Source: Azolla caroliniana (taxonomy: Eukaryota > Plantae > Polypodiophyta). Taken from it: 64,000 nt of DNA. A program made the translations under genes and the position numbers. The stretch spans positions 12,090,001-12,154,000 of the forward strand of contig JBHGNT010000017.1 in NCBI GenBank assembly GCA_043228905.1, read 5' to 3'. Positions within the stretch are counted from its first letter, which is position 1. Each line of letters opens with the position of its first letter. The notes beneath the pieces are model-generated. The model ran no database searches, was not told the origin of the DNA, and worked only from the letters and a program-made list of their open reading frames with translations. This document shows, one piece after another, positions 1 to 64,000 of the stretch.

Positions 1-1480
1 CAGGGGAGTGATCCCGGTTGTGATGCTCATACCATCCATTGTAATCTCGGTACTTGTCGTATCTCTTGTACCGGTCGTAGTTGTCTCGCCGATTGTCGTA
101 CCAAACATCTTGTGCCAATCGATATCGCTCCTCTCGTCGCCAGCGTTCGTCTTCTTCGTCTCGGCTACTACGTGGATCGATTTGCCGGACTGGTGGAGCT
201 TGCCGATTCAATAAGTTATATTCGCACCGGTCCATCGTGTGGCTCGTAGATTGGCAGAGTAAGCAGTGCGTCCGCATGGTGCACTCCATTGACGAGTGTC
301 CGGAATTCAAGCAGGTCGTGCATTGGATTGCTTGCCGGAAACAGAGATCCTCATCAGTTGGTAATGCTCGTTGGAGGGCTCCCATTGTTAGCCAAGAGCT
401 CGTTTTCTCCATTTCTCTAACCCGGTCGATGACCTGGTCGATGGTGCTTGTGCAAAAGTCGATGACCGTGCATACCGTTCGTAGAGGTTCCCGGAGCGCG
501 GCTAAAAATATAGCCCGCGTTTCTTCCTCTGGTGGTGCGCGGGTAAGCTGACTGTGCATCTGTTGAAACCGGATGACAAACTGTGGGATGCTCTCGTCGG
601 GGTCCTGCCGAATTGAATAAAATAAGCCCACCATTTCTCGCTGATCCACCTCCTTCTGGAAGAAGTGCAAGAATTTGTCTTTCAGGTCCGCAAAGGTGGT
701 GATGGTGCTACGATCCTACGTCCGGTGCCATCTGGCGGCCGGTCCTTCGAATGTCACGCCGAATTTGGCTATCTTCGATCGTTCCTCTTCTGCCGCGATT
801 AACCGTTGTGACACATGGTTCGCTTCCCATGTTTGTTCAAACGCGTGAACATGAGCCTCTGTGTCCGGATCATCCCGATACTTGGAGTACTGGAACGGCA
901 TATTGTCGTCTGGTGTCGGTACACGAGCTGGCGGTGTCGGTGGTCTTTCTTTTTGTTCCGTCGGCGTCTGAGGTCTTAGCCGGTCTTCCTTTGGTGTTGC
1001 CGACTCAACTTCTGGTGTTGGAGGTTTTTGTCGGTGCACTTCCGTCTCCGGAGGTTGCTCCACGACGAGTGCCGGAGGTTCTCGGTCTGCCAACTCAGGT
1101 TCCGGTGTCGGTAAAGTATCCGACTCCTTGTCCTCCGGTCCTCCTGGGGTGTCGTTACTGCTGCGATAGTTCGTATGCGCGCTGTAACCCCCTTCCGAAT
1201 CCGACTCCAGCGCTGAAAATGCTTCGGATTTGCCGTCTCTTCCGGCCAAGGCCTAGAGAAGGGTTTCCGCTTCTCGAAGGCTGCTTAAGCTGCTTCCTTC
1301 GTCCGGGTAGGCGTTTTGTTGCAGACAGAGCGACTCCTCCGCCACTTTCCGGATCACTTTGGAAAATGATCGATCTGTTCGGATTTCTTCCGCTGCTTGC
1401 TGGAAAGCCTCTCGCCGCCATCTCCGTTCAGCAAGTCTTCGTGCTCTCTCCGTAACCGGGTCGTCTGTTGGCCTAGTCAT
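1..1480 (-). pseudogene. Gypsy gag with two CCHC zinc knuckles, interrupted by in-frame stops
   Basis: ORFs 1253-1480 and 716-1249 are in frame. Reading through the stops gives a retrotransposon gag core (AHVHAFEQTW...ARWH...LKDKFLHFF) and knuckles CTTCLNSGHSSMEC and CLLCQSTSHTMDRC. Similar to the gag at ~43830. Confidence 0.75.
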
Positions 1481-1535
1481 CTATTCCTGGCGTTGTTCAC
1501 TGCGATTATGCAGGAATCGTGGTCGCCAAAAACTG

Positions 1536-1932
1536 TGTTATTGCTAGGGCCAGACAACAGCCTAACATAGGGTGTCCACTTAAGACACGTCACCAAAGGG
1601 TGGTACGGCAGAATGACTTATGGCACAACGCTTAATTAGACCTTAATCGATTATTTAGCCATCCGTAATTAACACATGTAAGATATAACATTGAATATAG
1701 AACGGTAATCAACACTGGAAGATTAAGACAATAAGCTTTATTAATTATCCGCTCCTGATTACATTGTAACTGGGCCTTTATATAGGTCTCCGGTGCGAAA
1801 TACAAAACGGTGCCAACCGGCACCTTTACGGGATCATTCCGGATCCGGATCGGCATACCCATTCCGGTCCGTCCATCCACATCTTCTTATATAATGATAT
1901 ATATATATATATTAAGACTACTAATTACAACA
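1536..1932 (-). repeat. 5' LTR of the left-edge Gypsy element
   Basis: Terminal TGTT/AACA with adjacent PBS; partner LTR lies outside the window. Confidence 0.6.
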
Positions 1933-3801
1933 GTTCCCGAATAACTATTCCTTTCACACTCTGGTTTGGACCTCCTTAAGCCTTCTTGTCGGCTGGTAAC
2001 AGAATTCACCAAGGATGTTTTGGATCATATCATCCCAAATAGTGCGTCTTGCTCACAGTCGAAAAACCCTCGTAATGACTATCGTCAGTTCTATTGGCAT
2101 GGTGGTTTTCTATTTCGACAAAACCTATTGTATGTTCCTGATTGTTCTCCACGACTACAAGTTTTACACCATTTCCATGACTCACCAATGGTTGGTCATT
2201 TTGGAGTTTGCAAAACTCTAGAATTAGTTTCTCGACACTATTGGTGGTCTCACCTTCATCATTTTGTTGAGGAGTATGTTCGTAGTTGTGATACATGTTG
2301 TTGATCAAAGAGTCCTCGACACCAATCCTATGGCTTACTCCAACCACTTCCCATTTCGGAAAATCCTTGGAAGTCTATATCCTTGGATTTCATTACCGAT
2401 CTCCTAGTTTCAAAAGGTTTTGATGCAATTCTAATGGTGGTTGATTGACTTACAAAAATGGCACATTTCTTGCCATGTACAAAGTCTATTACTAGTCAAG
2501 AGGTGGTCGATCTCGTTATGCGGGAGGTATTTAGGCATCATGGTCTGCCAGATGATATTATTAGTGATCGTGGTCCACAATTCATCTCAAAGTTTTGGAA
2601 GCACATGTTAAAACTTCTCCACATTTCGGCTAAGCTTTCTTCGGGCTATCATCCCGAGACGAATGGCCAAACTGAGCGTACCAACCAAACTTTGGAGCAA
2701 TATCCTCGTTGTTTCATCAACTACCAACAAGATGATTGGGTTGACTTTTTGCACTTGATTGAATTTGCTTACAACAATTCAGTGCATTCTTCTACATGAT
2801 ATTCTCCATTTTTCACAAATATGGGGTGTCAACCTTGCTACTGAGGATCCTCTTAGTCGCCTCCAAGAAATTCACGCTACCATTCTCCACAATTTGCATG
2901 ATGCTCAAGTTACACACAAGTGGCTTGCGGATTGTCATCGCCTAGACTCCTCAAAAACTTTCTGTGTTGGGGAACGTATATGGCTTCTCCAACACAACAT
3001 CAAGACCACTCATCCTTGTACTAAATTGGATTACCAACGTTTTGGCCCTTACATGATCATTAGTAAGATAAGTGATGTTTTGGACTCCCTCCGCACATCG
3101 TCTTCATCCGGTGTTTCATGTATCCCTTTTGGAACCTTACACCACAAGTTCAATTCTCGGCCATCTTACAACACCCCCACCACCTGTTGAGTTCTTGGAA
3201 GGACCCGAATTTGAGGTTGTTGTCATTCTCGATTCTAAAATCGTGTGAAACAACTTGTATTACTTGGTTGATTGGTTAGGCTATATCCTTAATGATCGAA
3301 CTTGGAAACCAATAGCAAATCTTTCCAATGCCACGGACATGGTCACCACATTTCATCACCAATATCCTCATAAACCAGGTCGTAGTACTAACTACCGTAA
3401 GACCCTTGAGACGTGTCGTCAAAGAAAGGGGATAGTGTCATGATGACACTCACATTATGCCTTGAAAGGATTTGAACCCACGACCTTGTTATACACATGT
3501 CAAATCCTTAACCATTGTAATAATATGTTTATATGTATAGTTTTTAGAATATATCATAGGAATATTCTATATTACTCTACATTCTAGAATGACCTAGAAT
3601 ATTCTAGAGTGTTCTACATACTAGAACCTTCTAGAATACTCTAGAAACCTTTTAGATTACTCTACATTCTAGAATGACCTAGAATATTCTAGAGTGTTCT
3701 ATATTACTTATAAATAGGGATCTATCAATCATCCCAAAACTAAATTGGTTCAGCGCCATTCTATAGCACTCTGTTGCCTACTTTCTGTAATCCGTTTTAC
3801 A
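1933..3801 (+). mobile_element. Degenerate chromovirus (Ty3/Gypsy, Tcn1-like): integrase, chromodomain and 3' LTR
   Basis: HHCC zinc finger (HDSPMVGH...CDTC), integrase core (IISDRGPQF...HPETNGQTER) and chromodomain (YLVDWLGY...RTWKP...FH), with stops and frameshifts. PPT AAAGAAAGGGGATAG at 3421-3435, then a TG...CA LTR. Confidence 0.85.
3436..3801 (+). repeat. 3' LTR of the chromovirus, with TTCTAGAA-rich repeats, a TATA box and an antisense tRNA-like segment
   Basis: Starts TGTCA directly after the PPT, ends TTTTACA; TATAAATA near 3708. Confidence 0.7.
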
Positions 3802-6800
3802 TTGCAATATAATATTTCCCTTTGGATTCTCTCTCTCTCTCTCTCTCTTGATAGTGGCCGAACAGGCCACAGAGCCAAGGGCTAGAATTGTCAGCCGAGC
3901 TTAAACTGGATGAGCCGGACCAAGTGGAGAGCCTCATGGCAATTTTGGAGGAGGAATAAGTGTATCATAGCATTTTCGATTCTTTCATATTTTCAATTTC
4001 AATTGTTTTGGTTGGTCATGGGTTCGACGTGCAAGGCACTATCCCACGGGTGTGCCGGTTGTTATCTGTGGGACAAAAGGCACGAGGTGTGGAAAGAATC
4101 TTAAAGAAAGAGTGTGAAAAGGAACGAGTAGGTGAAGTGTGAAAAGAGGAAAAGAGTCGAACACTAGCAGTTGAAGGGGAAGGTAACCAAAATACATGCA
4201 GTTGTGAATAAAGGCCGAGGATCAGGAAGGAGTAGTGGAAGTGCGACAAGAGGAGAGGAGGCTATATCAATCAAGATGTAGCAAAAGCAAAAAAAAGAAA
4301 GAATAGATATCTCTAATTCGAGCTAGAATGCCTAAGTTTTAGATCTGTAGTATGAGAGTGAGAGGTACCGACTTTACTCGGTTTTGTAATACCAATGTAT
4401 CATTTATTTAGTAATCAATTTCATACACTTTTTGGCTTCATCCCTGTGCTTGTTTCATCTTAAGTTTTATTGTGGTGTTATCCGTTTTATAAGTCGTGAG
4501 TCCGAATCGGTTGTAGCCGATTCTCAAAGTGTCCAACCGAGGAAGGTGTAACATTTGGCCCCTACTCGGCCCTACCCTAGTCTCTTACATGACCACGATT
4601 CCTTGACCCGATTACTTGAAGGCAAGACGGATTGATTTTGATGTAATGCCTTATTGTAAGACAACCACAAGCGTAACAAATATAGCCATAGAGGTGATGC
4701 AAGAGATGGTTTTTTACTCTAGACTATTAGTGAGAGGGACAAGAACGGTTCAAGACATTTACTTTCATCGCCAAATCGATGAAATAAAAGTTTTCCTCTC
4801 AATAATAAAGAAATATTTTGGTTTTTAAATGTGCAAAATTGAAAATATTGAAAAAGAAATGTCATAAAGTTAATTAATTTTGAAAATCAATTAAATGAAA
4901 ATGGAATTAGGTAAGAAGATGAGCCAATAACTAGGTCATGGCAGGAGTTTCGTTAGAGTTTGACACTTTTGGGCAAATGGAGAGTTTCGTTGACTCGAAC
5001 CTTCCTGCCCCGATGGACCCACTCTTGTTTCACACACTTATGCGTATCTTCATGACAACATTTTTTCAGTAGTCCATTTGGAACCGACTTTTTATATTTT
5101 GGATGATTTTGATAGAATAGAATCACAATGTATTAAGGTAACCACCAACTTTTTTGACTTTTGTTTCTTCTTATCCTCTTTAAAATGGTCTCTTAATGAT
5201 TGTCTCCAATTTGAAGAAATCCTTGGACTCGTGTACCGACTTTTTCTCAGGTTTGAAATTTTGCGTTTTGTTTTTGCATACAATTTTCATGGTTGTCATA
5301 TCCATGTAAAGTGTAGCATCTCAAATGCTTATTGGAAATGAGCAACGCTAGCAATTTGACAAATGGAAATGTAGATGATGAATTTGTATTGGAATAACAA
5401 TGCAATAAGGAAAGTGTTTTTTATTAAATGTAGTAAGGTTTACAATAATAGATTATATGACTATTTAGCACCTTTTAGATTGTAGTAAGGTTCAAGCATT
5501 TAGATATTGATGTGATTTCAACAATTCATTATGTTCTAGGTACCAGAATTTGGTGTTTACGATCTTGTCTTTCTTATTGTGCTTGAAGGCAAGTATTATT
5601 CCATTTTGTCTTCAACCACTTCTAACGTCCTTCCAAACTCTAATAATATTACATTTTGAGTGTTCACGCACGTTGAACATGTTCTGAAAAAGATTGCCAC
5701 ATTCACAATAAAAGGAATATAATTGATATGTAAGGAGAGTGGAGTTGGCAACAATGTTATAAAGGTTTTTTATGCGTTTGGTGAAGCTATTTTGAAGATA
5801 ATTTATGCAATGAAAGAGCACAAATCTTAGTGTACACATAAAAAATTGTTCGAGGCTCTCCCATTACATAATGTGGGAACTTCTTGTGCCCTAAACTAAA
5901 ATATGGAAAACAAAAATATCTTAATCTACAATCATAATTCCCAAATTTTAGGTTTAATTCTTCAACCTCAATATTGATAGAGAAATGAAATGCGTGGTCT
6001 AAATTCCATGTTCAAAGGGACCATTTGAAACTAGAGTTTATGTGCTTTATTCGTTAAGGTCCTAGGAGAAATTGATTCATTGTTTTAGAATTACCTTCAA
6101 TATTGATGCATATATTGAAGAGAGAGAGAGAGGAGGGTGTGTGTAAGTGAAGGGACCTTTTCAGTGCACAAATATTGGTTCATCTTTGTCTCGAATATGT
6201 TGAAAGACGTAGACAATGGCTTTCTATACTTTCAACTAAAGTGATCTTGACTCTATCCATGTGTAAATACTACAAATACTTTTTTAATATGACCAAGAGA
6301 GAAGAGACACCTCATGACGTTAACTTGCCTGCACATGAATAATTCGATGAGATATTTTTGTAGTTTGACAATGTATTTTATTGATTAGATTGTGGATGAG
6401 CTTTATGAGAAAGGTGTTGAGTTTCTTAGAACATTGGCTCCTACTTGTACAAAGTAGGAGTTTCTTGAAATTTGGGTAGAAGAAGATTCCATTCACCACC
6501 GAATAAATTTATAGATTTGTGTTGAATTTTGTGCCCAAGTGGTATACAAAAGTATACGCAAGGTGTTGAAGATTTCGAGTACGTAGGGAGTGGGGTGTAT
6601 AGCGTGCACATGATTTGGTGAGCTTTCCAAGGGGGGGAAGGGGGGGGGAGTCCTTAGTAAAACATCTCAACTTTCAAGCTTCTAAAGCTTACACAAAGAC
6701 AATCTCCTCGAGAACAAATGAATGAAGAGTGGGACGGAAGGAAGGACGTCAAATTTTGGGAATCGAGTTCATTATTTCGCTTACTACAGATACCAAGAGG

Positions 6801-7167
6801 TTAGACTGAAGTGATAGTCGTAGCAGTAGTAGTAGTAGTACACACTACACACACATGCGCGCGTAAGACAAAGAGGAGGGTCGCCAAATTACTACAAAAA
6901 GTATGAGTTGTGTGTTTTATGTGTACAGAAAAAGACAGAGAAAAGGGGAGGGAGGGTTGAGTTGGTGAGCCCCCACCCCCCCCACACACACCGCTCCTGA
7001 GTCTTCCCTCCCTTTTCACCCATCCATTATACATACATACATGAATCATGATTGATTACATCCATTCATACATAGATAGATGGAGACACGGAGTAACTTG
7101 GTGGGACCATCCATTCAAGAAGAGAGCAGGGGAGGGAGACAGCAAGTTAGTTAGAGATGGAGGGGAG

Positions 7168-9233
7168 TTAAACTTTGCTTAATGCAGAGGAGGGGGTCGG
7201 GGTGTTAAATGAGTGGTCATCATCTGCCGCCTCATGCTTGACAAAGTTGCCCCAAAACCAATGGGCCCTCCAAACGTGGACCATGTGGTCGATGGGGATG
7301 CCTTTGGTCTCCGGCAGGAAGAGCAGTGTGAAGAGTCCCATGACAGCCAGCCAACCCCCGAAGAAGAGGAAGATGCCGAACTTGAAGGCACAGAGCATGG
7401 ACAGGAATGTCTGGGCGATGATGAACTTGAAGAGCATGTTGGTGAACACCGTTATGCTCTGCGCTGCCGATCGGATGTCCTGCGGGAAGATCTCGCTGGG
7501 TATGAGCCACGCGAACGGCCCCCACGACCCTTTGTACACTCCCACGAACAGGCACACAGCCGCTAATTCCACGGCCGCCCCGCCCTTTGACAGCTTCTTG
7601 GATGTGGGTGTGATTTGCATCCCGAAGATTATCGCAATTGTTACCTGTGTATCAATCCAACCACCCAAAGGAATCACATCACACCCACATTATTATTACA
7701 TTCAGTAAATTCCAAAAATAAATAGGTCCTCATCAATTAGTACCCACCCCACCCACCATCCATACAACTAACTAAGGTGCTCCCAACAACATGTACCACA
7801 CACACACACAATTAACATGAACTTAATTAACTTGGGAGGTGCGGTGCATCCATCATCAATTACTTACCATGCACAAAAACATGATCAATGACGAGATTAG
7901 CAGAATGGTCCTTCGGCCCGCCTTGTCCACTATGAAGATGGAAATGACGGTCCCCACCACAGCTACGCTCCCTGTGATCACTGTGGAATACAACGATGCT
8001 TGGGCGCCTAGGCCTGCAGCTTTAAATAGGAATGGACCATAGAAGAGGATGGCATCATTCCCGGAGAATTGCTGGAAGAAAGGTAATGCGATCGCCATCA
8101 CTACTTGTGGTGTGTTACGCTTCTTCAACAGATTCCGGAATGCTTTGCGTGGATCCATGAGTGCCGCCTCATCCACTGCCTTCACGAGCTCCTTGTACTC
8201 TCTCTCAATGTCTCGGTGTCCTCTCACCTTCACCAACACTTGCTTGGCTCTCTCGTGCTCGTTACGTCGGATCAGATGGCTCGGCGTGTCCACCAGGAAA
8301 AGGCCCGCGAATGTAATGGATATTGCTGGGACCCCCGCCATTGCGAGCGAGAGGCGCCACCCCCATGGATGGATGTGTGCGGCCAGGTAGTTCACCAGGT
8401 TCCCAGCAAAGATGCCAAACGCGATGTTGATGGAGAACATCATGTTTAAGCCACCCCGGTAGCTAGGTGGAGCAATCTCCGACAAATACAGGGGAATCGC
8501 CTGTGCAGTCAATACCAACCACATATTAAGCAAAGCAAAACTCCATTCTTTATATAGCCCGCCATCCTGTATTGATTATGCATTACATAACACACATACA
8601 TACATACATAACCATTCTACAATGTATATGAATACCTGATTTGCAAAGCCAAGGCCAATGCCAAGCAAGATACGGCCAAGAATGAGCATCTCGAGATTCT
8701 CCGCTCCTGTTCCGAGGGCAGTCCCAGTGAGGAAGAAGAGCCCAGCCAAGAGCATACTGGCCCTATGGCCCCGTTTCCTCGTCACAATGCCGGCCCCAAA
8801 CGTTGCCAACAATGCCGCCAGGTAGAGGGAGGAAGTGTAGAGCTGGAAGACCTGGTTGTTGTATTTGCAGTAGTTGTCCTGGACTGCACTCTGTTCCGAG
8901 GCATAGACACTAGGGTAGAATTTCTGGAGGAACTCCGGCATGATAGAAACCCCTCCTGATATGCATACATGTATATACGGTTGTTTGTGTGGTGTTGTCA
9001 TGATGGGAAAAGCAGAACTAGATAAAACATACATCTATGTATAGTAAATTAATTAAGAAGGAATTCGGAGCACACACACGACAAGAGCAACGACATATAC
9101 CTGCAACAACGAGGTCATAGCCATACATGAGGCCACCAGAGCCAGCAAGGAAGCAAGTGAAGAAGACATAAGGGGTGATTGTCCTGGGCAGCTCAGTGGC
9201 CGTGGTGCCGTCCTCCATAGACAGGCCGGTCAT
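7168..9233 (-). CDS. STP: Sugar transport protein (STP/MST family hexose-H+ symporter, MFS), 4 exons, 520 aa
   Basis: Exons 9233-9101, 8955-8636, 8500-7868 and 7644-7168 (133+320+633+477 = 1563 nt) with GT-AG introns and an open frame. Motifs GYD, GRILLG.G.GFANQ, PLYLSEIAP, WGWRLSL, DKAGRR, SWGP..WL.PSE and LPETKG; exon layout typical of plant STPs. Confidence 0.95.
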
Positions 9234-10099
9234 GGCGATTACCAGCAAACTAGAACAGTAGACTGTGGAATGGAGTCAAGATAAGATATCTTTGGTGATG
9301 ATATATGTATATATGTTATTGATTTAGATTTAGATTTTTAGATTTAGATCTAGATTTAGATAGCACCTCCTCCACCACTGCTAACTGCTAGCAGCTGGCT
9401 AGCTATGTGAAACTTCTTGTTGCAGCTGCTTTCTTTAATATGTATATGGATAGGATAAGTGGTTTATGTACTTGGGGATGGAAGAGGAGGGAGGGAGGTG
9501 CTTTAAATCTAAAAAATCCACTTGGAATTTACCGTTAATTCCACGTAGGTAAGGACGGTACCTAGACTACTACTACTGGTCAGGTCAAAAAAAGGAGGAA
9601 ATTGAGCGCTGATGTCATGCATGCTCCATGTTCATTCTCATTTCTACATATTTTGCTAGATTTCATTTGCTTTTACGTTTGCTTTATAATAATCAGCTAT
9701 TTATTATTTATGTACATATTAAACATATGTATGTATATGTACATGGCCAGCTTACTATGTATAACCTTTCTTAATGTTTTATTATGATGCATGCATATCC
9801 ATCCATCCATCCCTCCCTCCCTCTTTCGCGTTTCTTCTTTTCGTGGTCGTCAGTGTTGATCGGTTCTCCCTGTTTTTTTGACTGAACCCACCCCAACCCC
9901 ACCTTACTCAACAAAATGAGTTGAAAAAGTCTGTCAGCCCTCCCTCCCTTTATTTACCCCCGTCGCTGCTGACGAACATGAGTGAAGAGTCAAATGTTAT
10001 CTTCTCTTTACAGCTCCCTTTTTTACCACATGATTTTTCTTTTTTCCTTTTTCCCCTTTTTCTTTGGGTGGGGGGGGGGACCAAGCAAACGTAACCAAA

Positions 10100-10270
10100 G
10101 AAAGCAATAAAGAAGAAGAAGAGAGAGAGAGAGAGAAAGATCTAGTATCTATGCTAATCTATGTGTCTCCTGTTCTCACATCCCATCCATCGGTCAATCA
10201 ATTAGCAAGCATCCATCCATCCATGCATGCACGTATGTATGTATGTATGTATGTATGTATATGTATGCAT
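10100..10270. repeat. Microsatellite cluster (GAA, GA, CATC, GTAT) upstream of STP
   Basis: Directly visible simple repeats. Confidence 0.7.
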
Positions 10271-10874
10271 GGGATGGGCCCTTTCTTTCTTGCCCTGTGC
10301 ATGAGGAGGAGATGGAGGACCCCCTCTATCTGTCTCTGTGCACGTCACTTCAGTTCACATCGTGACTCATACTCCACTTCCTTCTGGCCAGGGCGGGATT
10401 TTGATTTCTTACCTACCACGTCGTTGTTTGATGCGTGTGGTGATGGATTCCATTCCATCCAACCTATATATATGTATAATGTATATATATCCTATGAGGA
10501 AGTGGTCCTTCACAAACTTCCAATGAATCAGCATTTCCCTCATCAATTAATTATTTTTCAACCACACAAACATACACATAGTTTTCTGTCTGCCCCGTCA
10601 TCTTGTTATATTTCTATTCAACATATACATACATAGATTGACGTAGATCAAGTTAGCATTTAACTCTAGTTCTTTCTACAATAAGGATTGGTTCACACAC
10701 TCCCCAAAGTGAGATACATAGGATACCAAAAGTCTAAGTAACATCAAAGGGTGGTGAACATCATACCATTCTCTTACGATTCTCATGTTAATCCTGATTC
10801 TCATCATTTTTGAAGGTGATGTGTTGAATTGAAAAAAAAAAAATTCAGCAAGAACCTAGGCAACCGTACCAATC

Positions 10875-11002
10875 AATGGATATTAGCCTATTTGGGAAAT
10901 CTCTCTCTTTTTACTTGATATTGTAATTGGTTTACCCTAAATGGATATTAGCCTATTTGGGAAATCTCTCTTTTTACTTGATATTGTAATTGGTTTACCC
11001 TA
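10875..11002. repeat. Tandem duplication of ~64 bp
   Basis: AATGGATATTAGCCTATTTGGGAAATCTCTC...GGTTTACCCTA occurs twice back to back. Confidence 0.85.
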
Positions 11003-11399
11003 GTGGTAAGTTGTAACACTACTAGCACTACATATCTCTTATTTACTAGATGCCACTATAAAATGTACCTTACCATGTGAGCTACATCCATATGGGAAAT
11101 CTCTCTCTCTCTCTCTAGAAACCAGACAATTAAATTAATTGTATGTAAAAACCATACAATATTACTACAATATTACAACCCTCCTTCCATACATAGAGAG
11201 AGGGACATTCCCAAGTACAATCATAGAAGTTGAATACTCACACAAAGAAATAGTTCCCACGTGAGCTACCATCATCCACATTTGTCACATACTCCTAGTC
11301 TTCCATCAAACATGAAAATGATGCGCATATTACAATCATGCTATAACCGTCAATACTTTAAAACTTTGTAATATGATCTCTCTCTCTCTCTCTAAAAGC

Positions 11400-13162
11400 A
11401 CATCATTATATATTAATTGTATGTAAAATCCACTTGTTACTACTTCTCAGTCTCCCCTACCTACCTATGTAGGGAGATGGACATCAAGTAACATCATTAA
11501 AAAACTTAAATAGGCACTTTGAAGAAATGAGCCCCACATGCTCCAACATCCAAAAATTCCAATATGCACTTGTATATTGTCCTCCAATGGAATGGTCAAA
11601 TGAAGCATGTACCTAATCCTAGTTCTTGTCTCTTTAAGGTTGAACCTAATGGGAGCCCACCAATCACGACTGTCCATATGGATACCTTTGCACGAAATGG
11701 CATATGAGCGTGGTTGTTGCTATATTTGCCACCACCTTACATTTATTTGACTTACATACATTCCACATCTTTTTGGTTGTAGGTGATAGTCAAGATACTG
11801 ATGTCGTTGCATGATGATACGATATATTTGTAGTGAGATGTGAACCATCCTTTAATTGCCAATCCACCCAAGGCACACCATTTATTTTCATTTGCAAATA
11901 TCTATGCAACAATTTTATATCTTGTAATTTCTCCTAAATAAATATATAATTTGGGAGAATACATAACCATCGTTTAGCATCTTCAAATTTCAATAACCTT
12001 TGAGATTCATTATCAACCACATCTCCCAAATCTAGAACCCTCAATTTAAATAAATGATTGAATTGAGATCTTAGCTTTTCTTTTCCATACGAATACTCGA
12101 GAAGCATGATAAATTCATTTTGTAATGAATTACAAAGTTCTCAATCACTTGATGGTTCCCACTCAAAAAAAGATACTGCATCTACAATGACCTTACCAAT
12201 TGGTGTCTACATACAAAATGTTGAATCCTTAGAGGAATACATCCATTGAGCAATGACCACCACGATGCTTGAATCTTTGTTATCCCATGCACTAATCCTT
12301 CATGCTCCAATGTTTGTAATGTGTTCTTAGTCCAAGGGAGAACAGAATAGCATGGGTATCATATACATTGCACCACTTTCAGTCATACATGGAATGACCA
12401 TAATTGAGATATCCAATACGTAAATTTGTCCTTCAATTCACTACCAATCTAGTCAATCAGTTGAACATTTGCAACATCAACACCCAATGGATGCCCTAGA
12501 TGTCAATAAATTGATCCTTGTGCATTCACTAACCTTTGCCATCCCAAATATTCCAAATCACTCTAGGTACACGTAATAAGGCGAGACTTCCTCCAATTTA
12601 TATGCAACCCTGAAAGCAAAGCAAATTGATCCCAAAATTACATATTCCTTTCAAGATTTTCTTTTGTGTCTTATAAAAGCATAACAGAATCATCAAGCAA
12701 TGCTTGTGCCACCAATTGTCCAACAAAGGAAGATGCAAACACACAATATCACAACTTGCACACTCCTTCCAAGTTTTTCATTTGAGGCTTATAAAACCAT
12801 AAATGAATCATCATCTAATTTTTGTGCCACCAAATGATCTCAAACTTACATACTCCTTTCAAGTTTTTATTTTGAGGCTTATGAAAACATAAAAGAACCA
12901 TCAACAATGCTTGTGCCCCGAATTGTCCAACCAAAGGAAGATGCAAAGCCACAATATCACTACTAGTTCTAGGTTTGGGCAACATTACCAACAAAGGATG
13001 TGGAGTAATAGCAAATAACAATGGACTTAGTGGACATCCTTGCCACATGGATCTAATAAGAGTAACTTCGCGAGTAACTCCATCATTAAGCACCACACAA
13101 GATGTTAAATTTTTCATTGCAAAAATGAAAAGTTGAAATATAAGATGAGAAAACCCTATAAT
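11400..13162 (-). mobile_element. Degenerate LINE (L1-like), ORF2 RT C-terminal part
   Basis: RSMWQGCPLSPLLFAI motif (12815-13117); local duplications at 12690-12965; left boundary approximate. Confidence 0.65.
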
Positions 13163-13167
13163 ATATA

Positions 13168-13466
13168 TGAAAATAAAATGAGGAGCAAGAGTGGCTGAGA
13201 TGCAGTGGAAGGACTGTGTGTGTGTGTGTGTGTGTATGTATGCACGTAAGGCAAAACAGAGAGAGAGAGAGAGAGAGCTTCAGACAAAGATAAAAGACTG
13301 TATATTACATTAACCAGAAATACTTGTAACTAAGTTACAAGGGGTTGGTTTAAATACCAACTAAACTAGGGCAAGTGCCCTTTTTACTATTTACAAAACT
13401 AGCCTGGTATGACCATGAGCTAGTGTGAAACCTATTACTATGGGAAGTTGAGTTCGATTCTCAACA
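13168..13466 (-). repeat. Copia A 3' LTR
   Basis: Near-identical to 23185-23477; TG...CA termini. Confidence 0.9.
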
Positions 13467-14329
13467 CGCCCCTTCGAACACAACTTCCATATGTCGAAAA
13501 GTTGTTTCGGTTCTGTCTTCGGAATCTGGCTTCCGGTGTTCATAATCCTGGAACTGGATTGTTCGGCTTTTCGGCTTCATGCTCGTGTTGCGTACTTACG
13601 TATCGTTGTATGTTGCGTACTCGATCAATTGCATATAGTGCGCGTGTCACTCACAGTACTCCCCCTCAAGCTCGACAATATGGATGTTGTTGTCGCGAAG
13701 ATGCTCGTGTGCGTGTGCTACTTGAGTGGGACCACCAGGACCATGGACCAGGGAGGACATTCACGAATTTGTCAAAAAGATGACGATGTGGATGTTACAG
13801 TCGAGGAAACCAATACCACATTTAAAAAAAACAAAGATTTTTAGACTCAAGAAGAAATATTTCAAGAAGAATATTACGAAGAAGATTATATTGATGGTGA
13901 TGATAATGATATCCCATATTGAGCCCCCCCTTTACATAAGCCTTATGAGGGTTTTAATAGGTCTATCCATGCTTTTAACATGCACAAAACCATGGGCTTT
14001 GACCCATGGTTTTTGGGCACACGGTTTTTCTTGTGGCATGCACAAAACCATGGGCTTGGAACATGGTTTTGTGCACACGGTTTTGTACGGTTGTTTTCCT
14101 ATGCCTTTTGAATATAAAAAGACACATCTAAAGTACTTGGTAGTAGCTCTAATGGTAAGATAAATGTCTTCTATCTTGGAGGTGCAAGGTTCAAATTTTG
14201 CTTGCACCCCTCTATATGCACTCGAATGCCACTAGGCCCTAGAATAATTTTCATATTTATAATCGTTTGTGTAATGTGTGTGGAACTACACTATTTCACA
14301 ATTTCTCCAATTGGACACGCAACATCACA

Positions 14330-17271
14330 ACATCGTGAGACCAAGATCCGAGGCGAATTGCCCAAGCTTGTCGACTCCTAAGGCCTTTGTACAGATATTA
14401 GCAAATCGATATCTCCGGCCTGTACGCGCTCGCGGATGAAGTGGTAGTGCACTTCGATGTGTTTAGTCTGGGCATGGAAGATGGGGTTCCGAGCGAGGTA
14501 GATGCTGCTCATGTTGTCATAGAAGAGGCGAATTGAATCCGTAATGGGAATGCCCAAATCCTTCAGTATGTGCTTGAGCTATATGGCTTCGCATGCGGCG
14601 ACTGTCGCGCCCCTGTATTCAGTTTCCGTGCTCAACAGTGCGACTATCGGTTGCTTCTTACTGCTCCAGGAGATCGCTCTGCTGTCGAGGGAGAAGACAA
14701 GTCTGGATGTGGATCGTCTATCCGATTTCTATCCTGCCCAGTCCACGTCTATGTATCCTTTGAGTCGGATGGTCATATTTGACTTATACATAATGCCATA
14801 ATCCATTGTAGTACTGACATACCGGAGTATCCTCTTAGCGCAATCGAGATGAAGGTTTCGCGGATTCTGCATGAATTGGCTAAGTAGGTCGACCGAATAA
14901 CTGAGATCGGGTCACGTAATGGTGACTCGATATTAAGCTGCCGATGAGTTGACGATATTGAGTTAACTCACACATGGTTGTGCCAAAATCGACATCCATC
15001 TTGAGATTACAATCGAGAGGGGTGTACACAGGTTTGCACTCGGTCATTCCGAACTTGTAGAGCAAGTTAAGAACATAGTGCCGTTGAGAGATCATTATTC
15101 CGACTGGTGTCTGAATTACTTCAATGCCTAGGAAGTAATGGAGATTGTGCAACTCTTTCATTTCGAATCTGCTGGAGAGAAGTGATTTGACTTTGTTAAT
15201 CTCGGTGAGATCATTTCCTCTGATGAACAAATCATCCACGTAAAGGATAATGAAAATTGGGCTATCCGACTTGTTTCGGATGTACAGGGAATTATCGGAT
15301 TTTGTCATTCGAAATCCAATCTAATGAAGATATTGCGTGATCTTTGAGTGCCATGCACGGGGTGCTTGTTTGAGGCCGTATAGTGGCTTCTTGAGGCGGC
15401 ACACAACGTTCAGATGATTGCGCGATTCAAAGCCGGGTGGTTGGATCATGTACACCTCCTCTTCCAATTCACCTTGAAGAAAGGCGTTCTTGACGTCCAT
15501 CTGGTTGAGGTGCCACCCTTTTGCTGCCGCAATTGCAATTATGGTCAGCACAGTTGTCATCTTTGCCACCGGGTCAAAGGTCTCTTCGTAGTCTACGCCG
15601 TGCGTTTGCGCTTATCCTTTCGCAATGAGCCGTGCTTTAAAGTGATTTATGGAGCCGTTGGCGTTGTGTTTCACTTTGTAAATCCATAGACAACCAATCT
15701 CTTTCTTGTGCAGCGTGTGAGGGACGAGATCCCATGTCTCGTTTTTGCATAACGCTTCCATTTCCTAATTCATCGCATCGACCCATCGCGGATCCTTTAC
15801 GGCTTTGGAAAGTGTCTCCGGCTCCCGTACTGACGCTACCTTCATCATGAAGGCGTAATGGTACGCCATATAATCGTTGTAGCCGAAACAGATTACGGGG
15901 TTCTTTTCACGGGTCGATTGGCGGAGTAAGTCGACTCGTGGTCGATTGGATGATTGGGCTTTCTTTGCTCCATTTGTCCGGATGATTGGGATTTCCAGGC
16001 CTTCGAACTCACTGTCGAGGGAGTGAGTTGACTCGTGGTCGATTGGATCTTCGTATGCGAATATCTTGGCCTTCCCTTTTTCGAGTTTCGGACTCGGTCG
16101 AAATGTGCTTTCGTCACTCGGAGGCTCCCGTGGTCCACTAAGCCGCGTCATAATTGGGCTTCAAGGTCGAGCGGAGGTAGAGTCGAAGTTGATTCTGGTG
16201 CGTACCAGGATGCGAACTCGTCGAAGACTACGTCTGGACTTACTCGAGTTTTTCGAGTAGATGGGTTGTAGCATTTATACCCCTTTTGTTCGAGTGAGTA
16301 TCCTACGAGGATACATTTCTCTGCCTTCGGGTCGAACTTTTGTCATGTAACGTCGGGAATATGTACGTAGGCGATAGAGCCGAAAATGTGGACATGTGAT
16401 AAGTCCGGCTTCTTTCCAAAGAACTTCTCATGAGGAGTTACGTTATGTACTCCCGAGGTTGTGCAGCTATTCATGAGGTATACGGCTGTGTTCTCCGCTT
16501 CTGCCCAGTATGATTTCGGCAAGTTCTTGTCATTCATCATAGCCCGTGCGACTTCTACTATGTGCCGGTTTTTACGCTCAACTACGCCGTTCTGCTAAGG
16601 TGTGTGACGACATGAGAATTCTCGTCAGATTCCTTCCTTTTATGGAGATACGCCATAAACTCATTCGTAGCCTTTTTGACTTCGGCTTTGAATCTTTGGA
16701 AGTATTCGAACACTTCGCTCTTTTGTTTCATCGGGTAGATCCAGGCGTTCGTGGAGAAGTCGTCGATTAACGTAATGTAATATCAGCATCTGAATGTACG
16801 ACATCCTAGATCCCTTTGCTCACATTTTGCTCTTTTGGGAATGGATGTCAGCGTTGCTTTCCGAACTGGCATGCTTCGCATACGCCTGTAATCTCCTTTG
16901 TAGTAAAGTTCGGGAGTTCGATTACGACTCCTTTGGATTGCATGTTCTGAAGTTTTTGGAGATTGATGTGACTGATTCTTTTGTGCCACAAATTTAAGTC
17001 CGTTTTGACTTTGAGGCCCTTTGCGAACATGGCCAACTTTACCTTGTTCAATTAGAGGATAAACATATGGCCTTCTCGTCGATCGTGAGCTACGACTTGA
17101 CCGGTGCTTTCGATGAAGCACCCGTCATTGTTGAATCGTACCTACATTCCTTGTTCGACAATCTGGCCGACAGAAACCAGTGTTTTCGTGATGGTAAGGA
17201 CATGCAGTATGTTCTTGAGATAGGTTTGTTTGCTATGGTTTCTGAATGGGACGTTCCCGATATGCTGTATT
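14330..17271 (-). pseudogene. Copia A pol (GAG-pre-integrase, integrase, RT, RNase H), disrupted
   Basis: LWHKRISH, LPKSYWAEA, QMDVKNAFLQGELEEEVYM and ILYVDDL motifs across broken frames. Confidence 0.85.
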
Positions 17272-17276
17272 GGATG

Positions 17277-17864
17277 TGTTGGGATTTCGGTCCCTCCGGA
17301 TGGGATGTCCGGAGATGAAGGACGGCAAGCCCGGTTGCGGTTACGGAGCCGGATGATGAAGACCCCGGTTACGGAGCCGGATGACGAATGTACCCGGAGA
17401 GAGATCCGGATGCGGAGACATATTTGTGAATATGTTTGCCAAGAGCCCTTGAGGCTATATTTGTAAATAGCCCGAAAGTCATATGTGTATAAATATGACT
17501 TAGGGCAAACAGTTAAGTCTGTTGTTGCTCATTTTTCTGTTTTCCACTAAGAGGGAGCTAAGTGAGAGCAGCCGAGAGAGAGTGAGAGAGAAGGAGGAAG
17601 GAAGAGGTCGACGCCTCTGTGTAATACCGCCGCCTGTGGCGAGGACAGCGAGTTCAAGGTCGTCGCCTTGCAGCTCGCCATTGTACATTCCCGCGTATAG
17701 TGATAGTTGGAGTCTTGCACTCCCGTGGTTTTTTCCCATTTAGGGTTTTCCACGTAAAACATCCAGTGTGCCCTTCTCTCTATTGTTTTCGTGCATTGTT
17801 GTATTTCCCGTTTTCTGTGAATCGATCCTGTTCCTCGGTTGTGGCCGAGCACGGAATTCCGACA
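17277..17864 (+). repeat. Copia B 5' LTR (588 bp)
   Basis: TGTT...GACA; nearly identical to the 3' LTR. Confidence 0.95.
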
Positions 17865-17895
17865 AAGTGGTATCAGAGCGACGGTAACACAGAAA

Positions 17896-20800
17896 ATGGA
17901 AGGCGGCAGCAGCGGGCAGCCGGGGATGATGGTGCTGAATGCGCAGAACTACGCCGACTGGAAGATAAAGATGGAGGATCTGCTCATTGTTCGGGACCTG
18001 TATGAACCGATCGACAGGTCAGAAATACCCAAGGGGGTACTTGAGACGGAGTGGAGGCTTCTGAACCGGAAAGCCGTTGCAACCATTCGGCAATACGTCG
18101 ACGTGAGCGTTCTACAACACGTGGCGAACGACACCAACGCATATGAGATGTGGAGGAAGCTGTCGGGCCTCTACGAGAGGAAGAATGCGTTGAACCGGAC
18201 CTCCCTGATGAGAAAGATAGTGAACCTCAAGTACCGGGACGGCGAGAGTATGGTGGAACACGTAAGCACGTTCATGGGATTCGTGAACCAGCTTGCGGCG
18301 ATCAAGTTCCCGTTGGAGGATGCAATGCAAGCCATCATCCTGATGTGTACATTGCCGGACAGCTGGGAGAACTTGGTGGTGACTCTCAGCACCTCCTGCG
18401 CCGAAGATAACTTGTCCCTACAAACGGTAAAGACAAGTATTTTGAACGAAGAAGCGCGTCGGAGAGATAAAGAACCGGTTTCTGATCAGAAGATGCTGCT
18501 TACCGAATCGGATCGGGGAAGACAATGGAACCGGAGTTCGCAAAGACGGGAGAAGTCGGGGACCCGGTCGCAGTCAAGAGGAAGGCCAACATGCTTCCAC
18601 TGTGGGAAGCCGGGGCACTTCCGGAAGAATTGTCGGCATTACCGAAAGGACAACGGAGCCGACGACACCGATTCGAAGAAGTCACCGGAGAGAAACGGTG
18701 CATACCGGGGAGCCACGGACCGGAGAGGTCCGGATCGGCGAGGGCAGGACCGGAAAGGAACGACGGCACTCGCGGCAAGTGAAGAAGAGATAATGCTTAT
18801 TACCGAAGAGAGGGAGCTGAACCTTGCCGGTGTAGAGATGACCTGGGTGGTCGATTCCGGAGCGTCGTTCCACCTGACCCCGGAGAAGAAATACTTCTCA
18901 TCCTACACAGCCGGTGAGCACGGCTGTGTCCGGATGGGAAATGAAGGCACATGCCGGATTGCCGGCATAGGAGACGTGTGGCTGTTGACATCAACCGGAT
19001 GCAAGATGCTGTTGAAGGATGTGCGACACGTTCCGGAGGTCCGATTGAACCTGATCTCGGCCGGGAGGCTAGATGATGAAGGCTACACGGGTAGCATCCG
19101 GAACGGTGTCATGAAGTTCAGCAAGGGGAGCCTGATAGTGGCTCGGGCCCGGAAGGTCAACACCCTGTACCTGATGAATTCCCGGCTATGTCCGGAGGAG
19201 CTGAACGTGGCAGCCGACACTGCCGGTGAGCTGTGGCACAAGAGACTGTGCCACATGAGCGAGAAGGGGATGAAGAGGCTTGCAGAAGACAACCTCATTC
19301 CAGTGAAGCATGTGCATCTGGAGAAGTGCACCGATTGCCTAGCCGGTAAGCAGAACCGAACCTCCTTCCACTCAAGGCCACCGACGAGACGTAGCGCACC
19401 ATTGGAGTTGGTGCACACGGATGTGTGTCAGGTAGAAACGAAGTCACATGGCGGAGCCCAGTACTTCGTGACTTTCATTGATGATCACAGCCGGAAGCTG
19501 TGGACGGCGCCGTTGAAGACAAAGGACCAAGTGTTGTCCGTCTTCAAAGAACTCCACGCGAGAGTGGAAAGGGAATCCGGCAAGAAGCTGAAAGCGATAC
19601 GAGCGGATAACGGAGGGAAATACCGGGGGCAGTTCCAGGAGTACTGTCGCTCGAAGGGAATCCGGCTCGAGTTTACTGTGCCGAAGACGCCGGAACTAAA
19701 CGGGCTGGCCGAGAGGATGAACCGGACCATAATGGAGAGGGTCCGGAGTATGCTGGCGCATGCGAAATTACCCAAGGGGTTTTGGGCTGAGGCAATGTCG
19801 ACGGCGACATACGTGATAAACAGATCACCCTCAGTACCTTTGGACGGAGACACGCCGCAGAAAGTGTGGACCGGTAAGGAAGTGTCCTACCGGCATCTGA
19901 AGGTGTTCGGGTGTCTCGCATACGTGCATGTGGCAAAGGACCGGAGAGGAAAGCTAGATCCAAAGACCCGGCCATGCATATTCCTCGGTTACGGCGACGA
20001 CGAGTTCGACTACCGAGTATGGGACCCGGTCGACAAGAAGATATTCAGGAGTCGAGACATCATCTTCATGGAGGACAAGACACTCGCCGACTGGGAGTCG
20101 GAGAAGAAGATGAAGAGCTCCAAGTCGACCGGTGAGGATCAACTCTACGAGGAGCAGTCCCGACCGGCAAGGGACCGGTTAACACTCGAGGATCCGGCCG
20201 AAGACTATGAAGAAACAGAACCGGCCGAAGAAGATGAAAATGATACCGGAACCGGCCCCGATCCCGAAATGGATTCGGATGAAGAAGAATCGGAAGAACC
20301 GGTTACCGAAGCTCCGGAACGGAGATATCCTCTAAGAGAGAGAAGGGGACCCCCGGAGATTTCCGGAACCAGAGCACGTGCTGCTAACCGACGAAGGGGA
20401 GCCGGAGAGCTTTGAAGAAGCAAAGCATGACACCCAGAGCCGCAGGTGGTTGAGTGCCATGCAGGACGAGATGGATTCCCTGCATGAGAACCACACATAT
20501 GAACTTGTGGAGTTGCCGAAAGGAAAGCGGGCACTTCGAAACAAGTGGGTGTTCAAGCTGAAACCGGGAGATGCCGGAAACCCCCCGAGATACAAAGCCA
20601 GGATCGTGGTGAAGGGGTTTCAGCAGAAGAAGGGCGTCGACTTCGACGAGATATTCGCCCCGGTAGTGAAGATGACCTCCATCCGGACGGTGCTGAGCAT
20701 AGCGGCAAGCATGGACCTCGAGGTAGAACAGATGGACGTGAAGACGGCATTCCTTCACGGTGACCTCGAAGAAGAGATCTACATGCAGCAACCGGAAGGA

Positions 20801-21970
20801 TTCGAGAAGAAAGGGAAGGAGCACCTGGTATGCCGGTTGAAGAAGAGCCTTTACGGACTGAAGCAGGCTCCCCGGCAATGGTACCGGAAGTTCGACTCCT
20901 TCATGACCGACGAAGGGTACCACAAAACGCAGTCTGATCACTGCGTGTTTGTGAAGAAGTTCGAAGGAGGAGACTCTCTAATACTCCTCCTGTACGTGGA
21001 CGACATGTTGATCGTCGGACGGAACCAGGTCAAGATACGGATGCTGAAGAAAGCGCTTCACCGAACCTTCTCAATGAAGGACCTGGGTCCGGCGAGGCAA
21101 ATACTAGGGATGCACATCATCCGGGACCGGAAGAAGAAGCAGTTGTGGCTGTCACAGGAGAAGTACGTGACAAAGGTGCTTCACCGGTTCAACATGTCGG
21201 AAGCAAGACCGGTCGGGTCAACCCTCCCGGGAAACTGCAAGTTGTCCAGCAAGCAAAGCCCCAAGACAAAGGCTGAGAAGGAGGACATGATGAAAGTACC
21301 ATATGCCTCTGCCGTCGGAAGCTTAATGTACGCAATGGTGTGTACAAGACCGGACATAGGATATGCAGTTGGAGTGGTGAGCCGGTACATGAGCAATCCC
21401 GGCAAAGAGCACTGGAACGCGGTCAAGTGGATACTCCGATACCTGAAGGGCACGGCAAACGTGTGCCTCCGATTCGGCTCCAGTAAGCCCGAATTCGACG
21501 GCTTTACCGATTCGGATATGTCGGCTGATGCAGATACCAGCCGGTCCACATCAGGGTATGTGATGACGTATGCAGGTGGAGCTGTTTCGTGGCAGTCGAG
21601 GCTGCAGAAGACGGTTGCGTTGTCAACCACGGAGGCGGAGTACATGGCGGCTGTTGAAGCCGGCAAGGAAATAATATGGATGAAGGACTTCATTAGAGAG
21701 CTCGGTATCCAGCAGGAGGAGTACCGACTCTACTGCGACAGTCAGAGTGCCATCCACCTTGCGAAGAACGCGGCTTATCACTCCCGGACGAAGCACATCC
21801 AGCGAAGATATCACTGGATCCGGGAAAGGATAGAAGACAAGGAGTTCGTGCTGACGAAGGTCCACACAGACGAGAACGGGTCGGATATGCTGACCAAGGT
21901 GCTCACACCCGACAAGCTGGAAGCATGCCGGAAGAGGATCGGACTGGAGAGACATCCCATGCCGAAGTGA
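17896..21970 (+). CDS. Copia B gag-pol polyprotein (gag-CCHC-PR-INT-RT-RNase H) with a single +1 frameshift near 20350
   Basis: ORFs 17896-20415 and 20378-21970. CFHCGKPGHFRKNC, WVVDSGAS, LVHTDVC, ADNGGKY, LLYVDDML and TDSD...CDSQSAIHLAKN motifs. Confidence 0.9.
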
Positions 21971-21980
21971 AGGGGGAGTT

Positions 21981-22624
21981 TGTTGGGATTTCGGTCCCTC
22001 CGGATGGGATGTCCGGAGATGAATGACGGCAAGCCCGGTTGCGGTTACGGAGCCGGATGATGAAGACCCCGGTTACGGAGCCGGATGATGAAGACCCCGG
22101 CTACGGAGCCGGATGATGAAGACCCCGGTTACGGAGCCGGATGACGAATGTACCCGGAGAGAGATCCGGATGCAGAGACATATTTGTGAATATGTTTGCC
22201 AAGAGCCCTTGAGGCTATATTTGTAAATAGCCCGAAAGTCATATGTGTATAAATATGACTTAGGGCAAACAGTTAAGTCTGTTGTTGCTCATTTTTCTGT
22301 TTTCCACTAAGAGGGAGCTAAGTGAGAGCAGCCGAGAGAGAGTGAGAGAGAAGGAGGAAGGAAGAGGTCGACGCCTCTGTGTAATACCGCCGCCTGTGGC
22401 GAGGACAGCGAGTTCAAGGTCGTCGCCTTGCAGCTCGCCATTGTACATTCCCGCGTATAGTGATAGTTGGAGTCTTGCACTCCCGTGGTTTTTTCCCATT
22501 TAGGGTTTTCCACGTAAAACATCCAGTGTGCCCTTCTCTCTATTGTTTTCGTGCATTGTTGTATTTCCCGTTTTCTGTGAATCGATCCTGTTCCTCGGTT
22601 GTGGCCGAGCACGGAATTCCGACA
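21981..22624 (+). repeat. Copia B 3' LTR (644 bp; two extra 28-bp units)
   Basis: Direct comparison with the 5' LTR. Confidence 0.95.
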
Positions 22625-23184
22625 GGATGAGTCTTGTCATCGCCTGTCTCGACATATCCGGGTTGTTCGGGTTTTCGTAATTCCCAAAACCAATCTTCAT
22701 GAGACGTCATCTGGTTGGATGCTCCCGAGTCAACAAACCATACGTTATTTGAGGCGGAGGCGCTAGTTTCGTGCAGATGTGTTGGTTGCAAAAATCTTCT
22801 TGAGGTTTCCCCAAGCTTCTTTCGGTGTTTTCTAATCTCGAATGTAGCCAAGCATATGATCATGAACGCATGATGCAAGGCAATACAACACATGGCTTGT
22901 GGCCTGCTCCAAAACAGGACAGTCAACGTGTGTTGGGTTGGGTTGAGTTTCGTGAGCTCCTTCAATGTAGCTTCAGTAACCTTGTCCGACAAGGTATTGA
23001 TGCATCTTGTATTCCCAAGATGCAAAGTTCGTTTTGTCAAGCTTCTTGGTAGGAAGAGCGCTTCCCATCTAAGTGTTCATTATTTCGATTTCTTCTCTGT
23101 TGATGAGCCATTTCTGTTGATCGTCGACGTGTACCACAACACAATTGAATAGATTCGATTGCGCAACCACACACTCTGATACCA

Positions 23185-23477
23185 TGTAAATAAAATGAGG
23201 AGCAAGAGTGGCTGAGATGCAATGGAAGGACTGTGTGTGTGTGTGTATGCACGTAAGGCAAAACAAAGAGAGAGAGAGAGAGCTTAAGACAAAGATAAAA
23301 GACCGTATATTACATTAACTAGAAATACTTCCAACAGAAACTAAGTTACAAGTGGTTGGTTTAAATAGCAACTAAACTAGGGCAAGTGCCCTTTCTACTA
23401 TTTAGAAAACTAGCCTAGTATGACCATGAGCTAGTGTGAAACCTATTACTATGGGAAGTTGAGTTCGACTCTCAACA
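23185..23477 (-). repeat. Copia A 5' LTR
   Basis: Adjacent to the Met-type PBS; matches 13168-13466. Confidence 0.9.
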
Positions 23478-23482
23478 ATATA

Positions 23483-25459
23483 TCACACCTGACAGAAAAG
23501 ACCAATTAACATGATCATATGCCTTTCCAAATCTAACTGCACCACAATCATTTCTTGATGTGCATGTTTAACATAACCGATAGCCATTTGAACATTCAAT
23601 ACATTGTGCAATATATTTTTACCTGCAATAAAACCATATTGAAGTGGGTAAATAAATGGAGGTAAGAATTTCTTAAGTTTGTTGGATAATGTCTTTGCAA
23701 ACACCTTGATTGGGTCTACAACAATGTCATATCCTATCTTAATTTGCACCACATTGAAATGAGCATATGATGGTCTTAGTCACTTGAAAAAACATATGAG
23801 ATTGTGATGGATTAATATCTATAAACCCCTTGTGCAACCAATTTGGTTTTTTGTCTTTTGAAAACTTTGACAATACAAATTCTTCACAATGTCTTGTAAT
23901 TGAACTTGAAGATCCAAAACGTCTTCACCATGTGGATTATTCACCAATAATACATTGCATCGTGTAAGAATATGTGAAAACTTATCAATCAACTGCCTAC
24001 GTCTTTTAACATTAGCCAAACCATACATATGGTGAATATCATCAATGTTTTGTAATGTTGTATCCCATGCATGCCATCCCTTTGAATTGACATGTTTTGA
24101 AAAGACACAAAAATGTGTTCCAAATAACCATCAAATAAGGAATGAAAGAACAAAAAAGAATTAAACCTCAAAGGAACCCTATCAAACAATTTTTTGTACA
24201 TATCTACCGAATGTTTATTGAACTCGAAACATATGCGAAAATGATCCGAGGACATAACCTCTTGCACAATTGACATGTTAAACATAATAAATATATTTTT
24301 TCCTACATACTTCATGTTTCCTTATATTGTGTAGACTGATATGTAAATCCAAACTCTAACCAGTAATGCTAATTGTCCCAAATTGCTTGCTCAAAAAAAT
24401 CTCAAACTAAAACTTGTGAAGTAGATTGTGATGCATCAACACACATAGTATAATCACCCATCAATAAACTAGCACAACCTGCTAATAACCTTGGATACAT
24501 AGAAAACCTCAACTCAACACGTTGTTTAATAGCGTTGGGTGCATAAATTCCTACCAACAATATCAAAACGAAGTACTTGACTTCCATCACCAAAAGGCGT
24601 CATTATAGACTATATGTGGACAAAAAAAACACAAATATTAATGCCTACACTTGAATAAGGATATGATAACTAAATTGCATAATATGCAGAATATCCATAC
24701 AAATGCATCACATATCTTGCTAAATCGTGACACTTGTGTTCAATTGTACATAAAGCATCCAACTTCTTATCAAATAAAGTTTTTCATAGTATATATTTCT
24801 TATGAGGAGAAGATGCCCTCACATATTACATGGTACCATTTTCATTTAACACCTTTAGTAATAACTTGCTCTTTACGAGCAAGTGTATGCACAAATATGT
24901 TAACAGTTTGTTTGAGAGCCACATAAGTATTTGTGTGTAATTCATCCCCTCCACCATTCATAGAGTTTTGTTATTTGGCCCCATGAGTACCAAGTCGTTG
25001 ATTAAATTGAGGTCACACCAACCTTCCCAAAGAATTGAATTGTAACTCGTTAGACAATCTCCTATTTCACACTTGTTATTGCTAAGGATTTCTTTTAAAG
25101 CCCTCATTCATTCTCAAATTACCGTTTGGTGATGCCTTACCATTAGTACTTATTGTGTCCCTTTGCACCGTGAAACCCTTGCCTTTTATCTTGTGTTGTA
25201 CTTGATGTCACTTTTGATCTTCAACATCTAGTTCTACACACGTAGGTACTCTATTATCTGCCCCAACATCTTTGACATGACCATGAACTTCAGAAGCTTG
25301 CTCTAAACTTGAGATGCTCCCTCATGCATGACCATATCAGCTATTGATAAGAATATATTCTTTGCAACATCTTCCTTTTTGTTTCTTCGACATAATTTTC
25401 TATGGATGGTTCACCATGATATTGGCATTTAGACATAAACTACCCTAATTGAAGCTCAA
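23483..25459 (-). mobile_element. Degenerate LINE, ORF2 endonuclease and RT N-terminal part
   Basis: LVGIYAPN...LMGDY (APE endonuclease) and QYGFIAGKNILHNVL...QLDLE (RT); contiguous with 13162 once Copia A is removed. Confidence 0.7.
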
Positions 25460-25464
25460 ACAAA

Positions 25465-26018
25465 TGTAGTAAATAGTGCTCGGCCACAACCGAGTCTTAA
25501 TCACAACGGAAGAATCAGAACAAAAATAAAGATTTATGCTCTTACACTCAAAATGGGTCAACACAGGATATTAACGTGGAAACCCTAATAAGGGAAAACC
25601 ATGGGAGTTCTCTAACTCCTAACAGGATCACTATAGAGGAGGGGTACAACAGAATGAGACTTAGATGCAACGACCTTGAGCTCTATATCTTCGCCTTCAA
25701 GCGGTTACAACAGAAACAAATTCAATTTTTCTCTCTCTCGCTCTCATAGACACTATACAACGATAATGTTGATCGCATATATACATAATTGTGTTGCCCT
25801 ATTTATATTTATACTTATATAACTTTGAGACTATTTACAAATATGACGTCAACGGTCACATCAGAACATATTTACTAATATGTTACTATTTGTTGGTTCA
25901 TACCGGATCCAGTCGGACTCCTTCCGGATCCATCCGATCCGGTTCCTTCCTTCGGCTAGTCTGATCCGGCTCATCCGGTTCTCATCCGGATCCCATTCGG
26001 AGGGACTTGTTTCCCAAC
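25465..26018 (-). repeat. Copia C 3' LTR
   Basis: TGTAG...CAACA; matches 60033-60545. Confidence 0.88.
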
Positions 26019-26030
26019 AAACTCCCCCTT

Positions 26031-27800
26031 CCCTCCGGCATGGGATGTCTCATTGGTTAGCATGTCCGACCCGTTCTCCTCCGTATGGATCTTCTACCTT
26101 CTCTCGGAGCCAATGATATCTCCTCTGGATGTGCTTAGTTTGGGAGTGGTAGGTTGCGTTCTTCGGAAGGAGGATGGCACTTTGACTACCGCAGTGGAGC
26201 CGATATTCCTCCTGCCAGATACCTAGATCTCCAATGAAGTCCTTCATCTAGAGTACTTCCTCGCCGGGTTCCATGGTTGCTATGTACTCAACTTCCGTTG
26301 TCGACAGGGAAACGGAATTTTGCAACCTCAACTACCATGATATGGCCCCCCCTGCATATGTCATAATGTATCTGGATGTAGACTGGTTGATATCAGCATC
26401 AACCGACATGTCTAAATTGGTGAAGCCTTCCAATAGGGGTTTCCTAGAGCTGAATTAGAGGCACATGCTCGAGGTGCCTCTGAGGTACCGGAGTATCCAC
26501 TTGACAGTAGCCCAGTGTTCTCTTCTCGGATTGCTCATGAACCGGCTGACCACTCCAACTGCATATCCGATATCTGGCCGGGTACACACCATTGCATACA
26601 TCAAGCTTCCAACAGCAAAGGAATATGGTATCTTCATCATCTCCGACATCTTTGCCTTTGTCTTTGGGCTCTGCTTCCCGGAAAGCTTGTAATTTTCCGG
26701 AAGGGTCGACCCGACCGGCTTAGCATCCGACATGCTGAATCGTTAGAGCACCTTCGTCATGTACTTTTCCTATGATAGCTACAATAGCTTCTTCGTCCAG
26801 TCCCGGACTATGTGCATCCCCAATATTTGTCTCGCCAGACCTAGATCTCTCATTGCGAAAGGTCTAGTTCAAGGCCTTCTTCAGATTTCCGACTTTGATC
26901 CGGTCCGGTCTGATGATCAACATGTCATCCACATACAATAGGAGTATCAGGAAGTCGCCTCTATCAAATTTCTTCATGAATACGCAATGATTGGCCTGCG
27001 TCTTGTGGTATCCCTGATCGGTCATGAAGGAGTCGAACTTCTGGTACCATTGTCGGGGAGCTTGCTTTAGTCCGTATAAGCTCTTCTTCAACCGACACAC
27101 AAGGTGCTCCCTCCCTTTCTTGACAAATCCCTCTGGCTGTTACATGTAGATCTCTTCTTCGAAGGCAAAGTGCAGAAACACCGTCTTGACGTCTAACCGC
27201 TCCACCTCAAGGTCCATGCTTTCCGCTATGCTCAACACCGTCTAGATGGATGTCATCTTCAGTACCGGGGCAAAGATCTCATCAAAATCCACTCCTTTCT
27301 TCTATTGAAAGCCCTTCACCACAATGCGAGCTTTGTATCTCGGTGGATTTCTGGCGTCTCCCGGTTTCAGCTTGTACACCCATTTATTTTGGAGTGCTCT
27401 CTTTCCTTTCAGCAACTTTGTCAATTCATATGTGTGGTTCTCATGCAAGGAATCCATCTCGTCCTGCATGGCACTTAACCACTTGCGGTTGTGGGTGTCT
27501 TTCTTTGCTTCTTTGAAGCTTTCTGGTGCCCCCTGGTCGGTCAATAAAACATGCTCTGCATCCGGAAATCTCCAGGGGGCTCTTCTCTCTCTTAGAGGGT
27601 ATCTCCGTCCTTGGTTTTCAACCACTAACTCCTCTATCTGTTCTTCATCCAAATCTGATTTGGGGTCTTGTCCGGTTCCGGTGTCCGATTCTTCTTCGGT
27701 TGGTTTGGTTCTTTGTATGGATCCGGCCAGTCCATCATGGTCTTCAGTTGCCATCCAACTTCCAACTGGATGTCCTTGCATCTTCCACTCGATCTGTGTC
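26031..27800 (-). pseudogene. Copia C RT and RNase H, disrupted
   Basis: CRLKKSLYGLKQAPRQW, LLYVDDML and HIQRRYHWLRE motifs; close paralog of Copia B pol. Confidence 0.85.
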
Positions 27801-27807
27801 GGTTCTG

Positions 27808-30800
27808 TTCTACAAAATTCTACTCTTTGCCCTAGATGTATTTATTCTCATACATCGTATGGGTTATTTACAAGTGTAGCACCTACTACACATTGTTATT
27901 ATTATTATTATTATGATAGTTATAATAATAATTGATAGCTAATCAACCGACTCTCTATTGTCGACTCTTCCATTCTGGGTACTTGACCCGAACAGTCGGC
28001 TCCTCCTTATCTTCGACTGTCGACCCTTCTCGGCCCGAACAATCGGATCCTCCCACTAGAGGGACATATTCCCAACAAATTCCTCCTTCTCTCATGTGGG
28101 AGGGAATCAGTCAATTCTGTCTTTTGTCGATAGACTCTAAGTCTGTCCATCAGCAGGTTCTTGGTCAGCCTGTCAGATCCATTTCCATCGGTATGGATCT
28201 TCTTGAGAGTAAACTTTGCTTTTTTGACTTTCTCCCGCAACTAGTGATACCTCCTCTGTATATGCTTAGTCTAGGAGTGGTATGCACCATTCTTGGCTAG
28301 ATGTATGGCACATTGGCTATCACAATGACGCAAGAGCTCTCTTTGTTTTATCCCCAGCCCGCTAAGAAGGTTTCTCATCCAAATCAGCTCTTTGCTGACC
28401 TCTACCGCTGCCATGTACTCTACCTTTGTGGTCGACAAGGCCACAGACTTCTGCAATCATGACTGCCACGACACTGCTCCCCCTGCATAGGTCATCACGT
28501 ACCCTAACGTGGATCGGCTTGAGTCTACATCCCCGACATGTCTCAGTCTATAAACCTTTTGAGCATGGGTTTTCTGACACCATACCATAGGCATATCCAG
28601 GAGGTGCCTTTCAAGTACCTTAGTATCCACTTCACTACTGTCTAGTGTTCTGTTCCTAGATTACTCATATATCAGCGTATTGTTCCCACAACAAAAGCTA
28701 TGTCTGGTCTAGTGCAGACCATAACATACGTTAGACTGTCGATGACTGAGGAATATGGTACTTTCTTCATCTCAGCCTTTTCTTTCTCCCCTCTCGGGCA
28801 TTGCATTGCACTTAACTTGCAGTTTGTCGGCATCACCGAGCCGACTGGCTTTGCTTTTGACATGTTGAACCTTTCTAGGATCTTTGTCCCATACTTCTGT
28901 TGTGACAACCACAACACTTTCTTAGTTCTGTCTTGAACTATGTGCACCCCCAAGATCTGTTTAGCTTGTCCAAGATCTTTCATGGCAAACGATTTTCCTA
29001 GAGCTTTCTTTAAGCTTCCGATCTTCCTTGTATCTTGACCAACTATCAACATGTCATCTACATATAATAAGAGAATCAAGAATTCACCTTCGTCTTACCT
29101 TTTGACGAACACACAATGATCCGACTGTGTTTTCAGGAACCCATGTTCCACCATGAAAGATTCAAACTTCTTGTACCACTAGCGTGGAACTTGTTTCAGG
29201 CCATACAAGCTTTTCTTCACTCAACACACTAGGTTCTCTTTCCATTTCTCCTCAAAGCCTTCGGACTATTGCATGTAGATCTCTTCATCCAGCTCCCCAT
29301 GCAAGAATGTTGTCTTACATCCAATTGTTTGATCTCTATGTCCATGGTCGCAACTATGCTCACAACGGTTCGAATGGATGTCATCTTTACGACTGGTGCG
29401 AAAATCTTGTCGAAGTTGACACCCTTTTTCTATTGGAACCCCTTCACCACTATGCAGGCTTTATACCTAAGCATGTTGTCGGGCCTTTCGATCTGGATAG
29501 TTGCGTGAGTCGGGTGGGTGGGAACCGCTGAAGTTTTGGACTAGGAGAAAGAAGAATAAGAGATAAGGTTTGTTACGAATAGATTGCAAGATGAAGATAT
29601 GAAACTCTTGAATCCCACGAGTATAGTGTATTAATTGATACTTAGATTGTAAGAGAGAAATAGATGGCAAAATCGTGAATCCCACGAATATTTTATATTA
29701 ATCAACCCTTATAAAAAATCAACCACCATATACATCTTTCTCTCTTCCTTATATAGTGATGGAAGAGGCTAATCATAGCATCATGCTTTTTCCTAAAGTG
29801 TTCATGCACACTAGACGTGCATGAGTTGCCTTTTTCAACCGTGAGTTTTTATTTCCTAAATATAGTGCTCATGCACGCTAGATGTGCATGAGTAATTGGC
29901 TTGCGTTTTTCTTCCAAATAAAGTTTTCACGCACTCTAAAAGTGCATGATTTACTTTCTTTCTTTTTGTAAAAATAGGCGTAAATATAACTCTTATATCT
30001 ATTAAATCTATATTTAGTACAACGGTAAAGTGTGGGTTTGTTTACATGGAGGTATAGGGTTCGAATCCTGCCCTATGCATGTAACAATATTTTCTTTTAT
30101 TTATTTATGCGTACTTAAATCGGATATTTTCTTTTACATATTTCACGTAGTGTGCGAATTACACTACGAGAACGTTGTCGAATTCTCCAGTATTCACCTT
30201 ATAGACCCATTTGTTCCTGAGTGCTCTATTACCTTTCGGTAATTCTACCAGGTCGTAGGTGTAGTTTTCATGCAAGGAGTCCATCTCGTTTTGTATTGCA
30301 CTCAACCATCTTTCTCTGTGCTTGTTGGCAATGGCTTCATCATAGCACTCTTGTTCACCTTCGCCAGTCAAGAGGATGTACTGAATGGCATATGTTGTCG
30401 GTGCTCTTCTCTCTCTGAGGGGATATCTCCTTCCATTTGTCGTTTGCTCCAACTCTGATGTCGCTCCCAATTCTTCTCTCAAGTCGGGTTCATTCATATT
30501 GATCGGTTGTCAGATGTCCATTGACTCCAATTCGTTTTCTTCGATCGACTTCAATAGGTTTGTCGATTCCGACTCATAGGTCGGTTGCTCTATGTCGATT
30601 AACTCCGATTTAGCTCTTCCATTTAGCTGTCTCCGATTATTCGACTGTGTCGGTTCAACTAGTCTTAAGGTGGTAGTCGAGGGTGATTGGGGAGTCGATT
30701 CCAACTTCGGTTTCTTCCATTGCTCAATTGTTTTATCTTCACAACATGCATATACATTAAGCATCTGCATATACATTAAGCATATGCACACCCTCAGGTG

Positions 30801-33151
30801 TAGGTAGGACACATCCTTTCCTGTCCACACCCTTTGTGGGACATCACCTTTCAGTGGTACTAAGGAAGACCTGTTGATTAGGTAAACCGCTGTGTACATC
30901 ACCTTCGGTAGTTTAACATTAGAGAACATGCTCCTTACTCTCTCCATGATTGTTCGATTCATCCTCTCTGCAAGCCCATTCAACTCAGGGGTCTTTGGTA
31001 CAATGTATTTGATTCGAATACCCTGGGGCTTGCAGTATTCCTCGAACTGTCCTCTATATTTTCCACCATTGCATCCACATAACACACATTGGTGTGTACT
31101 AGTTCCAGTGGCACTTCTTGTCTTCTTGGTGGTCTTGAGTGGAAGGTCACTCTGTTCTGCTTTCCAGTCAAGCAGTCGATACACTTATCCAGATGCACTC
31201 TCTTTACCTTTGGTAGAAGTTTTTGGTCGGCTAACATATGTAGACCCGTCTCACTCATGTGGCCTATCCTCTTATGCCATATCTTTCCTGCCAAGTCGGC
31301 TACCACATTCACTTCTGACTTTCACAATCAGGCTTGCATCATATACAATGTGCCTTCTTTCTGTGCTCGGGCCACTATAAGATTTCCTTGGTAGAACGTC
31401 TACTTGACATTCCGAAAACTACCATTGTAGCCTTCATCGTCTAGTCTTCGAGTCGATATAAGATTCAATCTAATGACGGGGACATGTCGAACATCCTTTA
31501 GAGTCAGTTGACACCCTGTCAATGTCGTCAAACAAACACTTACGATTCATGGTATCTTGCACTCCCCCTTATCACCCATCTTTACATAGCCATGTTCCTC
31601 GACTATGTAAGTCGAGAAATACTCTCTCGACGGAGTACTCTGGAAAGATGTACTGCAATCGATCCCCCAAGTGCATTCTTCGCTTGCCAGGTTTGCACTT
31701 TCTTGTTCACAAATGAACAAGAGTTCTTCATTGCTCGTAGCAATGGACGAAGTGTTCTTTTCATTAGGAATCTTCCTAGGTTCGACGCCATTTCCGACAC
31801 CTTTGTCCTTCCTCATGTATCGACAGTCCTTCTGGAAGTTTCCAGGTTTTCCGTAGTAGAAGCATATTAGGTTACCTCTAAACTTCGACCTGGCTCGAGA
31901 CTTTTCTCTCCTTGGTGGACTCCTTTACCGGTCCCTTCCTTTGCCTATGTGTCGAGTCAAGTTTGACTCCGACTGGACCGGGACACCCTTGTCCTTCCTT
32001 TTGGTCTCCTCGTTCAAGATACTTGTCTTCACGGCTTGAAGAGAGAGGTTCTATTCTTGACACGAGGTGCTCAAAGTCACCACTAGATTTTCCTAGCTGT
32101 CCGGTAGGGTGCACAGTAGCAAGATGGCCTGCACTGCATCTTCGAGGGGGAACTTGGTTGCGGCAAGTTGATTTACGTACCCCATGAATGTGCTGATGTG
32201 TTTGACAATGCTCTCATTGACTTTGTATTTCAGCCGTAAGATCTTTCTCATCAGTGAGGTTTTATTGAGGGCGTTCTTTCTCTCATATAGACCTTACAGC
32301 ATCTGCCACATCTCATGGGCATTCGTGTCGTTCGCCACATGCTGAAGGACACTTATATCGACGCATTGTCGGATGGTGGCCACTGCGTTTCTGTTAAGAA
32401 GTTTCCATTCCGATTCTAATACCCTCGTGGGTTTTCCTGCTCTCTTGATCGGCTCGTACAGATCTTTGACTAAAAGAAGGTCCTCCAGCTTAATCTTCCA
32501 GTCCGCATAGTTCTGAGAGTTTAGAACTATCATACCCGGGAAGCCGCTCACACCTCCTTCCATGCTTGCACCTCAAGGTCTAATACTAGTTTAAAGAGAA
32601 TCGATTCATCAATCCACAATAGATATGCTGAAAGTACACAACTCAGAACAGAAACCAACAAGATGAATAGAAAATACAGTGCACACAGATTTACGTGGAA
32701 ACCCTACAATGGGAAAACCACGGGGAAACAAAACCTTCTCTATACAATGGAACATGTACAAAGGAAAATATTACAACACTCTCTACTGTGAAGTGTATCA
32801 GCCTCAAAGGGCTCTTGGCATCTGCTGTTACGAACAGAGCTATGGTGCCGCACTCTCACGCTACGGAGACTAACTCCTTTTGTTTTTTCTACACAATTCT
32901 ACTCTTTGCCCTAGATGAATTTATACTCATACAACATATGGGTTATTTAGAAGTGTAGCCCCTACTACACATCGTTACTACTACTATTTATAGTTATAAT
33001 AATAATCGACAGTTAATCAGCTAACTCTCTACTGTCGACTCTTCGATCCTCGGTACTCGACCCGAAGAATTGGTTCCTCCTTGTCTTCGATTGTCAGCTC
33101 TTCTCAGCCCGAACAGTCGGCTCCTCCCACTGGAGGGACATATTCCCAACA
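27808..33151 (-). mobile_element. Copia D (Tork-like, degenerate) nested in Copia C; 3' LTR truncated
   Basis: 5' LTR ~32591-33151 and partial 3' LTR ~27808-28077; gag starts at 32563 (MEGGVSGFPGMIVLNSQNYADWKIK); PR, INT, RT and RNase H fragments at 28090-32563. Confidence 0.85.
29482..30171. mobile_element. Unclassified 690-bp non-autonomous insertion in Copia D RT
   Basis: Flanked by the 9-bp direct repeat ATGTTGTCG/ACGTTGTCG. Removing it restores the ...TGEFDN-M-LRYKA frame. No TIR; terminal hairpin; tRNA-like A/B boxes. Confidence 0.75.
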
Positions 33152-33404
33152 CTGAGGACTCCGATTCCAGCCTCTTCCCTAGTTATGGTCGTCTTCTGTA
33201 ACCGAAGCCTTTGGGTCTGTTCCGGACTCACGGTCCTTCCGACGAGCTTCTTCGTTTAGCAAACTTGAATTCATACTCTCCAGGTATAAGTTCTTTCCTT
33301 CCAATCCGGCATTTCCTAGAGGGACAACCAATGTCCCCCAACTATCCGAAAGGGACTTGAGCAATAACAATGGGGTGAAAGCATGCGAGTGGAAACAATT
33401 AGCT

Positions 33405-33580
33405 ATGTGCTTGACATAACTAATTACCTATGCAAAAAGCTACCATTGATAAATAGTCATTTTTGGAAAGAGCTACCATTGATAAACTAGCTATGCAAAA
33501 AGCTACCATTGATAAATAGTCATTTTTGGAAAGAGCTACCTTTGATAAACTAGCTATGCAAAAAGCTACCATTGAAAATA
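33405..33580. repeat. Left subterminal repeats (AGCTACCATTGATAAA units; ~60-bp duplication)
   Basis: Directly visible. Confidence 0.7.
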
Positions 33581-33749
33581 GTAGAGAGTTTTAATTATAT
33601 AAATGAGCACCATAAATGTGCAACATAAACCTACAACATAAATTGATATGTGCACAATAAATTATATACCGAATTCCTAGGTCCATTATGTATGATCCTT
33701 TGCCACATCACGTGGGCCATCTTTGGTTGAGTATTCTAGCTTAGATTAC

Positions 33750-34790
33750 TACCATTGTTGCGAAACCCGATTGAGTCCACTCCTCCATTGCCGCCATTCT
33801 ACAATTAGTTACCGACACTGTGTGGTTCAAGTATCATCTGCCATTGTTCGATCTGACAGAGTTCACACCTTCATTACTGCCATTCTGCACTCAATTGCCG
33901 CCACTATTCAGTCCAAGCATCATCTGCCAAGTTCACTCCTCCATTGCCGCCATTGTACACTTAGTTGCCGCTACTGTGAAGGTTGTATATTGCTGCCACT
34001 TTTCGATCTTACGGAGTTAACTCCTCCACTGCCGCCATTCTACTCTCAGTTGCCATCATTGTGCATTCCAAGCATCATCTGCCACTGTTTGATCTGACGG
34101 AGTTCACTCCATTGCCATCATTCTACACTCAATTGCCGCTACAATTCGGTGACCGGTCCTTTATTGCTGCCACTTTTTGATTTGACGGAGTTCACTCATC
34201 CATTGCCATCATTCTACACGTGTTGCCGCTACTGTTCGGTCGTGTATTGCTGCCACTTTTCAATCTGAGGGAGTTCACTCCTTCTCCACTGCCGCCATTG
34301 TACTCTCAGTTGTCGTCATTGTTGGTTCCAAGCATCATCTGCCACTGTTCGATCTGACAGAGTTCACTCCTCCATTGCCATCATTCTACTCTTAGTTGCC
34401 GCTACTGCTCTGTCCTGGATTGCTACGACTTTTCGATTTGACAGAGTTCACTCATCCATTTCCATCATTCTACACTTAGTTGTCGCTACTGTTCGGTGGT
34501 GTATTGTTGCCACTTTTCGATCTGAAGGAGTTCAGTCCTTCTCCACTGTGAAGATTCTACTCTCAGTTGTCGTCACTGTGCGTTCCAAGCATCATCTGTC
34601 ACTGTTTGATCCGACGGAATTCACTCCTCCATTGCCATCATTCTATACCCAGTGGCCGCCATTGTTAGGTCCTGGATTGTCAGAACTGTTCGATCAAACG
34701 GAGTTCACTCCTCCACTACCGTCATTCTACACTTAGTTGCCACCACTATTCGGACCTGGATTATTGCCATTGCTTGGTCTTGGATTTGAA
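33750..34790. repeat. ~82-90-bp tandem repeat array (~12 copies; ~258-bp higher-order unit)
   Basis: Recurring GATCTGACGGAGTTCACTCCTCCA(C/T)TGCC; CCAAGCATCATCTG recurs at ~34068, ~34328 and ~34586. Confidence 0.85.
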
Positions 34791-34933
34791 TAACTATTCT
34801 GTCTGTTGATTATCTTGTGTATTCTTGTGTATATGTGTATTGCGGAATATTTTTGTGTATTGTTGTTGCCCATAGGCATCTTTAATACGTGTCTTTTTTT
34901 TGGGAAAATTAGGGTTTAAACCCGTCAAGCCAA

Positions 34934-37900
34934 ATGGAAGGGGAAGGAGGGTGTTTAGAATTACCCCTCGATGATCATCAGGATAGGGATGATGCTATCA
35001 GGACACAACAAGCGATACGAAAGTATTGGCCAGAAAAAAAAAAGAAAACATCGTGAATTGTTGAAGGATACGAAAGCCACACTCACTAAAGGTAAAGATA
35101 GTATTGGTTGGGATACAGGTCTAAATATCACTGAGAATGGAAGTAATGAGACTACTATCATAGAGAGAAAGGTTTTAGACTATTTCAATGTTCAAACCAA
35201 GCACATCAACAATGAAGACAAGAAGGTAGTACTTTATGGAATATTAAATGATCCATCGATAAAGGAGTTAGTTGATTGTGATGGTCTTAATGCAAACATA
35301 ACATCTATATTAGTAAATAATCTCCGTAATAGTTTCGTATTCATGAGCAGGTCAGAAGATGATCTTGTCTTAAAAAGGTCTAGTCTAATGATGTTACTTA
35401 ATAGTGATGTTGACGATATTAACATCAGTGTGTTATCTAAGGTAATTGGTGTTAGTAGAAAAAGTGTGTACAATACATTGAACCGAATAGTTTCCTCGGG
35501 TGAAGGAACTAATCTACTAAAGCTAACAACAAGATGTAAGCCAATGACACCCATAACATCATAAATCAAGGATATAATCACAATATTTTGGACTAATGAG
35601 AGTAGGGTTTCACCCAATAAGAAGGATTTATGTAGGAAACGTGTTGGAAGGAGTCAATATGAGGAGCATCCCATTCATCTTCTTGATGTACCTCAAATAT
35701 TTACATTTATCTCAACATTTTTTTTGACTTTTGAGCTTACGTAGTTAGCTTATTAGCTACCTCAGAATATGACCATAGCTAACTAGCTACCAGTAATAGC
35801 TAATTAGCTACCATAATAGCTAATTAGCTCACTAAGTATATAAAAAATAACTATTTAGCTACTAGAATAACTAATTAGCTACCATTCATAGCTATTTAAC
35901 TACAACAATAGCTAACTAGCTGGTTATAATAATAGCTAATTAGCAACGAGAATTGTTAATCCCCTACTGGAATAACTATTGTACTAAACTATGGTAGTAG
36001 CTAATTAGCTACCATTTGACTAATTAGCTACTACTTAGCTAATTAGCTACTGTATTAAACTATGCTAGTAGTTAATTAGCTACCACTTAGCTAATTAGCG
36101 ACTCAGCTAAAGTATGGTCGTAGCTAATTCGCCACTATAACTAAAGTATGGTAGTAGCTAATTAGCTACTCAACTAAAGTATGGTGTAGCTAATTAGCTA
36201 CTTAGCTGAAGTATGGTAGTAGCTAATTAGCTACCACTTAACTATTTAACTATTGTACTAAACTATGGTAGTAGCTAATTAGCTAGGTGGTAGCTGATTA
36301 TCTACTCAACTAAAGTATGGTAGTAGATAATTAGCTACCACTTAGCTAATTAGCTACTCAACTGAAGTATGGTAGTAGCTAATTAGCTACCAGTTAGCTA
36401 ACTAGCGACTCAGCTAAAGGATAGTAGTAGCTAATTAGCCACTATAGCTAAAGTATGGTAGTAGCTAATTAGCTACCACCTAACTATTTAGCTATTGTAC
36501 TAAACGATGGTAGTTGCTAATTAGCTAAGTGGTAGCTAATTAGCTACTCAGCTAAAGTATCGTAGTAGCTAATTAGCTACCACTTAGCTAATTAGCGACT
36601 CCGTTAAAGTATGGTACTAGCTAATTAGCCACTATAACTAAAGTATGGTAGTAGCTAATTAGCTAAGTGGTAGCTAATTAGCTATTGTACTAAACTATGG
36701 TAGTCGCTAATTAGCTACCACTTAGCTAATTAGCTATTGTACTAAACTATGGTAGTAGCTAATTAGCTACCATTGAGCTAATTAGCTACTGTATTAAACT
36801 ATGGTAGTAGCTAATTAGCTACTCAACTAAAGTATGGTAGTAGCTAATTAGCTACTTAACTAAAGTATGGTAGTAGCTAATTAGCTATTGTACTAAACTA
36901 TGGTAGTAGCTAATTAGCTACCATACTAAACTATTTAGGTACCAGTTAGCTAATGTATTAAACTATGGTAGTAGCTTAGCTAATTAGCTACTCAACTAAA
37001 GTATGGTAGTAGCTAATTAGCTACCATTTAACTAATTAGCTACTGTACTAAACTATGGTAGTAGCTAATTAGCTACTATACTAAACTATGGTAGTAGCTA
37101 ATTAGCTACCACTTGGCTAATTAGCTACTCAAGTAAAGTATGGTAGTAGCTAATTAGCTACCACTTAGCTAATTAGTTGTTGTACAAACTATGGTAGTAG
37201 CTAATTAGCTACCACTTAGCTATAGAGCTAAATCAGTATGTCCATTTTATTACGCAGGTCAATTTATTTATTAGGTTCTGACGAATGCATCCAAATATCG
37301 AAGTTCAACTACGAACATTCGAGTCTCTTAAGCCACACTTTGTGAGACGCTTGAAGGATCGATACACATGTTGTTGCATTTACCATTTACAAATGGGTTT
37401 TCTCAAGGACTCTGTTAATCTCCTAGGTCACCATAGCGCCTCCCTAACAAATGTAGTTTGCGCTTGTCTGTGCCCAATTTGTCTATCGAGCCCGCATGAG
37501 CACTGTAAATCATCTGAGCATGTTATCTTTTCCATGAGTTGTCTTTTAGATTCAGTATTGTGTCCGATAGAAACTGAGGCCATCTTCCACAATCATAAAT
37601 GTGTCATGGGTTTATGTCAAGATTGTGGCCCTAGTAGATTTAGGTGGTGTCCAAATGAATTGAGTAGTGAAATATTAATCTCTATCAAGTTATTTGAGTC
37701 AGGTGATACCAATTTCGAAGGAAAGGTGTGTAAAAGAAAGGATCTAGTTAGGTAGTCGCTTAAACCAAGGGATTTGGCGTCTCTATTTGTATTATCTCTA
37801 GGAAAGTTCATTAAACATAACTTCATTTATTCATGGCAAGCCCTTTAGTTTAAGACTTGCATATCTGATTTTCCAAATGATGTAGTAGTTTCAGTAGTAG

Positions 37901-40127
37901 ATTTCGCAGAGAATTATACTTTCAAGCAGCAAAATGAAATTCAATCTACCGGGAAATGCACGGTTAGTAAACAGTGCGTAATGTAGAATATATTAGATGC
38001 TTGGGGAAATGTTGTATCTACCGGGACATTCTACATCGAAGGTATTTTTTATGCAAGACTAGATGATTACAATTATGTGTATAGGCTATTAGAAGACAAA
38101 CCAGTGGCGTACATTTACTCTCATTTGGTCAGGTGCATCAATGTCCCAATGTCGCAATACAATAGTTGCGCAAGTTTATACACAGTTAGTGCTAATGTGT
38201 ATGAATGTATTTACAATAGTATGCCATGGAATTTGTAGCTACAAGTAGCAATTACCAGTTTTCTTGTAAAACAAACAAAGCACATGTATTGCAAATAAAC
38301 AGTTTAATGGACCTCTTTGGAAGTTTTTAATAATATATACAGTCTACTTTTTGTGCTTCTTTCTCACAAAATTGTGTGTCATTTTTATATACAGTCTTCT
38401 TTCTGATATATAGTTTAATAATATCATTTAGGGTTCTTCTTTCTAAGATATAGATTTACTCAAGTGAACCATGTACAAGTTAAAATAGTTTGCATAATTT
38501 TAAGAAAAAGCACTATCATGAAATCAACAATTTAATTACACAATAGATAAGTTACTCAAAACAAGCAATATAATTCTTCATTGATTAAGTGGTCCGACAG
38601 AAACTGAGGCCATCTTCCACAATCATAAATGTGTCATGGGTTTATGTCAAGATTGTGGCCCTAGTAGATTTAGGTGGTGTCCAAATTAATTGAGTAATGA
38701 AATATTAATCTTTGTCAAGTTATTTGAGTCAGTGGACACCAATTTCGAAGGAAAGGTGTGTAAAAGAAAGGATCTAGTTAGGAAGTCGCTTAAACCAAGG
38801 GATTTGGCGTCTCTATTTGTAGTATCTTTAGGAAAGTTCATTGAACACAACTTCATTTATTCATGGCACGCCCATCAGTTTAAGACTTGCATATCTGATT
38901 TTCCAAATGATGTAGTAGTCTCAGTAGTAGATTTCGCAGAGAATTATACTTTCAAGCAGCAAAATGAAATTCAATCTATGCATTGGTGTTCAGCGCAGGT
39001 AACCATTTTTGTGCACATAACATATTTTCGAGTTTCGGGTGATGTTAAAAAAGTAATTCATTTTTTTATTTCTGATGATAAGAAGCTTGATACCTTGTTT
39101 GTCCAACATTGTTTTAACTTACATTGGCAATGGTTATTAGCTAAACGTTTGGAGCTTACTCAACATTGGGTTTGGTCTGATGGAGATGCGTCAAAATTCA
39201 AGGCTAGACGTCCATTTTATTTTGTGGGGAGGTATCCTGCTATAATAGGTTTGGAGATGAGATGGAATTTTTTTGGGTCTGGCCATGGTAAAGGTGAACA
39301 GGATGGTGCAGGTGCTGTTATAAAGTGGGCACTTACCCATGAACAACTAAAGGCAAATGGTGTGTAGATGAATTGTGCAGCACATGTAGTTGAATTTTTA
39401 AGAGCTAATATGTCAACGAGTGCAACTGGTGTTTATTCATCGCAGGTCCGAGATATCAAACGTGAATTTTGGGAACTGAAGATAGATGAAGTAAATAGGG
39501 AGTAGACCTGGGAGTGCCAAGGAATTTCCTAATTGCGATCTCTCCATGTTGTTCGCGGCTATTCTAGGTTGGATGGTTATTGTATTGCGGTTAGAGAATT
39601 AACTTGCTTTTGCTTCCATTGTGTGCAGGGAAATTGGAGGTATTGTTTAAACAAAGCATATATTCAGAATTGGGAGTATCATACATTGAACGATAAGGAT
39701 GTAGTTGATGGAGAAACAAAAAAGAATGCTGACTTCACATATCAAGGACGTGGAGATACTCTGAGTGATGTCTTAAATGTTGGGGATAATTTTGTTGTAA
39801 ATGTAGAAGAAGGCAATTTAGAGGGTGTTGATTTCTATATATTGAAGTGTATGGTTAGTAAATAGTGTGCAACACAGAATATATTTGATGCTTGGGGAAA
39901 TGTTGTATCTACCGGGACATTCTACATCGAAGGTATTTTTTATGCAAGACTAGATGATTAGGACTATGTGTAGGCTATTAGAAGACAAACTAGTGGCGTA
40001 CATGTACTCTCATTTGGTCAGGTGCATCAATGTCCCAATGTCGCAATACAATAGCTACTCAGGTTTATACACAGTTAGTGCTAATGTGTATGAATGTATA
40101 TACAACAGTATGCCATGGAATTTGTAG
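34934..40127 (+). pseudogene. Sola-type DDD transposase, intron-containing, disrupted and partially duplicated
   Basis: Exon 1 ~34934-35696 (FWTNESRVSPNKKD...HPIHLL); acceptor at 37257; Cys-rich region; VVDFAENY..EIQSMHW, WSDG..KFK and FFGSGHGKGEQDGAG; C-terminal CFCFHC. Several stops, one A-run frameshift, and an apparent GT>AT donor. Confidence 0.8.
35740..37229. repeat. TAGCTAATTAGCTA palindromic minisatellite array 1 (in the transposase intron)
   Basis: Dozens of copies of the 14-bp palindrome in ~19-bp and ~31-bp units. Confidence 0.95.
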
Positions 40128-40515
40128 CTACAAGTAGCAATTACCAGTTTTCTTGTAAAACAAACAAAGCACATGTTACTATTGCAAATAAAAAGTTTAA
40201 TGGACCTGTTTGGGAGTTTGTTTTTGATATATAGTCTACTTTTTGTGCTTCTTTCTCAACAAAATTGTGTGTCATTTTTATATACAGTCTTCTTTCTGAT
40301 ATATAGTTTAATAATATCGTTTAGGGTTTTTCTTTCTTAGATACAAATTTATTCAAGTGAACCATGTAAAAGTTAAAATAGTTTGCATAAGTTGAAGAAA
40401 AAGCACTATCATGAACTCAACAATCCTGAACATACTCTTAAAATTACACAGTAGATAAGTTACTCAAAACAAGAAATTTAATTCTTCATTGATTAAGTGG
40501 TAGCAAATTACATAT

Positions 40516-41556
40516 TTATAACATCCCATTGCCAATGTCTTGAAATCACCTATAAACAACTAAGCTCTTGCTGGTCAGTGGAACTTCTCTACATATATGA
40601 TCTGCATACTGAGCTCGGTATGGAGTCCACAACCATGTAGCTAGTTGGCAGCTCAATGTTTTCACCAAATAGTGTTCAGGCATTTCATCGGGTAGAATGA
40701 GACATCATCTACGAACGTTGAAGTAATGTCGGAAGTGTTCTGTATCTAGAATCAACGTATTGTCGGCATTATAATTTGGCCAAGTGTCCCAAAAATCAGA
40801 AAGTCTTTTGAATCTTGCAACATCATTCTGCTCACAATTTTCTCATGTCCACTTACCCTTGAAATGTTGTCGCCAGTTCGGGAAGAATCTTTCTATACAC
40901 TTCCACACATCTTTACATGGTTTTTCGCTCCAAATAAACAAATCAAAGTATTGCACAGTCCACTCCAGAAATTGATTTGCGTCCCTCCTTGGTGTCATAT
41001 ATCGCGCACTCATCAGGACTTTATCAGGCTCCAAGATCAATGCTCTTCTTTTGACTTCTAATGGTTTAGGTTTCCATTCCTGTAATTGAGCCTGTGTTAC
41101 ACAAATTATTGGTAGCACACGATCAATTTCAATCAACGTAGGTTCATTCGGCACAATTGGTGTCCTTTTCCTCTTCAAACCCCTAGTCGACTGTGTTGGG
41201 CCTGGCTTCACATTCTAGTGCTCTTGTGTTGTCGACTTAGTCATTGGCTCGGTGCATGTAGATACTGATCTGGTCGATATCAGCCCACTGGTATCACATG
41301 CTGCATCTACCTGTAAAATCAGATCATCTATACAACATGCTTGATCAACTTGCGTAACCAGATCATTTGTGTCAGTTGCTACATCTACTTTCAAGATGTG
41401 GCCCTCTAAACACGCAACAACATCAACAGTTTCCACACTACCATCAGCCTTAGGAGCAATAGATTCAAACCCTTTAGACTCTACAACATCAGAAAACACC
41501 AACATAGTCACACTCACAAAGTAATTAACAGTCTCACAAAACAACATAATGAACAT
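40516..41556 (-). pseudogene. FCP1/NIF (HAD-like CTD-phosphatase fold) domain gene carried by the transposon
   Basis: One frame with four in-frame stops: RALILEPDKVL...RRDANQFLEW..YFDLFIWS...W..ENC...KRLSDFW...YNADNTLILD. The pattern resembles NIF domains; recognised by eye only. Confidence 0.55.
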
Positions 41557-42271
41557 GAAATATTTTCCATCATAGAAACATTTACATAATTATCTTGGAG
41601 AAACATCATAGAGTTCCATTACATAATGTGGATCAAGCAACAACCAATCTGAGGTTTTACTTCTCCAAATAGATCATAGTAAAACTTCATAGAACCCTAG
41701 GAAAATCGCTAACAATCATATCCCACTAATAAGTATTTCGCTCCAATTCAAGAGCCCCTTGACCGAGTAATTGGTCTTGTCCCCGATCGTGACCCCTTAT
41801 TTAGCCTTTTTCTAGCCGGTTGCCCATTTAGCCTTGCTTCTTTGACCCATTACGCAAGTGTGTCCTCCTCCGACAACCTTTCCATCACCTCAGCAACGGC
41901 TAGCAGGTCAGCCGCATCTTGCACTAGGTTTTCCAGTACAGTGGGATCTGTTTGGACATTATCAGTAGTTGGGCTCAGTGGGGTGGAATCAAGGTTTTGG
42001 GATTCGAGGAAATGTTGCATCAAGTGTTCAAAAACACTATTGTGAACCTCAGATTTACATGTTGTTTCCAATATTTCATGGCTTTTCACATCGTTGCCTA
42101 ATTCATTACCATCTTCCAAAAGAATAGGGTGGAGCTAATCAGAAGGAGATAAGATAACAGGACTCTTAAATTTAACCACATTGGCAACTATCTCCTCATC
42201 AGTTGTAGCGTCATCAACACCAAACAGCTCATGCGCCCTCCTTAATCCACAAGATGCTACAACAACATGGT

Positions 42272-43077
42272 TGCTAATTAGCTACATCTTAGCTAACTAG
42301 CTATTCTTCTAGACTATGGCTGTAGCTAATTAGCTACCACTAAGCTAATTAACTACTTCGCTTAGGTATGGTACTAGCTAATTAGCTACTCAACTAAAGT
42401 AGGGTTTAGGGTTTAGCTAATTAGCCACTATAACTAAAGTGTGGCAGTAGCTAATTAGCTACTGTACTAAACTATGGTAGTAGATAATTAGCTAACTGGT
42501 AGCTAATTAGCTACTCAACTAAAGTATGGTAGTCGCTAATTAGCTACCACTTAGCTAATTAGCTACTCAGCTAAGGTATGGTAGTCGCTAATTAGCTACC
42601 ACTTAGCTCATTAGCTACTATACAAAAGTATGGTACTAGCTAATTAGCCACTATAACTAAAGTATGGTAGTAGCTAATTAGCTCCCACTTAGCTAATTAG
42701 CTACTGTACTAAACAATGGTAGTACCTAATTAGCTAAGTGGTAGCTAATTAGCTACTCAGCTAATGTATGGTAGTAGCTAATGTATGGTAGTAGCTAATT
42801 ACCTACCACTTACATAATTAGCTATTGTATTAAACTATGGTAGTAGCTAATTAGCTAAGTGGAGGCTATTTAGCTACTCAACTAACGTATGCTAGTAGCT
42901 AATTAGCTACCACTTAGCTCATTAGCTACTGTACTAAACTATGGTAGTAGCTAATTAGTTACTGTACTAAACTATAGTAGTTAATTAGCTACCATTTAGC
43001 TAATTAGCTATTGTATTAAACTATGGTAGTAGCTTATTAGCTAGTCAACTAACGTATGGTAGTAGTTAAATAGCTAC
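42272..43077. repeat. TAGCTAATTAGCTA array 2, left part
   Basis: Same units as array 1; cut by the Gypsy insertion at 43078. Confidence 0.95.
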
Positions 43078-43547
43078 TGTTGTCCACTGGAATAGTAACC
43101 AACGGACAGAAGCGTAGAAATATTATAATATAGTAAAAGCATAAGAAACACATGTAATGGTTCACGCGGGAAGGGTGAACAGCTAAAAGACCCTATGTAT
43201 ATAAAGGGTAAAAATCCTCTATAAGAGGTAGCGTGTAATTTTGGTGCACAGAGCACTTTTGTAATAGAATACTATCTTCTCTGAGTTCTGTGCATATCTG
43301 TGGTTTTTTTATCTACCGTGTTCTTTGTTCTCTGTTGTGTACTGTTAATTGTAAGGGTGTAGGCATAAGTGCGGATACTAGTGCACTACCCAAGGAGTTC
43401 GGTTGTAGCCGTCTCCCTTATACGCTGCTAGGATACGAGGAGTATCCCATTACGTATTACGATGCAACGGTACCATTCCTTGCAACATAGTCACCTTGAA
43501 GTCTACGTCCAAGAACTGACCGTAGACAGTGTTCCTAATCGGTAACA
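43078..43547 (+). repeat. Gypsy 5' LTR (470 bp)
   Basis: TGTT...AACA; matches the split 3' LTR. Confidence 0.9.
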
Positions 43548-43601
43548 CATTTGGCACGCTTGGTGATCTGTGTTTTCTTGTAGACGAACAACGACGAATG
43601 G

Positions 43602-46600
43602 ATGATTAGCCATAGACGACCCAGAGAACCGAAACGACAAGACCGACCAATCACAAGGTCCATCACATGCCAGGCGGAGGAACGCGCAAGGCAAAAACCT
43701 CGCCTTAGTGATATCTGTTGGAACCACAAAGTCGACTTCCCGCTCACCAAACACCTCGGTGACACACAGGAAGTTCTTTCACCACACAACTACTGTGGTC
43801 TGCCCCTGCTCGCCATAGCGTCCAACATGGCCTTCTCCTATCCCCGTTTCAACAGCGAAACAGACACCGCAACCCACATTCGCCTGTGCCTGAAAGTTTG
43901 GAATGCAAATCACATTGCGCAAAGACTTCTGGAAGAGGTAGCGCGCCAATCCAAAATGACAGAGTTTGGATTAACTCTGGATGGTAGAGTTACGTTTTGG
44001 CATTCACAGATGGATCTGCCAGCAATTACAACCTTCGACCAGCTATAGTCGGCCTTTTTGTGTTTCTTTCATCGGAGGCTGCCGCAACGTGAAATCCTCG
44101 GGCAGTTCTATTCATCGGAGGCTGCCGCGCTACCAAAATCGCCGAAATAACAACGATTCCAAGGAAGAAGAGCCGGAGGAAGAAGACTACCGGGGCAACC
44201 GCAGATATAATAAAGGAGGACGCCATTACGAAAACTACCGTTCGGTGAACAAACGTGGTGGCTTCAATGGGCCTCGGGGGAAACATAGACAGTATAGGGA
44301 CCAACAACTTTACGACAAAAGTTCGGAAGATGACTTGCCCGTTTTGGCTTCACATGGCGGATTCCCGCTCAGTTCGGCCTTTAGGCTTAATCCGAAAATT
44401 AGGCATCATCATTGGCAAACATCGCTTCGACATCTCGGCGGTAGTTCTCACCCTCGACGCTCCGGGAGCGTATCCAATGCTGCCTTGCAGACCTTGGCTT
44501 CATTCGGCGAATATCAAACAAAGCTGGCAAACATAAGTGTATCAGTTTTCGCCAAGGACGCACCAAGGTTCGTGTACCCACAGAGAAAATGACGACACAA
44601 CCCAAGGGGATAACACCATTATATGCGGAAGATATAAATATGTTGGACGGGGTGGGGGATACAGAGTTGGAAGCATACTTGGAAGAGCACCCCTGAATCA
44701 TCCCACTATTTGAAATCGACGTAATAGAAACCGCAGCGGAGTATGCTATGCCTACTTTACTTCACGACGAGGCTTATGAACCAGACCTAGAGTCGATCAT
44801 GGAATTAAGTAGAGCACGGGCAGCGTTCGAGAAGGAAATGGAAATTTCGTGACGAGTCGCTGCCTCAGCCCTAGAAGAAGTTAACGGAGGCACGACATCA
44901 GACCCCCGACTCCTCTCCATCGCAAAAGAGTTACTACCGGATCAAAGAGAGGCAATGATAGCACTGCTCAGGAAGTATAAAGATGTGTTCGCTTGGTCCC
45001 ACGAGGAGATGAAGGGATTAGATCCAAAGTTCTATCAACATAAGTTCAATTTAGCGTCCAATGCAAAACCAGTCCAAGAGCGTCGATACCACATGAATCC
45101 AAATTATGCGGCTCGCGTAAAAGAGGAAATTGACAAACTTCTCAAGGTTGGATTCATTAGACCAGTCAAGCAAGCTACATGGCTAAGCCCGATAGTAGTC
45201 ATATCAAAGAAAAATGGGAAAATATGTGTGCGTGGAGTATCAGAAATTGAACGTTGTAACCATTACAGATGCGTTCCTGTTACCTTTCACCGATAGTGTA
45301 CTAGATGCCGTCGCCGGGCATGACATGTACAACTTTCTGGATGGCTTCAGTGGGTACACTCAAGTACGCATGCACCCCGACGACCAAGAGAAAATGGTGT
45401 TTGTCACGGACTGGGAGTATATGTCGCGGTTGTCATGATGTTCGGGCTAAAGATGGTGCCGACCACATTTCAACGGACAATCACGGAGATTTTTGGGGAA
45501 TATATACCCGCCTTCATGCAGGTCTTTTTAGACGATTTTGCAGTGTATGGGACAACAGTCGAACATTTTACGCATCTATAGTTTTGCCTGGAGCGTTGCT
45601 GCACTTCATGTTTAAGCCTGAATCCCGCCAAATGCGCTTTTGGCATCACTAGTGGAGCTCTCCTCGGCCACATAGTTAGTAAAGAGGGGATAGCAGTAGA
45701 TCCAAACAAAATCTCCACGATTACTCACGCAATGATGCCGACAAATGCCAAAGCACTCAGCCGGTTTTTGGGACAAATATGATACCACAGTCGGATGATA
45801 AGCTATTTGGCGGATTTTGCCACACCATTGCATGCCGCCGTCCACTGTACTCCTTTCAAATGGACAACAACGGAAGAAAAGGCGTATGATGCGCTAAAAA
45901 TAATGCTAACACAAGCATCGGTCCCATAACCACAAGATTGGGCAAAACCATTTCACCTTTTTGTGGATGCCTCGGATATAGCAATAGGTAGTGTGTTGAT
46001 GCAGCTCATGGAGCCGAATAGGTACCGACTAGTGTACTACGCCAATCGGAAACTTTCAATGGCTGAGCATAACTATTCCACAACGGAATGTGAAGCGTTG
46101 GGTATGATATACAACATACAAGATTGACGTTTCACATGGATCATACGACATTGCTATATCTGGTGGAGAAATAGGCATTGACAAGGAAATTGGCTAGATG
46201 GATGCTGGTGCTCCAAGAATTCGACTTTGGAATCCAACACAGACCAGGTGCGCAACACGCGGTGGCGGATTCCTTGAGCAGATTAGATAATGGAGAAATG
46301 GAGAAAAAGGATGACGATGACTTTGCGGATGCGGACATTCTGTAAGTAGCAAACTTAGCAACAAGAACAGAAAAGACTTTTCCGGATCGATGGTGGATGA
46401 AAATGACCTACTTTCTGACCACGGGTTACCTCTACCACAATTAAGGACGGATGAGAAAAAATGACTGGTGTCCGGAGTCCGAATTTCTGTTTAGTTGAAG
46501 ACGTTCTATATCACAAAGGCAGTGACGATATCTGGAGGCGAGGAATACGACAAGATGAGAAGGCATCGGTCTTACGCGAAGCTCACTGTGGTAAGGAGGA

Positions 46601-47671
46601 CATTACGCAAGCGATGTTACGGCCTGGAAAATTTGGTAAGCAGGACTTTCGTGGCCGACTACGCAAAAGGATGCGTATGAATATTGTAAAGAGTGCGATT
46701 TATGCCAACGGATTGGCCAACCCACGGAAGTTGCGAGAATGCCACATCAACCAGTGTTGCCGTTGGATCCTTTCCGAAAGTGGGGGCTCGATTTTGTGGG
46801 ACCCTTTACCCCAGCGGCTGCCAGAACCAGCAATAAGTATATCCTAGTGGCTACGGATTACTACACCAAGTGGGTAGAAGCGAAACCACTACGCGAAAAT
46901 ACCACGACAGTCACAACGAAATTCCTTTACAAACATATCTGGTGTCATTTTGGCTGCCCTATTGAGCTCATTAGTGACCAAGGGAGTCACTTTCTGAATA
47001 TGGTCATTAGCGAACCAACCCAACACTATGCCGTGGTCCACAAAAAGAGTACGTCGTATTACCCATAGGCAAATGGCTTGGCCATATCCACAAACAAAAC
47101 ATTACAAACTATCCTCAAAAAGATAGTCAATGAGAATAGAACAAATTGGGATACCAAATTGCACAACGCATTACGGGCATATCGATCCAGCTATAAGACC
47201 AGCATACAATCCACGCCTTTCAGGTTAGCATTCGAATTCCAGGTACTAAGTCTGCGGATTCAAGTACGAGACCGGCTGCTAGAGGACAAATCTAAACGAA
47301 TACGGCTACAACAACTGTTTGAAGTAGGGGAAACACGATTACGCTGTATGGCCATATTGGAATAGGAACAACGGCAGCGCAAAGCATTCGTGGACCGACA
47401 TCGGCATGCACATGAAAAGGAGTTTACGGTCGAGAAAGCGGTATTAGTTTTTCAAACACACATGGGGCAAATGCCAAGAAAATTAAGATTCCGCTGGACA
47501 GGCCTGTACTGGATAGTTGGAGCGGAAAACGACACATTTCAACTCGACACCTTGGCCAGAGAAGTGCTACGACAAAAGGCGAATGGGTTTCGCCTAAAAC
47601 CTTACCTAGGACCTACGCCACCTAACCCGTTCCCCGTCGGACAGGACAAAGCCAGAAGATCCGCGGAGTAA
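43602..47671 (+). pseudogene. Gypsy gag-pol (partial gag and protease, RT, RNase H, integrase), disrupted
   Basis: [46 protein letters not shown] and RFRWTG motifs; many stops and frameshifts. Confidence 0.85.
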
Positions 47672-48045
47672 TTATAGAGACCTACTTGTACTATAGTGTA
47701 AACATGATATTGTATGTAACCGTTACAGAGAAATAAATAAATAAAAGAAAAGAGAAGATAGTGATGCTATTAAAAGGACTTCACGCATGCACAAACTTCT
47801 AGAACAAGAACACGTGGCACCACGGTGGCTCATAGACCAATGAACCCTAGGCCACAAAAAGAAGAAAATAGAAGGTTTTCTGCACAGTACATAAACCAAT
47901 CATCTAACCCTCATCGCTCTCCTCACTCACCTTCCTCTCCATCATACCACAGAGCTCACGTTCGCCATAGCCATCATACCTCACCCTCTACCCAGTAGTC
48001 TCACCCACCTACTATGCAGATCCCTATTTATGCCGCCTTGCGTAG

Positions 48046-50302
48046 ATGGCTCGTCGAAAAGCGCCTGGATACATCAAAGTTGCCGAGGCACCTGCTCACC
48101 CTGAAGCCCTGGACATTGTAAGGAAACTCAATATAGACACGGTCACCAACACATCCATTCGGAAGAAGCTTGACCTGTCATCACTTGGAGAAAGACATTT
48201 CAACATCCCTCCTGCGGAAACCTTGTAGAGATATTTCGAGGCATATTCAACGTCCTCTAAGGCATACAGAACGAAGGAAATCCCCGACCCCTTCTTTCGT
48301 GAAATAGCCAAGTTCTCGTTGGAGGTTGGATGCGTAGATGTAAATGCCTATGGGATGCCAAAGCAGAAGGCAGGCATCATCATAGATACCTTCGAAAGGC
48401 GCATGGTCGATTGGGGAGTCATTACGAGACCAACGTTACGGGAACATCTGCACGCGTATAAAGGCGGAAAAAAGCTAAGGCCAATCATACAACAGTATCT
48501 GACGATACTATTCTCACCCCGAGGTCTAGCCGCACCACAACCCAGCAAACCCACGCCGCCACCACGTTCCGCGACCCGGAGGTTAGCAAAGTTGGCCACC
48601 ACGGAATGGGAGGATGAACCCCAATCGGCCCAACCCAACATGCAGACAACACAGGAAGAACGACCGGAGCACAAAGAGGAAGCTCCGCAGGAGCAGGAAG
48701 CCGAGCAACGCCAGGAAAGCCCGAGGCCGAAACAACAGAGGCTAGAGAGGAACGATGGGTAAGGATTAGTTAAAGACACACTCGCGGCCACAGAGATGAC
48801 TGTGGTGGTTGACAGTTCCATGGCTATGGAGCCCAACACCACTTTTGAAATAATCTGAGAACCACGGCCGATCATTACGGCCTAGTCATAGAGGGGGAAA
48901 GGCGTATTTATGGTGAAAAGCGAGGTCGTGAAGTATCCAGACATTCCGGACATAGCCCCTAGGGTAGGCAGACAACGGAATGTCGGTATACGTCAAATGG
49001 GAATTGAACTACCCTCATTAAACGCAGCCCTCGTCGAGGTTCATAGGGAAATGGCTAAGGTCAGTATTGGCGCCAAAGATATGGCGATTGAAAACAAAAA
49101 TGTCTGGAAAACGGTTAAACAGACCCAAGTTGAGCTACAAAAGGCCAACGAACGCATCGCAGAGTTGGAACGAAAAGAAACTAGGACGCAACAGGAATCT
49201 CAACCAACAAACAACACTACCGAAGCCCAGTCCCTAAGAGAAGAGGTTGAAGCCCAGATCCCCATCGCCTCAAAAGCAAAGAGGGCCGTACAGTTGGCGG
49301 AATCCAAGATTGACCTCCTCCACTCCAAACTCTACCAATCCTCCGATGGAGAAAGGACATCCGGGCCAAAGGCCGAAAGGTAGTGAAGGCCCTCGAAGAG
49401 AAACTCGAAGCGGAGGCAGCAGCGCATACCCGCACAAAAGAAGAAAACACCAAACTATAGGAGGAAGCGCAAAAATCGGAAACAACGATCACAGGACTCC
49501 GGGCGTTATTGGAAAAGAAGAAAGCATGGTACGAAGAGCAGCTCGTACGGGAACATGAGGTGAGGCATCAGGTCGAAATCCTCCTGAACGATGAAATGGG
49601 AAAGTTGGAGGAATTACACTCGAAGGAATCTCAGTTATGTGCAAGAATGAAGAGCAATTATGAGGAAACGGTTGCGGTCAGTAAGCAAGAAATCGAAAAC
49701 CTCAAGAAAACCCTGGAAGAAGCGCGTAACCACTGCCAAGTAATAACCGACAACGTGCGCATACTTCTTCAAACAAATCGGGAGAGGTTTAGGGCGCAAT
49801 TAACACCGGTGCTAGACAAAGGCTGGATGGCGTGGGCTACACAAGCGGCGGAGTTGCATACTTACCGGGCGAACTAGGAGAACCGAAGGAAAGACGAGTG
49901 ACGTTTCTACAAACTCAATGAGAAAAGCATTGCGGGAGTACGCGAGGACCTAGCACAGGATTATCCCACGCTAGCAGACCAACACTACGAGGAACTCGCG
50001 TAGCTACTGGACGATTTCGGCAAAAGTGAGGAGGATATGTTTCACAAATCATGCAAGCCGGCAACACGCGACCAAGTGTGGAACCCATCGCGATACTAGT
50101 AAGTGATACTGCCGAACAAGAGGAATCTCAACCCACGTCACCGGAAATAACAACTACGATAGGCAACACGGGAAAACAAGCGAATCCCATCGCGATAACG
50201 GAAAGTGAGACCACCGAACGGGAGGAACCTCAACCCCATTCACCGAAGCGGACGACTACGGTTGGCAACACGGAGGAAGTTACGGACAGGACAGAGCCTT
50301 AA
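48046..50302 (+). pseudogene. Additional 3' ORF of the Gypsy element (coiled-coil rich, unknown function)
   Basis: Collinear ORF fragments 48046-48762, 48910-49383, 49509-49877 and 50051-50302 between integrase and the 3' LTR. Confidence 0.6.
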
Positions 50303-50695
50303 CCTACCTAGAGCCCACAAACGGATGAGCCAACCACAGTAGAACGGGATGAGCCAACAGAACCTGGACCACCCACACAGGGAGACGTTGACATCATGGA
50401 AAGCCCCACCAAGCAAGTACAAGACATGGAACCATGCCACGACACACCTACGGACACTACGCCGTCCCCGAACCAGGACATCGGGGCGGAACCAAACATC
50501 CGGGCCATTTGGGAGGAAGAATAAAGGGGTGGGTCCGACGTGCCATGGCACTATCCTACAGGCGTTCCAAGTGTTGTCCTCCAGAATAGTAACCAATGGC
50601 CAGAAGCGCAGAAATATTATAATATAGTAAAACCATAAGAAACGTATGTAACGGTTCACGCGGGAAGCGTGAACGGCTAAAAGACCCTGTGTATA

Positions 50696-53600
50696 TGAAA
50701 AGAATTGCGTACGGAAGCAATACAGGAAACCGAACAATAGAAAACGCAGGTTTAATGGAAAGCTTAGGTTTGCACAGTACGCACGGGAGAGACAGAGAGA
50801 GGGAGTGAAACACAAGAACTTAATTCAAAAATAATACTCAATTTGTACATAGGATGTGCTCAGTGAGCACTTTTATACAAGCCCTGACAGTCGGGCTGAC
50901 ACAAGTATTGACAATACTTGACTGCTCATAAATGAGCTTTGACTCTTACTCCCAAAACTATTCCTTACAAGGAATATCACTCTAACGGCCTTTCAGTTTA
51001 TGCACCGGTACGACCTTCCTACGCACCGGTCTGGCCTAACCGATCCAGTCCTCGGCTTGCTCATCCGATCTAGCCGATTTTGAGCTTGTCTCTTAACACT
51101 CCCCCTCAAGCTCAGCTTGAGGTTCCGCCTGCTCCGTCGGATCTACGCTACGGCTTCTCCTGGATCCACGCCTCGGCCTGTTTGACTCCGCGCGTTTTGA
51201 CCCTTCCGGTCGGCTTGTCTGCACCCACGGCCCTTCACAACTCCCTTGCTGTCGCGGTGTTGGCGCTTCTCCTGCTGCCTTCTTTTCCGCTTGGCCCTCG
51301 GTTGATTCAGTGTATCTGAATCAAACATCCGAACCGACCCGGCTACCTCCGATCGGTTTTCGCTCTCGTCCGAGTTGGCTGTCTCAACTCGTCTTCGGTC
51401 TTCTTGCCCTTGACGACGTCATATCCCCCATGCTTGGTTGGCTTTGGCTCTTTCTTTCGGCTGCTCCCCTTATGTCCGCTTTCGGACTCTTCAGCGGATC
51501 CGCCCTCAGCTTCTTAAGCCGATCCGAAGTCGAATTCGTCATCCTTTCCTACTCCCTTCCATAGTCATCTGGGACATCTCTCCCCCTCAAGTTCGGCACG
51601 TCGAGGTGACGCAACCCAAGCGCACCCGAGAATTGCCGCAACTTGTCCAGACCAAGAGGCGTGGTGAAGATGTCTACGGTCTGCCGATACGTCGGAACAT
51701 ACTGAAGTTCGACTTCACCAAAAAGGACACCCTCACGGACAAAATTGTAGTGCACCTCAATGTGCTTGGTCCGTGCATGGAAGACTGGGTTCTTCGCGAG
51801 CTGGATGCTGCTGAGGTTGTCGCAGTAGATCGTCGTCGGATCGGACACCTCTACCTGCAGATCCTTAAGTAGCCGCTTCAACCATATGGCTTCACATGTC
51901 GCGACAGCCGCTCCTCTATACTCGGCTTCAGTGCTCGACAGTGCAATTGTCAGCTGCTTCTTGCTACTCCACCCTACCGCGACACTCCCAAGAGAGAACG
52001 CGTATCCGGACGTGGATCGGCGATCGGCGGCGTTGCCAGCCCAATCAACATCGGTGTAGCCGACCAACTACGGCTAGACCGGTCCGAAATAGCAGTCCCC
52101 GGTCCTTAGTGCCGCTTACGTACCGCAGTACGCTTTGTGCACACTGAAGGTGCTCCTCGGTAGGTCGCGCCATAAACTGACTGATCACCCCGACTGGATA
52201 ACTGAGATCGGGTCGAGTGATTGTCAAGTAAATAAGGCTTCCGACAATTTGTCGGAACCTCGTCGGTTCGCACACCTTTCTGGAATTGGGGCGAAGCTTG
52301 ACGGTTTTATCAAGAGGAGTCGAGATGGACTTATAGTCTGGCATCCCGAATTTGAAGAGCATATTCAGCACGTAATGACGTTGGCTGATCAGTATGCCTT
52401 CGGGAGTGCGGATCACTTCGATCCTTCATGTCGAATGATGCCGCAAGCTGGAGCTTCATGCGGTCGATTTCACCTAGTTCGGCGCTGGTGATGACCAAGT
52501 CATCAACATATAGTAAAATACTAACCGGCCCGAGTCGACCTTTCCGGATGAACAGGGAAGAGTCCGATTTTGACGTTGCAAAGCCCATCCAACACAGTTG
52601 CTGCGTGATCTTCGCGTTCTAGGCACGCGGGGCTTGCTTCAGTCCGTAAAGAGACTTCTTCAATCGGCACACTGCTGAAGTGTTCGTTCCAGAGTGAAAT
52701 TTGGGGGGCTATACCATGTACACCTATTCCTCAAGCTCACCTTGCAGAAACGCATTCTTTACATCCATCTGATGTTAGTGCCACCCCTTTGCTGCAGCTA
52801 CCGCGAGCAAAACACGGACGGTCGTCATCTTCACGACCGGTGCAAACGTCTCATCGTAGTCGATGCCATGTTTCTGCGCGTAGCCTTTTGCCACTAACCG
52901 GGCCTTGTATCGGTTGACCGAGCCGTCAGTGTTGTACTTGACCTTGTACGCCCACCTACATCCGATCGGCTTCACACCCTTTGGTGCGTCAACCAGGTCC
53001 CAGGTCTCGTTTTCTGCCAATGCGTGCATCTCTTCCTCCATCGCGGCGCACCAGTTCGCGTCCTTAACCACTTCTGCGTAGCTCTCCAGCTCATGCACTT
53101 CTGCTACACAGGTCATGTACGCATAATGATGCGCCATGTACTCGTTGTATCTGAACCGTACAACTGGGTTCTTCTGGCGGGTAGATCGGCTTAATCGGTC
53201 TTTAGCCGATGTCGAGGTCTTCTCGACCGACGCGGACTTCGCTCTTGAAGACCCGTAACCGCTTCCCTCAGAGTCGGACTCGCATCGGTCTGACTCGTTC
53301 CTATTCGTGCCGGAATCCGACACCTTCTTCTTCCCTTTCTCTTTGTTCGTAAGCCGTCTCCTCGGCTTCCTGTTCTGGGAATGCACGGCCAAGTCTCCAC
53401 TACTCGCCGGCTCTTCATCGGACTGGTTGAACCGACTCCGTCATCCATTCGGTCCACGTAACCAAAATGAAATCGGACTCTCTTCGCGGTTCCCGATTTC
53501 CGGCTCATCCGGAGGCATCTTAGTCTCATTGACCTCATCGTCAGAACCCGGATTGGAGGTGAGGTCCGGAGTCGGGGCCAAGTACTATGACACAGACTCG

Positions 53601-56311
53601 TCAAACACAACGTCGCGGATCACGCGCGCTTGTTTGGTGCGCGGGTTATAACACTTATAACCCTTCTGCTCGTCCGAATAACCGACCAAGTTACATTTCT
53701 CGGCCTTTGCGTCTAGCTTCCTCCATTTCTCCTTCGGCACATGCACATATGCAATGCTACCAAAAACTCATAAGTGTTGCAAGTTCGGCTTCGTTCCGAA
53801 ATATAGCTCGTGTGCCGACACTTTTTCTCCGATCCGATTCTGGATGTATACCGCGGTTCTTACTGCCTCGGCCCAGTAGAACTTGGGCAAGCTCTTCTCT
53901 TCCAGCATTGCCCATGCCGCTTCCACAACCGACCGATTTTTCCTCTCGGCCACGCTGTTTTGCTCCGGCGTGTATCTACAACTGAATTCCCGCCGAATTC
54001 CCATCTGTTGTAAATAACCATTGAATTGACTAGAGAAATATTCTTTTCTGCCATCCGACCGCAGGCACTTGATCTTTCTTCCTGTTTCCATTTCCACGAA
54101 CCCTTTCAGGTCCTGGAAACAGTCCAAGACTTCGCTCTTCCTCTCAATGAGGTAGATCCACGTGTGCCGTGTGTAGTCGTCGATGAAGGAGATGAAATAT
54201 TGGCTCCCACCAAGACTAACGTTTTGTGCTGGCCCCCACACATCGGAGTGTATCAAGTTGAGCTTGTTCTGGCTCCGGTTATGCTCGTTCAGGAAGGGAA
54301 GTCGGTGTTACTTCCCAAGCTGGCAGGCTTCACAAATTTGTGCCTTCCGGCCACTAAATTTGGGCAATCCGAACAACACCTGTTTCGATTGCAGGTCCTG
54401 AAGCCGCTGGTAGTTGACGTGCCCTATCCGCTTGTGCCACAAGTCGATGTCCGACTCGACTTTTTGTCCCTTCGCGAACATTGCGGTGCCACCGTCACTA
54501 GAGTCGAGGATAAACATCCTCCCATCTCTCCGCCCTTGCGCAATAACATGGCCTTCTTCCTCAATGAATCACCCGAGATGTGTAAACCGAACCTACATCC
54601 CTTGGTCGACGATCTGCCCGACCGACACTAGGTTCTTTGTGATTGTCGGGACGTGTAACACGTTCAGAAGTTTCCCGTTCACCGACATTTGCAATCGGAT
54701 GCGGAGTGTCTTCTCCGGTTGCGACTACTCCTGGTTGTGTCGGTTTCTCAAGGTATGAGAACCACTCCTCGTGGCACGTCATGTGGTTTGACGCGCCGGA
54801 GTCGATGTACCACACCTCCTCCGACTTCGGGGTGATCTTCTTCATTGAGTTTGCTTTGTGCCTTCTCACAAAGATTGACCCTTTTCCGGCTTTTCCGGAT
54901 CCTTCGGCGTAGTGTGATCGTTGTCGGTTTCCTTTGTCGGTATGTTTGGACCCGGTCCTCTCCGACTCGGTGCGCTTTTTCCAGCACTCGCTCTCCCTAT
55001 GGCCTTTCTTGCCACAGTACAAGCAATCTACAATGGATTTCCCTTGCCAGTTCTCGTCGCCCCGACTCCCCCTGTTTCCGGAGGGTCCGGAATTGCTGTC
55101 TGCATCACTTCGGTGCCTTCTTCCTTGATCCCGTCGTCCGCCTCCATTGTGTACCGACTCGCCTCGTCTGCCACAACTACGAGACCTATCTCCCTCCGTG
55201 TACAACATCTTGTTGTCGGTGTGCGTGCTCATTGACGCACCCGCGTGGTTCTCCTCTACCAGGAGCATCGACTTTAAGTCGAAAAAGGACGACGTATTCT
55301 CCCGGGTACACAGAGCAGTTCGGAACGCCCTGAACTTCGACGCCAAACCCTCGAGATAGACCTCGACCATCTCGCTTTCCTCGATGTTCACATCGATGGA
55401 AGCTTAGGAGTCGCATATGTCCTTAATCCTCGAGGTATAGTCCGCCACCGACAAATCGCGTTGCCGTAGGTTGCTCAACTCCTAGTGGTGCTCGCAGCGA
55501 AAATCTTCTTCAGATTTTCCCACGCACCCTTCGCTGTTTTTGCATCCCGAACGTAGCTTAATAGTTGTTCACCCACACAAGACGTGAAGCAGTATAGCAC
55601 TCTGATCACCGAGTGTTCCCATGCCGGGAAGTCATTGTGTGTCGAATCGGGTGTTGTGTCATTTGCACGATCGGCATAGCTCCAGTAACCATGTCCGAGC
55701 AGGTACTCGTGCATCCTGTAAGACCAAGATGCGTAGTTGTTTCTGTCGAGCTTCTCCGTTAGAAGCGAGCTAGCCATTCCTCTATCCATCGCTTTTCTTA
55801 TTCTTCTTCGTTGGTTTTTCCTTCAAGCAAAGTCGGCTACAGAGGTTCTCAACCCTCACGCTCTGATACCGTGAAAAGAATTGAGTGCGGAAGCAATCTA
55901 GGAAACCGAACAACAAAAAACGCAGGTGTCATGGAAAGCTTAGATTTGCACAGTACGCACGGGAGAGAGAGGGAGAGAGAGTGAAACACAAGAACTTAAT
56001 TCAAAAATAATACTCAATCTGTACATAGGATGTGCTCAGTGAGCACTTTTATACAAGCCCTGACAGTCGGGCTGACACAAGTACTAACAGTACTTGACTA
56101 CTCATAAATGAGCTTTGACTCTTACTCCCAAAACTATTCCTTACGAGGAATATCTCTCTAACGGCCTTTCTATTTACACACCAATACGGTCTTCCTACGC
56201 ACCGGTCTGCGTACCCATTTACGAACCCGATTTACGCACCGGTCCGGCCTAACCGATCCAGTTCTCGGCTTCCTCAACTGATCCGGCCAATGTTGAGCTT
56301 GTCTCTTAATA
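50696..56311 (-). mobile_element. Copia F (same lineage as Copia A) inserted in the Gypsy 3' LTR
   Basis: LTRs 50696-51098 and 55872-56311; TSD GTATA (50691-50695 / 56312-56316); PBS at 55861-55871; PPT at 51099; disrupted gag-pol at 51549-55789 (CLYCGKKGHRESEC, WYIDSGAS, IHSDVWGP, LLYVDDL). Confidence 0.92.
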
Positions 56312-56662
56312 GTATATAAAGGGCAGAAATCCTCTGTAAGAGGTAGCGTGTAATTTTGGTGCACAGAGCGCTTTCGTAATAGAATACTATCTTCTTTGAG
56401 TTCTGTGCATATCTGTGGTTTTTTTATCTATTGTGTTCTTTGTTTTCTGTTGCGTATTGTTAATCGTAAGGGTGTAGGCGTAAGTGCGGATACTAGTGCA
56501 CTACCCAAGGAGTTCGGTTGTAGCCGTCTCCCTTATACGTTGCTAGGATACGAGGAGTATCCCATTACGTATTACGGTGCAACGGTACCATTCCTTGCAA
56601 CATAGTCACCTTGAAGTCTACGTCGAAGGACTGATCGTTGACAATGTTCCTAATCAGTAACA

Positions 56663-57150
56663 ACTACCACTTAACTAATTAGCTACTCAACTGAAGTATG
56701 GTTGTAACTAATTAGCTACTATACAAAACTATGATAGTAGCTAATTAGCTAAGTGGTAGCTAATTAGCTACTCAGCTAAAGTATGGTAGTAGTTAATTAG
56801 CTACCACTTAGCTAATTAGCTACTGTACAAAACTATGGTAGTAGCTAATTAGCTATTGAGCAAAAGTATTGTAGTAGCTAATTAGCTACCACTTAACTAA
56901 TTAGTTACTCAACTAAACTATGGTAGTAGCTAATTAGCTACTTAGCTACTCAACTAAACTATGGTAGAAGCTAAGTAGCTACCACTTAGCTAATTAGCTA
57001 CTTGACTAAACTATGATAGTAGCTAATTGGCTACCACTTAGCTAATTAGCTACTCCGCTAAAGTATGGTAGTAGCGAACTTGCTACCACTTAGCTAATTA
57101 ACTACATGTTAGGTAATTAGCTACTATACTACAACCATAATAGCTAAATA
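56663..57150. repeat. TAGCTAATTAGCTA array 2, right part
   Basis: Continuation of 42272-43077. Confidence 0.93.
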
Positions 57151-58708
57151 GTTTCCACACTTTATATAGCTTACCTAATTAGCAAACATGGAACTGATTA
57201 GGTACACTATGGTCACAAGCAGCAATTTTACCTGTGTGTTTTCTCCACTCATCTGGGAGATCTGTATTACAATCCCCCAAACAGAATGCAGCAATGCGAT
57301 AGGCATATTGAAAACAAACGATATGGTATGTGTGTTGGCATGGTTGTAGGTGAACCAACAGAGTAGTAGATTTGTCCTCTACATGTAATCCACAAGCGAT
57401 GCAACATGCTTGAATAGTCAATATATTGTTTCCTAGTTCTCCTTCATTTGGTAAGGGAGCAAGAATGTTTAGGTTCAATTCTTGTCTGCTCCTTACCATC
57501 CCCTCTGCAAAATGTAGCTGCTTCTTAAGGCAGCTAACTACCTGTTCTTGACGGGAGTATTGTTCCTTCAACGCAGCTGAGAAATTTACCGATTAATTAT
57601 TCCTTAATGAGGAAGATACAACTACAAGAAACAAGAATCATTAACTTACTTGTAGCTTTTCGGAATTGTAATCAGCGACAATATTTACACCTAGAAGGTC
57701 AAGGTTCATTGAAAGAACCTGGATCTCTGTTTGTAGTTGATTTTTCCATTGGGGATCCAGCAACCCCTCAATTTCAAGTTCATGTTGAGCAACCTGTTCT
57801 AGATAATGCCTCAATAGCACATTTTCATGTACAAGTTATTTATAACATATTACATACTAGCAAAACAATAGGTACCTGAATCTTATTTCTGATTGTTGTA
57901 ACTGCCAAAGTGACGTTGCTCTCCATCATAGCATCCAATGTTGCTTTCTCTAAATCAATCTTAAAAAACTCCAATGTCTCACACGCTTCAGGGACATTTT
58001 CTAGCATATAGCTAATCAATGTCTCACATGTTCAACACTCTAGGATAGGGAGGAACGAGCCACCTGAAATAGAAAATCAGTAATAAGAATTGGTGCAAAT
58101 TTACAACACTTTGAGATAGTAATTTGAAATTTGTAATCTGTACTTTTTAACATGTATCAGAAATCAACCCTAATCAGAATTTGTCATGAGAATTGGTGCA
58201 AAATTACAACAGATTGCGATAGTGATAAGAAATTTGTAACCAAAAACTTGTAATCTGAAATATGTAATCAAAAACCCTAAACCACTTAGGGGAAACACAA
58301 ACCCTAATCATCACTAAAGGCAGAAATCAACCGTACTACGAAATTGTGTCAATTAGAAACACACCTGCTGCTACACCCCGATCTTCGAGACATCCTTGTT
58401 CGGGACTCCAACGACTTCGCCGTATTCGATTTTTGGGAAAGATGAACAGGCACCAAAGTTACAAACAGTTATCATAAAGGGAAAAAAAAGTTTTTTAATA
58501 TGTAACTGATACATACTTGGACGAGGATCAACTTGCTCGTGTGTTCTAGCTCTGAAGGTGCAATGTCGATCTCAAAGTTTTTGTGCTTGCTGCGGGGGCT
58601 TCGTTTGCGTTCATGCTCAGAGTACTCCATCTGTTTGGAGTTTGAACTCGAAATCAGGATTATCAAGAATTTGATGGCATTCAAGTCGAGCTTAGATGAT
58701 GGCCCTAC

Positions 58709-59554
58709 TCCCCATGTTCCACTCTGTCAGAAACCAAAGTTCAAATATTAGAGTATTCTCATAAATTAAATGACATGTATTTAACTAATAAAACATAAAA
58801 TTTCGTAAACCATCCTTATGATTTTCCCACAAAAAACTAGCTAGACAAATAGCTAATTAGCTGTGGCCATTTTAGAAGCTAATTAGCTATAATAGTGTTT
58901 CCACTCGCATGCTTTTACCGTTATCCCATGTCTATTTTCATACATGAAAGCTCAAATGAGTGAGATCTCTATCATGCATCACATGTATTTTATGCATGTC
59001 TTGTACCCTCACGTGCATTATATGCATGGGGGCACCTATAAAAAGAGGGGAATCAAGTAAGGGAGGAAAGGAAGAGAAAGTAAGAAATGAAATCATTTAT
59101 TAACCAAAGAAGCTAACTCATTTGGGGAAGTGTCTTGTCTCTCGGAGTTGAAGTCAATGGTTCAAATCAATCGTCGGTAAAGAAATGTTTCATCTTGATA
59201 TGAAGCATTGTAAAGTTGGTAAAATCTTGTTTTCTTAATATAAATCATATTCATATCACTATTGCTTATTAATCATACATTGTCTCTATCTTTTATCTAT
59301 ATTCATCTCTCTCTCTCTCATATTACTTTTAACTCTTCTTCTTCCCCATGTTCCACTATGTTAGAAACCAAAGTTCAAATATTTGAGTACTCTCAGAAAT
59401 TAAATGACATGTATTTAACTAATAAAACATAAAATTTCGTAAACCATCCTTATGATTTTCCCACAAAAAACTAGCTAAACAAATAGCTAATTAGCTGTGG
59501 CCATTTTAGTAGCTAATTAGCTATAATAGTGTTTCCACTCGCATGATTTTACCC
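58709..59554. repeat. Duplicated 212-bp right end of the Sola2-like element (58709-58920 and 59343-59554)
   Basis: Both copies end in a TIR; the inner ends TTACCG and the outer ends TTACCC followed by the TSD. Confidence 0.88.
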
Positions 59555-60032
59555 AATGCTAGTACCTTGTCGGTTAGTGATACTTTGAGCGAGGTAGTTT
59601 GGTTTATCAACCCTTGAAGGGGTTCATATGCTCTCCCATGCTAGCGACATCTTGATACTGAAGCCTCACTATCTTTTGGAATATCGAGACCTGATTTACG
59701 ACGTTATTGTTCTCCAACATCGTGCCAATATTCTCCCAGAGCGCATTGGCCTTCTGCTCTTCATTAAAATTATTGTATAGGCTCATGTCGAGAAAGCACC
59801 AAATGTATGACATCGTCTTCATGTACATTACTTCCTAGATCGCGACATCGTTCTTGTCCGGTCTTTTGTCCCCAAACTGTACCAACAACCAGAGATCTTT
59901 TACGACTAACATGTCCCTCATCTTCAACTTTGACACTGGGTAGTTGGAGCCGGTGAGCTTTAACATGCTACTGAATGAATCTTCCATCTTCTTTCTTTGT
60001 TTGAAGTTTAAAACTTTACTCTAATACCAGTT

Positions 60033-60545
60033 TGTAGTAAATAGTGCTCAACCACAACTGAGTCTTAATGACAATGGAAGAATCAAAACAGAAATAAATA
60101 TTTATGCTCTTACACTCAAAATGGGTCAACACGGATATTAACATGGAAAACCTAATCATGGAAAACCATGGGAGTTCTCTGACTCTCAACAGGATCACTA
60201 TAGAAGAGGGGTACAACAGAATGTGACATAGAGGCAACGACCTCGAGCTCTATAGCTTCGCCTTCAGGCGGTTACAACAGAAGCAGATTCAAATTCTCTC
60301 TCTATCGCTCACACACACATTGTACAATGATAATGATGATCACATATATACATAACTATGTTGCCCTAGTTATATTTATACCTATATAACTTTGGGACTA
60401 TTTACAAATATGACCTCAACGGTCACGTATGAACATATTTACTAATATGTTCCTATTTGCGGCTTCATACCGTATCCGGTTCCTTCCTTGGGCTAGTCCA
60501 ATCCGGCTCGTCCGGATCCCATCTGGAGGGACCTATTTCCCAACA
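60033..60545 (-). repeat. Copia C 5' LTR
   Basis: Matches 25465-26018; followed by TSD ACAAA. Confidence 0.88.
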
Positions 60546-60550
60546 ACAAA

Positions 60551-61300
60551 ATCGACCAAATGTGGATGTATCTATACTCCACCATTCTAGAAGTTTGCAA
60601 CTTGTTTCCCATAATATGCAAAATATACATTTACTCAAAAAATTAGGATGAGACGTCAATTCTAGTAATGATTCCCAAAAGAATGAGCTACTACAATCAA
60701 TAGTCACCCAAATTGGACATTTTTGTCTCAATAAATCTTTATAATTGACCATAGGAATCTATTCCATCACATGCACTAATCTACTATAAAAACGATCAGT
60801 ACCTTTGTCATCGAATGTGTATGGTGATGTTCAAAAAATCACATCATATAAACTTCTTGGACTCGCATACACATTCTCAACACAATTAGGCATTATGAAT
60901 TAATTTAGCTAGTGCTTAATCCATGTTACCAAAGGAAGTTTATTAGTCAAATAGAAAATAACATTGCAATCATAAAACCTGTCAAAAGTTGCTAACATGG
61001 ACTTGGCATCCATCATCACCTCTAACAATGCTCCACTTCAATGAGACAAAAGAAACACATAACGCAAGCAATTCTTTTGCTTCTCCCAAAGAACAACCAA
61101 ATTAATGCCGACAATGCTCCACTTCAACCAAACAAAAGAAACACATAACGCAAGTCATTCTTTCGCTTCTCCCAAAGGAAGACTATCTCATCATATTAAA
61201 TTAAAGCTACAAGGAACGATTACCTTCACATCCCAACAACTTGGATGTTGGTAAAAGATCCAATTGTAATGGACTAGTGTATCCTCTTTCAAGAGGAGGC
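60551..61300 (-). mobile_element. Probable 5'/ORF1 remnant of the LINE
   Basis: Pre-insertion neighbour of 25459 by TSD logic; KCPIWVT resembles plant LINE ORF1; ~87-bp tandem duplication at 61024-61177. Confidence 0.4.
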
Positions 61301-61361
61301 CATCATATTATTCCATCAAAGACCTTCTTTTATATCTTCTTCGGGAATTAATTCTGAGATT

Positions 61362-61772
61362 TGTTGGAAGCAGGTCATCAAATGCGGAACAAAACCAACA
61401 CTTATCAAGTGAAGAACTCCTAGTTGAAGTAGATAAGATGGAAAAAGGAAAAAAGCATATTGTATAGCAATAGAGGCAACTTAGTCAGAGACAAGATCAA
61501 GAAACAGATACGGAGAAGGAAACGTAAAAATATGCACAATACTATGTAATTGTATTATTCTCTCAGAGAGTTACAATGGCACAATGTACAACATGAACCA
61601 GCTTTTTTTCAACTAGGTTACAAAAGTTAGTTTAAATACTAACTAACATAGGGCAAGTACCCTTTCCACTATTTACAAAAATAGTCTAAGCCTAGTTTGT
61701 CCAATGGGAGAGTGTGAATACGTCCATTATTTCCCCGTATTCGATAGTCCCTTGTAATGGGCCTATACAACA
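61362..61772 (-). repeat. LTR-like sequence related to the Copia A LTR
   Basis: TGTTG...CAACA termini; shares GTTTAAATAC.AACTAA..TAGGGCAAGT.CCCTTT with 13168-13466; no clear TSD. Confidence 0.5.
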
Positions 61773-61989
61773 AAAATTTGTAAATCAAAGACTAAACACA
61801 ATTACAAATTTATACAAAAAGGTGTTGAATTAATTAACTTGCGATGGAATTAGTAGTGACCGAAAAACAAAGGTTGGATCAGTTGAAGCTAAATCGGATA
61901 GTCCGAAGCCGAATCCCGAACGTGTTGAGGCCGATTGTCCGAGAGCATCCTTATTTTCTGACTTAATCGGTTTGATATTTCTTGACGCC

Positions 61990-63690
61990 CATTTGGTGGC
62001 GAAGGGACCAGAATTGGTCTACCGGAAGACACTTGGTTATCGGCTGTACATATTTTCTCAATGCCAATTTTCCCTGAAAATGACGCAGTTCCGAACGAAG
62101 TGGTATCAAACATCGATGTGCTTCGAGGCATTATTATGAACCAAATTTCATGGCAAAGCGATGATGCCTTAACTGTTATTGTAGACAACTAGGGTTGAGT
62201 CGGAGTCGGTTTGTCGAAACATGCTCGTTAGTTGACCAAACCACAAAGCTTCATTTGCCATGTCAAACACGGCTATATATTCGGCTTTAGTGGTTGACAT
62301 CACCATGCACTCTTGACATTTAGACTTCCAAGAGATTGCTCCATTGTCAAATTTAAAATAGTATCCGGTTGTCGTTTTTTGGTTGTCTAAGCAACCGACA
62401 AAGTCTGAGTCGGTACAACTGACTACCCCCTGAAATCTCATTCGGGCTAAATAGGATGTCATAGTCTTTTGTGCCCACTAGATATCTGAACACATGCTTC
62501 ACTATGTTACAATGCACTCGGTCAGGATTGTGCATGAATTTTCTAACGATTCCTACAACATGAGCTAAGTCTAGCGATGTTGCAACCATTGCGTACATCA
62601 AGGAGCCGACAACAGGTGCGTATTGGGCCAACTTCATAGTTTCCCCCTCCAGAGCAGATGTTGGGCAATCCTTTTGAGATAGTCGAAGGCTATTTAGAAT
62701 TGGGGTCGAAGTAGATTTTGCCGATTGCATCTTGAATTGTTCTAAGACACATCCAATGTAGTCGGCATATGATAGAGATAGTTATCTTTGATTCCGAAAA
62801 TGATTAATCTTCATCCCTAAAATGTGTCTTGTTAGACCGAGGTTTTTCATGGCAAACTTCAACTGCACTTGCGGAATGAGTTCGGTGACCTCTCCGGCAT
62901 TCCGGTCGAAGAGTAGCATGTCCTCCACGTAAATGATGAGGAACATGGAAGACCCATCTTGAGTTGTTTTGGTGAGAAGGCAATAATACTCATCGCTCTT
63001 TGAGAAGCCGACTCATTGGATGAAGTTGTCAAACTTCGGGTTGCCTACTTGGGGCTATATAAATTCTTCCTGAGTCTGCAGACTACATGTTCTTGACTAG
63101 ATACCACGAAGCCTTTTGTCTGTCCATATAAATCTCCTCCTCTAGGTCACCATGGAGGAAGGCCGTTTTGACATCTAGCTGGATGAGCTCTAAGTCCTCG
63201 GCTGCCAGGATGTTGAGAATGAAGCGAAGGGTGGTCATTTCACCACTAGTGAAAAGATTTTGTCAAAATCGACGGTGTATTCTTGTCGAAACCCTTTTGC
63301 TACTAATCTGGCCTCTAGTTTTGGGTTGGCCGAATCAAACATCTCTTTTAGTCTATAGACCCACTTGCACATAAGAGCATGTCGATTTTTCGGTAGTTCA
63401 AGTAGGTCCCAAGTCCTATTTCTCGAATGGAGTTCATATCTGACTCCATCGCCAGATGCCATGTGGACAAATTGGTTGATGCCGACAGTTCTTCGTATGA
63501 CATTGGCTCACCGAATCTTTTGAACAGTATCTCTTCGGAGGCTGCAACAGTCTCATAGATCTATGTGGTAAGACTGAGCTAACCGGATTGTGTTGAGCCA
63601 AAATATTCGGTTGTGCAAAATCAGCTTGAGCCAATTCGGTAGTAGAGGATTTAGCTACCCATGAAGTTGACCTTGTGTTTTGGCCTATGC
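61990..63690 (-). pseudogene. Old Copia RT/RNase H remnant
   Basis: TWDLLELPK..KWVY..ARLVAKGF, VGSLMYAMVAT and TDSDF...ISWKSK motifs; boundaries approximate. Confidence 0.75.
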
Positions 63691-64000
63691 CTATTGGCCG
63701 TCCAGGATGATTAAGGTATGAAAAGGGCCACGTGGAAAAACCTGGGTCGAAGTGGGACCGGCGGAACAACACAAGAGTAACGTGTAATCATACAAAATAC
63801 CATTTCTTGTATTAAAGAACGTAACCGTCTGTACCCTATAAGAAGGGTTATGGAGTTTTGTAAAAGTTGTTGGAATTTGCATTAGTCGAGTCAGTCTACC
63901 ATTAATCAAATATCTGTTTGGTCCTAATGTGTGTGTTGTTTCCAATACTAAGTTGAGTCGAATAGTTGTATATCACGTTTGCCAGTTGTTGAGAGACAAG

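What the first reader, a model, noticed from the sequence alone, without database searches (positions are those of the whole stretch)
33373..59554. Giant Sola2-like DNA transposon organised as a multi-gene unit: transposase plus RING and FCP1-like cargo plus dedicated repeat arrays
Seen: 25-bp TIRs with GGG...CCC termini, an AATG TSD, and clean rejoining of the interrupted Copia gag. Inside are a DDD transposase on plus, two non-transposase genes converging on minus, and three repeat systems. Known: GRG...CYC termini with 4-bp TSDs are described for Sola2, and Sola elements are usually described as transposase-only. Inference: this is a ~11-12.6 kb cargo-carrying family whose accessory proteins (ubiquitin-ligase-like and Pol II CTD-phosphatase-like) may modulate host silencing or transcription. 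This copy is decayed.
Basis: partly seen in the sequence, partly recalled or inferred. Interest (0 to 1): 0.85.

Follow-up and report, generated by a model that had tools for sequence, protein, structure and literature searches.

The report
Plant transposon carrying RING–pseudophosphatase helper gene
This is a broken copy of an abundant plant jumping gene that carries, beside its transposase, what is likely one extra gene for a predicted ubiquitin-ligase protein with a likely inactive phosphatase part, plus family-specific DNA repeat arrays, a pairing that likely helps the element keep its own copies switched on.

Summary
The element is real: 25-bp terminal repeats (23/25 match), AATG target duplication, inside a Copia gag. 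The 26.2-kb span includes a 13.6-kb nested retrotransposon stack; the native element is about 11.4 kb. The transposase is Sola2-type.

Correction: the RING and FCP1-like 'genes' are most likely exons of one convergent gene, split by the nested stack. Splice phases match, and fern gene models carry an unknown N-terminal domain, RING and FCP1-like domain in one chain. The RING part lies downstream of the transposase in 6 of 8 long related loci; the FCP1-like exon is optional. It has the SCP/TIM50 fold but lacks the nucleophile Asp in all 28 close relatives covering the motif, so it is a predicted pseudophosphatase.

New: each family has its own short-motif array in the transposase intron, repeated in a second non-coding region in 5 of 6 families, as in Arabidopsis VANDAL/VANC. 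Best model (0.45): a self-targeted regulator built on a ubiquitin ligase; binding, activity and expression are untested.

Giant, cargo-bearing Sola elements are already published (Sola2–Fanzor; Ectocarpus Sola1). I found no report of this cargo, but could not read Repbase or the founding paper.

The parts
33369..33372 (+). Left target-site duplication AATG
33373..33397 (+). Left terminal inverted repeat (GGGTGAAAGCA core)
   Evidence: same core at left ends of L002, L007, L020
33428..33582 (+). Subterminal 63-bp repeat, 2.5 copies
33774..34769 (+). 84-86-bp tandem array upstream of the transposase
34922..35696 (+). Transposase exon 1 (helix-turn-helix); frameshifted, one stop, splice donor decayed; start approximate
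35697..37257 (+). Transposase intron holding the TAGCTAATTAGCTA array (26 copies of the 14-mer)
37258..40127 (+). Transposase exon 2: Cys-rich region, Sola2-type DDD core (DFAENY / WSDG / HGKG..DG), plant-type C-terminal domain; several stops
37562..38593 (+). Copy-specific tandem duplication of exon 2 and its 3' end, with an internal deletion
40516..41480 (-). Last accessory exon: acidic linker plus FCP1/NIF-like domain, predicted pseudophosphatase; 4 in-frame stops; acceptor approximate
41716..42256 (-). Accessory linker exon (acidic, basic tail); 3' boundary approximate
42257..57231 (-). Predicted accessory intron: one TAGCTAATTAGCTA array (42262-43077 and 56663-57225) split by the nested stack
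43078..56662 (+). Later insertion, not part of the element: Ty3/Gypsy-like LTR element (LTRs 91% alike) with a Copia (50696-56309) in its 3' LTR
57232..57577 (-). RING-H2 exon (C-x2-C...C-x-H-x2-H-x2-C...C-x3-C), no stop
57650..57800 (-). Accessory exon, predicted coiled-coil region; boundaries approximate
57876..58065 (-). Accessory exon that in relatives holds the conserved N-terminal domain; about 490 bp are deleted here between 58031 and 58036
58517..58700 (-). Probable first accessory exon (weakest call; no third-position bias)
58709..58920 (+). Inner copy of the right end, continuous with the element interior as in L011; terminal base changed
58921..59342 (.). About 420 bp of another abundant repeat caught between the two right ends
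59343..59554 (+). Outer copy of the right end with the terminal inverted repeat (59530-59554) used in this insertion
59555..59558 (+). Right target-site duplication AATG

Best explanation
This is a decayed copy of a high-copy Sola2-type cut-and-paste transposon of about 11.4 kb that carries a transposase and, facing it, what is likely a single spliced accessory gene whose product is predicted to be a RING ubiquitin ligase with a likely inactive phosphatase-fold tail, and that protein likely acts at the element's own family-specific repeat arrays to keep its copies expressed against host silencing. Shown: ends, target duplication, transposase type, nested insertion, conserved linkage of the accessory domains to the transposase, loss of the catalytic Asp, family-specific arrays. 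Inferred: one spliced transcript; E3 activity; recruitment to the arrays (by the unknown N-terminal domain, or through the transposase helix-turn-helix); ubiquitination of a host chromatin or transcription factor; the phosphatase fold as an optional phospho-peptide-binding module.
For: One gene: RING exon ends CAG|GT at 57232 in phase 1 and the linker exon starts TAG|CA at 42256 in phase 1; other copies diverge from the window right after that donor (loose end at 57229 in run X2); of 153 NIF-family hits, 5 are RING-NIF, 2 NT-RING-NIF and 1 NT-NIF, reversed control 0; 7 of these 8 were looked up and all are Adiantum nelumboides gene models; P0225, not used to build the profiles, has all three domains; P0080 is 79% identical to the NIF beside the transposase in L007. 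Linkage: NIF converges on the transposase in L006 and L007; RING lies downstream on the opposite strand in 6 of 8 distinct loci with >=6 kb downstream; it lies inside the right terminal repeat in L018 and NIF lies with the left repeat in L007; these loci span both main branches of a plant clade supported 100/99. Constraint: dN/dS 0.21 and 0.35 for transposase, 0.44 for accessory 5' exons. Abundance: summed contig depth in run X1 is of one order (mostly 5,000-28,000) over transposase, NIF, linker and RING exons against 15-25 for single variants. Arrays: each of 6 families has its own intron motif, recurring in a second non-coding region in 5 of 6, matching the VANC pattern (PMC5735166, abstract and section 9 read).
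Against: No transcript, binding or activity data. The N-terminal domain has no Pfam, Atlas or fold match and a poor model (pLDDT 47), so DNA binding is a guess. The motifs also occur near the termini and the transposase has a helix-turn-helix, so the transposase may be the binder. CpG is depleted in intact relatives (o/e 0.44-0.58) and the window copy decayed mostly at CG/CHG sites, so nothing shows protection from methylation. NIF is absent from L002, L003 and L012 and from all long distant loci; L041 and L077 show no accessory hit; in L037 the RING is on the transposase strand. The fern fusions are gene predictions whose neighbourhood I could not see. Homology of the N-terminal domain between the two main branches is weak (hhalign 47%, E 2e-4). 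No related locus gave a complete element with both ends and a target duplication. One short intron is better conserved (61/72) than its flanking exons, and one exon has no third-position bias.
Confidence: 0.45

Rival explanations
1. The arrays are transposase-binding sites, and the accessory RING protein is a transposition cofactor or feedback regulator that binds or ubiquitinates the transposase, like MURB of MuDR or the second gene of Harbinger (recalled), with no host-silencing target.
For: Transposase exon 1 has a helix-turn-helix. The family motif occurs within 150 bp of the terminal repeat at window right (18 hits), L007 left (5), L011 right (5) (no shuffle control). L007's intron motif resembles the terminal-repeat core. 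A transposase alone can activate cognate copies (bioRxiv 10.64898/2026.08.24.746577, abstract and section 7 read).
Against: The bulk of the motifs sit in introns of both genes, kilobases from the ends, as VANC targets do (PMC5735166). An optional phosphatase-fold module is easier to explain by a host partner. No interaction was tested.
Confidence: 0.3
2. The arrays are neutral slippage products homogenised within each family, and the accessory gene is a long-lived passenger or benefits the host rather than the element.
For: CpG depletion shows no sign of protection. The accessory gene is variable: NIF lost in close relatives, absent in 2 of 8 long loci. Constraint is modest (dN/dS 0.44).
Against: The same motif recurs in separate regions of one element while differing between families. 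Gene order, orientation and domains persist across transposases about 30% identical, and intact NIF frames are common (37 distinct proteins listed).
Confidence: 0.1
3. The FCP1-like domain is an active phosphatase with altered chemistry that dephosphorylates RNA polymerase II or another host protein.
For: Confident model (pLDDT 92) matching TIM50, UBLCP1, CTDNEP1, SCP1 and Fcp1 folds; the conserved Lys and first motif-IV Asp are kept.
Against: Motif I is ELDKVL-like in 28 of 28 window-clade proteins covering it and mostly DxNG in the others; none of the transposon-side domains shown has DxDxT. That these changes kill HAD activity is established knowledge, recalled.
Confidence: 0.08
4. RING and FCP1-like parts are two separate genes in this family.
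For: A stop follows the RING frame in the window if unspliced; database entries close to the window are single-exon NIF frames; no RNA evidence of the junction.
Against: Matching splice phase, divergence of other copies right after the donor, and 8 + 5 fern models with fused domains.
Confidence: 0.07

Closest known systems
Sola2 group of the Sola superfamily (profile in PMC5751038 supplement S1, parts 61-62 read; alignment in PMC3627910 additional file 10, part 1 of 2 read)
   Same: DFAENY...Q.EIQS.HW...Q.T, SD...HD, SDG...Q.K, W.FF..GHGK...DG core; upstream Cys/His cluster; short terminal repeats; 4-bp target duplication.
   Different: A plant clade on a long branch with an extra C-terminal domain, an array-filled intron and a RING accessory gene; the target duplication here is AATG, not AWWT.
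Sola2-Fanzor elements DFa-1/2/3 and PPa-1/4/5 (PMC3627910, passages and table rows read)
   Same: Sola2 elements of 12-13 kb with a second, multi-exon gene.
   Different: Cargo is a TnpB-like Fanzor in amoebozoans; no RING, no phosphatase fold; I saw no mention of arrays in the passages read.
Ectocarpus Sola1-1_Ec32 (PMC12477816, passages read)
   Same: Giant Sola (21.5 kb) with an accessory gene on the strand opposite to the transposase, proposed to act on its own sequence; nested insertions.
   Different: Sola1, brown alga; cargo is ParB-like plus DNA methyltransferase.
Arabidopsis VANDAL / VANC (PMC5735166, abstract and section 9 read)
   Same: Transposon-encoded accessory gene plus tandem motif arrays in introns of the element's genes that differ between related families.
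   Different: Mutator superfamily; VANC carries DUF1985/DUF287, unrelated to the RING protein; VANC binding and demethylation are shown, here nothing is.
Physcomitrella Sola1 elements (listed in PMC9033089 Table 1; PMC10741241 says some Sola exceed 15 kb; founding paper not held)
   Same: Large Sola elements in a non-flowering plant.
   Different: Named Sola1, whose profile starts FDLQKVL..P..FYYKRK, unlike this transposase. I could not see their sequences or gene content, so overlap is not excluded.
FCP1/SCP-type HAD phosphatases (UBLCP1, CTDNEP1, SCP1, TIM50, Fcp1)
   Same: Fold and Pfam NIF family.
   Different: Motif I altered; nearest host proteins are the plant DxNG family; fused to RING and carried by a transposon.

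Membership tests
Sola superfamily | DDD transposase of Sola type | tested here: met
   Three acidic motifs in window and intact relatives match the Sola2 alignment by eye; I could not run the published profile.
Sola superfamily | 4-bp target duplication and terminal inverted repeats (PMC10741241) | tested here: met
   AATG both sides; 23/25 repeat. Only one complete insertion was available.
Sola2 | First catalytic motif DF(A/S)ENY...Q(D/N)E(V/I)QS.HW | tested here: met
   Profile consensus D-f-a-e-n-y...q-d-e-v-q-s-k-h-w...q-a-t-l-h against window DFAENYTFKQQNEIQSMHW...QVTIFVH.
   GGG...CCC in window; GGG also at five ends in related loci.
Sola2 | AT-rich AWWT target preference (PMC3627910) | tested here: inconclusive
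   One site, AATG (3 of 4 positions fit).
Sola2 | Placement among Repbase Sola1/2/3 references in a tree | not testable with these tools
   No Repbase sequences; my tree has only unlabelled animal relatives as outgroup.
Sola1 | FDLQKVL.LP...FYYKRK motif | tested here: not met
Active FCP1/SCP CTD phosphatase | HAD fold of FCP1/SCP type | tested here: met
Active FCP1/SCP CTD phosphatase | DxDx(T/V) motif I with nucleophile Asp (motif recalled; DLDET seen) | tested here: not met
   E at the nucleophile position in 28 of 28 window-clade proteins covering it.
Active FCP1/SCP CTD phosphatase | Activity on phospho-CTD | not testable with these tools
   Needs an assay.
RING-H2 E3 ligase | Eight Cys/His zinc ligands | tested here: met
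   Pattern complete in window; relatives hit zf-RING_2 at E 1.6e-5 to 1e-3, below the curated cut-off; window itself has no Pfam RING hit.
RING-H2 E3 ligase | E2-dependent ubiquitin transfer | not testable with these tools
   Needs an assay.
VANC-type anti-silencing system | Family-specific tandem motifs in non-coding regions | tested here: met
   own motif in a second region in 5 of 6 families.
VANC-type anti-silencing system | VANC protein homology (DUF1985/DUF287) | tested here: not met
   No such Pfam hit in full-length accessory models P0080, P0093, P0094, P0225.
VANC-type anti-silencing system | Binding of the motif and loss of methylation in trans | not testable with these tools
   Needs experiments.

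The most novel reading that the evidence does not exclude
A land-plant Sola2 clade has evolved its own sequence-specific anti-silencing system: a transposon-encoded ubiquitin ligase with a new DNA-binding domain docks on family-specific intronic arrays, degrades or marks a host silencing factor there, and in some families uses a captured dead CTD-phosphatase fold to grip phosphorylated RNA polymerase II - a VANC-like system from unrelated parts.
Probability: 0.3. Interest if true: 0.85.

Novelty: new variant of a known kind. Interest (0 to 1): 0.6.

Why it matters
Few transposon-encoded regulators are understood. A conserved RING-based accessory gene paired with family-specific motif arrays would give an independent case of the VANC design and name a testable mechanism (targeted ubiquitination) and a new protein domain. 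Several protein-motif pairs are already in hand for swap tests. It also indicates that a set of 'hypothetical' RING-NIF gene models in a fern genome are likely transposon cargo, not host phosphatases.

Tried and rejected
No whole genome is held, so no genome-wide copy extraction. The founding Sola paper was not held. Ten paper searches listed nothing on a RING/phosphatase-carrying Sola; I judged most hits from the listing only, subscription papers and Repbase are outside the library, and the Majorek supplement was cut and one file unread. Viral origin: no transposase or NIF relatives in viral contigs; viral NIF folds match only at 12-17% identity, no closer than cellular ones. My idea that the N-terminal domain is a plant mobile domain: no Pfam hit at E<=5, Atlas hits <=0.90 with low feature counts, no homologue among longer proteins, best fold Z 5.0 on a poor model - inconclusive, dropped. 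A Tudor/BAH-like reading of the transposase C-terminus: only Spindlin-1 at E 0.34, not accepted. De novo search for paired ends with target duplication in 15-16 long loci found no convincing pair. No RNA holder listed; the guessed RNA run X17 covered little. Saturated pairs (dS infinite or >1.5) were not used. Matching contig lengths of P0251/P0264 were not used as linkage evidence. Complex prediction was not run. Five of seven look-ups of earlier findings by words, sequence or relatives aimed at this family returned no same-family report (empty; 114 only methyltransferase elements).
Full report
Observation. The ends at 33373-33397 and 59530-59554 are inverted repeats matching at 23 of 25 positions, begin GGG and end CCC, and are flanked by AATG. 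The element sits in a minus-strand Copia gag whose frame continues across one AATG and whose LTRs flank the element. A Ty3/Gypsy-like element (43078-56662, LTRs 91% alike) with a Copia in its 3' LTR accounts for 13,585 of the 26,182 bp and splits one repeat array. Removing it, a 1,030-bp internal duplication and a 634-bp right-end duplication, and adding about 490 bp that relatives have and this copy lacks, gives a native length near 11.4 kb (my arithmetic). The copy is dead: frameshift, decayed splice donor and stops in the transposase, four stops in the NIF exon. Against the intact relative L001, C>T/G>A changes hit 26 of 124 CHG, 10 of 64 CG and 26 of 426 CHH sites, as expected of methylation-driven decay.

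Transposase. A search with one open piece found 67 longer relatives; named ones are from Ceratodon (40%), Cryptomeria (44%) and two molluscs (34%). The core matches the published Sola2 profile and alignment and not the Sola1 profile (compared by eye). In a tree of 45 rows, 38 rows including both named plant proteins and all loci form one branch at 100/99 (27 representative loci of 80 and 17 proteins were used). The host is a land plant by these relatives; earlier AI notes on this genome suggest a fern, which I did not test. Summed contig depth in run X1 is mostly 5,000-28,000 over transposase, NIF, linker and RING exons, against 15-25 for single variant contigs; the tool warns this is no copy number, so I read it only as 'high copy, cargo of the same order'.

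One accessory gene. The RING frame has a CAG|GT donor after 57232 and the linker exon a TAG|CA acceptor before 42256, both phase 1. In run X2 other copies leave the window sequence at 57229, just inside that intron. A profile search for the NIF domain gave 150 hits; among these and earlier hits, 153 proteins in all, 5 are RING-NIF, 2 are N-terminal domain-RING-NIF and 1 is N-terminal domain-NIF, with no hit in a reversed control. Seven of the eight were looked up and are Adiantum nelumboides hypothetical proteins. P0225, outside the training sets, has all three domains and is 34% identical to the N-terminal exon of L011 (E 8e-21). P0080 is 79% identical to the NIF beside the transposase in L007. 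These are gene predictions; no transcript was seen.

Linkage. The 80 loci fall into 43 groups; most are too short to judge. NIF converges on the transposase in L006 and L007. RING lies downstream on the opposite strand in 6 of 8 groups with at least 6 kb downstream (L018, L020, L022, L064, L066, L075; not L041, L077), with the N-terminal domain beyond it in five; four of these six were in the RING training set, L020 and L022 were found independently. The terminal core recurs at left ends in L002, L007, L020 and right ends in L011, L018, so the gene lies inside the ends in L011 and L018; the same pattern also hit once inside the L007 transposase, and no complete second element was recovered. 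NIF is optional: L002, L003 and L012 end in an acidic exon with a basic tail, and L037 has a RING on the transposase strand. Unsaturated dN/dS values are 0.21 and 0.35 for the transposase and 0.44 for accessory 5' exons (pN/pS 0.54, bootstrap 0.38-0.79); two of three larger exons show third-position excess, one does not, and one short intron is better conserved than its exons.

The phosphatase fold. The model is confident (pLDDT 92) and matches TIM50, UBLCP1, CTDNEP1, SCP1 and Fcp1. Motif I has Glu in place of the nucleophile Asp in 28 of 28 window-clade proteins that cover it, among 37 distinct proteins, and motif IV is DT in 29 of 29; other transposon-side domains are mostly DxNG. In a quick tree of 89 domains, all three locus-derived and all eight fused domains fall on one side (54 rows, SH-like 98), apart from the side holding the conserved Sphagnum gene P0079 (unrooted). 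I infer a captured, probably inactive phosphatase fold; that such substitutions abolish activity is recalled knowledge.

Arrays. Each of six families has a different short motif repeated in the same transposase intron (window/L001 TAGCTAAT, L002 ACCATTAA, L003 GGTAATTA, L006 TAGCATA, L007 AGGTGAAA, L008 AGTACCAA). The own motif recurs in the accessory intron or 3' spacer in five: window 343 against 24.7 expected, L002 56 against 1.5, L003 9 against 1.2, L006 11 against 0.8, L008 25 against 1.4. It was not enriched in the L007 spacer, the window spacer or the L003 accessory-side stretch, and there were three cross-family hits (window with L003, which share CTAATTA; L003 with L008; L002 with L006). 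Motifs also appear near termini (no control). Long distant loci show weaker or differently placed arrays.

Mechanism. Shown: a two-gene, convergent Sola2 element with conserved accessory domains and family-specific arrays. Inferred (0.45): the accessory protein is a RING ligase recruited to its own arrays that counters host silencing, with the phosphatase fold as an optional binding module. The main rival (0.3) is that the transposase reads the arrays and the RING protein regulates the transposase. Against any simple protective role, CpG is depleted in intact relatives (o/e 0.44-0.58) more than in the window's retrotransposons (0.74-1.11). The N-terminal domain stays unexplained.

Known work. 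Sola elements over 15 kb and in Physcomitrella are noted in reviews (PMC10741241, PMC9033089; passages). Sola2 elements of 11,949 and 12,887 bp carry Fanzor (PMC3627910; passages and supplement rows). A 21.5-kb Ectocarpus Sola1 carries an opposite-strand ParB-methyltransferase gene (PMC12477816; passages). VANC targets form family-variable tandem repeats in introns (PMC5735166; abstract and section 9). A transposase alone can activate cognate copies (bioRxiv 10.64898/2026.08.24.746577; abstract and section 7). An Arabidopsis atlas of transposon products has no whole-word mention of phosphatase, RING or E3 ligase in its main text (PMC13547354; term search only). Ten searches listed no report of this cargo; the founding paper and Repbase were not available and could already hold the family.

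Verdict. Real, Sola2, a new variant of a known kind: size and cargo-carrying are known for Sola, the RING-pseudophosphatase gene with family-specific arrays appears undescribed. Interest 0.6.

Noticed in passing
window 58709-59554: The right end is duplicated (211 bp, 96%) around about 420 bp of another abundant repeat; the inner copy is the one continuous with the interior, so the element appears to have moved using an outer end and carried flanking DNA along.
   Followed up: partly
window 39760-40127 and P0001 C-terminus: Plant members have a conserved C-terminal transposase domain with a weak Spindlin/Tudor-like hint (E 0.34); not folded.
   Followed up: partly
window 58080-58340; L011:1973-2315: Telomere-like AAACCCTAA words cluster in the first accessory intron in both elements.
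   Followed up: no
L011:1-2950: Internal-deletion derivative joining the transposase core directly to the 5' accessory exons and right end, inserted next to a Copia LTR end.
   Followed up: partly
window 38600-41478; L001; L006: CpG is depleted but CHG is not in intact relatives' coding DNA, unlike the neighbouring retrotransposons; resembles gene-body-type methylation history.
   Followed up: partly
P0155: A 912-aa protein with a DLNG-type NIF domain and a weak Ulp1 protease hit (E 0.0085); possibly cargo of another transposon.
   Followed up: no
L037:4594-4917: RING on the same strand as the transposase in an early-branching member, unlike all others.
   Followed up: no
window 7859-8575 (-): Host sugar-transporter exon (Pfam Sugar_tr E 8e-54), the only host-gene piece seen among the frames scanned.
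   Followed up: no
window 17277-22624: Young Copia element with LTRs 99.6% alike and long open frames.
   Followed up: no
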